Assembly (NCBI GenBank): GCA_000320545.1
Contig: ADNK01001110.1
Coordinates: forward strand, 1 to 64,000
Direction of reading: 5' to 3'
DNA: 64,000 nucleotides
DNA from: Bigelowiella natans CCMP2755
Lineage: Eukaryota > Protista > Cercozoa
Shown: one piece after another, positions 1 to 64,000 of the stretch
Numbering within the stretch: position 1 is the first letter of the stretch
Layout of the letters: the number at the start of each line of letters is the position of its first letter
Made by a program: the position numbers and the translations under genes
The notes under the pieces: model-generated
What the model saw: the letters and a program-made list of their open reading frames with translations, nothing else
Database searches by the model: none
Told to the model about the DNA's origin: nothing

Positions 1-263
1 AGAGAGAGAGAGAGAGAGAGAGAGACACACACACTCTCTCACACACACACACCCACATATCTTTGTATGTCGTGTGTGTGTGAGCGCGCGCGCGCGCGCG
101 CGCGCGCGCGCGCGCGCGCGCGCGCGCGCGGGGGAAGAGATCGCTCTCTCTCTCGCTCGCGCGCGCGCGCGCGCGCGCGCGCGTGTGCGTGCGCGCGCGC
201 GCGCGCGCGACACACACACACACACACACATATATCTCTAGCACATATATATATGTTTGTTAT

Positions 264-305
<42 letters not shown>
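1..305. repeat. Compound dinucleotide microsatellite (AG)n/(CA)n/(TG)n/(CG)n/(TC)n/(TA)n, intronic
   Basis: Directly visible, including long (CG)n runs at about 84-130 and 158-209. Confidence 0.95.
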
Positions 306-379
306 AGCATATAATAATTTGCTTAGAAGAGATGCTTGCGTGTTTGTGTGCCACGTCTGATCGCGCGCGCAGATGAACA

Positions 380-2115
380 TATGTCCTCTCGCAAGCGTAG
401 GAACCTGGAAGCGATTAGCCCCGATGTTGCCTCGACCCTGCGGTCAAAGGCGTGTGCGAGGACGCCCAGCAGCGCAAACGCTGCGAAAAGCAACCCACAG
501 AACAGCATCACGGGGTTTGCGTAAGAGAAGGCCTCGGCCTTGATGTCGCTCTCCCCAATCGTGTTGAGCTCGATATCGACGGAGAACGTGGTCAGGTGCG
601 TTGTCGCGCAGTCCAGCATTCTTCGCGCGCTCTGGCCGCCGCTGCGATCAAGCTGCACACCGTCGCGGCTCCAAAGCAGCAGCGATTCGTTCCAGAAGAC
701 GCATGCGGAGGAGGAAGTAGCCTGAGGGGGAAGATCAGGTCACATTAAAATGATGCAGTTCTTAATGTGTAGCCATCGGCGTGTGCATGCCTGTGTATAT
801 GTTCCACATCTCAATGGAGAAGGAAAATAGAGAAGGGAAGAACTGCATATAATTGCGCTAACACTCTGTTGGCAAATACATGCGTTCTTTGCGTCACCAT
901 CCCCCCCCCCCCCCCCCCCAACACATACATACATACAACATGGCGTTCATATGGATAACGATATAGCACCAACAGCTACAACGTCAAACACGTAGTACCA
1001 TAATGGGGAAGACGATATGAAAGGGCTGGGCGAGGCTCTCCACGCCGATCTCCGCGCTGCTCCCCCCCAAGCTCTTATCAGCCTTTTCCAGCATTACACG
1101 AATGGTGCCGGCCTGCATCATCGTCATTCTTCTCAATTGGGAGGGGGCGGAAGCAGAAGGAAACATGGGCATTCCAGGTATCGCCGACACGACCATCACA
1201 ACGTCGTCCTGTTCGTCCCGTACGCCTTCCAGGGGGAGGCTCGCGGGAGCGACGATGCGCGCTCCGGAGGCGAGGACGATCGAGGAGCCTCCCGCATCTT
1301 CCTTGCTCATCTTCCTCGCCTGCAGCTCTATGCCGCCGGTGACAACGACGCCGACGGGGTCCTCCCCGGCCAGGACGCTTGTGGCTTGCCCCTCGCTAAC
1401 ACGCAGGAGGGCCCTCTCCACCCGATCCGCGAGGGCGACGCGGTCGCCTCTCGCCGACATGCCGGAGGAGACGGAGCGCGCGACCCTGCTCAAGGCCAGC
1501 ACCGCCAGCCTCGCGTCGTCCGGGGAGGAGAAGTTCGTTCGGACGGGCTGCGAGGCGGACTCCAAAATGCGGAGACTCGTGTTCTGAGCCGTCGGGGTGA
1601 GGGTGCCTGCTTCCACGGCTTGCGTGATGAGCGAGGCTAGAGTCAACGGCGCGCGCACTGATGCTTCAGGCGAACCGTCGTTACTGAACGATGAGAGCTC
1701 CTCGGTCGCAGCAAGCATCTTTTGAACCTCCTCAGAGCTGTTTTGACCTATGTACTGTGACGCGCTCGTCATCCACACCATGAGGGCTCCGATGTCGCCC
1801 TCCTCGACGCTTGCTTCAATCTCCTGTAGCACCGCGTTTAGGCTGATTTCGGACGGCAGCACCTCTGCTCGCATCTCCACCGATGTTATGGCGCCCAGCG
1901 AGTCCCTCACTGAAGCCTCTAGCACCAGCTCGGGTGCTAATCGAGAAAAATATAAGGGGGAGGGGGGAGAGGGTTGAGGATTCCCGACAAAGAAAATATT
2001 TATTCAAGAAAAATGCGCATACTCTGAGCATTTACAGCATGCACTTGTGGTTATTTTCCATTAAAATCTTCCGCCTCCTTTATTCCCCTTGCCTTCCCCT
2101 CTTCCCTTTCTCTTT

Positions 2116-2154
<39 letters not shown>

Positions 2155-2886
2155 CTCTCTCTCCATTTCCCTCCATCATACCGCTGCTCGATGCTCCTCC
2201 TGTTGTAGCAGCGGGAAGGAGGGTGTCGTAGTACGGGATATCCCTGTAAGCTCCAAACGTGACTGAGGAGACTGAGCCACTTGTCGTCGCCTTGATCCCG
2301 AAGAGATAGGAGAGCGGAAGGTCCTCATCCGCCCACTCGGCGCACTCGAGCCGATAAGTCGTCGTCATCTCGACGCCCCCAGTCGCTGGTGCTACCCTGC
2401 ATTCTCCCAGGGAGGGGGCTGAGTTTGTGGTGAAGGAGAACGACGCAGCGCCGGTGAGTCCGGACGCTGCATCAGTCACGCTCACAAGGAGCTCGTAAGC
2501 CGCCCCTGCGAGCAGAGAGCCTGGACGCAATACGAGGAGGGCGGCGTTTGTGGGGGCGAGGAGGTTCGATCTTTGGCTCGCGTTGAAGTTGCCGCTGGTG
2601 CACTCCCACCGGTACTCGAGACTGGACGTCGTCGTGGCTGTTGTTATCGCTTCAAAGGAAAGCTTGGAGGCTGCATCGACCCTAGTTCCAGTCGCCCCAT
2701 CAACGGTCTATTTAGGGTTAGGATTAGGTCGGAATAATAGTGATACGAAGGCTGAGTGAATCTGTACATGCGCACGAACATTCGAGCGTGTTATGCGGAG
2801 CATGCTTACACATGCCATCCCCGCCCCCCATCCCCTCTCTAACTTCTTTCTTCCTCCCTCCGACCTTATTTTCTTTACATTTCATA

Positions 2887-2923
<37 letters not shown>

Positions 2924-5792
2924 TTGTAATACTAAAGGAAACACACCGAGGAGCTTCCGCTGCTGTCCACCACGAGCCGGCGTGCAATGGTTACCGCAGG
3001 CGCCAATCCCAGCACAACCTCGAAGGCCTGGCTGGCCTCGATGTTCGTGTTGGTGGCGTTGTCAGAGACGCGCACCTTGGCCAGGTACCTCGTATTCGAG
3101 GCCAACAGCGAGCTCGGGACTAGTAAAACACTGGCTGTGTTAGAAGTGATGTTCAAAGTTGCTGCTGTTCCCGTTCCACCACTCGTTTGTTGTTGTTGTT
3201 GCGCGGGGGCGCTCTCCTCCACGCTCCACTTATAGCTGGTGGTGCTGCCGGGGTGGCCTCCGAGCGCCGTGACTTCAAAGGAAATCGTGTCGGTGGACGG
3301 GATCTTCCGGAAGCTGCCGCCCAGAATACTCGCTGAGAGCGGGTCGTAACCCACCGAGATGATGAAGGAATAGTTTGCGGCTCCGAGTAGCGTCTCCGCT
3401 GTCGCCCCTCCCGTGACCAAGGCACGTTTTGCAACGAAGTTGAAAGCGTACGTCGCTCCGGCCAGGAGGGTGTTAGAAGGTATGTACCTGTCGATTGACA
3501 CTGCTTGAGTCGTCATCATCATCACCATCATCGTCGTCATCATCATCACGATTTTCTTTTCCTTCTTGCCATTCAGCCTCATCCACACCCCTTACCATAG
3601 CAACAACAAAAACAACTACAGTTCCTACTGCAGCTTCTGGCACCATCACCACCACCACCACAACAACAACAACAACAAAGAGCTACTCACAAAGAGACAG
3701 ATGCTCGTCGTTTTAATGGGACAGCATGCGAGGAGATTTGCGGCAGGAAGCTCAGGAATCGCTGCCTCAGATACGGTCCCCCTGAAGCAGAGAATAACTG
3801 CTTCCATTCCCCGTGTGCCGTCACTGATTGACCGGGCCCCGCCGTTGTACTAGGACAGGATGCAGACACTCTGGCCGGGATGATGACGGGCTGCGAAGGG
3901 ATTGCTTGTATGTGAAAGACTGATGGGAGCAAGACGGGAGGCACCTCAGAATTTACCTACATGAGGAAGGAGGAAGGTTTGGGGGTGCAAGAGCACGGTC
4001 AGAACGCGTGAATTTGAGCGTGGCTGTGCGCGCATAGCTAGCTCTTTCAGCCTCTAAACCCTGGCGCCGCTCGCGACCTTCTGGACAGTGAAATTTGAGG
4101 TTCCGGAGTAGCCGAGCCAATTGGTGAGATTTATGTGGAACGTGTGCGCCCCCACCGTCATGGCGGTTGCGTTGAGGGACAGGCTCGCTAATCGAGAGGC
4201 GTTCACGAGTGTTCCTATCTCCGCATCAGGGCCTGAGTAGCTCCACCTGTACGATGTAAATGGCCGCCCACCCGCTCCAACAGAGGTTCCTGGCAACGGA
4301 TTTTGAGTTAATTGTGGGTTTTTCCCAATTCTCGTTCCTCCCACGGAGACGAAGATGGTGAGGATGTTGTGCGACCTGTTCCAATGCGCAATTCTGTGGC
4401 GCAAGTCCCGATTAGGTCGAGCCCGTTCAGTACAGCCTCGATGTTCCTAAAAGTAGCAGGCGGTCGCAGAAAGGCTTTCGCCTATGGTACACAGGGGTGA
4501 AGGATAGGGGAGGGTGAGAGGGTAGAGAGTGAGATTGCTATATATCACCCATAAATTTCACGTATAGCCTAGTGTATCCATTTTCGTTTTGGGTTATGCC
4601 CGCTGATCTAGTATGACAGACCGCAGGCTCAAAGGTGTCGCCATCATCGAGCGAGATCACGCCACCAGCAATCTGAGAAAAAGAAGTTGAATTCAACGCA
4701 AGCACCGCCCAGGTGACATAGCGGGAAATCGAGCGCAACTAGGTGTTGGAATACATATCCTGGTTCTCTCTCTCTCTGCCCCCGCAAAATTACACACACA
4801 GGGAACATACGGCGTAAGATGTTACGTTCAGCTATCAATGCATTGAAAGACGACATATACCGTGATTTCATCGTGTGTGGCCAGCGACCAGCCGCGCCCG
4901 AGGTCGATGCGAAGCGTGTCTCTCTTCACCCAATTGCACGCAGGCTGAGCTCCAAGTCTTCCGAGGTCGCTGCTTTGGAAAAAGCGTGTGCAGTTGCGGC
5001 TTGGTGGAATGTTAGTGGCATTCCGAAACTCCAAAGTGATGTGAGCAAACTCCTCATCGAAGAACGCGTCCGCTACAATGCTCCTCGTGCGAGTAGGTGC
5101 TGTGGTGGGCGCAGTCGTCGGCGTTGAAGTAGGAGCCAGCGACGGTGATACGGTTGGGAGGATGATAGGGGATAAGGATGAGGGTGAGAGGGAGGACGGT
5201 GAGAGGGAGGACGGTGAGAGGGAGGACGGTGAGAGGGAGGAAGGTGAGAGGGAGGACGGTGAGACGGAGGAAGGTGAGAGGGAGGGGGAGACGGTCAAGG
5301 GTGATAGAGAGGAGGGCGTGAGAGAGGGGGCAGGGCTCGGTGCTATAGTGCTTGGAGTGTGCGAGGGGAATTTCGTCACAGGCGAAAAGCTTGGAGATAT
5401 AGTTATGGGGGTTCTGGTCGCAGGGCTCATGCTCGGGGTAAGTGTTGGCGCAGGGGTTGGATCGGGCGTGTGGAGTTTAAAAGCATCCACGCCTTCGTAG
5501 CCGTCCGCCTACAGCCGGAGAAAGTTACATATGCGATTACCGATGGTATTGCATCGTAGTCCAGTCACCCGAACGCACGTCATGGTGCTTAGACGAGAAC
5601 GAGGAGAAGGAGCAGGAGGGGAGAGGAAAAAGGAAAGACAACTACCAAAGTGGATATTCGGAAGGTTTGTGTCGGGAACGCAGTCGGGACCGGAACGTTA
5701 AATATCTGCAAAAGCAGAAGGTAATGGTGACTCTCTCACTCCGCTCCTTCTTTCTTTCCCTCTCCCTCTCTCTTTCAATATTTTCTATATTT

Positions 5793-5844
<52 letters not shown>

Positions 5845-6503
5845 GAAGAGTTAATTCTTTACCCCTGGACAATTCGTGTCGTCGACTATATTAGCAGTGA
5901 CGTTTGTTTCCCAGATTCCTATCCATTCTGACGTTTGGGAGTTTTGAGCCTCGACCTTCACAACAAAGCCTCCTACATACGTCTCATAAATATCCAACCG
6001 GCCGCCTGTAACAGCCTGTGCAAAGCCTATCTCAAGAGTCCGGGTCACTTCCTGCTGGCTGTTGAGTATGATGGTAGAGTTAGAGATGAATGTCAATTCT
6101 TCAATGATACATGCATGCACCATAGATGCGTATGTAGTAGCCGCTCCAATCAAGCATAGTCTGTGTCGTTTTATCGTATTAATGCGATTGTTGATCACTT
6201 TGATGGCTGCCATGAGTTACAGTCAATATCGCAATTCGGATAAACGTCGTTCTGGCCTAAAAAAATCAAGACGTAAGTGCATGGATATGAGAGGCATAAT
6301 AAGTGTGAATGTATCTCTCCTACCAGTCATTCTATCAGGGGAGTAGCAGCTACCAGACCATGTGCTACTTGCAGACGCTGTATTTGCCCATTGGTCTAGT
6401 GCCAAGCAGAGGCTCGGCAGTGTCAGGAGGATGACAGAAGATAGTCCTAGAGGAAGATTCAGTAAACTTCTCGTAAAGGCTTCGAACTTCGAGAAAAATA
6501 TCC

Positions 6504-6548
<45 letters not shown>

Positions 6549-6601
6549 GCGCGGTTTTGTGCTGTTCTATGTTAATTTTTCTCACGTGTAAAGCTCCGCA
6601 T
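380..6601 (-). CDS. Multi-exon polycystin-1/REJ-like membrane receptor with GPS motif; probably continues beyond the window start
   Basis: Spliced signal peptide MRSFTR|LSSVILLTLPSLCLA (ATG at 6601), QWANTASASS domain, Pro/Thr/Ser stalk (4828-5490), REJ-type motif GECRVAPATG..TTYRLECAEWADEDLPLSYLF (2051-2530 ORF), GPS-like C.TTHLTTF followed by a hydrophobic TM helix (323-658 ORF). Confidence 0.8.
5180..5295. repeat. 15-bp coding tandem repeat (GAGAGGGAGGACGGT) encoding PSSLS units of a mucin-like stalk
   Basis: Visible tandem units; the minus-strand ORF reads SPSSLSPSSLSPSSL... Confidence 0.9.
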
Positions 6602-6898
6602 CTTGGCGTAGGGAGGGAGAAATCTACGCTTCCTCCTCTGTGCCTCACTCGGCTCTCACGAGCATTCGTACTTTCTTATCGAACCTCTCCTTGGCAACGG
6701 AAAATGATCCCTGGTATTTTCTCCAAATCCCTCGGTTCAGCGCTGTCGCGATGAAGAATCCTAGGAAGTTTATCGATCGCATTCACATCGTAACGGCGCA
6801 AAGGCGGTAAAATCTCAGAACTATTCAAATGTTCAAATGGATCTGGCTATTTCTCTCTTGCGACAACTAGGTTTCGAGAGATGTGCTACTTTTCTCTC

Positions 6899-6921
6899 TA
6901 GGGTTAGGGTTGGTTAGGGTT
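6899..6921 (+). repeat. Short interstitial TTAGGG-like (telobox-like) tract
   Basis: TAGGGTTAGGGTTGGTTAGGGTT about 300 bp upstream of the REJ gene ATG. Confidence 0.5.
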
Positions 6922-6980
6922 GAGTTTTCCTGAAGTCGAGACATGTGCTTGCATGAACCCCTAGCTTGCTAGCAGTCAGT

Positions 6981-7280
6981 CCTCACTGAAGCCAGTTCGA
7001 GGCACTGCATTTCGCACATTGCGAGTGTCTTGTCACACTTTGGAAGTGCAGTTTTTCATCATTGTTCTCATCGTTCTTGTGAACATGAACAAAGCATTGA
7101 TGCAAATCTGGACTCCACTCGCAGCTGTGCAAAATGGAAGTGCGGCAGTTGCAAGACAATGAAAGTGTGAAACGTGCAATGAACAATTGGCAATGAAATG
7201 AACAATGAACAATGATGATGAACCACGTTTCCAAAGTGTTGCAAGACATCAATGATGACAAACTGCATTTCCAAAATGTG
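6981..7280 (-). mobile_element. Degenerate interspersed repeat, likely a non-autonomous transposon end, related to 60790-61200
   Basis: 6981-7070 aligns to the reverse complement of about 61095-61200 (cctcactgaagccagttcgaggcactgc vs cctcactaaagttagttcgaggcactgc). 7200-7278 aligns directly to about 61050-61145. Confidence 0.65.
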
Positions 7281-8273
7281 GTCGATCAGCACAAGCAAAC
7301 TCTCTTTCTTTCTTTCTTTCTTTCTTTCCAGTTGATTGCTGGAGAGGACACGGATGGGTTGGTGTCCCATGATCCACTCAACCGCTCTGATGGAAGAACA
7401 CCTTTCTTCCACACTTGATTCTTTCAATTGGGGGAGTGCCAGAGTGCGTGGACGAGTCAGCGCGTCCTGTGACCCTTTTGAATGATTGAGCATTGAAAAC
7501 ACTTCGTTCATTCATCGTGTTGAGGGCCAAATTCTCATCAATGTTTCAATGTCTCATTCGTTCTTCTTTTTCTGCCCGTTCGCGCGGTTGGGCAAAAGGT
7601 GGACAAGAGTGGCGTGCTGGCTCGCTGGATTGTCCCGTGATCGTTTTCAACCGCTCTTTTGGAATCAATTCGTTGATTTGTTGAAGAAAATCAAGCGTCA
7701 ACACGGCTGTTTGCGCCCAGTTGATCAATCGCAACCATCACGTCATGCGTGTTGTGCATGCTTTCATCGGTAGTGCACGCAACCTTGCTAGCATGCAATT
7801 TTCAGATCATGCATGATTGCTAGATTGGTCGTCACTCATCACACTCTCGCGCACACATGCTCGGGCAGCCACGTGTGCTCCAATCTGGCAATGACATCGA
7901 TCACATTGCAACACGCACACGTGCATGCGTGTCTGTGCACCACACAAGTGCATGCTAGTGCTAGCCTGATTGCATGTTGCGGGTGTTCGGTGCTGTGCGT
8001 GATTGCATTGGGACATGTCTAGATGTGTCTGTGGCTAATCGTACGTGTCATGCCAATGCTGTGCGTGCGCAGGCAAGGTGACATGCCAACATGCGGATCA
8101 TTGGATTGGACACGCTACGCGATAGCGCAAGCTAGCAGGGACTGCAGACTGCGCTGTGCGGTACGTGTGGCATGAGCTTGCTTTCTCGAAGCGATCGCTT
8201 TGGATTTGAAAGAGTTTTGCAGAGCAATCAAAATCAGAATCATATAGCTTTGAAATCGCCACGGCTCAATAAT

Positions 8274-8358
<85 letters not shown>

Positions 8359-8462
8359 TGTACATGTATCTACATTTGTGGATATTTGATAAAAACACTT
8401 TCCATTCGATTACGTGCAACAACAATTACTGACTACTCTAGTTTGCTTCAGTTTGAGTGCTG

Positions 8463-8834
8463 CTACTCTCCCTTTTTGTCCTCTACCGCTTCCTGGGAAG
8501 GAGATTTTGTTCCTGCGGTTTGCGTCCCTTCCTATATGAGGTACAAAATATGCTTAGAAATCTTTTAAAATCGCAGTTGAGTGCATTTCTTTAGTGATGC
8601 TATTGACCTGGTTTTCGGAAGCTTCAGCCCCCGTTTCTGCAGTTGCTGTAACCTTCCCGGAGTCTCCTTCCTCACTAGCCTCTACCTGATCAGCGATCTT
8701 TGCATCTGCATTGTCGCTAACTTCCTGAACCTTCTCGCCGATATCCTAAGGAAGATTTTGAACGTGTTAGAGAGAAAGAAGTAGGAGGAGGAGGAGGAGG
8801 AGGAGGAGGAGGAGGAGTAATGATTGCACTATCG

Positions 8835-8865
<31 letters not shown>

Positions 8866-9670
8866 AGTTTGCATCCTTGTCGGCATAATCACGCTCTGAT
8901 TCTTACTTCTGAAAAACTATCATAGCAACAGGATGATGACACACGTACGTACATCCATCACAGTAACAGCTCCGTTGGCGAGAGCTTGTATCCTTTCCTT
9001 CCTAGCGATCTCCAGCTACAATATAACCCAATTTATACACAATAACGCACAAAAGCCTTCGTGTTCAAATGTTGCGTCTATTTTTCTAGTGTTTGGACGT
9101 ATCCGAAGAAAAACGGGGGGAAGATGGACAAGGACGAGCATGCCATAAATACAGCTTGTACATATATATATGTGTTGTATTAACATGCTTACAGTGCAAG
9201 TAGAGTACTTCTCTTTCTCCTTATCATTACTTTCCCCCCTATCCCCAAAAACATTGCCAGCCCTCTCCACTTTACCGCTCGAAAGCCAACTTCTTCCAAG
9301 GGCTCATCTTCCTTCTGTCCGTATCTGCGAGTGACAGCGAACACAATTTTACACACGTAGACACACACTTCAATGATAATGTTTCAAACAAAATCATTCA
9401 ATTCCAAGCGAGGAAGAAAAGATCATAAGGATCCAGAAAAAGAGTTTCCTGTGCTATTCTCTACAAATGACCCGCATCATTGTCCTCCCATCATTATCAC
9501 CACCATCATCATTATCATCATTATCATCATTATCGTTGTCATCGATTGGTGCTCACTTCTTAGCCATTGCGTAGTAGAAGTCCATGTTCTCCCGCGCTCT
9601 TTGTACAAAATAACGCCTTGCATTTAGAATCGCGAGCAGATGCACACACACAGGCCCCCCCTCCCCCTCT

Positions 9671-9716
<46 letters not shown>

Positions 9717-10528
9717 CACACACACACACACACACACATACACACACATACACACACATACACACACTAAGACATCTACATACACTTTGAGCGAGGGGAA
9801 GATTTTATCCTGGTACTCAAGGCCGTAGTTGAATAGAAGAAGGCCTCCAGTCAGCCCCACTACTTTCCCTGCTCAATGCACACGGATCGACAGTGCACCT
9901 TACTTTACTTGGTAGCAGCATGACGGACGACATCGATATATGCAATGGTGTATGTGCTGCATGCACATGCGTCCTACCCCATAGCAGCGGCAAATCGGGC
10001 TCCTCGACCTTCGTTCCGAACACCTGAGAGAGTGATAATAGTCGGCGATAAGTGCATGGACGAGAGGAAAGGGGGGGTGGGGCATTGCTGGCCGGCAAGA
10101 CCCGTGAAGTTGTCGTGATTTCTGTTGTAATCTGCTAATAATGCATCAATTTGCTGTCGATGTCGTATGTATTACCGAAGTGTAGACCTTCCGCTGGAAA
10201 CCCTGGTCAGCTCCTAGTAACAGGGCAAATCGTGGAGGTGAGGAGAGCAACTCCAGCTCAGTGCTGGTTTTGTTCGCATCAATACTTGATAACGTATGGT
10301 ATTGTTTTTTTAAGGTAACTGCTGTGATATAACTGCACAATGCTGTTATGTTTTATTTGCATCTCTTTCTCTCTCTCTCTCTTTCTCTCTCTCTGTCACA
10401 ACCCCCCCCCCACGCACAAACATACACACACACACACACACACACGCACACATACACAATAACATAATATATTTATAAAATTATATCTGTTATTAGTTCA
10501 TGAACGTGTGCATACATGTTTGTGTGTG

Positions 10529-10575
<47 letters not shown>

Positions 10576-11104
10576 AGTGAGAATGTACCAGGGAAGTCCC
10601 ACTGAGTGATATCAGTCGAAACCTGCCAGTAATATCTGCAAAACCCATCTATTATTCTTCGTGATTTTCTCCCTCTCCTCCCTATCTCCTTCCTCCCACT
10701 CCTCCAATAGCACAATATGGAAACGTACGTGTCGCCGCTGATGGGGTCTCTCACAGCCTGCCAGCCCTCCGGAAGCTTCTTCCTCTTCTTCGAACAGTTT
10801 CCAACACGAGGGTGTGGGGAGGAGGAGGAGGAGGAGGAGGAGGAGGAGGAGGAGGAAAAGGAAGAGGAGGAAAAGCACCAAAAATTAAATCCTTCATTTC
10901 GATCAAGGAACATTAGAGAGAGAAAATGGACATTATAACGATATGGAAAAGCGCACCTCAGCTGTAGCAGCTTTGTCGCTCGCACTTGCTAGTTCAGGAT
11001 TCATCATGCTTAGGGTCAACGGCGCGGCTAGCATTGCCTGGTGGTATCAATGGCAATGCAATCAGAAACACAGATAAGGATGCGAGGAGAGTAGCTGTGC
11101 CCAT
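8463..11104 (-). CDS. Multi-exon signal-peptide protein with a WW domain and acidic C-terminal tail
   Basis: MGTATLLASLSVFLIALPL signal peptide; split WW domain LPEGWQAVRDPISGDTY|YWQVSTDITQWDFP; last exon ends ..AVEDKKGE* at 8463. Confidence 0.6.
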
Positions 11105-12166
11105 GCGCCTTTTCGATCCAACACATCGCTCCTTCCCAGCCCTCAATCGCGTTTTTCTTCCGTCTACCCAACTCACTCAACGACAGATGCTAGCCTCATC
11201 ATGGTGTCTCACCTGCAAGAAGTTTCTTCTTTGTAGCCTGAGTTTTTGACTTGTGTGTGTTACCGAGTCCTCTGAGCTGCTCCTGCATCGCAGTATCACG
11301 AGGTGGGGGGGGGGGGGGGGGAGTTGAAAGCGAGGTAAGCGAAGGATTTCTACAATTTAATAAGCTGCTATCGGCTTTGGAAAGGAAGAGGGCTGTTATG
11401 GTAACCTTTGGGAGGAGGAAGAGGAGAATTCCTTATGGAAGGCGTTCGTATGCCTGCTTCTGAGTCTATTAAGTCCTAGAGCATGCCTACATGCACAAAC
11501 CATGAGCTCAGGCTGTTACTATCACTTGCAGTGAGAAGCGTGGTGGCTACCAACCTAGTTGGCAATATGCCCAGTGTCTTCCTCTGCACGCGGCTGGCTC
11601 CTGAATAAATGCGCAAGTGCCGCTAAGATACTATCTTAACCACGAAGAAGATTCTGGGACAAACTATTTCTAACTTCGTTTCCCTCACCCCGACCCCTGT
11701 TTTGTGCTGACAGTGCATAAATACCGGAGGAGGTCTGGAAGACCAGCAAGAGAGCCAGAAGCCTGGGAACCATCTTCTGAAAGAAGTGATATTCTGAATA
11801 ACTTCGTGGGAAAGGTTACGAGGCGGAAGGGTAGAGGGTAGGAGGTAGGGGGTACGGAGGGGAGGGGCACGTCTACCACAGCGTAGTTTCAGAATCAACT
11901 CTGGACGGAAACGCCCTGAAGATCGTGGCAGAAGCCTTCCATTTCTTATTGAGTCAACTAAAATACGATGTCGCACCAATTATACGACATGCTTCTTTGA
12001 CCTAGGATGGCTGTTTGCTTCCCGCGAGGGGAGTAAGTCTTGCTTTGGAGAGATTGGGCTAGATTTCATCGGAGAGACTTCGTACTATTCCTGTCTCTGT
12101 TTTCAACCGATAATAGACAACTTTATGTCCTGAAAACATCCTATCAAGACGTGAACAGGATCTCCG

Positions 12167-14146
12167 ATGCTGGCGAGTAGACGGCTACCCCCTCCCTCAC
12201 TCCTAGCGCTGCTCGCCCTCGGCTATGTGCTATCTGAACTCTTTAGCGGCCAGCAAAGGACTATCAGGGAGAGAGTGTTGGGGAGATACACGCCGTTATC
12301 GTCCGTGAGGACCCGTGATAGCGCAGGAAAGGTCGGAGGAATGAAGTACCCTACTAATCGTAGACAGAATTGCCCAATGGCAGCGAAGGGCTTTGGGGGA
12401 AGTGACGAAGTCCAACCCTCGACAGGGGGGCGGTCAGCTAGGAAAGAAAGACGTGATGCCGTGAAGGGTGCGAAGAAAGAGCAGCAGAAGAGCTTGAAGC
12501 AAAGGAAGGTACTCGATCAGGCCAGGGAAAAGGCCAAGGCAATCGTCAGTGAAATCGATACGGACAGTGACTCGTCGACTGACTTCTTTGTACGTACTTC
12601 TCGCTGATCACTACCTTATAGTATTGATCTAGAAGTCACCACCTGAATTGAGCGTGCCTGTTCCCAACATACATGTGTCTCTTGTCAGTGGAAAATCATC
12701 CCAGCACTACTTGATACGGAGTTTAAGAGGTTAGCCTTGATATATGCTGAAGATCGTTGAGGAGATAAGAGGGGAGAAAGGAAGGAGGGGAGAAGGATGG
12801 AAGGCGCTCTGTGATATGTTCGTTGTTGCCCTGCATGATGTTTTTGCAGCACGAATTAATGCGCGCGAGGAGTAGTGCGAATTTGCTTCTTATGCAGCTA
12901 GCGGTTTTGTTCTCTGAACGACTCCCCCCCTCTTTTGCAGAAGTGAAATCTCACGCGTCCATGATTTTATCAAGATCTCCTCCGGTCATTTGCATCCCAT
13001 TCCCCCTTAATATATAATTTCTCGCCACCACGGACCTGGCTCGAGCGCCATCATTGCTAGGCTGTGTGTGGAGGAGAAGTAGCAGCCCCCGTCCACTCCT
13101 CACCCCCTTCATCTTTCTATTTATGACATTCCGATAGGTGAGGAGAGTCTCCCCGAGGAGGTGTTAAAGGACACCCGACGACCCAATGACAATCTGCACG
13201 CGTATTTTCCCGGGATCGAGGCCCCTTCGCCGTTCCGCGACCCCTCTGCCTTCCCCTTCGTGGCCGAGATTACGAGCAATATCGCCGCTATTGAGGAGGA
13301 GTTTCGAAGCCTTGTGCGCGCCAATGCGACGCGGGTATTAGCCTGTGGAGATGTACCTCGGAGAGATCACCTCTCTGCCATGTCTTCATCATATCACTAC
13401 CAATCATGCTAAGAGAGGGCTGGTACCCCGCTCTCCTTCTCTTCTTCTTCCTCCTCCTTCTATCGGTCAATCAGGCACAATTCCGGTCGGTTACGAGCAT
13501 GAACTACAAGAACGGATGGAAGGTAGCTAGCACAGAAAGTAAAGACAACGAAAATAATTTATTCTTACTTTTATTAAAATATGGACAAGGAAAGGACAAG
13601 GAAACGAGACGATAAATGAACACACTGCATTATATTAATACTCTTTCTGTAACATCTGTTTTTCCTCATTGCTCTGCTACCGCTCCCTCTTCTTCTCCAT
13701 CGTTCTGTTTTCTGTACAAGCTTTCTCTATCCTTTTGGTCCTCCTTTGGACCTATTCTTCGTCACTTCCTTCCTCACCCCCGGCTGCTCTGTTCGTTTAA
13801 ATAATCAGACCCTTCCGCTGTATTACAACGGGAACACCATTCAAGGGTTCTTTCCACGAAGAAGAAGCACATATACGACATACTACTACGGGGGATAGTA
13901 TATAGCTACTTTTGTGACTCTTTCAATGTTCGTGTTGTTCTTTTATTCTCCTTCCCTTCTCCCGCCCTTTCATAATATGTATATTCTGCCCTCCACTCCG
14001 TTCTCCTGTCCCCCCCTCCCCCCCTCCCCTACAAGATTCCCGTATGATCTTTGTCCGGTGACGGCCGATATTCTCTCTCGAGTCCCCGTCGCAGGCCGGA
14101 TTGCAGGTTCAAGCAAAGAGAGAAGAAAATAATATATGTACACACA

Positions 14147-14184
<38 letters not shown>

Positions 14185-14266
14185 TATATATATATATATA
14201 TATATATTAATATATATACATGAACCAATATCATTTCATATGTAAACCTCGGAGTGGTGTGCGTGT

Positions 14267-14297
<31 letters not shown>

Positions 14298-15125
14298 GTG
14301 CATATAGGATTCAACCGTCAATCTCCAGAGTCTGGAATTCCCAGGTGTGCTTATTATTGATTTGCACCACGTCTACTATTGAATCTTCTCACGCCCTAGT
14401 ATTCCACCTCCTCTTCCCTCCGATCTCCTTCCTTTTGTTTATACGAAGGCACACGGATGGAAATAACATGTGGCTAACGTGCCAGGTTCGTCATCATGTG
14501 TGTGAGAGGGGGGGGGGGGGTATGTACGTTCGGATTATCTGTTTTCAAGAAAAGCTTTGTCTCTTCTCCTCCCTCCTCCCTCCCTCCCTCTCTCTCTCTG
14601 CTACATCTCCGTACACTCTTCTTTCGTTTGCAGCTTTTTCACTTACCTGAGCATTGAAAAATCAAATGAGTAGGTCGGAATCAGCATTCCTGAGAATGGC
14701 GAGAGCTGGATAGAAGTAAAGAAGAAAAAGAAAGACTAGGGGGTGGGGGTGGGGAGGAGGAGGTGGAAACAGCACGAACATACCGACAATGTGAAAGGGA
14801 CGATCGCTTATCAATGTGTATAGCATCCAAGAATTGAACAAGGAATTAAGTGAAAAACTGTCTGAACAGGTTGGCGGAGTAAAGAATACGTATCAATACG
14901 GACAGCCGGTTGTTTGCACCCCCCCTCCCCCCCCCCTCCCCTAAAGATTATGTCGTGGAAGTCATTGAGTTTTTAGACGTAAATGGCCATCTTTCCTCAC
15001 GCTTTCTGGTTGTGCTTTCGCCTGATTGTTCAGCTGGTTTACGACACGACGTTTCCTCACGAAACCTTCAATTCTGCCACGGACGAAGATCGCGTGGTGC
15101 GTAATGATGTATATTTTGTCGTTCT

Positions 15126-15163
<38 letters not shown>

Positions 15164-15342
15164 GTTCCATAAGAAGGTCGCAACGAATGGGCGAAAGCTG
15201 ATGACTAAGATTTGTGCAGGTTCTCCACATAGACTTCTGGAACTTCAACGCCCTGAGCAAAGTAGAGATAGCGGCGCTGCAGAGGCTGTATGAACATCGA
15301 CAAAAATATTTGGAGGCCGAGGGAATACCGCAGTCTTTATAA
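12167..15342 (+). CDS. Aspartyl/asparaginyl beta-hydroxylase family 2OG-Fe(II) oxygenase, multi-exon, with N-terminal signal plus transit-like presequence
   Basis: Exonic motifs YFPGIEA..FPFVAEITSNIAAIEEEF, CPVTADILSRVP, HTDGNNMWLTCQ (HxD), YDTTFPHETFN (distal His), LHIDFW; stop TAA at 15340-15342. Confidence 0.8.
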
Positions 15343-16392
15343 TCCCAGCCGTGTGACTAGCGGCATTATACTAGCAACAAGTTTGTGTATGAATGCGAAA
15401 TTGACTAAAAAATGCATATCACGAGACCGTAAATAAGGCTGAATTCATGGCCTAAATTCGTCGAATCAGAGGCTAAGTGGTCGACGCGCGCATCTGATAC
15501 ACATTGTCTGTTGATACACACTACAGTATCTGCAATAGAATCTTGCATTTTACTCTTGCTATTGTATCGGTACGCTTTCCCAGCTAGAAGCGCTGGCTAG
15601 CTGGGCATTGCAAGACTTACGCCGCCATGCACATGCACGACCGGCGCCCATTCTAGATATCGCTGTAAACATGTCCACAGTCAGATCATGAATGAGGCAA
15701 ACTAGCATAATACTATTACTATGATATTTCAACAATCGGCATTTGCGTGATGTGCCACGACATGAACCGCATCAATTACAAAATGGGGGTGTGGCTGTGT
15801 ATCTCGGCGTCTTCTAAGCGACACAAGAAGGTGCTTCCCCCCCCCCCCCCAGAATTGATTAGATATTAGCTGATCCTACGACAAGTAATCGTCGGGAGCG
15901 CCATGTTCGGATCAACTTTATGAGATCCAGCGCATCTCCGCTTCACTCCAGCCGCTGAGGACATACTTAGATGCTGACTACACATCGTAGCATTTTAGCT
16001 AAATGTCACAGAGGATCATCCATGGATTTATGTATGTCTAGAGAGTTAAATAAGTGATGAAACATCGGAGACGCGACATCCAACGGCTAAGATTGCGCTT
16101 GTTTGCTCTACAGATTTCACGATGCCACATGTAGCTATAGATCAGCATGTGCGCTGGATTCAACTAGATAGCACCTGAACATGTAAGCTACTACGTATGG
16201 GACAATGAACACGTTGCTACGCTGTACAATGAGTCTGATGAGGAGAGAGGAAGTGTAAATTAAATCGCTGCCGCACACTCCTCTTCCTAACGCTCTAACC
16301 TATCACCACATTTGAAATGTTATGTATAATTTTCTAAAATTTTGACTCGCAGAATGTTGTCACTTTATCAGTGGAATCCTCTAGTCTCATAA

Positions 16393-18705
16393 TCAAGGCA
16401 ATCTATGTGTGAGCTTATTAGCCTTTGAATTCATCTTGAATTTGGGTTTTTCCAGGCCCAACAGTTTGCAGAACCTGCTGCACTTATGGGAATGGAAGAA
16501 TCTTTTCATGCCCTCTAGGCCTTTGTCCGTAGCTCCGTGTAAATGCCTTTTCCCGCTCTTTGAGTGGTAATGAATGCAAGGATCTGTAAGGAGGAAACCA
16601 TCATATCTGTTGTATGTGCCTTGCAAGTCGCAGACTAATTTCTTCCCCCCGGAGGCACAGTACGAAAAATGGGAGAAAGCTTGCGGTAATTCGTCAATGT
16701 CTTTTTCCTCCTCCGGAATGTTGTCGACGTATTTCAAGATGCTCTTCGAGACAGATCCATCATTGTTATTCCATTTGAGAAACTTACCTTCAAGAGTAGG
16801 TTCCAATAGCACCCAATTGTTGTATTCAGGCTCGTCAATGTGGTACACCTCGCAATCAAGGAATCGAATAATCCAGGATGGCTTTGATCCCAGCCTACGA
16901 TTAAAGGTTTTTGCAAACTTACCAGCCTCGATTTGGATTTTGAGACACTTTATTTGAAACTTTGAGGTTCCAAAGGTTTCCTCGTGTCGCCCTTCCTTGC
17001 ACACTAACCATGGCCCTTTCCTAATGTTAACCCCAGATTCTTTTTTAATACGGCAGGATCTGTACACATATCTCTCCATCCCTCTTGCAAAAGCAGTATA
17101 GTATGCAGCTATTCCAAGCTCCTCCCTGGGTTTAGTAATTGTCTTACGCGTGTCTATAAGTTCAAGACGATGACATTTATGATGACAATACCATCCATCT
17201 TCTCTAAACAATCCATTGCTTTTTGCCAGATCAATTTTCGCTTTCTGATCCACCTTCTTTTTCCTGTCTGTGAGACCTGACGAGCCTTCGGTGCGCAGCG
17301 TTGTCAGGGAGGTTGTGAGGGATGTGAGAGCTGTTTTTAAACCGCCAACCTGTAAGCCAAGCTTTTGAAAGGATCCGCGAGGAAGCTCGTTCGCCATTCG
17401 CCTCAGCACTCTGTACTTTAAATTCGGAGGGCCAAAAGCTACCGTCCCAATCATCATCCTGTCTCTTCCAAAGTAATCCCCAAGCTTTCGAACTCGCTTC
17501 AAAACCTCATTTTCAACATATTTCTTGACAGCACGGCGGCAAGCTATGACGTCCTCGCAATGATATGATGCTTCCCACTCTTGCCACACTTTGACTCCAT
17601 GTACACAATCTTCTAAGGTGTGATCGCTAGGTGCTCCATCGCTGAGGAAGACGAGGCATAGGCGGGTGGATTTGTGATAATCTGGAGAAAGGACCTTCAG
17701 CACCTTGTCCAGAGCGGGAAGGTAGTTTCCGTGGGATCTAGCTCTAGTTCTCTTGAGCTTCTCTAATACTCCCTGCAAATTGCTCTTCAAAGGCGTGCGT
17801 TCCAACACAACGCGCGCTTTATTCGACATCTGAATCAAGGAAACCACGGCTTCGGATTCCTGTGCAACTTTCAATTCCAACTGGGGCTTAAGAAACTCTG
17901 TTATAAGGCAATCGTAGACAGCTTCTGTTCGAGATTTATATCCAAGTACATCGCCTTTTCGCATGCTTCCACTATGATCTACAACGATCACGGTATGGCT
18001 TGAATAAGTCCCTGTACAGGGCTCAAGGTGTCGATCAATCACCACGCTGTCCTCATCATTTAAACGCCATGATGTAATCTCGTGCTTACTTGACTTATCC
18101 GTTACGAATACAACGCCTCTATATGTATACTTCCATCGAAGTTGGCCCTTCGGCCCTGGATTTGCTTCTTCTTTTCTTCCATATTTGACTGCAGCTTGTA
18201 GATCTTTGAATCCAATCCCGCGTTCTTGCCGTCGCTGGCGACCATGTGCGTGAGATATGACAGTGATATCTAAGGTTTTTAGGTCCTCTTCTTGTTTCAC
18301 TTCTCGTTCTTGTCTTCTTCGCTGACTCGAGGTCTTGATCTCATCAAGTATCTCCTTTTCGCGCACCTTTTTGCGAAAATAGGATACCATGGAAGGTGTT
18401 GTAAACTCGAGTTCTTGAAAGAGAGAAGACAGTTCGTCGACTGTGCCCTTTCGGAGAGTGTCATGAAGACGGTTATGAAGACGATTAAACTGGTGTTGCC
18501 CAGTTTCCGCAGATCTGATCAAACCCCGACTGTCGTATTTCCTTGTGAATCTATCGGGTGCTGGCTTGGATACTACATTTCTACTTCGAGCCTTAACGTC
18601 ATTTGAAAGCTCTGCGCCAATGATAGGGTCCGGCTCAATGAGTTCTATCCCACAATCAACACACGCACGGCGAATGATGTTGCCCACAGAAAGAATGATG
18701 CCCAT
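16393..18705 (-). CDS. Intronless vWA + alpha-kinase (MHCK/eEF2K family) protein with an N-terminal DUF4258-like domain
   Basis: MIDAS VVDHSGSM and FLSDGAP; alpha-kinase motifs LEPTLEGKFLKWNNNDG, PQAFSHFSY, LVCDLQG, LTDPCIH, HKCSRFC. First in-frame ATG is at 18705. Confidence 0.9.
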   Translation of the reverse strand: MGIILSVGNIIRRACVDCGIELIEPDPIIGAELSNDVKARSRNVVSKPAPDRFTRKYDSRGLIRSAETGQHQFNRLHNRLHDTLRKGTVDELSSLFQELEFTTPSMVSYFRKKVREKEILDEIKTSSQRRRQEREVKQEEDLKTLDITVISHAHGRQRRQERGIGFKDLQAAVKYGRKEEANPGPKGQLRWKYTYRGVVFVTDKSSKHEITSWRLNDEDSVVIDRHLEPCTGTYSSHTVIVVDHSGSMRKGDVLGYKSRTEAVYDCLITEFLKPQLELKVAQESEAVVSLIQMSNKARVVLERTPLKSNLQGVLEKLKRTRARSHGNYLPALDKVLKVLSPDYHKSTRLCLVFLSDGAPSDHTLEDCVHGVKVWQEWEASYHCEDVIACRRAVKKYVENEVLKRVRKLGDYFGRDRMMIGTVAFGPPNLKYRVLRRMANELPRGSFQKLGLQVGGLKTALTSLTTSLTTLRTEGSSGLTDRKKKVDQKAKIDLAKSNGLFREDGWYCHHKCHRLELIDTRKTITKPREELGIAAYYTAFARGMERYVYRSCRIKKESGVNIRKGPWLVCKEGRHEETFGTSKFQIKCLKIQIEAGKFAKTFNRRLGSKPSWIIRFLDCEVYHIDEPEYNNWVLLEPTLEGKFLKWNNNDGSVSKSILKYVDNIPEEEKDIDELPQAFSHFSYCASGGKKLVCDLQGTYNRYDGFLLTDPCIHYHSKSGKRHLHGATDKGLEGMKRFFHSHKCSRFCKLLGLEKPKFKMNSKANKLTHRLP

Positions 18706-19226
18706 GCTTTCTACACAAATACCTTGGCAAGAGAACTTCAAGGCTAGCCCTCAGAAAAGGATGCGGCGTTCGTTGGAACAAGTCACCGACGAGTTCTCAT
18801 CGGAAACTAAGTGCCTTTTGGCCACTAAGTCAAGATTTGGTGGACGTTCTTGCCTGCGCTCGCTGCTGAGAATACTCGAATACGGAAACTTTACCATAAG
18901 CTTTGCTGTCTTCATGTATGAAATGGCCTATATTTTTTATCTAGTTATGACTTGAGGCTTTGCCGCAGTCGGAAAAGTCAACTTACCTGCTGGAAACAAT
19001 ATTGTCGCCAGGTAATAGTCATCGGGATGTTTGTTGCTTGTTGCGATTGCAATTGCAGCTTGGAAGAAAGAACCGCTATGATGTTCTTACTTCTTGTTTT
19101 CTCGGCGGGACTAGATCTACACTTTTTTTTTACATGTTTCTGGGAAACTGGTACCAAATAAAGATGGTTTTCCATGGTTTTTGACCAAAATAAAAAATCG
19201 GTTGAACCGATTTCTCGATTTTTTGA

Positions 19227-19352
19227 GAAATCCTAGGAAATCCAGGGAAATCCTACTGGAAATCCTAGGAAATCCTGGAAATCCGAAATCCTCATAGATC
19301 TAGGAAATTCCTCGTTTCGAGCTTTTGATCCAAACGAGGAATTTCTCGATTT
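19227..19352. promoter_or_regulatory. Array of 7 GAAATCC motifs plus a 14-bp inverted repeat in a divergent promoter
   Basis: GAAATCC at 19227, 19237, 19247, 19259, 19269, 19278, 19285; GAAATTCCTCGTTT (19304-19317) and its reverse complement (19332-19345). Regulatory role is inferred from position. Confidence 0.5.
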
Positions 19353-19576
19353 GGAACACAAGCCAAGTTTGGGTAAAATTTATAAAATGCACCAAAACGC
19401 ACTGATTTCCGGCAAGATAAAAAATCATGCGGAATTTTACTACAAAGTCTTTCTGTGTTCTTCTAACTGACTAATAAGTATTTACAGCCGATGATATCTT
19501 AAAATATTAAGGAAAATGCAGCACAACACTAACAACAAAACAGCTGAGCAGACTGGGGTCGGAATAGCCGTTGCCA

Positions 19577-20899
19577 ATGGCGGACCGGGTTCGTCCTTTT
19601 CGACAGAGAGGAAGCGAGGGGTTGAGGGAAGAAGGAAAACTAAAATCCCCGTTTAACTTCAAGAGTTATACATAATAATTTGAACGTCCGGCTGAGGGTG
19701 TCTGGCAGATAAGGGGCTGCTGCGTGAGTTTTGTTGAAAGAATTCGTGATGTTCTGTACATATCGCTTCGTTCAGAATCTGGAGCTCGAAAGAAGCAATA
19801 TCAAAAGCTGGCCAAAAGACGGTATGCTTTAGAGCTAACCGAAATCCCTTTTCTGAACAATAGCTCGGTGAGCAGCCCAACAAAGAAAAGGCCACCAGAA
19901 GAGAACGTTATGACTAAGATCAGCACCGATTGCATAACAGGTTGTGAGTCGGATGATGAAGAGGGAAATGACATTCTCCTCGACGACGATGATGACGACA
20001 CGGAACCCTCCAACGGGGAGGGCATTCGAGAGGAAGAGGAGGAGAAGGCGCAGAATGGGGAGGCAGTATTAATGGATACCGGTAGTGACTGGAGGGGCAT
20101 GTTTTTGTTTTGTGCTTTTTGAGATCATATACGGAGATATTTAAGAGCGCCTCTAGATTTTTTAGCTATGGTTTTACATTCAACCAATGGAGCCACATAT
20201 AGTGCTATTTAAAAAAAACATCACAGTAAGCGTGTGAAATGCAATGTATTCTATCTTTCATACACACACACACGGACCATTCCTGTTACAATCAGCATCA
20301 CCAACACCAGCAGCAACCGCGAACCAAAAGCTGAATAAAAGGACTCCAATGCTACTCCGTAATCTTCAAAAGCTTAGAGAAAGCAAGGCAATGCAGAAGG
20401 CAAAAGATGACAAGTCGAAAAACAGAGAGGATGGAGCAAAAAACGATGAAAAATCTACTACAGCACCTTCAACCAGCGCTACTAGCGCAGGACTACTGGG
20501 TGAAAACAAAGGCGGTAGGACCAGCACCGTAACAGCCTCGGCCTCAGCTTCGAGTGACGCAAAAGCAACCAAGGCCACAAGCTCTACGACGCAGCTGCTG
20601 AAGGAGGATCGGAAGCATGTGGGCAGCGGCGTTGTAAAGATTGGTGGTGTGTCCTACGACCGGGATATGCTGCGTAGAGTGACAGAGCCTGGAGGGTTGA
20701 GCGTTGCCTCAGTGCGCACGCTTCTTCGGCTAGCAACGACTAGTGACATACGCGAGCGCACTTACGACCACATGGCCAAGATCTACGCTCTGCCGTCTCG
20801 ACTTTCAATCTCTGGAGACGACACTCTATTAAGGAACATCGGTCGAGAGGAGCAGGATAGCAAGTACCAAAGCAGTGTTGCGAGTCCTACCAAGGTGCG

Positions 20900-20936
<37 letters not shown>

Positions 20937-21683
20937 TCGGTGAACAAGGCCAGAACGGCACCTTGGCTCATACCGTCATCATCGGTGCTAGAGGGTGGCA
21001 GCAGCAGTAGTAGTTTCATCAACCGCAGGAAGCAGAAGGAGGAGGAGACCGAGGCAGAGACGAACCTTCTAGATCGGGCTCGCAAAATCGTCCGCGAAGC
21101 CCGCGCGGAGGCTCATGCAAAGGAGTCGTTGAGATCCGCACGAGGCGTAGGAGTCAGGAGGATTGGGATAAAGCAGGGAGGGCAAGCGTCGTTACTATCA
21201 TCATCGTTGCTGCAATCGTCATCATCATCGTCATCGTCTGTCGTCGTAAAGGAGGGAGACGAAGAGGAGAAGGAGCTGGAGGAGACCGCAAGGTTCTTGC
21301 TGCGGAAGGTCACGCCTGCGACGACGACGTTGGATCTCTCCGGGAGACTCTTGGGGGACGCACAGCTCAATGCGCTTATCAGGTACTGGCGGAAAGCTAA
21401 TCGCGTCTTCCAGCCTACGTGCAACTACCAACGGTTCTAAAACGCGCGCCAATATATGGGAAAATGCGTATCATGACTACTACTACTACTACTACTACTA
21501 CTACTGTCGTCATCAGGTACGGTTTGCTGCTCAGTCCTAGGGTCTCTGGCCTGCAGAGTCTATCACTGGACGGCAACGCTCTCTCTGGGAACAGCCTGCG
21601 GAAGCTGGTTCAGGCCTTGCGCGCGCTTCCGTGCCTCCGTCATCTCTCATTGAAGAGGTCCGGTTCTCTCTCTCTCTCTTTGT

Positions 21684-21730
<47 letters not shown>

Positions 21731-22297
21731 CGTCACAGCACCTGCTAAATGTCACAGAAGATTCATGTAGCCGGTTATTAAAAAGCTAGAGTCGTACATT
21801 AGGAACGGTCGAAACCACAGCCCCCGCAGAAATAATGATAAACGCACGTGATCAATGATAATCAGAAATTCTCTGGGAGCGAAGGGGCCGTCGCAGGCTC
21901 TCGATGAGTTCTTCAGAGCTGCCGGGTGCTCTCTGACCTTGCGCACACTCGATCTGGCTGGGAACCGTATCGGAACAAACGCGGCGGATGGACTGCGACA
22001 TATGCTGAGGTGCGGAGCGACAAGAATTCCACGTAGAATAGTGTTGCGATCCCGATGATGGCGGGGGCGGAGACGGTTTGCACTCCGCTGCGACATTCCC
22101 ATGCAGCCGACTGACCGCCGACATTTTCTTCCTCTTTCTCTCACAATTTGTGTTCTCCAAAGGTACGGCCGGCTTCGCAGCCTGCGGCTGGAGGGAAACC
22201 CTCTAGGCCTCAAGTGCCTCTGGGCGATCGTGGATGCCGTTCAAACGAATACTGCAGTTCTTGACGTAATAATCCTCTCCCCAACCCTCTCGCTTTC

Positions 22298-22339
<42 letters not shown>

Positions 22340-23535
22340 GATGCTGCTTCAGGCACATACAAAATCCAACGGTCGAGGTGATGATGAAGTGATGATGAAA
22401 ATGCACTGTGCGGCAGGTCACCGTTGATAAAGAGCACTGGGGGCCAACACGTGCCTTCAAGCGGCTCTCACATCTCCTCGAGAGAAATCGAGTCGACTTT
22501 AGCAGCCAGCAGAGAGGCCAAGGAGAGAGTGAAGACATAAACTGCGGTCCTGCTGGGAAAAGTCTGGTCAGAAGATTCATCGTAGCAGAAGTAGTAGTAG
22601 TAGTAGTAGCAGTAGCAGTGGTAGTAGTAGCGGTGATATCTGGCCAGCAAACGTATTTTTAGTCGTTGCAGTAGCAGCAGCAGCGATGCTAATTCACGGT
22701 TCCCCTTCGATAGGCCGAGGCGGAACGGCGCGTGCGTGTGCTAGAAAAGGAGCAGATAGACGTGGATGCAACGCTTACAGCGTGCGCGGAGAGGGAGGCG
22801 GAGCTCTTGAATAAGGTCACCATTCTCCCTGCCATCGTCGTAGTCATTCGTCGCCTTTAGTGTGATGCTAGTCCTGATTCTGTATCACCCTGCTTGGTGT
22901 GTCGGCGATTGCGTTTTCGCTGCGCAGCTTCAGAGGAGGGATAGCAAGATTCAGCGCCTGGAGGCTCTCCTGGAGGAGGCAACGAAGGACGCGAAGGAGC
23001 GCCAAATGGCCCATCAGCAGCAGCTAGCAGTCAAGGAGATGCAACTGCACCGCTCTGAGCGCCAGCACGCACAGGTGACGAGAGGACGCGGGAAATTGTA
23101 GGGAAAAGCGAGAGGAGGAGAGGGCGGGAGGAGTAGCGGCTTCTCCTTTTACTTCATTTCGCACTTGCACGCTCCGATTTTCCTTATATTTATGACTTCC
23201 TCAACTCCCCACCCCCCCCCCCCCCCTCTTCCTACCTTGATTCTCACGTTTTCAACCAGGCCAACGGCGAGCTGATGGATATGCTGACGTCTGCGAGGGA
23301 GCAGCTGCAGACCGCGAAAGAGGAGATCGCGAGCCTGAACGATAGGCTGATAGCGCGCACACAGGTGCACGCGAGGGCTATCCGTGAGTTCGAAGCCAGA
23401 ATCTCGACCTATGAGGAGCGCGGTGGCGACCTCCGCAAGGAGCAGGAGGATATGTTTTCCGAATTTCGTCGGCAACTCAGAAACATCGGAGCCATCAGAG
23501 AACAACGTAGAAGTGCAGCTGGCAGCCATAGCTAA
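19577..23535 (+). CDS. Multi-exon RNI-like leucine-rich repeat protein with C-terminal coiled coil
   Basis: LRRs TTLDLSGRLLGD, LQSLSLDGNALS, LRTLDLAGNRIG, LRSLRLEGNPLG; coiled-coil exons 22715-23535. Start codon is tentative. Confidence 0.7.
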
Positions 23536-24176
23536 ACTACTGCTAGCTGCTAAATGTTATTCCTGTACCACCGTGCTAGCATGTTTTCAGCAGATATGCT
23601 ATATTCTATAAGTAAAGAAACCGTCGTATTGATACCGCTATGCTTCTTAACATGCATGCATGGTTATATTCCAGGGCTGCGAGATGCATGCATCGCGGAT
23701 GTCTAGACATGTGCCCACAAGCATGCGTGATGAATATTGTAGATTGTCTAGAATTCCAGCGGCGCTTTAATGATGGTAGCTTACCAATTGCTAGCGAGGT
23801 CACTACACGAATGGACTAGTGCACTGATGATGTGCCTGCTGCTCGGTTCTGCTATATGGTCTTGCAGCAGTTAACGAGACATGCATGTACATGGCTAGAT
23901 GTGTCATTAACAACGCTTAAGTAGACATGAAGGCTGCTCTAGCTAGCTAGGCGCTACAGACGCGCAGCAGTGTATGCTAGTATGCGCGATACATGCGAAA
24001 CTTCAATGATGATTACTACAAAGTTAAAGGTGGCATGCAAGCACGCTGCCCATACTGACACATAGGGCAGGATCCATCCCCAAGTGTCCACCCATTAGAA
24101 TAAATATGCTTTCTAGTCTACGTGTGCACGCGTCTGCCTTCACGCAATATTCCGAATAGGTGCGACATGATCACTA

Positions 24177-25131
24177 TCATCCCTGGGCTGACAGCGTCTT
24201 GAATTTCTGCCGGAATCTGTACACACACACACACACACACACACAAACGGATTTTTATCATGAGTTGAGTGGGAGACAGGGACGCAGAGCAGGCAGGCAC
24301 ATATGATAGAGATGGAGAGAGGAAAAAGAGGGAGAAAACATATGACAAAGCCAAAAAGACAACAAACACCTGCAAGCAAGAAAGCTGAACGTGGGCGCAT
24401 AGTCGGGCGCTCCAGCCATCCCGTTGATTGCTGCTGCCAGCCTCGTGAGTAGCAGGTCCCAGTCGCGAAGCAAGATCCACGCGCGCCCTGCAGCAACCCT
24501 ATTATCTTTGACGATCGTTGCAAGTTGGCCGTGCTTGAGAAAGTCCAGCGCGTAGGCATTCAATAACGGCCCATCCCAGCAACAATCGTCTCCCTTTCCG
24601 ACTGCTTCTGCTGCTGCGACTCCCCCCTTCTCCTCCTTCCCAAGAACTCGGGCAGGGGTAGCTCCAGGGCCACCACCAACTACGCCAAGGCTATCGTATG
24701 TGCACACGACACCGAAGCCGGCGCTATCTACTGCTTCCATGGCCGACAAGAACACTGCCCCACCGTCTCCTCCGGAGAGTGAGGGGGCGGGTACATGTCC
24801 AGCAAGCTCAGAGCGAGAGCTCTCATGCGGAATGGCGGCTGTTCCAGCAGAGAGTTGTGAGAGAAGAGATGCGCCGCCTTGCCCACTGCCCTCTGGTCCG
24901 TCTTGCGTTGTCTTTTCCTCCTCGGGTTTCTTCCCTTTCGCGGGCGGGGCGGCGGGGAGCGCTGAGATCGGCAGACAGCCATACTGGACTGTTTTAAGCG
25001 CCGGCGAGAAGCTAGAAGAGGAACCGCCCGTGCTGCTGGAGCTCGAGCATGCAGCTGCGGGCGGCGCACCGTTCATGCTATTTCCTTCTTGCCGCCGCTG
25101 CTGTTGTTGGTGACCGCTATTACTGATACTA

Positions 25132-25163
<32 letters not shown>

Positions 25164-28100
25164 ATTCTTCTGCAGCCTGGCAAGGGCTTCCAGACGCTTC
25201 CTCTCTCGTTTAGAGAGCTTCTTCTGCTTGGCGCCCTTCTTGTTGTTGCGCCCGTTGCTGCTCGTGGTATGTGCAGCAGAGGGCTGCTGCTTCTCGCCGA
25301 GCTGCTGATTGTCCTTGGCGCCTACCGTTTCTCCGTTGATGGCGCTACCACCGGCATCACCACCATCATTACCCTTCCCTTCGCGCAAAGAGGAGGTGGG
25401 GACCATACTCAAGAATGCAGAGAAGGAGTCAGCAGCCAAGCCGAGCGTTTCCGTGTCGATCGCCCGGATCTCACTGGCGACTCGGCGGGGGAGCGGCGCG
25501 AGGAGAACCGTCGAGCTGGAGCGCTTGAAGTTGGAGCGCCTCACGTCTGCTGGGAACGGCACCCGTAAGAATAGGTGGCAAAGAACGAACATCAACCGCC
25601 GCGCGCTCCCGTCTGGATTGAGTTTAAACCTGGAAAGTAGCAGCGGTTAGCAGTAGCAGGAGGAGTAATAGTAGTGCTAGTACTACTACTGTTAGTAGTT
25701 GTTGTTGTAGTCACAGATTTTGGGTTAGTTTGTTGTTGATGATAAATGTTTGCTGTTGCTTCTTTCTTCCTCTTTTTCGTCTTCTCGTTATTGAGAAGAC
25801 CATACATTGATATCTAAACTCCCTTTCTCCCCCCCCCCCCCTCTCTCTTTCTCTCGCTTCGTTCTCCCCCCCCACCTTTTCGGCCCTCCACACACGCGTC
25901 GAAGCGTACCCGACCGCATCAGCGATACGAAGGCCATCGAGCTGCCAGCGCCGCCCGCAGCGTGGAGCGACGCCGCAACTCCTGCCAGCCCCACCGGCCG
26001 CGACTTCGGATCCGCGAGCCCCTGCCGCAATAACTGCTCTAGTGAGAAGCGGAAGGAGACGCGTGCCTGTTGCGACTTGATGTGTGCGCCCGGGAGCGAG
26101 AGGGGGGGGGTGAGGAGGATATTGGAGACCAGCTGCGTGGCCCTCTTGCGATCCCGCGCGTACGATTGGAAGAGTGCCATCCGGAGCGCGAGCGACGTGT
26201 CCGCCGCCGCGTATCGACCGCGCAGGGAGGTGAGAGGGGAGGTCATCAGCGACGCCACCTTCTGCATGGGGACGCCGAGGAAGGCGACGTAGCCCACGTC
26301 GTCGTGCCCCCTCCTTCCTGCACGGCCCGCCATCTGCCGGAAGGCCAAAGGGGTGAGCAGCGGCGAGTCGCCCAGGAACGCGCACGTGCGAGAAGGCATG
26401 TTCACGCCGACGGCGAGCGTCTTCGTGGCGATGACCACCTTAATGTGTTTCCCGCGAAACATCGTCTCCACCAGGTCCTTGTAGGAGCGGGGAAGCCCCT
26501 CGTGGTGCACGCCAACGCCGCGCCACAGCGCGCGGAGGAGCGGGTGATCGTTTGGCCACCCGGTAGCGTCGCGGAGGCGTTTCATCCAGAAGTCGAGGTC
26601 CTCGCGCGAGATTCGGTCGTTATCTGGGACGAAGGAGAAGCGCGGATCTACGTCCATCTGCAGGTCCAATTCGTCTTGATCGAGCATCGAAGCCGCGATC
26701 CGCGCGGCGTCCGCGCGCTGCTGCTCCGCCACGCGCGCGTCGTGGAGGCGAGCCTGCTGGTCGTGCGTGAGTTGCTTCTTCTGCTGGCCGCTGAGGGTCT
26801 TCTCCTTCTTGTTCCTCCGGCGATTTTGCATCTGCTTTACGAGCTTGGAGGCCTTGAGGGCCATCTTGGTCACGCGCCGCTTCTCCGCCTCGCCGCCTTC
26901 CCGCTCCGACGCGGCCTTCTCTAGACGCTCGAGGGTCTCCACGATCCGGAGCGCCAGCGCTTCGCACAGGTTGGGGTCCAAGCAGAAGGCCACGCAGGGC
27001 AGCTTGTCCTCGCGGGCCAGATCGACGAATAGCGGCAGCACATAGCGGCTGACGAAGTGCCTGGAAGCAATGCTTTCCTTACGCTCCGAGATTGCCCCAA
27101 GCCGGTCGCGTACGGGAGCTGCGAGCTGGTCGAGTACTAACTCGGCAGGGCCCCTCCCCTCCCCTCCTCCTCGTGTGTTCCCAGTGCCAGACATGAGCTT
27201 TTCAGCCCACACCCCAAACGCGGTCTTGATTTTCTCCCCATATTCGTGCGCCGCGTCTCTGCCTATGTACGCCTTCGCCCGGAAGTAAGCGGAGGGTTCC
27301 AGCGGCCTCAGCCCCTTGAGTGCTGCTACTTCGCTGCTGCCACTGCTGCTCGCTCCTCCGCTCGCAGACTGGCACATGTGGTCATACAGCACGATCGAGT
27401 CCCGAGGGGAAAACTCCATTGTCTTTGGGATGGCGATGGTGCTGCCGCTGTTGCTGCTGCTGGCCGTCTCTCCGTTCTCCTTGTCACCCGCCCCCCCTCC
27501 GTCCCTTCTCTCCGCAAAGTCGTGCGCCGCGCCGAAGGCCACCGCAGCGAGGGGGTGAAAGGGGAGGAGGCCGGATGGCAGCAGCTTCGGGGCACGCTTT
27601 CCGGCCTGCTTAAGCAGCATGCGCTCGGCGTTAGTCTTGGGGGATACGATGCCGTGCTTGTAGGAGAGCAGGAGGCGGTCGCGCTCGAAAGCTGGTAGGT
27701 ACACAGCCTTCTCGAGGTCGGCCCATCGCTTGGTGTGCACGATCAAGGCAACTTCAGGGTTGTCAGTCGGGAACGGCGAGGAGGAGGACGAAGAGGCCGA
27801 CTCCTCGCCTCCGTTATTGTCTCCCCTCCCCCCACGCCTCCCGCCTTTCCTGCCTCCGCCCTTCTTGCCTCTTTTGTTGGAGGGGGGGGTAGTGGAAGAG
27901 GACGAGCCGCCGTCCGCAGCGGCCCTCTCCTGGTCGAAGTTGGGAGTGCCGAGCTTAGCTGTTCGCTGTCGTGCTTGCTGAAGCCACGAGTGGAAAGCGT
28001 GCGGGTTTCCGACGGTAGCGGACAACGCCAGGAACGGAGCTGGGAAGGCCGCCAGAAGGCGCTCCCACGGCCCCCCGTCTTCCCCGTCGAGGCTATGAAC

Positions 28101-30065
28101 CTCGTCGTAAATCACATACTTCACGCGCGCCACCCACGGCTCCCGCTCTGGGGCGAGCATGATAGTTTCGAGGCACTGTGGCAAAGTCACGAGGACTTCG
28201 CACGTCTCCGTTTTGTAGGCGACCCCCGGCGTCAGCACGCCGAAGACAGCGCCGTACCGCCTGTACACGCTCGCTGCGACCTGTGAGACGAGCGCGGTTG
28301 TGGGGCACACATAGACGATGATCAAGGGTCCTGCGAGCAGCCCCGTTGTCGTAGGCTTGCTCTGCTTGTTGTGCGTGAGGATCTTCTTCATCGCATAGAA
28401 GGAAGCAAAGGTTTTCCCGCTCGACGTGGGCGCGACGATGAGCGCGGAGGCGCGGCGGTCCACGATATCGAGCATCTCCCGCTGCCACTTGTCCGGGTAA
28501 AACCCGCTCACACGCGGGTCGGGCGCGGATTGCACGTCACGCACCATCTTCGGCCCCGCATACGTCAGCTGGAATCGCTCTGGAGACAGAGGGATCCGGT
28601 GGGAGTCCACTGCGAGGTGCCTAAACCGCCGCTGCGCCTCGGACTTCTGCATGCGGGCTCGCTTCGCAAGGGCTTCACGTTCCTTCCGCGAGAGGCCCTT
28701 TCCTTTCTTTTGACCTTCATCATCATCATCATCATCGTCGTCGTCGTCGTCATCCTCGTCTTCGTCGGAGTCCTCCTCCTCTTCCTCCTCCCCCTCGGGC
28801 AGCCCCTCATTCCTCGGTCTCAGCACCTTTACACCGAGGGCCGTGAGCATGCGTAGAGCCTGCTCGAGGTACTCGTCACCGTCGCCCAGGGCGCCCTCTG
28901 GCGCTATTGGGAGAACTTTGGCCGCGGCCTGTTTCTTGGCGACGTCCTTCGCGTCGAGTTTGTGCAGGGCGATGTAATCCTGCAGCAGCCGCTTGGCTTG
29001 CTCGAGGAACCCTATTACGAGCAGCGCGTACAGCACACGGCCGAGCTGCGGCATCGTCAGCTCCGACTTGAACCGCCGGAACACGTCGAATGCCATCTGG
29101 AACACGCGCACCGCGCGCTCCATCTCGACGTCGCTCGGGGGAGAGCGAGCGGCCTTCGTCTTCGCCTCTTTCCCGTCCTCCTCCTTCTTCTCTTCAACGC
29201 CGTCCTCTTCCTCTTCTTCTTCTTCTTCTTCTTCTTCTTCTTCCTCATCATTATCAGCATCAGGGCTGGGTAACTTGAAGCTAGTACCGGGGTGCTGCTG
29301 CTCACACCACGCGAGGACACACCAGTCGAGCAGCACTAGCAGCCCGGGAATTACGTGGGGGTCGGAGATGTCAACCAGCCGCTCATCCAAACTGCTGATT
29401 CTCTTCTCAAGGGCAACAAGAGAGATCATACTGCCCTGCTGCTGCTTCTTCTTCTTTTCGCCGTCCTCTCCCTCCTCGCCTCCGTCAGCGTCCGGCCCCC
29501 CGAATGTCACTCCGAGCGCCTCGTCCTCCTTTCTGCGCTTCTCCTCCACGGTTTGTCTCAGTGCGAGAGGGATACGTCTCGCTGCTGCCACGTAGCTGGC
29601 TACGTTCTGCTTGATCTCCTCGCGCTTCCTGGCGTCCACGCCGGCGATGATTTGCTCGCGCATGGCCTTGCCAGAGGCCTTTTCACCGCCTCCGCCCCCG
29701 CCGCCCTTTCTGCCCTTCTTTTTCCCTTTCTTCCCGCCCGGATTCCATCCTCCCTTGTTCTTCTTCTTGCCACTCGATCCCTGCCATTTGGCTCCTCCCC
29801 CCCCCTTGGCTTCGTCTTCGTTGCTGCCGCTGTCGCCGTTGGACGATTTGGCCACGATGACGTCGCGGAGAACGAGGCGTGTGCCACTGAGAGATTGCGC
29901 GTATTTTGTCATGAACAGGAGGTACTTCTGCCGCTCCTGCTCCACTAGCATCTTCGCCTCACGGGAGGAGGGGGAGGACAATGAAGTCCCGGAAACAACT
30001 ATCCCTTGGCTGCCGCCTCCCAGCTTATCATTACGCTGCAGACGATAAAGGATACGAACACGCAT

Positions 30066-30113
<48 letters not shown>

Positions 30114-33100
30114 GGGAAAATACATCAATTATCATCCCCACCCTTTGATTCAGCTTTGCCACATTCTTTTAAAATACAGGTCTAAATTGTGCGTGTTTGA
30201 TCATGAAAAGCACCTCGCCGTTTTTGCCGCTTTTGGCGACGTCCAATCTGGCTAGGCCCCTGCCTTGTCTTGCGCGCTCTTTCCTCTCCAGCAGCTGTTT
30301 ACGCCGCTTTTGAGCCATGGCTGCCTCTTCAGCCTCGACGAGCTCCTCTCCACCCTCCTTGAGGGGGTCCGGAGGCATCCAGTAGAGCTCCTTTGCCTCC
30401 TCCTCACTCTTCTTTTTCTTCTTCTCTCCCACCCCCTTTGCACTGGTTGATCGGCGAGGCGCGACGAAACGGGAAAGCGCCTTCTTCTCAGAATCGGCGA
30501 GGATGTAATCCACAATCGCTGCTTCCTCTACCGGTTGCAACGGGGGAGCGGGGATTGGGTCCTCTTCTTTTGCGACAAGCTTGCCATTCCTTGCTTTTTG
30601 AAGCGTGGCGAGGGATTGCGAGAAAAGGACAGCAGCGGCGGAGGGGGCGGAGCCCTCTTTCCCGGCAGGAAATACAGGGCTGCTCACTTCAAGTGGAAAG
30701 AAGCTTTCGGAGAGCGACACCTCCCCTCCCCCCCCCTGCTGCTGTGAATCTTTCTCATTGCCCTTAGTATTCTGGATAAGCGTCCGAAACACCTTCCATA
30801 ATGACGAGAGGGACGCTGACATAGAATCGGGGAGACCTGATAATACATGGTGACAAATCCTCACCAAAATCGTCATCATCATCATCATCATCACCATCAT
30901 CCTCATCACCCTCATCATCCTCATCATCATCCTCATCATCCTCACAAATCGCACGCTACTCTGCGGACCCACCGATATCAGCTGCGGAGGCGATCGCGCT
31001 GCCGTCGTTATTTTCGCTGCTCACTCCAGCAGCAAGGACGAGAGCGAGCGTCCGATGGAACAGTGCGCCGTCCACGACGTGCAGGAAAGCCTCTGTTACC
31101 GTTGCAGTCGATTTCTCGTCACTGCCCGCAGTCATGGCCACCAGGTGCGCTGCGTACAGCTCCAAGAACACACGGGGACTTTCCAACGACGCTGATGGCG
31201 ACGAGGAGGAGGGGGGCGACGACGACTCTCTCACCGGAGCAGCCAGGGGCTTGAACAGCCCCCCCCCCTTTGGGACAGGCAGCCGACGAATGCGATCCTG
31301 AAGAGTCAGGTGGCGTGCGAGGACGACGCTAAGCAGTAGCGTCTTGGCCATCATTTCTTGGTCTATCCTCGCATCGACTACGGCAAGCGCTGCTTCCGAG
31401 GCCGCCTTCCAAACCAGAAGGTCGACTCCGCGGCGTGCTGCGCGCTCTGCTGCAGCTTGAACGTCAGCGCAATCGGCTCCTCCTCCTCCTCCTCCTCCTC
31501 CTCCTCCTCCATCCTCTTTCTTCCCCTCCGTGTCGCCTGCGCCTGTTGTCGCAGTATCATCGCCTTTCTCGTCGCCTGATGCAATGATGACGGCAAGATG
31601 GTGGTGATGATGGTGATGATGATGATGATGATGATGGTGAATGATGCAGCAGCCGAGCACAATGGCCATCACTACGGTCGATCATAGATAACGACGGGCA
31701 TGATGCAAAACCACTAATACACCACTACCTCTAGTTGCAAGACAACATATGAGGTGTGCATCACCACATAATCCGTACATGCGAGAGAAACGAATAATGG
31801 GGAATTAATTAGCCAGCACGCAGCAGAGCACGACACAACCTTTTTCCTCGATTTCGTCTGCAGCGGCCTCCCAATCATCTAGCTCATCATCGTCGCCTCC
31901 ATCACCACCATTCTGCTCCTCGTTCTGCTCCTCGTTTCCCTCTCTCTCCTCTCCCTCCTCTTCTTCTGAAAAGTCTTCCCAGTTCTCCAGTTCATCACCG
32001 TTGATATCATCGTCGTGGCCCTGGTCCCAGCCTCCTTCGTCGATGTTAGCATCACCCTTCTCCTCTTCCGCACCTCCTAATCCCATTGCACGGCGGTGTG
32101 CTTCCTCCTCTGCTTCCTCGTCGACGATTTGTGCTTCCCCCTCTTCTTCACCACCCTCGGTCTCGCCACCCTGCCTCTTGCCATCATCCTTGTGTGGGTG
32201 TGGGTGTGAGTGTGTGTAAGAGAGTGTGAGTGTGCGTGTTTGTGTGTGTAAATTATTCGATTGTGAATGTCAGCATTGAGCCTCCCTCATCTCGATTCGG
32301 GAGAGATAGTCGGGCATATAGCTGCTCTACTTTACTCTACCTGCCCCTGGGCGGTCTTTGTAGCGTCTCTCCCCTCGCCCACAAGGCCCCTTCCATCCCA
32401 CTCGTCTGCATGGAGTATTGCTCGTTAGCATTGGTGATGCATGAAGGATTTGATGATGCTAATGCTCAATCGATGGTAATGACAATAATGGCGACAACAA
32501 CGACAACCACGACGATGGTGGTAGTGATTGTTATGAGGACGATATACAGGTCGGATAAGGCTGCAAAGTCCCACCTTGATCAGAGTCATCATCAGCATCT
32601 TTGAACAATGCTGCTGAGCGATCCTGCGACGCGAGCACGCTCGACCACATCTCTTCGGCCTCACTTTCGGCCTGTTGGATAGTGATGAAGGATGGCGATC
32701 ATAATCATCAGACCCGTCGTAGTTGCCAGTGTCACAATCATCATCATCATCATCATCATCATCCATATCCTTGTCGCTCACCTTTGCTAGCAAGTGGTGT
32801 TGAATTGCATTCTCTTCTGCACTCCCCTCTCCCCCCTGTCTTGCGTAGTGGCGATGATGCAGAAGTGCCTTCCAGTATGCTGCTAGTCCTACCACCGCTA
32901 CGACGAAACTCTGTTCATGAAAGAAAAAGAACGAGTGAGAATCCAGCTTCGAGTGAGTAGGATATCGATGTCATCCACCTTGGGTGCCCCCTCGTTCCCA
33001 AGACCCTTTTGTGCGTCTTCGATCATCCAGCCATGAGGCAGTGCCTGCGGCTTTTTTACTTCCCCATCTCGAGTTTTCAGATTGTTTAGAATCCCAGCGT

Positions 33101-34487
33101 ACCGAGGTGGCGGCAGTGGGGGGAGGGGCAGCAGAGCCACGTAGTCTGATATGGCCGAGTCCCGAGCGAGCTGCAGGCGCAAGAGAAAGGACGAGAAAGG
33201 ACGAGAAAGGACGAGAAAGGATAAGGTCGCATTTTCAATCATATCAGGATTATTCGTTCATTCTATCCTCCCTGTCTTGCCATCATTTACTTCCGTCATT
33301 AATTACCTGCTGGAAGCCTCGCAGCCGGGTATTTGAGACGTTGAATTGACATCCGCGCACGACCCGAATTCCTGAGAACGACCACACACCCGCCTCATAT
33401 GATGGAGTCGCTACAATAGATTTCTGATGTTTTCATTCGTGGACGCACCATTAGCAAGCAGGTGTGCCGTCAATCGTTTGAGCAACGTGGCCGAATTTGG
33501 CGAAAGCAGTCGCGAAACTACACCGCCTCCTGGGGAAGTCTGCAGATGAAATAGATTGATGAGTGTTGTTATGGTTTATGAGGTGCTTTGACAATCAGGT
33601 GTCACGCGGCATTAAAATAGCAATTAAGTCTAAAGGACAACCAGTGCAAACGAGGGGTGGGCGGAGGAGACGAAGTTTCCGAATTCCTGTCATAGTAGCA
33701 TTATGTCGAAACAGGTCAAATTGACTATCATCTTCGGCAGTGGAGAAATTCGCACTCTCTCACCTTAGACTCCCAATCGGTGAAGGTTTGAACTTTCAGA
33801 TAACCGTTCGTTTCCGCGCACTTCGTAGATACGTGCTTGATGAATAGCTCGCGGGCGAGCGCATGGGATGGTCGTCTCCATATGGCACGAAGCACGTCAA
33901 AGTACACAAGGGTGTATCGACGATTTGATTGAAGGAGACGCTCCAGACGCTGCTCGAGCTGTCAGTCCAACGTTCAACAGGGCACACATGTGTTCTCGTT
34001 AGAATGGTGAAACAGACATGCAAAATCGATCCGCCCTCCTCACACCCACACCGGTAGCACACAGTGCGAAATATATATGCGGCACCTGGAAAAATATCTG
34101 CAGCAGGTGAGGACCATATGCCCTGAGAGGAACAAGACGAATAGCTCAGATTACGGGAGGACAGCGCGTGCACAACTCGTAAACACAACCAGTCAAGTGA
34201 GGGCGACGACAGCGCGTCAAGAAGAAGTGAGTCTCCGTCGACAATGAAAGGCTGTCCTGCATCCTCTATCTCTTCGTACGAGGTGTACATCTGCACTCGT
34301 ATAAAAGGTTCATAATAACTGCTTAGCACACGGCAGTACCCTGGGGAACGAGGCACTCAACGATTGCACTCATGAATACTTTCATTTCAGGCACACAAAA
34401 TTCGAACCGCCAGACGCTTGCGCACGCCACCACCTTGTGGAAGACTCGCTCCATCTTCTGTTCCAAACCTCCACCCTTTTCTTCCAT
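24177..34487 (-). CDS. DDX60: DDX60-like Ski2-family DExD/H-box RNA helicase, multi-exon
   Basis: FYPDKWQREMLD, APTSSGKTF (motif I), DEVH, LSAT, GVGVHHEGL, TLAVGVNMP, QMAGRAGRRG; N-terminal FIVDGDSLL and C-terminal LNAYALDFLKHG..AWILLRDW are characteristic of DDX60-like proteins. Confidence 0.85.
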
Positions 34488-35053
34488 TGTATCACTATTT
34501 CCCTTCCGTTCCTCCTCCTTCACTTGAGCTCCGTAAAATTCTTCTCTCTTCCCTGAGATGCTGCTCTCTCGGCGCGCGTGACCCCAGTTTCAGACTTTGC
34601 CGTCAGATTAGAAGCGGGCTCGATGCTTCCTAAAATAGTTCCATTCGAATTCTACGACATGAAAGATGTAGTAAAAACTTTGAAAAATTCAGAGATATTC
34701 CCAATTCAGGGAAGAAACTCTTTTGTAAATAGAACTGACGGTCTCAGCTGCTTCACCTTCTTGAAATTGCCGTCGCCCGTGGATGAGGAGCATTTCCAAT
34801 TGGAATCACCTACATTCCGCACCGAAATCGAGACAAAACTGAAGACGTAGATCGAAAATAAAATGGGTTTCAAGAAGAGCAGTTGTGTGTTGAACGACAT
34901 GCACAAGTGCATGACGCTGTTCCTAATCGGTCGATGATCTGGCTGCCTGCTGCTGCTGCCTCAAAACCGCTCTTTTTTTTTTTACGTGCGGTTGCTTCCC
35001 GCCTGGCAGCGCATTGAAAAAGATTTAACCCCACCTCCCATCCCATTAGGACC

Positions 35054-35531
35054 ATGTTCGCAGATGAATCTGAGTCTGATCCACCCAGTAGGTTGGTGGA
35101 GAAGCAGCCCGCCGACAATGGAACGGAGCAGCCCTCAACCGACAGTCTCAGGGTGACCGGTGGAGGAGCAGAAGAAGGCAAGACGAATGGGGATGTCTAC
35201 GACGTGTCCCTGTCTAAAGAAGACCGTCAGGATATAAGTCGGCGCATAAATGCAATCACAGCTGCACGCGCCAAGCTGAATCGTGTGGGCAGTAGGAGGA
35301 GTAGTCGAAGCCAATCGCAATCTCTGAACGACTCGCGGATGGCCACCTCAAAGCAGCATCACGGACTCGAGGCACCGACCCCTTTAGATACACCCGCTGG
35401 TCGTCGGAATGGAGGCATTCCCTTGCATCCACTCAGCTTAAGAGACGCCAAATCTCCTCTCCATATGAGCACAGGTTTGGTTGGGAAAGCGAGGGATAAG
35501 ATCATGATTGTGTAGCAGCTCACATTCTCAT

Positions 35532-35568
<37 letters not shown>

Positions 35569-36900
35569 ACACGCTTTCATGCGAAATTACTTTCCTTACA
35601 TCCCACCGTGTGGTGCACTGTGCCCTTCACCACGGCATAAAAAGCAGGGCTCGATAGAACTCTCTGCAGTCCTCAGACTGGAAACATCGCTAATCATCCC
35701 TCGCTCCATGGCCGTTCAAACTATAGTCTCAGCTTGCAACCTGGAAGAATTAGCTTAAGGGAGAGCAGGCCTCACAGCCCAAACGTCCCCCACCGTGCCA
35801 TTTACGTTGCGGGAGATGTCAAAGAAACAAATGCAGTAGCAGAATCGAACCCGGAATCAAGCTGTTCAAACGACTTCATTGGGTTTTTGGGTGTGTATTT
35901 TCCTTGCAAATGGTCCATGAGAGCAGTGTGCGCGGCACCACCACGGCTCATCCTGATTTCCTCCCTTTTATCCTCAGGAGTATACGTGTCGACGCTGTTC
36001 ATCTTGTCGACGCCTGCACTGCTGATCTACCCGTTCGCTGCCGTATTTTCTGGTGTTGCTACTATTGCGACATTGATGCACTATCTGAGAGTGCTGTACC
36101 CCAACTCAATCACAAAGTATTAGTCAGCGCTCTTTCACCCAGGTGGGGAAAGAGAGGGGAGATCCTTCGTGTTCAATCTGGGCGTGTACTGTTACTCAGG
36201 TGCCAAATGGTCGTTTCCTTCATGGAAGGGGCAATCTCAGGGATTTGCCTTGCATTTATGAAGTTAGTCGTCTCGAGGTGGGTAGTGACAACGCTCTCCA
36301 GGTCATAATACTGTCGGTGATGGGTCGCCGATTGATTGTTTAGATTTTTGGACCCCACGGGCACGGATCTGCAAGCACTGTATGAATACGCGATCATCGC
36401 TTTTGGATTCTCGACCCTGAACGAGGTGGCGGTGCTACTAGTGGTTCGGTTGGTGGTGGCGACAACTTTAATAAAATTTAAAAATATTGTTTTCTGCACT
36501 TGCAATTTACCCGTCATTGGTACGGTAGCACGTAGTGCACAGCCGCATCTTCCTAGCTTTCTTGCCAGCTGAAGGTGTGGAGGGGGGAGGATAGAAGAGA
36601 TGAGTATATTAGCTCCCTTTTTCAAGAATCCCCTCAGTTTTATGACATTACAGTATGTTTTGATTTAACGTTTCTCTTCCATTCTCTCTCTCCCCCTCTC
36701 ACTCTCTCCCCCTCTCCCCTCTCTGGATGGGTGCTGGTGCTTGTCGCTGTGCTGCTTGTCGCTACAGATGTTAAAGTGTCTCAGCATCCGCCGCATCACA
36801 TATGCTGCATACGTGATTGACCAGAAGGCGTTACTCGCCTACGCAATCTGCGTATCCTGTGGCCTTTCTGTGATCGAAAACCTCCTCCAGATCTACTCGG

Positions 36901-36933
<33 letters not shown>

Positions 36934-38093
36934 AGAATCTATGCACAGGCTGAATCTCAAAAAGTAGCCCCTCGCCGCAAAGTAGCGGTGGTTGATGTCT
37001 GTTTGTGTGAGGGTGAGTGTGGAGCAGCCGCTTTTCGATCACAATACGATTTCATCTAGATTTCATCTCAACGATTAGGCTGCACGAACGAGACTGCAAG
37101 CTGCTGGGAATCGAACTTTGATGACGCAGATATCATCCTGTGCTCCCCCCCCCCCCCCCTCCTCCCCCTCCTCCTTCTGCTTCTCCTTCCCCTCCCCTAT
37201 GAAGATATTCCTTTCTACGTCTCTTCCAGGGGAAATAACGTTGATGATGATGGCTAATAACGACTTATGACGAAACATGCGTATATTACATATCCAAATG
37301 CTCATTTCAGGAGATTTGAGGAAGGGCGACGCACGTTTGTCGTTGCCATGCTTCAAACGCTTCTGTTTACACCACTGCAGATTCTCACTGGTCAGTCTTG
37401 GCTCGTAGCAACTATGTCTTCCCGCATTCTCCACTATATCATTATCATTATCATTATCATCATTTTCAGTTATAAACAGCATCCATGTCGTTGATTTCCC
37501 CAGGAATGTTGATCAGCACGTTGTACAGCGAAGCACGGTTCTTTCGTCAAGGCCACAATATGCTCTCCATAGCGCTGCTTCCCATCCTCATTAGAGGCTT
37601 CTGTATCTTCATCGGACTAGCCTCACGTTCGTACACCCAAATGCATGTTATCTCTTCCTACTGCCCCCAAAACAACACTATTGCGATTTCTTATGCATAG
37701 GCCATCCTAAGATGATCTAGAGCGAATGCAGCACAGCAACCAGATTGCTGCCTGTTTCGCACAGGCAGTTAAACATGTATGAACAACTCCGTTCTCCGCT
37801 ATGTTGACGACGATTGCTGCCCCCCCCCCCCCCCCCTACCCTACCCCCCCTTCCCGGTCCTAGGTGGCGAAGATACGGTCTGGGTCGAGGCCGCTGGAAT
37901 GTTCATCGTGGGTTTCACCGTGATCGGGCTGGCTTTGTTTCAAAGGTTTCGGATAATACGAAACAACCGGCTTGTAAGCACGATCTCAACTCGGAGCAGG
38001 TCGAATTCACGCTCTGCCACCAAGAAGCTGCAGCGAACGGACGCCAGGAACCAGTCGATTAGAAATCTAGTGGCGCAAGGTAATTCAGATTGA
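35054..38093 (+). CDS. Multi-exon multi-pass membrane protein of unknown family
   Basis: Disordered N-terminal exon (35054-35500), then several GT-AG bounded exons encoding hydrophobic helices (e.g. VYVSTLFILSTPALLIYPFAAVF, AAGMFIVGFTVIGLALF) and a basic tail. Confidence 0.55.
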
Positions 38094-39090
38094 GAGTGTG
38101 CGAGTGGCAAGTGAGCACCGTCATTCAGCGTGATTTATAACGATGCGGTGCGGAGGTATTGTGCTATTTAAGAGTCTGATCTTCGCTCTTATCCTTTCTT
38201 GTCTGCCCCGCACACAGGCCTTGTTAGCAAAGCCAGGTGTGGGATAATCTGCTGTGAGTGCTGCTACTCTTGATACAAACAAAGTATAATATGCACAGCG
38301 CTGAGCCGAGATCGTAGTTGCTCTTACGTCATCTCGGATGGATGATAGATGGAGAATACTACGATTTGATGCACAAATATCTAACTTCATTCGCCTAAAA
38401 GTCTAATAACGATTTGTATGAATAAGTTACATATCCTTTCCCTACCACACGTTTCTCCATTAGTTCTGTTATTGCATATTAATTCACGACGACAACTGCT
38501 TGTGATAAAATCTTGCATGCACAGCAGGCGCAAATCTAGTTTGTTCTGTTGCGAATGCAAATGAATAACGAGCCATCATCAGCACATTGAAGTCAAGTGT
38601 GATCAGCGCCGCACAATATTGCCCGCCTGCGCTACTGTTGCTTCTATTATTGCTGCTGATCATGGAATAGAATTTGAATGGACCAACTCTTAAAGATAGC
38701 GATAACAAGAACAGTTTGTAATAGTTCTGTGAAAGGCGTTGCGCCTAGCAGACGATGAGCGTGCTTGCAGCTATACTTAATTACAAGCAAATACTGCAAT
38801 AACTAGACAAGCTCTCGTTTTGTCAGTAGCCCAACTAGCCAACTTACCGTCATAATAGGTCTTACATTCCATCATGCAGTCTATACGAAGGCTAGAAGGT
38901 GATGAATGCTGTCAAGGTATAACACCAACATGTAGCTATAACATTGTACGGCTCATATCGTATGAGTACAGGACCGTCTTGAAGCAGTCGTAGAATTACA
39001 GCAGCAGAGACCAGCAGAGACCAGCAGGAAAGCGACGATATCGGCGTTCCATGAATCTCTAGAATACTACCGTCGACTTTCGGTCGATTA

Positions 39091-40518
39091 TCAAGTACTG
39101 CCTTCAAGAATCAGGCTTCGGTGCCGCGCCATTGCATCTGTCATTGCCCTTAAATTGTGGATGGTGAGCAGCGTATGCACGACAGGCTCCTTCGCCCGAA
39201 GCAGATGGTTGAGGTACGCCCTCGTGTAGTTTTGGCACGTGAAGCAGTCGCAGTCGTCTTCGATCGGAGTGTAGTCATAATCATAGATCGCTTTCGGCAG
39301 CTTCAGCCGGCCTTTCTTCGTGATGAGGTGGCCGTGTCTCGCCATCCGCGTGGGGTAGCACGAATCAAACGTATCGACCCCCAAGGCGACACCATGGGCG
39401 ATTGACTCCAAATCTGCGATGCCCAGCAAGTGGACGGGCTTACTCGGTGGAAGCGTTGGCATGATATGTGTGAGCAGCTGGACGAGTTCCTGCCGGTCCC
39501 TGCCGAGGCTGCCTCCGATCGCAATCCCGTCGAACGGCAGCGAGCTTAAATACTCAACTGACATCTTTCTCAACTCTAGGTTCATCCCACCATGGACGAC
39601 GCAGTACATTGCCTGATTCCGAACGTCCTTGAGATGTTCTTGCAGGCTCCTAGCTTCCCATCTATGCGTGCGGTATAGGGAGTGGAGCAGGCGCGTTTCG
39701 TCCACGTTCACGGGCAACAGCTCGTCCAACGGCACGATGATGTCCGCGCCATACGCCTTCTGAGCCCTGACAGAACTCTCGGGGGTGAGCAATATCTTCT
39801 TCCCATCTTTATACGATCGAAAGGTCGCTCCTTCCTCTGTCACTCGCAGCATGGACTTCTCGTGGTGCCTCTTTGCAAGCGACTTGGAGCCCCCCCCCCC
39901 CTCGTCGGAATCCTTGCCGGAGAGGGAGAAGACCTGGAACCCCCCGGAGTCTGTGATGATGGGTCGGTGGCGGTTGATGAACTTATGGATGCCTCCTGCC
40001 TTCTCTATGACGTCGGGGCCAGGCTGTATCATCAAGTGGTACGAGTTACAGAACATGAGCTGGCAGTTTGCCTCGTTGGCTGCTTGGTGGTCGACAGCCT
40101 TCAGGGTTCCGTTCGTTGCCACCGGCACGAATCCGGGCGTATCTATGACGCCGTGCGGGGTGTGTATCCTGCCCACTCGTGCTCGGGACGTTTTGGATTG
40201 GTAGACCAATTCGAAGCGGAAGAAGTCCTTCTCCTCGTACGCCCACCCAGGAAAGTCCCCCGGAACAAGGGGGGGAGTGAGTGGATGTACGGAGGCGGGC
40301 CTTTTCTTCCCTTTCCTCGTAACTACCGCCTCTTCGCTCACCTTCTCCCCCTCTCCTGTGTCGGCTGATGCGCCGCATAAGTATCGTCGGGGCTCTCGAC
40401 TGTGTGGAAGGGGTCTAAACGAAGAGGATGAATTATAGCCGAGACAGCAAGGATCCCGACTGCTCATTCCCCTTAATTCTCGCGTATGCCACCGGAGCCT
40501 GCGAAGGCACGAGGCCAT
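39091..40518 (-). CDS. tgt: Queuine tRNA-ribosyltransferase (TGT), intronless, with organellar transit-like N-terminus
   Basis: RARVGRIHTPHG..TPGFVPVAT, NSYHL, TDSGGFQVFSL, HLLGI, DTFDSCYPTR, Zn site CDCFTC...H; ATG at 40518 (MASCLRRLRW). Confidence 0.95.
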   Translation of the reverse strand: MASCLRRLRWHTRELRGMSSRDPCCLGYNSSSSFRPLPHSREPRRYLCGASADTGEGEKVSEEAVVTRKGKKRPASVHPLTPPLVPGDFPGWAYEEKDFFRFELVYQSKTSRARVGRIHTPHGVIDTPGFVPVATNGTLKAVDHQAANEANCQLMFCNSYHLMIQPGPDVIEKAGGIHKFINRHRPIITDSGGFQVFSLSGKDSDEGGGGSKSLAKRHHEKSMLRVTEEGATFRSYKDGKKILLTPESSVRAQKAYGADIIVPLDELLPVNVDETRLLHSLYRTHRWEARSLQEHLKDVRNQAMYCVVHGGMNLELRKMSVEYLSSLPFDGIAIGGSLGRDRQELVQLLTHIMPTLPPSKPVHLLGIADLESIAHGVALGVDTFDSCYPTRMARHGHLITKKGRLKLPKAIYDYDYTPIEDDCDCFTCQNYTRAYLNHLLRAKEPVVHTLLTIHNLRAMTDAMARHRSLILEGST

Positions 40519-41233
40519 TTCAGCGAGTGGGGCCGAGGGAGCCAATCCTTCTTTTGAACGTTATTGGTGTACACCCCCTCGTCAAGTACATCCGCCCTTT
40601 CGGAGCTGAGCCTCAGCCTGATGAGATCGACAACTATAATCAGGAAAAAATTTAAGCCAAAAACATCCTATAAAATATAATTAAGTATGTCGGAAAAATG
40701 GCAAATGTGAAGATTTTCCAGCGTCACAACATACGTATAAGAGACAGAAAAGCCAGGATTTTCCCCGTGCGACAATCAAATTAGATGTCAACTTGAGGTG
40801 AATCCTCGAGGATCTAAGCGTCTCCGGATCCAGCATCATCCGGCGTCAGTGCGGGAAATTTCAATGGGCGACGCACTTTGGGGAGTCTGAGGGCAAAACG
40901 GAATGTGAGTACCGTTAAGAATTACTGGGTAAACAAAAGCGAGTACACTTTATTTTGTAGTGAAAGGGTGAAGCCATTCACGGGTTTCGCTCAATTCCAC
41001 CGCCATCTGAAGACACCGTGGAGTCACGAATTGGGCACCATCGTTGCAAGTCAAAAAACGAGCAGCGTGCCATGCACATTGCTAGATTGCGTCTGTCATG
41101 AGACTTCCATCACAAATTTAGCCGGCGGTGAACGGAAGCAGCTACAAAATGCTTCCATTTGCAAGCTGTCTGTCTGATCACATGTTGCCTACGTGGAAAG
41201 TGTTTCGAGAAGTTGGCACCTTTGTGGTTGTCC

Positions 41234-41559
41234 TGTTGCGCGTAAGGTGTTCACAGGCCGAGGCGCTACGTGCACAAGTAGGCAGGGGGGGGGAAAGGCA
41301 CGTTTGCTTCCTTTTGAAGAGTTGTGTTTATTTTTATTAAAGATTATATTTTTATTAAATCGTGCACTGCGTAATCATTCGCGAAGCTTTCGCGAATGCC
41401 GCCGCACGTGGGGCAGCACACTTCCGGTGTGCTGCCATGAGTCCCGCCGGAACCCACGTGCCTATGCTGTATTAATATCTACGTTATCTATATTCTATAT
41501 CCGCGACAACCCCTTTGTTGTCGCACGTGACTTGTGCCCGCGTAGTGGTACGCGCTACA
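41234..41559 (-). repeat. 3' LTR (326 bp)
   Basis: TGTTGCGCGTA...TACGCGCTACA (11-bp terminal inverted repeat, 1 mismatch); identical to 46624-46949. Confidence 0.97.
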
Positions 41560-41567
41560 CCTCCCCC
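41560..41567 (-). other. Polypurine tract GGGGGAGG
   Basis: Immediately precedes the 3' LTR on the minus strand. Confidence 0.85.
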
Positions 41568-41610
41568 AAGTCACGTTGCTCCTTCCTTCCTTCCTTATTC
41601 CCTTAGACCT

Positions 41611-44600
41611 TCATCGCTTTCGGAACTTCACCAACCACCAGGTAATAGATTCCTCTCTAACCTTATCTCCTTTGTCGCTTACCCAGAACTCACCTTCGTC
41701 CTTAGGTTCGTGTCCATACCAGCCCTCTGCATCAAGGTCCCCCAGGACCTTATACCAGTGCTCAAAGGGTAAGTCGGGAACAGCTAGGTAGAGTAGCTGA
41801 TATTTTCCGTCCTTTATTTTCATAGCTACCCTCTCCATATTTCGTAATCCAGGGTAGCCTAGATAGACAATCTTCATGCGCCAATCGTCGTTCACCCTGA
41901 CCTTATTGTTTCCATATTCCACATCGAACTTAGGTCGGGGTCCTAAACAAGGCATTGCTCGCTCCCACACAGTAGGGTTTACTTTAACATCCTCTAGGAG
42001 CTTCTCACCGATATCATAATTCTTTAGGTGACTGATGTGGCGCAAGGTGACCCTGTTCCCATCATAGATGTAGTACTGCTTCCTCCCCTTCCTCTCGGTA
42101 ACCTTTGCAACGCCACCCCAGAAGGGGTCTTGTTTATTTCTCGATCTCAGATTTACCTTGGCCCTAACATACTGTCCTTCCTTTAGAACTCGGCCATCGT
42201 ACGGGACCTTCTCGTCTTCGCTCTCGGTATCGTCGTCGTTGTCGTCGCCTTCTTCCCTCTCCTTATCCTTGATACCTCCCCCAGACGTGAAGGTGTCGTT
42301 TACTAACCCTTGTATCTTGTCTGGTGTGGTGCTATTTATCCTGCTTAGGTTGGCCAAGGTGCGGTGGAGTCGCTCTACCTTGGAGTTGGACTGGGCATAG
42401 TATACAGGTGAGGCATCAATATTAGGGTGTGGTAGCTGTAGAAGAGAGGTCTCATTATCCACATGTAACTTCTTTGGTATCTTGTTTATGCTAACTTCAT
42501 CAGGGATAGCCTGGAGCTCAGACTCCCAGGTACGGTAGCAGTTAGTAAGCCTCTGCTTATATAAGCCTTTGTTCTTCTTAGCAACGTTGACCTTGATAAT
42601 CTTTTTAACCCAGCACTTTCCAGTGGCCACATCAACGAAGGTAAGGTAGTGATAGCCATCGTACTTATAAACATCAATTTGCACGATATCTAAGAAGTTC
42701 CTTGCTTTGATTTTCTTAGATGCACGGCTCTTGCTGGACTCCTTGGTGGCGACGCCTGCCGCCTTCAAGCTGGAGCACCTGCAGCCACGCAGGTATGTCC
42801 TTATCTCTTTTAGCTTGTAGGGCCAGTAGTAATGGTAGAGTAGAGCAGTGATATGGTTTTCTCCTACGTGTGCAGGTCCATGGGCGGTAAAGAGAAGGGC
42901 TCCCCTGGTCCGCCGTGGCACGTAGGTACGCCTAACATTATTAGTGTATACATATATCCTATCACTAAGTACCTCATGCTTGTGTTTGTATTTATCCAGG
43001 TGTTCTTGAAGGTGCTGGAGCTCCTCTGGCTCAGGCAGGAAGTCGCCGTCCTCGAAGGTAATCGCGTTAACCATAGGGGTGACCTGGGTAGGGACTTTCT
43101 TTTCGAACAGCCTGCTGAAATAGTCAGCAAGCTGCTTGTCTCCTGGTGCGTAGACCACTGTCCTCTTGTCCCTAAACTCTTCCGTGTCCGCCCTCATAGC
43201 TGCATACTCATCGTTAGGCGCTTCGAGCTTGCGGTCGATGCCTAGGAGGGGCTTGTGGTCAGTCATTAAGGTGAAGCTGGGCACCGACAGCAGGTAGTAT
43301 CTTAGTTTCCTCTGCGCCTCAGTCATGGCTTTATACTCTCCTTTTGTAGGGCTGTACTTGGCCTCAGCTGCTGTGCAGGCCCTGCCCCACACCCGTATGA
43401 TCTGCTGGTCTTGGGTAAGTACAGCAGCCATACCTAGCTTAGACCAGTCTGTCCATAGGGTAGCTGGTCTAGTAGTGTCTAGCTTAGCATTCAATAGGGT
43501 GTTGCTGCATAACTTTATTAGGTTATCGAAGTGGGCATCAAGGCCAGCCTTGGCCCACACCTTAGCGAAGCTGAGGCCTACAGAGTTCTCCTTCCGGTAA
43601 GCAGTAGTAAAAGCAGCTGCAGTCCTAGCGTAGGTAGGGGAGAACCTACGTAGTATCCAAGCTGCAGTCTGCAAGAATGACTTTAACTCCTTTGCATTCT
43701 TAGGTTTAGGGGCTTGCTGTAGTGCTGCTACTTTCTCGGGGTTTGGGGTGATGCGGCCTTGCTCCAGGTAATATCCACACCACTTGATTCTTGTAGCTAG
43801 GAATGTACACTTCTGCAGTCTAATAGTAAAACCGAAGTGTGCAAACCTAATAAATATATTTTCCAGGAGGAAGATCTGAGCGACGACTGTGTTGGTACAT
43901 ATTATGTCATCATCCACATACACAAACACAAACACCCACAACACAGACGCCATCCCATCATGTGTGTATGCCCTGTAGTTCTGACTACTGAACGCATCCC
44001 CTGATATGCTTAGGCCGTAAGGGAATACGACGAAGTGCCACTTCCTGTGCCTGCTGGAGAACGCGGTAATGGGGCGGGAGGTTTTGTGGATGGGTGTCTG
44101 CATGTATGATTCATTTTTATCTAGGGAAGAGTAGTATTTGTATCCTATGACGTGTTCAATAACGTCATCTATCCTTGGTGTAGGTGTCTGGATCCTCTTT
44201 ATTACTCGGTTGTGGCGGATGAAGTTGTGCGCCAGGCGGAAGAAAGGGTAAGTAGGTTTCTTAGCTAGCACATGTCTCACGTTCCATGGTGAGTTGCTTG
44301 GCTCTATCTTCCCTTCCTTTGCCCATTCATTGATCTGCCACTCTATCTTTTCCCAGTCCGCTTCCGGTCGCCTATGTTCTGGGTCATTGATGATGCACTC
44401 TTCGTATCCCTTCTTTAGCTCGATCTTTACTGGGGTAAGCTTGCTGGAGGGCTTCGTCGTCGGCTTGGTGATGTCAGAGTACTTCTCGTTTAATATTTTA
44501 TTAATGTACTTTTTGCCTTTGTCGATATCCCAATCATCAGCTGGGGGGGTCTTGTCCAGTAGCTCCGTTATCTGTCGGATGGTCTTGCCGGGGTTCTTCT

Positions 44601-46584
44601 TCCGTAGCTCGGTAGGTGTAGGTAGCTTGTTGTCCGCTAGGTCCATAAACTCTAACGCATTAACGCTTGACTCAGAGGTCCACTCGTCAAGCCGTATCAT
44701 GTTCTGGCTGATGGTCCTGCCTGACTTCTTTGGCAACTTAGCAAAGTATATCTTGTGATTGTAGAATGATATGATCCCCCCTAATTTTTCTAGGGCATCC
44801 TGTCCGAGGAGTAGTTCCATGGATAAAGTCATGGCTACTCGGGTCTTGATTTGGGTCTCCGCGTCGCTGCCAGGTATCTGTAGCTTTAGCATTAGCTCAC
44901 CGACGGTCTTCATGGAAGAGCTTCCGTCTGCTTGAGCATATTTACGTTCTTTCTTAGTCACTTGATCCAATAGTCCTAACCTTCTTACTGTGCTTAGGCT
45001 TATGAAGGACTTCGGCATGCTGCCACTATCCCAAAGGGCAGGTAGTTTCTTGTAGTCTCCGTAGCTGTCTTTAACTTTAACCTTGGTCATAGCAACTTTG
45101 ATAGTCCTGTTAGCGTCTTCGTCATTAATGTTGCATACTCCTAAGTTCTTTATGTCGTCTAGGGTCATGGGCTTGTCTTGGTCCTGCGTTGCTGGTACTG
45201 CTGTCTTCGTCGGCGCCTGCTTAAGGTGATCTAATATTCCGTTTATCTGCTGCTGTATAGCATTGATACTGTTCTGCTTTTTGTTCTTATATTTATTGTT
45301 CTTCCCGTTGTTGCTGCCTTGCCATTTGCTGTTGTTATATCCTTGTCCTCTGCCTTTCTTTCTCTTTAACTTCTCGTAGTGTTCGTTGAGCTGCCTGATC
45401 GTCATCCTGGGTCGTCCTTCTTTCCTGTCTCTGCAGTCTTTAGCGGTGTGTTTCCCTTTACGTGAGCAGTATCCGCAACGTCGGTTACCTTCCCTGTCCT
45501 TGTACCAGTCTCGCTGCGGCTTAATAGCGTTAATGTTTCCTATGCCAGGTACCTTAGGGCTGGTAAACTTGCGGTCCTGCTCCTGCTCGCGTAGGGATAT
45601 AGCCTGCACTGCTGCCTCCATCGTGGTGTAGCCTTTCTCCGTAACGTAAGTGGATTCCTTTATCTTTAACTTGAACTCTTCAAACCTTGCCTGATCATCA
45701 CCTGTGTTGTAATTAAAATCATGTAGTTCGTCGATCATATCCTGGAAGCGCGTGGCAAAGTCTCTAACAGGTTCTCTCTCATGCTGCATCATTGCTCTGT
45801 ATTTTCTAATAGCCTGGGGTAGGGAGTTAGCATCCTGTTCATTTACAAAAGCCTTCATTATCGCCTCAACGTCTCGTAGCCCACTAACTGTAGTGTGTAT
45901 TTTCTCTAGCTGCCTGATCCGGGTCCTGCCTGTCTCGTAAAGGTCCATGGCTTGCTTTATTATAGCTAGCCATTTGAGCTTGTCGTTTTCGGTGGGGTTA
46001 GGGGTAAAGTCGCAGAGTATACTCCTAGCGTTCTTCCACCACCTCCTTGCCTCACCTCTTTTCCCGTTGTATTTCGTTATCATAACCGGTGCTGTTTTAA
46101 CAGACATGAACTGGGTGTTCCGCTGTACCGGCTGCTGCTGCTTGACGGTGCTCTGGGTCGTCCCCCGCGAGGCGCCCAGACCCCCGTCGTTCCTAAACAA
46201 AGCTGCCCACTCTGGAGGTAAGTCTGCTTCGTAATCCATGATGTCCTGCATGATAGCTGCCCAAACATCATGTGTCTGATACTTGTATTCTATCGATACT
46301 TTCAGTTTGGCGTAGTTGCTCGCCCTGGGTCGCAAGGCTCGTAATGCCATTACGACCTTCTTGCTTTCGGCGGCCACGTCCTCGTCGTCCGCCTCGTAGA
46401 AGTTCTCCAGTGCCTCTGCTGCTGCATCTGCTTTCTTAATCCCGGGTGCTGGTCCCGGCGGTGCCTGTGGAGGTGTTCCTCCTCCTTCCTTAGCGTCCGT
46501 ATCGCCCTTCCTTTCCTGTTTCTGCTCGTGCCCTTGCACGGCCTGCGAGCCAAAGTCCTGCTGTTCTTCTAGCTGCTGTGACAT
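41611..46584 (-). CDS. Gag-Pol polyprotein, 1657 aa (Gag, protease, RT, RNase H, integrase, C-terminal MTase-like domain)
   Basis: Zn knuckle CGYCSRKGKHTAKDC; protease ALWDSGS; RT LDKNESYMQ, FPYGL, YVDD; RNase H TDWS, TDHKPL, ADYFSR; integrase H..H..YYWP..C.C, QIDV, VDNE, SNSKVER. Confidence 0.97.
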   Translation of the reverse strand: MSQQLEEQQDFGSQAVQGHEQKQERKGDTDAKEGGGTPPQAPPGPAPGIKKADAAAEALENFYEADDEDVAAESKKVVMALRALRPRASNYAKLKVSIEYKYQTHDVWAAIMQDIMDYEADLPPEWAALFRNDGGLGASRGTTQSTVKQQQPVQRNTQFMSVKTAPVMITKYNGKRGEARRWWKNARSILCDFTPNPTENDKLKWLAIIKQAMDLYETGRTRIRQLEKIHTTVSGLRDVEAIMKAFVNEQDANSLPQAIRKYRAMMQHEREPVRDFATRFQDMIDELHDFNYNTGDDQARFEEFKLKIKESTYVTEKGYTTMEAAVQAISLREQEQDRKFTSPKVPGIGNINAIKPQRDWYKDREGNRRCGYCSRKGKHTAKDCRDRKEGRPRMTIRQLNEHYEKLKRKKGRGQGYNNSKWQGSNNGKNNKYKNKKQNSINAIQQQINGILDHLKQAPTKTAVPATQDQDKPMTLDDIKNLGVCNINDEDANRTIKVAMTKVKVKDSYGDYKKLPALWDSGSMPKSFISLSTVRRLGLLDQVTKKERKYAQADGSSSMKTVGELMLKLQIPGSDAETQIKTRVAMTLSMELLLGQDALEKLGGIISFYNHKIYFAKLPKKSGRTISQNMIRLDEWTSESSVNALEFMDLADNKLPTPTELRKKNPGKTIRQITELLDKTPPADDWDIDKGKKYINKILNEKYSDITKPTTKPSSKLTPVKIELKKGYEECIINDPEHRRPEADWEKIEWQINEWAKEGKIEPSNSPWNVRHVLAKKPTYPFFRLAHNFIRHNRVIKRIQTPTPRIDDVIEHVIGYKYYSSLDKNESYMQTPIHKTSRPITAFSSRHRKWHFVVFPYGLSISGDAFSSQNYRAYTHDGMASVLWVFVFVYVDDDIICTNTVVAQIFLLENIFIRFAHFGFTIRLQKCTFLATRIKWCGYYLEQGRITPNPEKVAALQQAPKPKNAKELKSFLQTAAWILRRFSPTYARTAAAFTTAYRKENSVGLSFAKVWAKAGLDAHFDNLIKLCSNTLLNAKLDTTRPATLWTDWSKLGMAAVLTQDQQIIRVWGRACTAAEAKYSPTKGEYKAMTEAQRKLRYYLLSVPSFTLMTDHKPLLGIDRKLEAPNDEYAAMRADTEEFRDKRTVVYAPGDKQLADYFSRLFEKKVPTQVTPMVNAITFEDGDFLPEPEELQHLQEHLDKYKHKHEVLSDRIYVYTNNVRRTYVPRRTRGALLFTAHGPAHVGENHITALLYHYYWPYKLKEIRTYLRGCRCSSLKAAGVATKESSKSRASKKIKARNFLDIVQIDVYKYDGYHYLTFVDVATGKCWVKKIIKVNVAKKNKGLYKQRLTNCYRTWESELQAIPDEVSINKIPKKLHVDNETSLLQLPHPNIDASPVYYAQSNSKVERLHRTLANLSRINSTTPDKIQGLVNDTFTSGGGIKDKEREEGDDNDDDTESEDEKVPYDGRVLKEGQYVRAKVNLRSRNKQDPFWGGVAKVTERKGRKQYYIYDGNRVTLRHISHLKNYDIGEKLLEDVKVNPTVWERAMPCLGPRPKFDVEYGNNKVRVNDDWRMKIVYLGYPGLRNMERVAMKIKDGKYQLLYLAVPDLPFEHWYKVLGDLDAEGWYGHEPKDEGEFWVSDKGDKVREESITWWLVKFRKR

Positions 46585-46600
46585 TGTTAGTCAAATCGTT

Positions 46601-46618
46601 TCCCGTGTGTGGAAGCCA
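46601..46618 (-). other. Primer-binding site TGGCTTCCACACACGGGA (18 nt)
   Basis: Starts 5 nt after the 5' LTR. Its complement ends ..TCCCGTGTGTGGAAG-CCA like a tRNA 3' end (possibly Glu/Asp type; not verified). Confidence 0.8.
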
Positions 46619-46623
46619 AAGGT

Positions 46624-46949
46624 TGTTGCGCGTAAGGTGTTCACAGGCCGAGGCGCTACGTGCACAAGTAGGCAGGGGGGGGGAAAGGCACGTTTGCTTC
46701 CTTTTGAAGAGTTGTGTTTATTTTTATTAAAGATTATATTTTTATTAAATCGTGCACTGCGTAATCATTCGCGAAGCTTTCGCGAATGCCGCCGCACGTG
46801 GGGCAGCACACTTCCGGTGTGCTGCCATGAGTCCCGCCGGAACCCACGTGCCTATGCTGTATTAATATCTACGTTATCTATATTCTATATCCGCGACAAC
46901 CCCTTTGTTGTCGCACGTGACTTGTGCCCGCGTAGTGGTACGCGCTACA
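46624..46949 (-). repeat. 5' LTR (326 bp)
   Basis: Identical to 41234-41559; followed on the minus strand by the PBS and the ORF start. Confidence 0.97.
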
Positions 46950-47379
46950 GTCCACCGGTCGCACACTTTCAATGTGCTCATCTTCATGCATGAAATGCTC
47001 GAGCAAACGGACCAGCATCACATTCTGCAACTGCCACCTGCGATGCACCTACAGAGCTCCTATATCGCATGCATGTAATTGATGCGTTCATGTTTTCTAC
47101 TGAACATTTCGCACATGAGAGTAGCGACGCGTGAATGTGATAAGCACAATTCTGTCTTATCTGAGTCGCAGAACGAGGCATAGCCAGTGCTGTGCATTCG
47201 CAGTATGCACCGTATATCTCATGCACTTCGCTCGCTACTGTACACTAGTACATCAAGCGAATTCGCATTAATTCAGGAGGTCAAAGCATAGATGTGAACG
47301 TGGACTTTGAGGCGTGATTGTTATTCTTACCGACGTGTAGCACATTGCGAATTGCAGCAACGCATACACTTCACATTAG

Positions 47380-47804
47380 TTAATCGTTCTTCTTGCTCTT
47401 ACTAGGACCGATAAGATTCAAGCGAAGCATGGAGAGCAACCCGACCAGCCCTGTGACAAGTGCTCCCAGCTCAGTGGCGTTCCTGAGTGAGCAAAATTTA
47501 GTTTCATATCGAGTAGATTTGGGAATGGTGCCATGAGCAGGCTTTGCTGCGATTGACGTCACATCTCATCAATTTTCTGTGCCAATATTTCTACGAATGC
47601 ACCTGTTCACTTGCTGCAGGCGCTCAAGTAGCGTGGGGAGCAGCATGGACGGCAGCACGTCAAATCCCAGGGATGAGAGTATAAAGTCGGATCTGTCGGT
47701 GAGGGGCACGAAGAACATTGTGGCGAGAATAGCCACGTTCAAGAAACCATGGGGGGGGAAGAGAACGAGGATTCATATGTATTGTGCATGTTTTGATATT
47801 AATA

Positions 47805-47845
<41 letters not shown>

Positions 47846-48884
47846 GTGTGCAATGTAAGTGACAACTTGAGAAGCCCCGCGATATTCTTTGTAATTTGGT
47901 TTGATAGGTCGCAGCTGCCTATAATTAGGGGAGTGGGGTGGTATGATCGATCTTGAGGTTCGTCTCTCACACTTCTTTGATCTCAAAAACCAAGGCAATC
48001 ATCTTAGCACACACACACACACAATCAATGTACGTTCGGAGAACTACAAGCTCAGAAGGGCACACGATGGTTATTGAATCCAAGATGAAGACTCAATTCT
48101 TTCTAGTTGTCATCCTAACCTGAAGCTGCAACGATCTCGTAGAAGACCTGATTTACATTTTTCATATCATTTATGCACATACAGTGGTGGAGTGCTGTGC
48201 GGGCCATTGCAGCAACACCAAACATTATAGAGAAACGTGCTGTCCACTGAGTCAGGCGATACCTTGGCATTTTCAGGGAGCACGTTCCATCCTGTGACGA
48301 CGTACACAATGTAGCGGAACGCCTGCTCGGATAGTTGCTTTCTGCAGAGGGCAAAAAGGAGGAGGGGGAAGATAAGAAGGTGGTGGAGAAAGGTGTCTAC
48401 CAAGAATCAAGAACGATTGAACGCTTGAGCGAGGAATAGAGAGAGGAGGCGAGTTCGCCTTATGCGTCAAAATGTTAGGGAAAATGGACAATTTGCAGCT
48501 TGTGCGTGCAATAAGAGAGAAGGAGGGGAAGAAGGCAGGAAAAAAAAGAGAGGGAGAATGGCGTAGCTAGCATTAATGAACAGTGGACAGCAGCATGCGA
48601 TTTCCACGACGTGATTGGCATTTAGCACGATAAACAATTACTGTAGGATCTGCTCACAGAAGGGCTCCGGAATCGTCAAAGTGTCAGGGGATGTTTGCTG
48701 TCCCCCAGCTGCCTTGAGGAGCCCCTCCCCTCCCCGTGATCGATACTGAGGGTGAGGAATATCTTCGTGGTTGTCGTCGACGCTATTTATGTTCGACCCG
48801 GCCGTGAGAAGCAGCGGGATCCAGAAGTATGATAGGGCCTGATGATCGCCGACGACAACGACAAAGACAACGACAACGACGACA

Positions 48885-48915
<31 letters not shown>

Positions 48916-50535
48916 CGAAGAATCTACATTTTAACTTAAGTTCAAATACCTAACCTATCGTTACGACCATTGATAGGCCAACAAGGAATTGCAGCAGCAG
49001 CAGCAGCAGCAGCAGGGAGGGGTATGAAGAGCAGAGAGAAGAAGGCTCTGAATCCTGGTGATTTGCTTTCTCGTGATGCAATATTATTTAGATGCCAGTG
49101 AGAATACACACATAAACGGCGATGACGAGGAATCCGTATGTAAGCCATTGCCTGTCGACCTTTTATCACCAAGCATGGTACGTGTGAGTGCTGTCTTTCA
49201 TCTGTGCGGATGACTTAATCTCTCATCATCATCTTTTTCTTCTTCTTCGTCTTCTTTTCTTACTCCCCCCTAACCTCCACAGATTTAGCCCATTTTCGCA
49301 GAAGCTGAGCCCCCAGAAAACCTGATTTATCGTGATAGGTTTGCGATATGTTTTTTGCATATGGTCGTCGGTATCGGTGGCAATACAAACCACCGCCTTT
49401 GTCCTCCTTATCATCAGCATTCATCGTCATTGTCATCATCATCATTCTCATTGTGCGTCTCTGCTCGCGCGTTCAAATTTTTCGTGGGTTCCCTCATCCC
49501 AATGCTGCAGACGATGCTCTCCTCTCACCCCCTCCCCGAGGCCGAGCTACCGAAAAGGACTGAGAAAATCATGAAATCCGGCGGTGCTCCCCATAGCAAC
49601 CCGTATGTCTGTGTTGTTATAGTCAAATAAGCGGGAAAAGAAGAAGAAGAAGAAGAAGAAGAGGAGGAAGAAGAAAAAGACAAAGACGAAAATTGGACGC
49701 CAGAAGAGCAAAATCCTCCCACACGCACTACTGTAGTCTTCTCATCCCAAATCTAATCTGGTTACAGAATGGAGGATTCCTTTTCCCGGCCCATGCTTCC
49801 CAAAGGTTGCTATTCTACTAGAGTACATATCGATCGAAGACCAAACACAGCAGCGAGAGGGTAGTCAACGCCGATTCCACCTTTTATTTGTAAGAGAGTA
49901 TGATTCGTGTTTGACTCATGTGTGTCGTCGTCGTCGTCGTCGTCAAAAGGCTAGGTTCTAGCGCATAAATCTCTGTTTCTGAGACATAGTAGCAATGATG
50001 AAGGTGATCTTTATGGAAATGTGCGTGGAATACCCATCCCGCCGACAATTTGCCAAACGTGGCGATGTGCACCACATCTGGGAAAACAACAGCAACAACA
50101 TAGAGGTGCTCAGCATCGTCGACTAACCCAACCACCCCCCTCGCGAACACGTTCATTCTTCTCACCGGATAGGAAGTAGCAGGCGTATATGCGTGTGAGA
50201 AACACACTCAAGGGATGCCTGTAATGGTAGAGGTAACGCAAATATAATAAGGTGAATCTGTGCGTGTGCCGCATGCAATCATTCAGTGCAGTCCACATGG
50301 GCGCTCTCGTGACCTATGCATTGTCTCCATTGAAATAGCATGGAGAATTCCAGCGACCAGAGAAATGGAGGAGATTCCTGAAAAGGACAGGGGGTTACAT
50401 TGAACGGTTGTGGGGTGAAAGATTATCGTCGTATGAAGCAGGATCCATGCGACCTCTTCCCTGGTACAGTGTTCCTGCCTTACTCTCAATGCCACTGAGC
50501 CTATCAGTGTTTTCTCATAATTAAAATATAAAATA

Positions 50536-50574
<39 letters not shown>

Positions 50575-50817
50575 CTGCATGCAGCATTAAAGCGTAATAA
50601 GAATCCTCTGCTCCAGTGAGAGCGCAACGAAGCACCACCTTAGGTACAGCCACACGGATCCAAGCACAGCGTACGCATAAATCCCCCCCAGATAGATCAC
50701 CACCTTGAAGAGAAGCAATGTCGATTTTCAGAAGGTGTGCTTAATACACCGCAGTAATTTTACTGCTGATCTCACCGGAAGAAGAAGGGCCTCCCCCACG
50801 AACACTAGCTCACCCAT
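47380..50817 (-). CDS. Putative multi-exon membrane protein, family not identified
   Basis: MGELVFVGEALLLP|VVIYLGGIYAYAVLGSVWLYLR, many short exons between microsatellite introns, HGFLNVAILATMFF, terminal ..LGALVTGLVGLLSMLRLNLIGPSKSKKND*. Confidence 0.4.
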
Positions 50818-51343
50818 CTATCCTGGCGAGCCTTTACAGCGGCACTAATCGAGAGTCACGAGGAGATGGCGGTTGCCACGCTCCTAATGTACTCGAACAC
50901 CTGTCTGGCCTGGAAACGGCACGCACAGCCTCCCTCGGCAGGCTGAGTCAAGATCCAGCTTTGTGGGTTTTGCAGCAATGCATCTGGCACAGTTGCGGGA
51001 TGGTAAACTTTCCTAGGATATTCGATGCGATGAAAACGGGAAGACGAACGCGTTTTCGAAAAGAGCGAAGCCAATAAACGGTTGTGGAGCTCCGTGCTTC
51101 TTCCGTACAAACCCGATGTTCTCACACCTATTTTTATCTCATTTTTTCTTTTTGCCGTTATTGAAAAACTTGCACTTGTTTTTGTCCTGTGACATCGTTT
51201 TGACCTTGTCGCAGAGAAAAATCACCTTATTGTTGGAACGGTGGTAACGCCAGTCGCACTCATCATTCGAGTACTATTAACTCAATTACATTTCTCAACT
51301 CAATTACCTAGCCGAACGATATCTACACGATCGGCCAACACTA

Positions 51344-52072
51344 ATGGGGGGAGGCTGTAGTGTACCAAAGAACAATGACGAGCTGAAGAGAAAGGTGAAA
51401 GAGTTGGAGGAGAAATTAGAGAAACAGCAGGAACAACCAGCAGAAATTAAGTCCGAATCCCCCAACCCTACTGCGAAAGAGCAACAGCTTGAGAAGAAGG
51501 TGAGAGAGTTGAAGGAGAAATTGCAGCAGCAGCAGCAGCAGCAAGCACTGCTTGCAAAAAGCAAGACTGTAGATCCCGTCCCTACGAAGAAGGAGCAACA
51601 GTTAGAGAAGAAAGTCAAGGAGTTAGAGGGGAAACTGCAGCAACAACAATTGCCGCCGGCAGGCAGTAAGTCAGAAGGCTCCATCCCTAATGAGAGGGAG
51701 CAACAGCTAGAAAAGAAAGTGAAGGAGTTGGAGGAAAAACTACAGCAGCAGCAACAGCTGCCGCCAGAAAGTAGTAAGTCAGGAGGCCCCATCCCTGGTG
51801 AAAAGGGGCAGCCCCAACAAGATTCGTTCTACTCAAAAGTGTGTGAATTCCACCTCGGTGATATGGAGGAAAAAAAAAAGAGCGTGCATAAGGAGGAAGA
51901 TATAGAGATCTCTGAGCTAATAGGAGATGGCTACTTTGGGAAAACTTACAAAGTCAAACTTAAGAAAGAGAACCCTGGACAGAAGCTGGACGATCGGGTG
52001 AGCGATGGGGCACTATAGTCGCATCGGGGAACTTGCTGTACACACGCAATAATGATAAAGATAAATTATATA

Positions 52073-52112
<40 letters not shown>

Positions 52113-54512
52113 TTAAACTATCATACATTTATACTGTGTAAATAATAATTTATCAACATATGCATGCATGTAATTTGGTGAGATGTTACAACTAGAATAT
52201 ACCTGTGCTTGATTTATCCTGTTATTGATTTTTTCACGAGCACAAAACATAAACGCAAAGTCCACCCCAAACATCGTGTGGTTATATCCGACAGTGGCTC
52301 GCTTTAAAGATTCCCTACAAAGGCTCCTTGGAAGAGCATGAGAACGAAATTGCAGTTCTTATGAAAATCACCGGGCACGAAAACGTCATACAATTTAGAG
52401 GCGTCGTAAGTCTGAAAAGCGGGTTCCAAGGTTACCTTGTTGATCATTGCGACCTCGGCAGACTGGATACACTACACGAAAAGTTCGATCTAAGTGACAA
52501 AAAAGGTGTGTGACTACGAACATGTATATATTCCAACAGCTTTGACGCACTCATATTTATTTAATTACCATTGATCTCGCACATATTATGTCAATGCAAC
52601 AGTGTTCTTCAGTATAGCTCGCGGGCTTTTCCTTGGCCTAAATCATCTGCACACGGCAAAAATTATCCATCGCGATATTGCATGTCGAAACATCCTCGTT
52701 GGAAAGGACTGGCAGGTTCGCATCGGCTCCTTTGGCCTCTCGGTTATGGCACCGACAGGTGGATGTCCCATGTCGTTTAACGAACGCTTGCCGTGGCCTT
52801 GGATGTCTCCTGAGACCCTTCGAGACAAGATGTACACATTCAAGTCGGATGTGTGGTCGGCTGGCGTCGCTTTGTGGGAGGTACTCTGCAAGGGAAATCT
52901 ACCTTACGCAGGTTCATCCTTATCGGCCCCTTTATATTATCTTGTGTCTGCTGTTAGAATATATTTCGTTTTCTCTGCAAAACAAGGTGCAATCACAACC
53001 ATAATTTACATCAGACAACCGGAAGCTACCTCCAAGCAGCGATGTTATTCCTAAAATAATATCCGGTTCAGAGTGCTTACGTGCTCCTACGTCACTCCCG
53101 AAGGAGCAGCGCTGGCAGCTGCTGGAAGATGGCAATTGGTACTTCTTTGATGATGATGACGCCGAGATCATCGAGAAGGCTTTCCTAAATGAGGAGGAAA
53201 CGACTGAGTTTCGAAACACTAACGATCGGCAATATTATGACGTCTTCTTCAAAAGCATGACGTACAAGGACAGGGGTACGAAGGTAGTTCGAGCTATCCG
53301 TCGTATTCCCATGAGTAAGTTGGTAACAGAGGAAGCCAGACCCGCAGAAGCTTTAGTCAATAATTGCCTCCGGTTTAACCATGCAATTCGCCCAAGTGCC
53401 TGCGATGTCCTCCTTGACTGGATTCCCGGTGGCCATGAGGCTTTGCAGGCTACCTCTCCTGCCACGAATTCATTGGCCGGAACCTTTGGCCCTGGCCTGC
53501 CGCCATTGCCGACTATTCGAGTTGGATCGGGTGTATGCCTGTCGAAGGACGGAATGTTTTTGTACGTCATCGGGAGCCTTGGTCGTCATGATGGAGCATG
53601 TTTTGACTTCACCCAAGGCGTTTGGCACACGGTGAGCACGGCTACATTTGCTACATTTCTGTAGTGATGTGCTCTCCCTAAGTATCGTTCTATTATGTTG
53701 GTGAGGCGAAGAGAGGTGTTTCTGTGTTTCTACCATTGTCTCCTTCATTCATAATCTGCTCTTTAACTGAATTGTTTTCCTTTCAGGTTAGCGATATGAG
53801 TCAAAAGAGGGCTTCCTTTGGGCTGTGTATGAGTCTAGACGGGCAGGCAATGTATGCTGTGGGGGGCTATGGCGAAGCGACAATGGAAAAGTATGAGTTC
53901 AGAGAGTCGAAATGGATCCTGATGGAAGGTGATCAAAATCAACTCAGTTGCTGCCGCGATGGTCTTGGGTTATGCCTATCACTCGACGGGGCTAAGATGT
54001 TCGCCTTGGGAGGTGAGGATGAGGATGGTGAAATGCTCGATTCAATGGAAGCGTACGACTTCAAAGAGTCCAAATGGACCGCATTGGAAGCAAAAATGAC
54101 CAACGCGCGAAAAAATTTCGCCGCATGTTTGACACCGGATGGCAAGTACATAGCTGCAGTGGGAGGATTCGACAATGAAAACGATCAGGCTTTAGATTCT
54201 ATTGAAATGTTCAACATAGCTGAAGGGAAGTGGGAGGAAGCAGGGCGACTCAATGTGGCTAGACATTCATTGGAGGCATGCATTTCCCCCGATGGAAAGT
54301 TTCTCTATGTCTTAGGAGGGTGCAATCAGGAAGAAGAGGGTCTTGATTCCATTGAAGTCTTTCAATGGTCCGGCAGCAGCTGGAACCATGAACGCGAAAT
54401 GAAATTGAAGCACACACGCTACAACCACGGAGCTTGCATGTCCAAGGACGGAAAGCAAATTTTTATTGTTGGTGGAAGAGGTTGCCAAGCCGTGGAACAG
54501 CTTCGCCTGTAG
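51344..54512 (+). CDS. Myristoylation-motif tyrosine-kinase-like (pseudo)kinase with inserted WWE domain and C-terminal Kelch repeats
   Basis: MGGGCS; IGDGYFGKTY; ALK; HRDIACRN; SFG; LPWPWMSPE; SDVWSAG; WWE-like WQLLEDGNWYFFD..IIEKAF..YDVFFKSM..RAIRR; Kelch repeats (MYAVGG, MFALGG, IAAVGG, LYVLGG, IFIVGG). Confidence 0.85.
51380..51800 (+). repeat. Four coding repeats of about 39 aa (KEQQLEKKVKELEEKLQQQQ..)
   Basis: Visible in the 51344-52018 ORF translation. Confidence 0.85.
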
Positions 54513-55507
54513 CAAGCAAGGAAGATTGATCTTCTAAATCAGCATGGCAGTTTGAGATGTAAAGCGAGGTTGCATGCACCGTGAAGCCCACACCTTGTTT
54601 GATTGCATCGCATGTTTGGACTGATGAGGAGGTGACGCAGCTCGTTTTTGCCTCAGCAACCCTTTTCCGGTGACACACACACTGACACAGCACAGTGCTC
54701 TAGCGCTGCTCACAACACACATGCAAGTGTCATTTCAACCAACCATGCCAGCATGCCATTCTCAATGAACGCAAACAACATGACGAATGTGTTGCTCACC
54801 TGTCATGAACAAACAAGCGTCAACCCACAACACGTGCCGTGCATTCATGCAAGCCACGCTGCAATGCCACGGCGGGAACTGGCACGGTCTAGGGGTGGGT
54901 GTGTCCCGCACGCATTGTATGCAAAAATGAACATTGCCACAGATGTTGCTCTTTGCGATCACATCCTGATGAAAATGCAGACTGTCGGATTGCGTCATTG
55001 CCACCGACGCAAACGAACTGATTAGCTGCAGCTACGCGCAGGCGAGCCCACATTGTCAGCACGGCAGCATCAGAGCCCGGATGTGCATGTGCAGGTCGTC
55101 AGCGACTGCGTTGTCGTGTGCTGAGTGCGAGCTAGCTGGCTAGCTGGGACACCGTGGTTGGTGCGTCCCAATCTGAACAATGAGCTAGTGAGACTCGCTG
55201 CAAAGTCTGGAAGTTGCAAGCAAGTTGCATGGTTTTCGATTGACCATTCACCTGCAGCAGGAATGACGATCCATCATGTGTGGATGAGCTGATGAACTTG
55301 CAGGTCCAGAGGTGTCCATCAGAGCACAACGGCTTGAAAAGCATGCATCCCGCCAGACGGGTTGGTTTCAAGCACGCACCACACTGCAAGCGTCAAATCG
55401 AGGCACACACACGTGTGAGCTGCTCAGAGCAGCGGCTGATTGGGGTGCAGTTCAAACAACAAAGTCTGAGCAAGCGTCACTCACTTTGATGAGGAAGATC
55501 GATTGAT

Positions 55508-56002
55508 TGTTGCGCGTAAGGTGTTCACAGGCCGAGGCGCTACGTGCACAAGTAGGCAGGGGGGGGGAAAGGCACGTTTGCTTCCTTTTGAAGAGTTGTG
55601 TTTATTTTTATTAAAGATTATATTTTTATTAAATCGTGCACTGCGTAATCATTCGCGAAGCTTTCGCGAATGCCGCCGCACGTGGGGCAGCACACTTCCG
55701 GTGTGCTGCCATGAGTCCCGCCGGAACCCACGTGCCTATGCTGTATTAATATCTACGTTATCTATATTCTATATCCGCGACAACCCCTTTGTTGTCGCAC
55801 GTGACTTGTGCCCGCGTAGTGGTACGCGCTACACCTCCCCCAAGTGATTCGTTTTGCGTCCACCTCGACGTCCAACGCAACGCGATGCACGATGCACACT
55901 TGAGTTGCTAGCAAGCTGGACGCATCTCTAACCTTATCTCCTTTGTCGCTTACCCAGAACTCACCTTCGTCCTTAGGTTCGTGTCCATACCAGCCCTCTG
56001 CA
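55508..56002 (-). mobile_element. Third LTR copy (55508-55833) + PPT stub + 79-bp unrelated DNA + 78-bp pol 3' fragment
   Basis: 55508-55845 matches 41234-41571; 55925-56002 matches 41654-41731. Confidence 0.92.
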
Positions 56003-56990
56003 GAGTGAAAAGGGACTCGAATGACGCCCGGAATTCTGCTTCCTTGAAATTCGAGATGAATTTTCAGCCTTTAATCTGAGGTGTGTTCGCTGGGCACGAG
56101 GGTCATGTTTGTGCGACAATAAAACATTGAGCAAATTTTGTACTTTGCCATGCTCTCATCGAGCAGGCGCTACCTTTGACACTTGGGTTGCATCTCTATG
56201 GATCTCCTAGAATGAGGACCGAGAAGCTTCCGAGCAAAGGCAGACCTGAAAAAAAGCAGCCAGATGGATGTTTGCAAGAAACGCTCTATGTGATATTGAA
56301 ATGTTCCGGAAATTTATGGAGCTTTTACACATTCTCTTCAGTCTATTCGCGATTTCCGTGTTTAATCTTGAAATGGTTCAATTTCTCTTGCTCCCATCTA
56401 TGTCTGAAAATGCTACCCGGAATACGATTTGCGCCAACTTATGCTTCCATTTGTGACCTATTTTTAATCAAACGACAAGTCGTATTCTTTGACGTAACAC
56501 ATGGTTTCAAGGAATTCTGAATTCTTACGAATTCGCAATCGCAAAATATAACTGAGGAATCCATTAGACCACTCTGCTGGTTGCCCCCCCCTCCATATTG
56601 TCTCACCTGTGTTCCCTCTATGTTCCCCTTATCACTGTACAATTGTATTCCGATTTTTTTACTGTTAGAAATATGTTTCTGCACTCTACTCCTTCGCCCC
56701 ATAGCGCTTTACAGCATCACATTTGACACGTCATTAAATGCATGTATCAATTGGTGGAAGAAGTGGAAGGTAGTTTGGGAGTGTGTTCGATGACATTTCG
56801 TAATCATGTTTTACTGTAGATAATCTGTACTTGATGGGGCAATAAAATTCGTTACAAACACAATGATACTTTGAGGAAATCTCCACAAAATTTCTTCTTT
56901 TTTGGTGCCATCGTTCTAATTCTGTCCGTTGATTCAGGATGGTGAAGGAACCCAAATCAAAGTGACCAGGATACCGAAGAGGATATAGAA

Positions 56991-59600
56991 ATGTCAACAA
57001 AAGGCAGTGACAAAGAAACTCCTCTGGAAAATCCCGGTGGCAAAACATCCCAGAAAGATGGAAGCGATGGAAGCAACCAGCAACCACCACAGAAATCCAA
57101 GGAAGGTGCTAGAGCAGAGGCCAAACGCCGATTCATGAAATACTTTCAAAAGTTCACAAAGGAAGGGTTAAGCAAGAAGGAAGCCTTCCAAAAGGCTATG
57201 AAACTCCTTCGAAGTACGCCTTCGTCCAACGAAAAATCATCAGAAAGTGAAAAGCCATCGAGCAGCTCATCCAACAGCAAGGCAGCTACGACTACGAAGA
57301 AGAGCAAAGAAGAAAAAGCAAGTACCGGAGCTGAGGGAGGAAAGGAGGAGATCAAACAAGAAGCTACGATCACGAAAAATGAAAACGTGCAGAAGGGGGA
57401 AGCTGGCACAAAGACCGAGCCTCCGAAAAGTGGGGGAACCGCCACAAAACAGGAAATTAATACGAAGAAAGCTCCAGTGATTCAAGGGACGAGCTCGGAG
57501 GAGTTCAATAAATGGATAGAGGAAGGTGAAAGCAACAAAGAAGGTTCGTTTGCAACAGCAATTCGTGAGGTGGGAAAGGTTTTCGGGAATGATGAGGCTC
57601 TAAGTCTAAGCTTTGCTGAGGCAAAAGAAATCAAAGTCACAACAGAGAAACCCTATATCGATTTCGAAGGCGTTCATGAATTTTATGAGAAGGCTGAGAA
57701 ACATTCAAAAGTAATGGACGCTTTGAATGACGCGGTGGATCGACTTTTAACCCCAATTGTGGTCCGCGCTAAAAGAAGCAGTGGTCTCACCGAAAGCAGC
57801 GATGCTCCTCTCCACAAATTGAGAAAGTACCTCATATTATTAGAAAATCCGGCTTTCCTAGATCCAGAATATCATGACATATTCAAAAAACTTTGTGAAA
57901 CTGTTTCGAAGTTGCCGGAAAAACATAAGGACGTTCTCACGAACTGGTTCGCCCAATATACACCAAAAAGAATGGAGGAGTTAATAGGGCGTATTCAGCA
58001 GTATATCACAGTTAGGTGGTACACCGGGAGACAAGTAGATGATCTTAGATATGGAACCATGGTTTTGGGGATTCTGTACCGCGCGAATGAGCCATGGAGA
58101 AATCATCGACCTCAAGTATATCTAAGTAACGATGAGAAGGGGAGAGGCACCCTACGAACTTTCTTTTCTCGAAGAAACCAGGATCTCAAGGCTCGTAGTA
58201 GAAGTTCCAACGAAGATGTTAAGGCAAAACCTCTGACAAGAATAATCACCTCAAACAAGGGCGAAAGACACGTCCCACTCGTCAAAGCAACGCTCTTCAA
58301 TAACGATGCCGTCAACGCTGAGCTGAGCCTAAAGGCTGATTACAGACGCTGGATTGAGAATGCGGGCTTGAGCTTCTGCAAGTTCAACTGGATCCTAGAC
58401 GCATCTTCAAAGAGAAATATCCTGAACATCGATGCGAGGTATCAAATGTCGGAGCACTTCAGAGAAGCTATGCTTGCAAGGATTTACTCCGGGAACATCG
58501 CATCTAGCCCTTACCTGGTGCTGAGGGTTAGACGTAACAACCTCATTCGGGATGCCACCATCCAGCTTCAGAATGCTCGGCTCGAGAACATGACCGAGGA
58601 CGGAGGTGATGACGAGAACAATATGTATTTCAAGAAGCCGCTGAAAATCAAGTTCGAGGGCGAGGAGGGGGTCGATGAAGGGGGTGTGCAGAAAGAATTT
58701 TTCCAACTCGTCGTGGCGCAGCTCTTTGACCCCCTGTACGGAATGTTCACCTACAATGAGAACACCCGCATATGCTGGTTCAATCACAAGTCAATATCGA
58801 CTGACGAGGAGTATGAGCTGATCGGAATTATTCTTGGCCTTGCCATTTACAACGGTGTGATCCTGGACTTGAGGTTCCCCATGTTCGTGTATAAGAAGCT
58901 GCTGGGTTACGACGCCACGATGGAGGATATGAAAGAGGTTGACCCCGAGCTGGCGAAAGGATTCCAAAAACTCATGACCTTCCCTGGTGATGTAGAAAGC
59001 ACTTTCTGCCGCACGTTCACTGTGTCATATCAGGCATTCGGAGCGACTCACACCGTTGAGCTCAAAGAGGGCGGGGCGAAAATTCCTCTCACGAATGATA
59101 ACAGAGAAGAATACGTGGATCTGTACTCCAAGTGGTACTTACAAGGTTCCATCAGCAAGCAGTTCGAAGCTTTCCGGAAGGGGTTCATGAAGGTATGCGG
59201 GGGCCCTGCACTACGTCTCTTCCGTCCTGAGGAGCTACACCTGATGATCTGTGGGACTGAAGATCTGGACTTTGAAGCTCTGGAGAAGAAGACGCAGTAT
59301 GACGGAGGCTACAACAAGGATTCTCCCGTGATTAAAAACCTATGGAAAATCCTTAAAAGGTTCAACCTTGAGCAGAAGAAGAAGTTCCTGATGTTTTGTA
59401 CCGGAAGCGACCGGGCACCTATCAACGGCCTCGGAGATCTATCGTTCACAATTTCCAAGAACGGAACCGACACCGACAGGCTTCCAACATCCCACACTTG
59501 CTTCAACCATCTTCTGTTGCCCCAATATGAATCCGAGGATACGCTTGAGAAGAACTTGTTGATTGCGGTGCAAAATTGTAAAGGATTCGGGTTGTTGTAA
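56991..59600 (+). CDS. HECT E3 ubiquitin ligase (UBE3A/HERC/Hul4-like), intronless, 869 aa
   Basis: PYLVLRVRRNNLIRD, KKPLKIKFEGEEGVDEGGVQKEFF, FCTGSDRAP, catalytic LPTSHTCFN, C-terminal GFGLL. Confidence 0.95.
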   Translation: MSTKGSDKETPLENPGGKTSQKDGSDGSNQQPPQKSKEGARAEAKRRFMKYFQKFTKEGLSKKEAFQKAMKLLRSTPSSNEKSSESEKPSSSSSNSKAATTTKKSKEEKASTGAEGGKEEIKQEATITKNENVQKGEAGTKTEPPKSGGTATKQEINTKKAPVIQGTSSEEFNKWIEEGESNKEGSFATAIREVGKVFGNDEALSLSFAEAKEIKVTTEKPYIDFEGVHEFYEKAEKHSKVMDALNDAVDRLLTPIVVRAKRSSGLTESSDAPLHKLRKYLILLENPAFLDPEYHDIFKKLCETVSKLPEKHKDVLTNWFAQYTPKRMEELIGRIQQYITVRWYTGRQVDDLRYGTMVLGILYRANEPWRNHRPQVYLSNDEKGRGTLRTFFSRRNQDLKARSRSSNEDVKAKPLTRIITSNKGERHVPLVKATLFNNDAVNAELSLKADYRRWIENAGLSFCKFNWILDASSKRNILNIDARYQMSEHFREAMLARIYSGNIASSPYLVLRVRRNNLIRDATIQLQNARLENMTEDGGDDENNMYFKKPLKIKFEGEEGVDEGGVQKEFFQLVVAQLFDPLYGMFTYNENTRICWFNHKSISTDEEYELIGIILGLAIYNGVILDLRFPMFVYKKLLGYDATMEDMKEVDPELAKGFQKLMTFPGDVESTFCRTFTVSYQAFGATHTVELKEGGAKIPLTNDNREEYVDLYSKWYLQGSISKQFEAFRKGFMKVCGGPALRLFRPEELHLMICGTEDLDFEALEKKTQYDGGYNKDSPVIKNLWKILKRFNLEQKKKFLMFCTGSDRAPINGLGDLSFTISKNGTDTDRLPTSHTCFNHLLLPQYESEDTLEKNLLIAVQNCKGFGLL

Positions 59601-60789
59601 TGAACATTTTTATCGGGTGGAGTCAGCTGGTAATCGACAGCAGCATAGGTAAGGAGTACGTCTCAGACGAATGCATCGGAGCAAATTTGTGAATACTTTG
59701 GATTATATCGTATTGTGCTGCCTTAAGCTGTTTTGAATATCAGTTTAGTCCATCAGCATGATGACGAGAATTCCTCTAATATCGAGATTAGTATTGAGAT
59801 GAAGGCACCGCAAATTTCAGTTTCTAATCAAGTTGGGTGCTCCAGTGATCTGTATATGCGGCTTGCAATACAATTACTACATATACATCTGCTAGAAAAA
59901 TGTATTTCTTGCGAATTTCAACAAGGCGCAATTTGATACTTTCGTTACAGCGGCGTCAAGTTAGTAATGCACTAGATTGCAAGCCGGAGCTCTGCGAAAG
60001 TTTGCCTTCCAGCTTCAACAATGATTTGTTTTCGCCGTGATGAACATGTGAAACGCGCCCTGCTAGAGCTGCAGCACACTTCTAGACTAGACAGCGCATT
60101 TTGTCAATGCGATCATTTTGTGTGCAGATGCCAAGCATGCATGCTAGCCAGCATGGGCATGCAGGTGGCTAGTGCAGTGCACTACCTGGCGAACGCTGCA
60201 TTCGCGCCAGTTACGTGTTTGCTTGCGATTTGGAAGAAAGCTGGAAAAAGTCCATCCTCGTGCAGCGACTTCACTGCTAATATGATAGACATGCAATACA
60301 CAATATATAATATATATATATATATAATATATATAGTGTATTGCTGTGTCTATTATTAATTGAGCAGTGATGAACCTTTGATTGATGTCATGACGCAGCT
60401 AGCTGCGCATTCGCATGGCGGCATGTGTTCACACCGCCCATCTGCCATCGCAATCGTCCACAAAGAGCAGTGCGATGCAGGATGCAGCATCATGCCATCT
60501 TCATCTTCAACCAATGATGGGTCAAAATGTGACTGTGCCATGGCCATGCTGGCATGGGAAGCTTGTACATGTGCATCGCAACATCCACGTCGATCTGCAC
60601 GGCCGTGCTGGCGTGTTGCCACCGCTGGACCGCATTGCGAAAGCGCATTGACGCCGTGTTGAAAGCCGCATTGTTGGCGCATTGATCAACACGGCAATTT
60701 TCAAAACGCGGCCGTCAACACGTTGGAGCGCATTGGCGATCTTGCAGATCTGAGCTCAATGATCATCAATGACCCCCTGAATTTCCCCC

Positions 60790-61209
60790 ACATTTTTCAA
60801 TGACAATGAACACAACAAGTGACAACTAGCTTGACAATGACAAGACCACATTTCTAAAGTGCGTTTCTAGGTTGCAAGACATTGAACATTGAACATTGAA
60901 AGAAGCATCAATGCAAACTGCATGCTGGCAGGAGCAAGAACCACATGGGAGACATGCACAAACACGTGCCAGCGCCTCATCAAAAATCATTGCGAGGACT
61001 TGTCAGCACCCTGAGAACAATGCCAGAATCACAATGAGAACAACGAGAACAATGAACAATGTGCAATGAACAATGATGATGAACCACATTTCAATGAGAA
61101 CAATGATGACAAACTAGCAAACTGCATTCTAGCATTTCCAAAATGCAACAAGACATTTGCAGTGCACGAAACGCAGTGCCTCGAACTAACTTTAGTGAGG
61201 TCTAACTAG
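60790..61209 (+). mobile_element. Degenerate interspersed repeat related to 6981-7280, with AACAATG subrepeats
   Basis: Reciprocal alignment with 6981-7280; ends in an imperfect hairpin CCTC..ACTAA/TTAGT-GAGG followed by CTAG|T. Confidence 0.6.
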
Positions 61210-61529
61210 TGAAACTGTGACCAGAAGGAATCAAGAGTGGCATTCTGGCCATTCCTCCATTCCTAGATTCATTTTCTTTCGTGCCTTTTCTTTGCCAACC
61301 CTGTTGGTGTGACGTTTGCAGTTCCAACCTGCATCTTGGATGTAGCGACAAAATCGTTGAGCGGTTGCGAGAAACATTAGAAGAAATACAGGGCATTTTT
61401 GGAAAAATTCGTATCGGAATAAATAGGGAAGAAGAATCGGGCATGCACAAAATCCATCGTCGGACACTCCTTTTTTTTACTCATACCCCGAGATACCTAC
61501 CATCCCTTCGAGCAAGGGAAAAACTGCAA

Positions 61530-61863
61530 CAGCTGGGAAGATGAAAGACGGAGAAGCCAAGGCAAAAGCACTTCTGGATTCTGGAAAGATATCGCAATCG
61601 ATCTACAAGCACATGGTATCTTCCATCCGTGAGGAAAAAGAAAGATCAGCTGGGAAGATGAAAGACGGAGAAGCCAAGGCAAAAGCACTTCTGGATTCTG
61701 GAAAGATATCGCAATCGATCTACAAGCACATGGTATCTTCCATCCGTGAGGAAAAAGAAAGATCAGCTGGAAAGATGAAAGACGGAGAAGCCGAGGCAAA
61801 AGCACTTCTGGATTCTGGAAAGATATCGCAATCGATCTACAAGCACATGGTATCTTCCATCCG
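61530..61863 (+). repeat. About 2.85 copies of a near-identical 117-bp (39-aa) coding repeat
   Basis: Units start at 61530, 61647 and 61764. Confidence 0.95.
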
Positions 61864-63070
61864 CATGCCACAGCAAATAGTGCAGCAGCAGCCTCAAGGT
61901 GGTGATGTCGCCGTGCAAAAAGGCGCTGCCCCTTCCCCACAGGAACTCGAAGAACGAATTGGAGAACAGTTGTACCCTATGATCGAGCAGTATGAGCCTG
62001 AAAAAGCAGGAAAAATCACCGGTATGCTTCTTATGATGGACAATCAGGAACTTCTTCACCTTATGGAAGACCAAAATAGTCTGGTTGCTAAAATCAATGA
62101 AGCACTTGCCGTTCTCAACGAATTTCCTGAAGGAAAGACGTCGCAAAAATTACGCACACAACATTTAACAAGGTCGACACAAAAGAGTGACGAGAATGAG
62201 AGGGCAGAGGCTGCCTTCCGCCACGCGCTCGATGAAATCTGTCCAGAAAACTTCCACATAATTCTAGAGAAGGTGGTGTCAGGGACGGAGGAGGACCTGA
62301 ATATCGATAATAAGGTCAAGCTGGACATGGCTGCTAAACTCACCTTCGAAAAGGCCATTGCAAAATCGGTGTTCTGCAAAACCTACGCCGAATTTTGCTG
62401 GAACCTCTTCGACAAATTAGGCAAATTCCATCCTGAGTCTGGTAAGAAATGGGATAAAACGCAAAACAACACCGGTGTCAAACCGTACGATTTCCGCAGG
62501 CCAATATTAGCACGGTGCCAGAAGGAATTTGAAGCATACACATACACCAAGAAGGAAAATGCCGACTCAGAAGATGATAAGGATAAAAAAAGGAAGAGGT
62601 TCCTGGGTACTATCAGGTTGATTGGAGAATTGTATATCAAGGGAATGATTGCTAATAACATTATCATCAGTTGCTGCCATGTCCTTATTGACGGAGGAGG
62701 TAAACCTAAACCTGACTTTATCCAAGCTCTGTGCAAGCTCTTAGAAACCGTAGGCAAGAAAATGGAAGCGAAACTGCTTGCCTCGCTAAACAACATCTTC
62801 GAGATACTTAAAAAGCTCACTCAGGATCCTGCACTTGATTTCCGTCATCGGCTCATGATTCAAGACACAATAGATCTGCGGAAAAACAAGTGGATCCCTC
62901 GCTTTAAAGAGGAGAAGGCCATGACGAAGAAGAAGTTTAAAAAGATAGGGGCACGGGAAGGGCAGAAGGCTAGGAATCGCGCTATTAAGTTGAATCACAA
63001 AGCAAAGGTGTTTGTCCTCAGATCTAAAAGGTTAGCTTTCATCGGCAAGCCAAATCATTTTCCATTCTAA
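61541..63070 (+). CDS. MLLE(PABC)-MIF4G fusion protein with N-terminal repeats and a C-terminal PAM2-like motif
   Basis: MLLE: [35 protein letters not shown]. eIF4G-type MIF4G: [73 protein letters not shown]. An upstream exon is possible. Confidence 0.85.
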
Positions 63071-63881
63071 CTCGTCGGATGGAAATGGCTTCTAGCCTTT
63101 GTGGCTCTAAGCGTGTATTCCACGCTTGTATAGCCTTTGTGGCTCCAAGATGGCATTTAAGAATTGCGGACGTAGATGTCCCTTCCTCCGTCGTTCAGCT
63201 TGTAACGGATTTTGTGCACAATTGATTTTGACGCTTCCACAATCTCCACGGGGTTGCCCTTCACACCCGAGAGTGAAAATGACCACAGCCTTCTGTCGTC
63301 CAAACTGTGATGACATCCATGCATTCTCACAACGCGAGTCAGCTAGTCAGGCTAGCGTCATTGATGTCCACAACCCCATTTTTCAAATCCCACGCTAATT
63401 GGTTTCACTGTCTGAGCTGTTGGTGTGTGCTTGCGTCGCGCCAGACCATCTGAGACACGTGCCATGCTAGCATGCCTAGATGCTCTGTGCACTGTGCGCA
63501 TATGTGGTCTAGATGCGCAAAACAAATGTGCGACACCTGTCTAGCTGTGCACCTCTAGACCTTGAAACTTGAAACACGCGGCAGCGGAGACAAACAGACA
63601 CAGCATGAGCGCTGTGGCCGCTGCTTTGCACAGCCACATCAGGATGACCACTGAAAACATTCAATCACTTCATGCTCGGCTCACATGCCGTCTCACCACA
63701 TTGCAATGACGTCACGTTGCGCTGTGGTTCAGTGGCGCTGTGCTAGCGATACATTGTGTGATGTGCCAAAGCGGCTAGTCACGTTGTTCCAATCTAGCGA
63801 TAGATGCATGGCGTGTCTAGCTGTTCTCGGTAGTGTTGCACCAAACAGCTGCTGATCGTCACACATGCAAGCTGGACATGG

Positions 63882-63918
<37 letters not shown>

Positions 63919-64000
63919 TCCATCATCATGCACTACAAGACGAAGTTTATCGCATATCCATTTATGCTACGTGATGTATAACTTCTTTTGTCAACGACAT

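Follow-up and report, generated by a model that had tools for sequence, protein, structure and literature searches.

Several described systems share parts of the signature reported here. Helitrons usually end in CTAG at the 3ʹ side, but they insert between A and T without a target-site duplication (TSD) and therefore cannot give a symmetric product of 4 bp, CTAG and 4 bp. Insertion sequences of the IS5 subgroup generate 4-bp TSDs at CTAG-like targets. For Tc1/mariner elements, it is established that footprints equal the 3ʹ overhangs left at excision, and Sleeping Beauty sites consist of TA, a few retained terminal bases and TA, formed when short 3ʹ overhangs are end-joined (PMC7827188). Sola transposons have 4-bp TSDs and variable terminal sequences (PMC10741241), the TSDs reported for Sola2 being AT-rich (AWWT; PMC3627910), and no account of Sola footprints was found in our literature search. 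Finally, topoisomerase II (Top2) lesions followed by end joining turn a 4-nt stagger into de novo 4-bp duplications in which no bases are inserted (bioRxiv 10.1101/2020.05.03.075358).

Here we analyzed a 64-kb stretch of the Bigelowiella natans genome (hereafter the window), in which CTAG repeatedly stands between two copies of the same 4-mer; we call such sites scars. The arrangement resembles that of Tc1/mariner footprints, but the TSD is 4 bp (rarely 5 bp) and variable instead of TA, one palindromic core dominates, tens of thousands of copies are fixed in the genome, and no DDE_3 transposase was found; the variable 4-mer does not match the TA target duplication of Tc1/mariner/pogo elements. 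The 4-bp length also fits Sola, whereas the preferred target, [C/A]NN[G/T], differs from AWWT, and the scars share the 4-bp duplication with Top2 products but always contain the inserted CTAG.

Identical 4-mers flanked 20 of the 185 CTAGs in the window, compared to three cases of 3-bp duplication, none of 5 bp, two of 6 bp and one of 7 bp. After masking of microsatellites, 19 of 180 CTAGs had identical 4-bp flanks against a background of 0.7% (p = 1.3e-16); all other 4-bp cores stayed far below this level. A second, independent sample, 200 kb from contig C2862, gave 52 of 508 CTAGs (p = 4e-41). Genome-wide, ACAG-CTAG-ACAG occurred 1,064 times, in balanced orientations (534 vs 530), while the GATC control occurred 8 times and the control with one flank base changed 33 times; no other core was enriched, in line with the original prediction. 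Each of the 19 12-mers listed in that prediction was found at its coordinate, and a 20th site, three consecutive CTAGs at 23939, was absent from the list; chance alone is expected to supply about one of the 20.

In the window, scars were absent from about 52 kb of genic DNA, introns included, and clustered in spacers, for the most part beyond the 3ʹ ends of genes, with 3ʹ untranslated regions (UTRs) included. The first are ATTG-CTAG-ATTG (7816–7827) and ATGT-CTAG-ATGT (8015–8026, parsed solely as 4+4+4), followed by CTGG-CTAG-CTGG (15593–15604), about 800 bp past the stop codon of a vWA/alpha-kinase open reading frame (ORF; 16393–18741, minus strand). TTAT-CTAG-TTAT (18937–18948) has an atypical target in a divergent spacer and is the likeliest chance match among the 20. 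CTAG-CTAG-CTAG (23939–23950) is a scar at a CTAG target, and TATG-CTAG-TATG (23973–23984) lies downstream of a DEAD-box helicase gene (minus strand), in the adjoining spacer. CCAA-CTAG-CCAA (38831–38842) and AAGG-CTAG-AAGG (38888–38899) are located in the 3ʹ UTR of the TGT gene (39091–40545, minus strand). A Ty3-like retrotransposon has ATTG-CTAG-ATTG (41078–41089) on one side, at 156 bp, and TACA-CTAG-TACA (47241–47252) on the other. CTGG-CTAG-CTGG (55136–55147) is stacked behind another CTAG in a period-8 run of 17 bp, and TGAG-CTAG-TGAG (55181–55192) lies downstream of a kelch-domain ORF (plus strand, ending at 54512). CAAA-CTAG-CAAA (61110–61121), CATT-CTAG-CATT (61125–61136) and ATTC-CTAG-ATTC (61259–61270) follow. 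A typical scar tract (63071–64000) lies behind the MIF4G/MLLE ORF (61541–63070, plus strand) and holds, in 930 bp, 12 CTAGs with five perfect and three one-mismatch scars; the perfect ones are TCAG-CTAG-TCAG (63339–63350), CATG-CTAG-CATG (63463–63474), ATGC-CTAG-ATGC (63472–63483, nested in the preceding scar), CTGT-CTAG-CTGT (63537–63548) and ACCT-CTAG-ACCT (63551–63562).

Comparison of related repeat copies revealed filled and empty alleles that differ by exactly 8 bp, and indel sizes between copies peaked at 8 bp (12 cases, compared to two of 6 bp and one of 7 bp). At the site, empty alleles have the 4-mer once and lack CTAG, so that one target copy becomes two when filled. Such pairs were seen between copy L002 and the window, L039 and L046, L012 and C2862, and the window and L006, which lacks the scar at 61110 and has one CATT without CTAG at 61125. 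Conversely, a site near 63730 is empty in the window and filled (CTGT) in L002, while the scars at 63537 and 63551 are common to both, with a second scar stacked on the former in L002. The CTAG at 61259 also occurs in L006 and L043, so this site is not unique to the window copy and would be either an older scar that the copies share or a chance match.

These alleles bear on the proposal that the sites are 8-bp tandem duplications produced by slippage within CTAG/CATG-rich sequence, where CTAG would simply have escaped the loss of TpA. The tracts are indeed rich in CTAG, CATG and TGCA, and some stacked arrays may have grown by slippage. However, two full 8-bp periods were reached only at 55136, the other 19 of the 20 sites falling short, the empty alleles hold one 4-mer, and the two motif controls stayed at 8 and 33 against 1,064. 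The seven sites predicted to parse solely as 4+CTAG+4 did so, with a period-8 run of exactly 12 bp. Slippage is thus refuted for single scars and very improbable as a general account.

CTAG features in restriction sites and linkers, and fill-in with linker ligation during library construction or assembly could in principle create such sites. However, the region 62903–63880 was identical in contigs assembled from two further DNA runs (2021 and 2025; Illumina assemblies), the site at 63339 had no gap in DNA contigs X1 and X2 or in a diverged RNA-type contig of X18, and the scars at 38831 and 38888 were carried by two transcriptome contigs (L050 and L051). Scars are also common to paralogs of 74% identity and decay by point mutation. 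With the sites present in transcripts and in independently assembled Illumina data, an artefact is refuted, in agreement with the original prediction. The sequencing runs and transcripts compared came from near-identical strains, too close to the assembly to show polymorphism, or carried the same scars; overall, scar and empty were the only site states observed.

The scars are therefore confirmed as real and genome-wide. The counts imply about 25,000–29,000 scars in 91 Mb, which is about one CTAG in ten and about 0.2 Mb of added DNA. Scars fall in spacers rich in CA/TG (rho = 0.38 with CA+TG excess). No published account of the scar was found in literature searches, and about 30 kb of TGT-homologue contigs from other organisms contained no scar, a result that has no bearing on chlorarachniophytes as a group.

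The duplicated 4-mers had been described as varying freely, which proved incorrect: 75–79% were [C/A]NN[G/T] vs 26% in the background, and CNNG made up 31–41% vs 6%. The extended target consensus is palindromic, roughly (G/C)-[C/A]NN[G/T]-(G/C), with CTAG and CATG the best 4-mers. The duplication is 4 bp long, with a 5-bp class of about 5% (41 vs 0 in the control), and repeated events at one site are spaced by 8 and 9 bp. CATG-CTNNAG-CATG occurred 61 times vs 3, with CTATAG in 25 of 50 among the matches listed, and the minor core products seen were CTATAG and CTAGCTAG. Mean scar divergence is about 4%, and none of the 21 published de novo indels of a B. natans mutation study (3,132 generations) is a scar; the text of that paper does not mention CTAG. 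Over that many generations, about 0.3–0.4 new scars would be expected. The suggestion of a very active element is not supported for the present.

Our preferred reading, to which we give a probability of roughly two in three, is that every XXXX-CTAG-XXXX marks a donor site vacated by a cut-and-paste DNA transposon. The filled and empty alleles that differ by 8 bp, the palindromic fixed core, the balanced orientation, the specific flank identity and the palindromic target support this reading, as do the repeated events at single sites, the 5-bp class and the CTNNAG products. A transposase would insert with a 4-nt stagger (5-nt in a few percent) at a palindromic target, giving the duplication and bias observed. 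Excision modelled on Tc1/mariner enzymes acting on their own ends would then cut 3–4 nt inside element ends starting with CTA(G), so that each flank would keep a 3ʹ overhang of CTA(G). Since such overhangs would be self-complementary (TA/TA or CTAG/CTAG), end joining would yield CTAG nearly always, with rare blunt joins giving CTATAG or CTAGCTAG; both products were seen, and they may alternatively be later TA or CTAG duplications within a scar. In a haploid lineage, no homologue would be available to erase a scar, and every scar would itself be a preferred target, so that scars would stack and cluster. By calculation, a few elements with about 1e-4 events per genome per generation over about 1e8 generations could produce the observed total, the donor now being rare, eroded or lost. 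Counting against footprints, end joining generally leaves more varied products than the approximately 90% of one product found here.

The predicted CT..AG element was not found, and this part of the original proposal stands only as the best explanation, while the 8-bp insertion with a 4-bp duplication is directly evident from the filled and empty alleles. In about 350 kb holding 140 scars, we looked for inverted repeats flanked by TSDs and for ends shared between repeats that start with CT; neither scan recovered an element, intact or decayed, that combined CT..AG ends with a 4-bp TSD. A 7.4-kb inverted pair in C2862 was rejected, lacking a TSD and a transposase ORF and looking like an inverted gene duplicate. 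Genome scans gave no match for piggyBac, DDE_3, DDE_Tnp_1, DUF7869 (a putative Sola transposase profile), DUF6589, Mutator-like PF20700, rva_4 or TnpB, several of these negatives being weak, with silent controls; PF13359, DDE_1 (C2661, C2845, C1948 and C570) and hAT (C2149, C2351 and C2036) had matches. The one readable end of two young DDE_1 copies is ...TTCCTA(CG), which differs from ...AG. The IS5-related (PF13359) elements look Harbinger-like, with GGC-type ends where readable, and PIF/Harbinger was rejected as the source, the alignments of copies breaking at ...CAATGCC(C) or ...AACGCT (one end seen per family). Three hAT ORFs are present, but hAT leaves 8-bp tandem TSDs with flank-derived central bases, vs 4 duplicated bp and a fixed core here. 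PiggyBac was rejected as a scar is present, the target is not TTAA and PF13843 had no match (a weak negative). Telomere repeats are TCTAGGG in the nucleomorph and TTAGGG in the host; telomerase capture was rejected because the insert is fixed and symmetric and TTAG/CTAA cores were not enriched.

The window also contains a young Ty3-like LTR retrotransposon (41234–46949, minus strand), which is context and not the donor, with identical 326-bp LTRs and the 4-bp TSD GTCC. It sits in a scar tract and has no scars inside. Its family is active, numbers about 330 copies and generates 4-bp TSDs. The four copies examined were all located in scar tracts, two of them no more than 5 bp away from a scar that was perfect or had one mismatch. 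This location and the TSD length would be consistent with a by-product of an LTR-retrotransposon or virophage integrase, arising when integration aborts or when short processed ends are transferred. However, CNNG followed the target-side LTR ends in only 5 of about 334 cases (1.5%), vs 31–41% in scars and 6% in the background, and because of this opposite target preference the Ty3-like element is not the source. It does not excise, and its ends are TG..CA with ACCTT and GG beyond them, which cannot give CT+AG. The integrase explanation is refuted for this family and improbable overall; an older, different integrase family could still be the source under it.

Another explanation, close to the second option of the original prediction, dispenses with a donor: a host or domesticated enzyme would make Top2-like 4-nt staggered breaks in spacers behind genes, and fill-in, addition of a fixed CT, CTA or CTAG to both ends and joining would follow. 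This would be a programmed micro-insertion mutator, present or past in B. natans and possibly linked to TpA hypermutation; it could even be part of a TpA-hypermutation defence, as the insert shifts the frame and places TAG on both strands. The absence of a donor in the DNA scanned and the placement of scars in CA/TG-rich spacers outside genic DNA are consistent with it, as are the unexplained TpA hypermutator of the species and the 4-bp duplications made by Top2 with end joining. However, those Top2 duplications carry no insert, and 4-bp duplications without one are just slightly more frequent in tracts (5.3 vs 3.5 per kb). No enzyme known to us attaches a fixed palindrome to the two ends of a break. 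Scar density within Harbinger-like elements is close to the genome average, a poor fit to targeted inactivation, and TpA depletion outside CTAG was uncorrelated with scar number across all windows. We regard a donor-free origin as unlikely; if no donor exists, the scars would represent a new kind of mutational machinery.

The scars explain the palindrome-rich islands behind genes, and they must be modelled in studies of TpA hypermutation in B. natans because young CTAGs mask TpA loss. If they are excision footprints, cut-and-paste transposition has left an unusually complete record in this genome, one that counts excisions instead of surviving copies. The footprints would then predict a transposase not yet described, with a 4-bp TSD, CTA(G) ends and excision to nearly a single product; its target preference and chromatin niche would be readable from the genome alone.

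Each of the 19 CTAG-centred 12-mers of the original prediction was found at the claimed coordinates, and a twentieth site fitting the scar pattern, XXXX-CTAG-XXXX, was located at 23939. Identical 4-mer flanks surrounded 20 of the 185 window CTAGs, while flanking duplications of 3, 5, 6, and 7 bp were observed 3, 0, 2, and 1 times, respectively. Both 6-bp "duplications" came from a short GAAATCCTAG tandem array at 19227–19284, which is not a scar. When microsatellites were masked and every core of 0–8 bp was combined with every duplication of 2–9 bp, CTAG plus 4 bp gave by far the strongest signal (19/180, background 0.7%, p = 1.3e-16), and in 200 kb of another contig, C2862, 52 of 508 CTAGs had a 4-bp duplication (p = 4e-41). 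Across the assembly (91,405,885 bases in 3,736 contigs), ACAG-CTAG-ACAG occurred 534 + 530 times, compared with 8 for the reversed control (GATC core) and 33 for the control with one flank base altered. Scaling from the counts gave about 25,000–29,000 scars in 91.4 Mb.

The scars are real insertions. Among repeat copies, filled alleles exceeded their empty counterparts by precisely CTAG and a single 4-mer copy, as seen at L002 versus the window at ~63730, L039 versus L046 (89% identical), L012 versus C2862, and window sites 61110 and 61125 versus L006. Indel sizes between repeat copies peaked at 8 bp. Site 61259 was the exception to this filled/empty pattern, with CTAG also carried there by related copies. 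Tandem duplication of an 8-bp unit was ruled out for 19 of the 20 window sites, where the period-8 repeat fell short of two periods. Contigs of two other DNA runs spanned 62903–63880, which includes five sites, with zero differences, the 63339 scar was also present in a diverged RNA-type contig, and two transcriptome contigs carried the 38831 and 38888 scars in the 3ʹ UTR of the queuine tRNA-ribosyltransferase (TGT) gene.

The duplicated 4-mers had been thought to vary freely; instead, they were biased and palindromic, with [C/A]NN[G/T] accounting for 75–79% of 140 scars compared to 26% locally, and CNNG for 31–41% compared to 6%. CTAG and CATG were the most frequent, and G or C was preferred immediately outside the 4-mer. 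About 5% of scars had a 5-bp duplication (for one 5-mer, 41 vs 0). Cores longer than CTAG were rare and non-random: CATG-CTNNAG-CATG was found 61 times versus 3, half being CTATAG and one third possible TpA-mutated forms of it. With ACAG flanks, CTAGCTAG was the most frequent longer-core variant, and the set with AGAT flanks was noisier.

About 80% of scars had a neighbouring scar within 300 bp, compared to 17% at random, and scars stacked at single sites were spaced 8 or 9 bp apart. Scar tracts were CA/TG-rich and CC/GG-poor. With gene limits set by a rough reading of open reading frames (ORFs), the window genes (introns included) and the LTR element, ~52 kb with ~100 CTAGs, held no perfect scar; window scars lay in spacers, mostly behind stop codons. 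The excess of one-mismatch scars over chance was one third of the perfect-scar number, which corresponds to a per-site divergence of ~4%; cores reading CCAG were slightly raised. A 3,132-generation experiment (bioRxiv 10.64898/2026.01.13.699255, Table S2) yielded 21 de novo indels, and no CTAG+4 insertion was among them. At a steady-state 1e-4 events per genome per generation, only 0.3–0.4 new scars would be expected, so this neither demonstrates nor excludes current activity.

We consider, with a probability of roughly two in three, that the scars are excision footprints of a terminal-inverted-repeat transposon cutting a few bases inside its own ends. Such excision would leave a fixed palindromic core between the target copies; Sleeping Beauty and mariner footprints are identical to the 3-nt 3ʹ overhangs (PMC7827188). 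Ends starting with CTA or CTAG would yield self-complementary overhangs, which may explain the single dominant product, and would give CTATAG and CTAGCTAG as minor products, though these can also be later duplications within a scar. Each scar would recreate a good target, hence the stacking. Topoisomerase II with end joining also generates 4-bp duplications (bioRxiv 10.1101/2020.05.03.075358), but those known contain no inserted bases; a variant adding fixed bases would be new, and we regard it as unlikely. By description, the nearest known superfamily to the proposed transposon is Sola, with 4-bp target-site duplications (TSDs) and variable ends (PMC10741241), although Sola2 targets are reported to be AT-rich (PMC3627910), unlike those of the scars. 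The scars conflict with a defining feature of each of piggyBac, hAT, Helitron, and Tc1/mariner.

No element with CT..AG ends and a 4-bp TSD was found in ~350 kb. Harbinger-like copies had GGC-type ends where readable; loci L033–L047 represented five or more such families (PF13359) with strong TpA depletion and, in some, 350–530-codon open frames. A young pogo-like DDE_1 element, with two copies 99.4% identical (C2661:200580–204035 and C2845:4546–8001), could be read at one end only, ...TTCCTA(CG), the likeliest interpretation of which is a TA-target element. It carried a perfect 59-bp hairpin upstream of its ORF and CG after TA in its flanks, and about six related ends occurred in the genome. 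ORFs of hAT type were present, and genome scans for further transposase families were negative or uninformative.

A young Ty3-like LTR retrotransposon occupies 41234–46949 (minus strand), with further copies at C2862:71479–77191 and 142131–147846. It has ~330 near-identical copies (657 LTR ends), a 4-bp TSD, insertion sites in scar tracts, and a 5-bp spacer before the primer-binding site. CNNG adjoined only 5 of ~334 target-side ends, the opposite of scars. As its targets are CNNG-poor and its ends cannot supply CT and AG, it was rejected as the scar source: the niche is common to both, but the chemistry is not. Several "de novo indels" in Table S2 end like this LTR; one insertion, listed for Bigelowiella natans, matches the window LTR end at 12/12 bases, and others end in AACA, TACA, or ACA. 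They are thus probably mis-called new Ty3-like insertions, and activity of this retrotransposon in culture is likely. A truncated copy at 55507–56002 retains one perfect 3ʹ LTR and ~170 bp of internal sequence, with ~90 bp near the polypurine tract swapped for unrelated sequence.

The segment at 63570–63673 belongs to an abundant ~100-bp repeat (463 candidates) with RNA-run reads on both strands, whose end, ...CATCCGTCTCA, lies beside a (TA)n or (CA)n run; at locus L005, copies in inverted pairs suggest a transposon end targeting TA microsatellites. A second dispersed family with AACAATG runs was found in scar tracts (6966–7080 and 60877–61299), and locus L009 contains a 650-bp foldback palindrome (799–1446). 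An intronless ORF at 61541–63070 combines MLLE and MIF4G domains with three 39-aa repeats; its second copy is ~95% identical, with equal depth in DNA runs. The TGT gene (39091–40545, minus strand) is also intronless, and its homologues, algal mixed with Chlamydiae and Babeliales proteins at 58–61% identity, suggest a bacterial origin. An intronless vWA and alpha-kinase gene lies at 16393–18741 (minus strand).

A literature search found no description of such a scar. The insertion signature is real, genome-wide, and apparently undescribed, and is most likely a transposon excision footprint of a new variant, the element of which is still to be found. The present analysis newly contributes control-backed counts for the whole genome, a consensus for the target, the minor products, an estimate of scar age and rate, and the rejection of the active retrotransposon as the source.

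Follow-up and report, generated by a model that had tools for sequence, protein, structure and literature searches.

Excision of the Tc1/mariner transposons Sleeping Beauty and ZB leaves footprints of 2-4 bp (PMC7913693). In such a footprint a target duplication flanks a few terminal bases of the element after staggered excision, an arrangement that resembles the units considered here, in which a 4-bp sequence is doubled around the tetramer CTAG in the genome of the alga Bigelowiella natans. However, the Tc1/mariner duplication is always TA and its footprints vary, whereas in B. natans a variable 4-mer is duplicated around a self-complementary core that hardly varies, and there are tens of thousands of scars with no element found. 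Elements of the PIF/Harbinger-ISL2EU group (DDE_Tnp_4) make a 2-3 bp duplication of the TA/TWA type, and hAT elements make an 8-bp duplication and leave footprints derived from flank palindromes; the 4-bp duplication sets the units apart from both, and their fixed core from hAT as well. The tetramer CTAG itself is found at the 3' ends of Helitrons, which make no duplication, and is the target of IS5-type elements, which duplicate CTAG itself. In the units, by contrast, CTAG is the inserted part and is missing from the empty site.

A duplication of 4 bp, as in the units, is made by Sola and Ginger DNA transposons (PMC10741241). The ends of Sola elements are very variable, and the described targets of Sola2 are AT-rich (AWWT; PMC3627910), which by description sets them apart from the C/A-W-W-G/T targets of the units. 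Ginger and LTR integrases act on TG...CA termini, whereas the remnant in the units is CTA(G). De novo duplications attributed to topoisomerase II arise at hotspots by end filling of a 4-nt stagger, giving a 4-bp duplication (bioRxiv 10.1101/2020.05.03.075358). The stagger, the duplication length and the hotspots are common to both, but the topoisomerase product has no inserted core, and core-less duplications are not enriched here. We found no published description of CTAG + 4-bp units in the literature searched, which lay mostly outside subscription papers and Repbase. New here are a family-wide empty-site test, a genome-wide count, a series of variant cores, and tests against telomerase, a Gypsy integrase and the TpA mutator of this species.

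Empty sites in a dispersed repeat family

We read a stretch of 64,000 nt (contig C2627, hereafter the window), 28 repeat-family loci and a 200-kb part of contig C3234. Together these sequences come to 351 kb, or 0.4% of the 91.4-Mb genome of 3736 contigs. The sequence-only reading of the window had noticed that positions 61107-61145 contain two separate 8-bp additions that are missing from a paralog at 7256-7278. Both additions proved to be as described, with cores 15 bp apart (Table 1). An inverted paralog was correctly said to lack both inserts; its coordinates, given as about 7039-7060, are 7036-7058 on the minus strand, and its target 4-mers differ from those of the occupied site.

Table 1. 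Units, empty sites and islands in the window
Feature	Position	Strand	Description
Unit 1	61110-61121		CAAA doubled around CTAG, core 61114-61117; missing from paralogs
Unit 2	61125-61136		CATT doubled around CTAG, core 61129-61132; missing from paralogs
Empty paralogous site	7256-7278	+	Identical except for the two 8-bp additions
Inverted paralog	7036-7058	-	Empty too; target 4-mers AAAA, CACT
Host repeat copy	60850-61290	+	Dispersed, TpA-depleted, unclassified, non-coding family harbouring units
Unit-like match	61259-61270		CTAG fixed in the family, not private; chance or ancient
Decayed unit	60921-60932		CTGG core; duplication with one mismatch; the 8 bp are missing from paralogs
Three decayed units	60545-60632		CTGG cores at 60549, 60608, 60625
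Long-core variant	60140-60155		CATG doubled around an 8-nt core (CTAG + decayed CCAG)
Overlapping units	63463-63483		Units on CATG and on ATGC with cores 9 bp apart; the same in four Illumina runs
Island	63339-63562		Five perfect units, cores 63343, 63467, 63476, 63541, 63555; downstream of the 61541-63070 ORF
Island	7816-8026		Perfect units with cores 7820 and 8019; one decayed (7885)
Two units	23939-23984		Cores 23943, 23977; TA-normal spacer
Two units	38831-38899		Cores 38835, 38892; just beyond the 3' end of the TGT gene; TA-normal
TpA-depleted island	54744-55313		Two perfect units (55140, 55185) and several decayed

Read depth puts the repeat family that includes the occupied site at roughly 500 copies. 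Both inserts were missing from each of the 16 other copies printed for the retrieved loci. When the genome was searched with a pattern for the site, 230 exact matches were obtained; among the 100 listed, 94 had the short form, none had either insert, and the remaining six had other small insertions. Private units with empty paralogs were present elsewhere in the family, at L009:1720, L016:1497, L011:1230 and position 60925 of the window, as the sequence-only reading had predicted for insertions. Since none of the 100 listed family copies carries the inserts, the CTAG units are insertions, as had been proposed from the sequence, and not ancestral sequence deleted elsewhere.

The host family is modular, with copies at 60850-61290 and 6974-7290; it contains 7-bp tandem motifs and in places lies directly upstream of genes. 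No coding origin was found for it, and its low-TA frames gave no Pfam transposon domain. A possible Helitron-like end at 61259-61270 was rejected because the repeat runs on past that CTAG.

Illumina contigs reproduced positions 62903-63875, with their five units, without difference in four runs; this segment leaves the 61107 site outside, which sits in a high-copy stretch and is spanned by no Illumina piece among those listed. The units are therefore no assembly artefact, as five of them were independently reproduced. No polymorphism of units was seen across the four runs, which look like one strain. The same segment includes the overlapping pair at 63463-63483, whose CATG and ATGC targets are those named in the sequence-only reading. 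Bordering this island is a second high-copy short repeat (63603-63747, depth about 500 times single copy), and the ORF at 61541-63070 encodes a 39-residue triple repeat, an MLLE domain and a MIF4G domain and has several paralogs by read depth.

Abundance, target preference and islands

An exact 4-bp flanking repeat was found around 20 of 185 CTAG tetramers in the window and around 200 of 1082 (18.5%) in the 351 kb, where nine other palindromic 4-mers used as control had one in 0.5-1.6% of cases. Only a duplication length of 4 was enriched: 174 cases were observed in islands against 2.1 expected, compared with 3 against 5.8 for length 3 and 3 against 0.7 for length 5. The form with target CATG, the commonest target 4-mer, occurred 3828 times genome-wide, against 7 for the reversed control. 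Extrapolation from density and from the CATG share agreed on about 36,000 intact units, to which decayed ones would add more. So many copies of one 8-bp insertion amount to a genome-wide mutational signature, and the CTAG + 4-bp units are real, genome-wide and insertional.

Core-less 4-bp duplications were not in excess (ratio 1.16 in islands against 1.22 outside); an apparent excess vanished once phases were collapsed. One-ended cores (C, CT, CTA) were not enriched either. Matches to the CATG pattern in a virus database were unrelated, being two or three copies of one palindrome with no other CTAG units: 16 contigs (L057-L072) carry the same 12-bp palindrome 2-3 times at distances of 11-21 bp, probably as operator sites. 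No perfect CTAG unit was present in contigs of a freshwater relative, two other metagenome contigs and short transcripts from further chlorarachniophytes, a sample too short or distant to show absence. One compact, apparently intron-free and scar-free contig of the freshwater relative has a DDX60-like helicase gene adjoining that of a HECT ligase (L054:2784-12628). A similar large helicase is encoded at 25788-30128 of the window, and the closest non-identical relatives of the window's HECT ligase are in Norrisiella (65%) and Lotharella (58%).

The empty sites reconstructed for 123 isolated units had a symmetric preference, R-S / C or A, W, W, G or T / S-Y. C (0.48) and A (0.35) prevailed at the first target base, and G (0.03) was almost excluded. 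These values are from symmetrised duplicated 4-mers; without symmetrising, the classes C..G, A..G, C..T and A..T together held 85 of the 123.

The units are concentrated in intergenic islands of 0.3-0.9 kb. On contig C3234, 80 of 85 lie inside 17 islands that make up 6% of the sequence, and the long ORFs, which account for 39% of the window, contain none of its 20 units. Introns, which occupy about 28 Mb by a table in a mutation-accumulation study (bioRxiv 10.64898/2026.01.13.699255), are spared too, so neutrality alone would leave the island pattern unexplained. Eight of the 17 islands are between convergent genes and one is between divergent genes, a lean to convergent or downstream spacers (8/17 against 25%, p ~0.04) that, coming from a crude strand classifier, lends weak support to placement at gene ends.

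Neighbouring cores were in excess at 8-10 bp, and nested units could be peeled back layer by layer. Local hotspots had been proposed from the overlapping pair. Repeated events at one spot are indeed real, whereas very local clustering may partly follow target preference, and on the larger scale the clustering is into the intergenic islands.

Variant cores and a proposed excision footprint model

Longer cores were found at low frequency between the same 4-bp duplications, namely CTATAG, CTAGTAG, CTAGCTAG and CTA-filler-TAG, and the set was replicated at three targets. Target CATG gave 518 variant-core rows against 23 in the control; a hand count among about 62 listed loci found 7 CTATAG, 6 CTAGTAG and 10 CTAGCTAG, besides TpA-decayed and filler forms. 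Target ATGT gave 65 rows against 2, with 21 CTAGCTAG, 6 CTAGTAG and 5 CTATAG, and most of the remainder consisted of CTA or CTAG, a few filler bases, and then TAG or CTAG. The same cores were seen at target CAAG (10 rows against 2). By chance, less than one locus each would be expected for CTATAG, CTAGTAG and CTAGCTAG, and each main variant accounts for roughly 1-2% of the CATG total. No fifth base was consistently kept in the variant cores.

The variant cores thus form a 3+3, 4+3, 4+4 and filler series, which is what end-to-end joining of two CTA/CTAG ends would give. This suggests that both ends of the break carried CTA or CTAG and normally annealed via the palindrome; the scar would be a near-invariant CTAG because such self-complementary ends anneal. 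The CTAGCTAG core could instead have arisen by later duplication.

We consider it fairly probable that the units are excision footprints of a cut-and-paste DNA transposon with a 4-bp target duplication and CTA(G) ends. A presumably dimeric enzyme would cut the two strands 4 nt apart, the stagger recorded in the duplications, at a loosely palindromic target that lies mostly in the intergenic zones of 0.3-0.9 kb, and 4 bp would be duplicated. On excision of an element with CTA or CTAG at both ends, the non-transferred strand would, as in Tc1/mariner, be nicked 3-4 nt inside, so that each chromosome end would keep a CTA or CTAG 3' overhang. In the large majority of cases the self-complementary overhangs would anneal and be sealed to one CTAG, and rarely they would be joined end to end or with a few filler bases, the products described above. 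Sites would then be hit again and become nested, as their distribution indicates, and some cores would decay to CCAG or CTGG in TpA-mutated islands. Over roughly 10^8 generations, transposition of a few elements could have produced scars in the tens of thousands without the elements becoming common.

The empty paralogs, private positions, fixed 4-bp duplication, symmetric target bias, variant series, nesting and lack of a core-less excess support the footprint model. Three features of footprints as a class are seen in the units: a fixed-length duplication around a short remnant, a symmetric target preference and minor end-joining variants. In the 351 kb that hold 200 scars, a search for an intact element with CT...AG inverted ends and a 4-bp duplication gave nothing above control. 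Searching for a short MITE between two copies of CATG returned only clusters of units, and no recurring terminus followed target + CTAG + G/T among 100 genome matches.

DNA transposase matches were few in a genome profile search (15 DDE_Tnp_4, 3 hAT and 2 DDE_1), with none to six other families. For Tc1/mariner, DDE_3 gave no match and DDE_1 the two just counted, and the duplication is a variable 4-mer, not TA. Profiles PF13843, PF13358, PF01609, PF25273, PF24764, PF10551 and PF20700, four of them used without a positive control, gave no match; PF25273, one of these four, was a guess at the Sola transposase. We know of no superfamily that combines CTA(G) termini with a variable 4-bp duplication. 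Nine short integrase-domain frames of 335-411 aa, on contigs C1612, C175, C631, C1475, C200, C796, C3609, C1997 and C2835, are unlike the long retroelement frames and are candidates for virophage-type integrases or a Ginger/IS3-like DNA transposon.

If the units are footprints, they record a cleavage geometry (a 4-nt target stagger and 3-4 nt of kept, self-complementary ends) along with the target sites, in the tens of thousands, used by a transposase unlike any superfamily tested. They would also show that intergenic DNA can be remodelled by an element that excises and leaves almost no copies behind.

Other possible origins and the TpA mutator

An unlikely alternative is a cut-and-tag activity of the host with no mobile passenger, in which an enzyme would make 4-nt staggered breaks in gene-end zones, the ends would gain CTA or CTAG, and then anneal. 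The enzyme might be a domesticated transposase or integrase, a hairpin-forming nuclease, or an activity that pairs topoisomerase II-type breaks with a dedicated end-modifying step. Such a system, at similarly long odds, would amount to programmed insertional mutagenesis, with about 36,000 intact marks made so far. It would account for the lack of a source element beside some 36,000 scars and for the strong preference for certain zones (80 of the 85 units on C3234 within 6% of its sequence, with the lean to convergent or downstream spacers), and the variant series fits any route that places CTA(G) on both ends. However, to our knowledge no enzyme adds a fixed CTAG. Topoisomerase II breaks do yield 4-bp duplications by end filling (bioRxiv 10.1101/2020.05.03.075358), but by that route core-less duplications would be expected, and they are not in excess. 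If no element exists, the units would represent a new kind of insertional mutator. Under the footprint model and the host activity alike, the scars date events relative to TpA hypermutation in B. natans and predict the termini to seek.

Slippage, template switching, selection for a palindrome resembling a terminator, an ancestral long form and an assembly artefact are together very improbable. Alignment at a single site is ambiguous by 1-2 nt and the units do cluster near gene ends, as these explanations would allow; however, empty sites hold no CTAG to serve as a template, a single fixed core goes with many different duplicated 4-mers, no listed family copy has the inserts, and five units were reproduced exactly in the four Illumina runs.

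B. natans has a published defence that acts by TpA-to-CpA/TpG hypermutation (bioRxiv 10.64898/2026.01.13.699255), and in that study a hypermutated viral region had 211 substitutions and no indel, and none of 21 indels in the mutation-accumulation lines was a CTAG unit. Its main text does not mention CTAG. The defence acts in the same species and on some of the same islands, where it yields CCAG/CTGG cores; it differs in making substitutions only. Cores of CCAG or CTGG had the same target bias as CTAG units and had empty paralogs, and they were more frequent in TpA-depleted islands (14/39) than elsewhere (4/75; p 5e-5). These cores are decay products of the published TpA mutator.

That the units themselves are part of, or are caused by, this defence is hardly credible. 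Half of the window's units do sit in TpA-depleted patches, but on C3234 TpA is normal in most islands, where the cores are all CTAG, and the mutator accounts for decayed cores only. Since most islands are TpA-normal and the hypermutated viral region gained no indel in the published study, scarring and TpA mutation are separate. A mixture fit gave about 4% divergence per site, which at published rates makes the scars close to 10^8 generations old on average. If units arose steadily, about one new unit would be expected in the published 3132 generations, and for this reason the lack of a unit among the 21 indels says nothing on present activity. Of the de novo insertions that Table S2 lists for the mutation-accumulation lines, about half have ACA at their end or are rich in CA/TG. 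The fillers of variant scar cores are similar, and the pattern may be a signature of the alga's end-joining polymerase.

Equally hard to credit, and largely refuted, is a telomerase-type healing in which TCTAGGG, which we take to be the nucleomorph telomere repeat, would be added to both ends of a staggered break and annealed at CTAG. This repeat occurs in papers on chlorarachniophyte telomeres and the window has one telomere-like run at 6897-6921; yet CTAG followed by GG is depleted in islands (4/548), no GG or CTAGGG extension follows among the printed variant cores, and the base before CTAG is more often G than T, out of register with TCTAGGG. The run at 6897-6921 is short and degenerate, mixes TCTAGGG with TTAGGG, and is inside a repeat island.

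Least probable of all is that the units are by-products of a Gypsy retrotransposon that is young and abundant (41234-46949), duplicates 4 bp on insertion as well (GTCC at the window copy), sits in the same islands and has at least 238 LTR ends genome-wide, with CTAG in 9 of 100 listed flanks against about 1.5% expected, but whose first target base (T 40, A 24, G 24, C 12 by hand tally of the 100 listed flanks) differs from that of the units (C 48, A 35, T 15, G 3; chi-square p ~1e-22), whose LTRs end in TG...CA, and which as a retroelement does not excise. The target-base test refutes this origin for this Gypsy family, which seems to insert in the zones that hold the scars but to prefer other bases. 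The window copy is an intact Gypsy-type element with identical 326-bp LTRs. A truncated copy of the same element, with an identical LTR and a diverged internal start, adjoins a scar island at 55508-56002.
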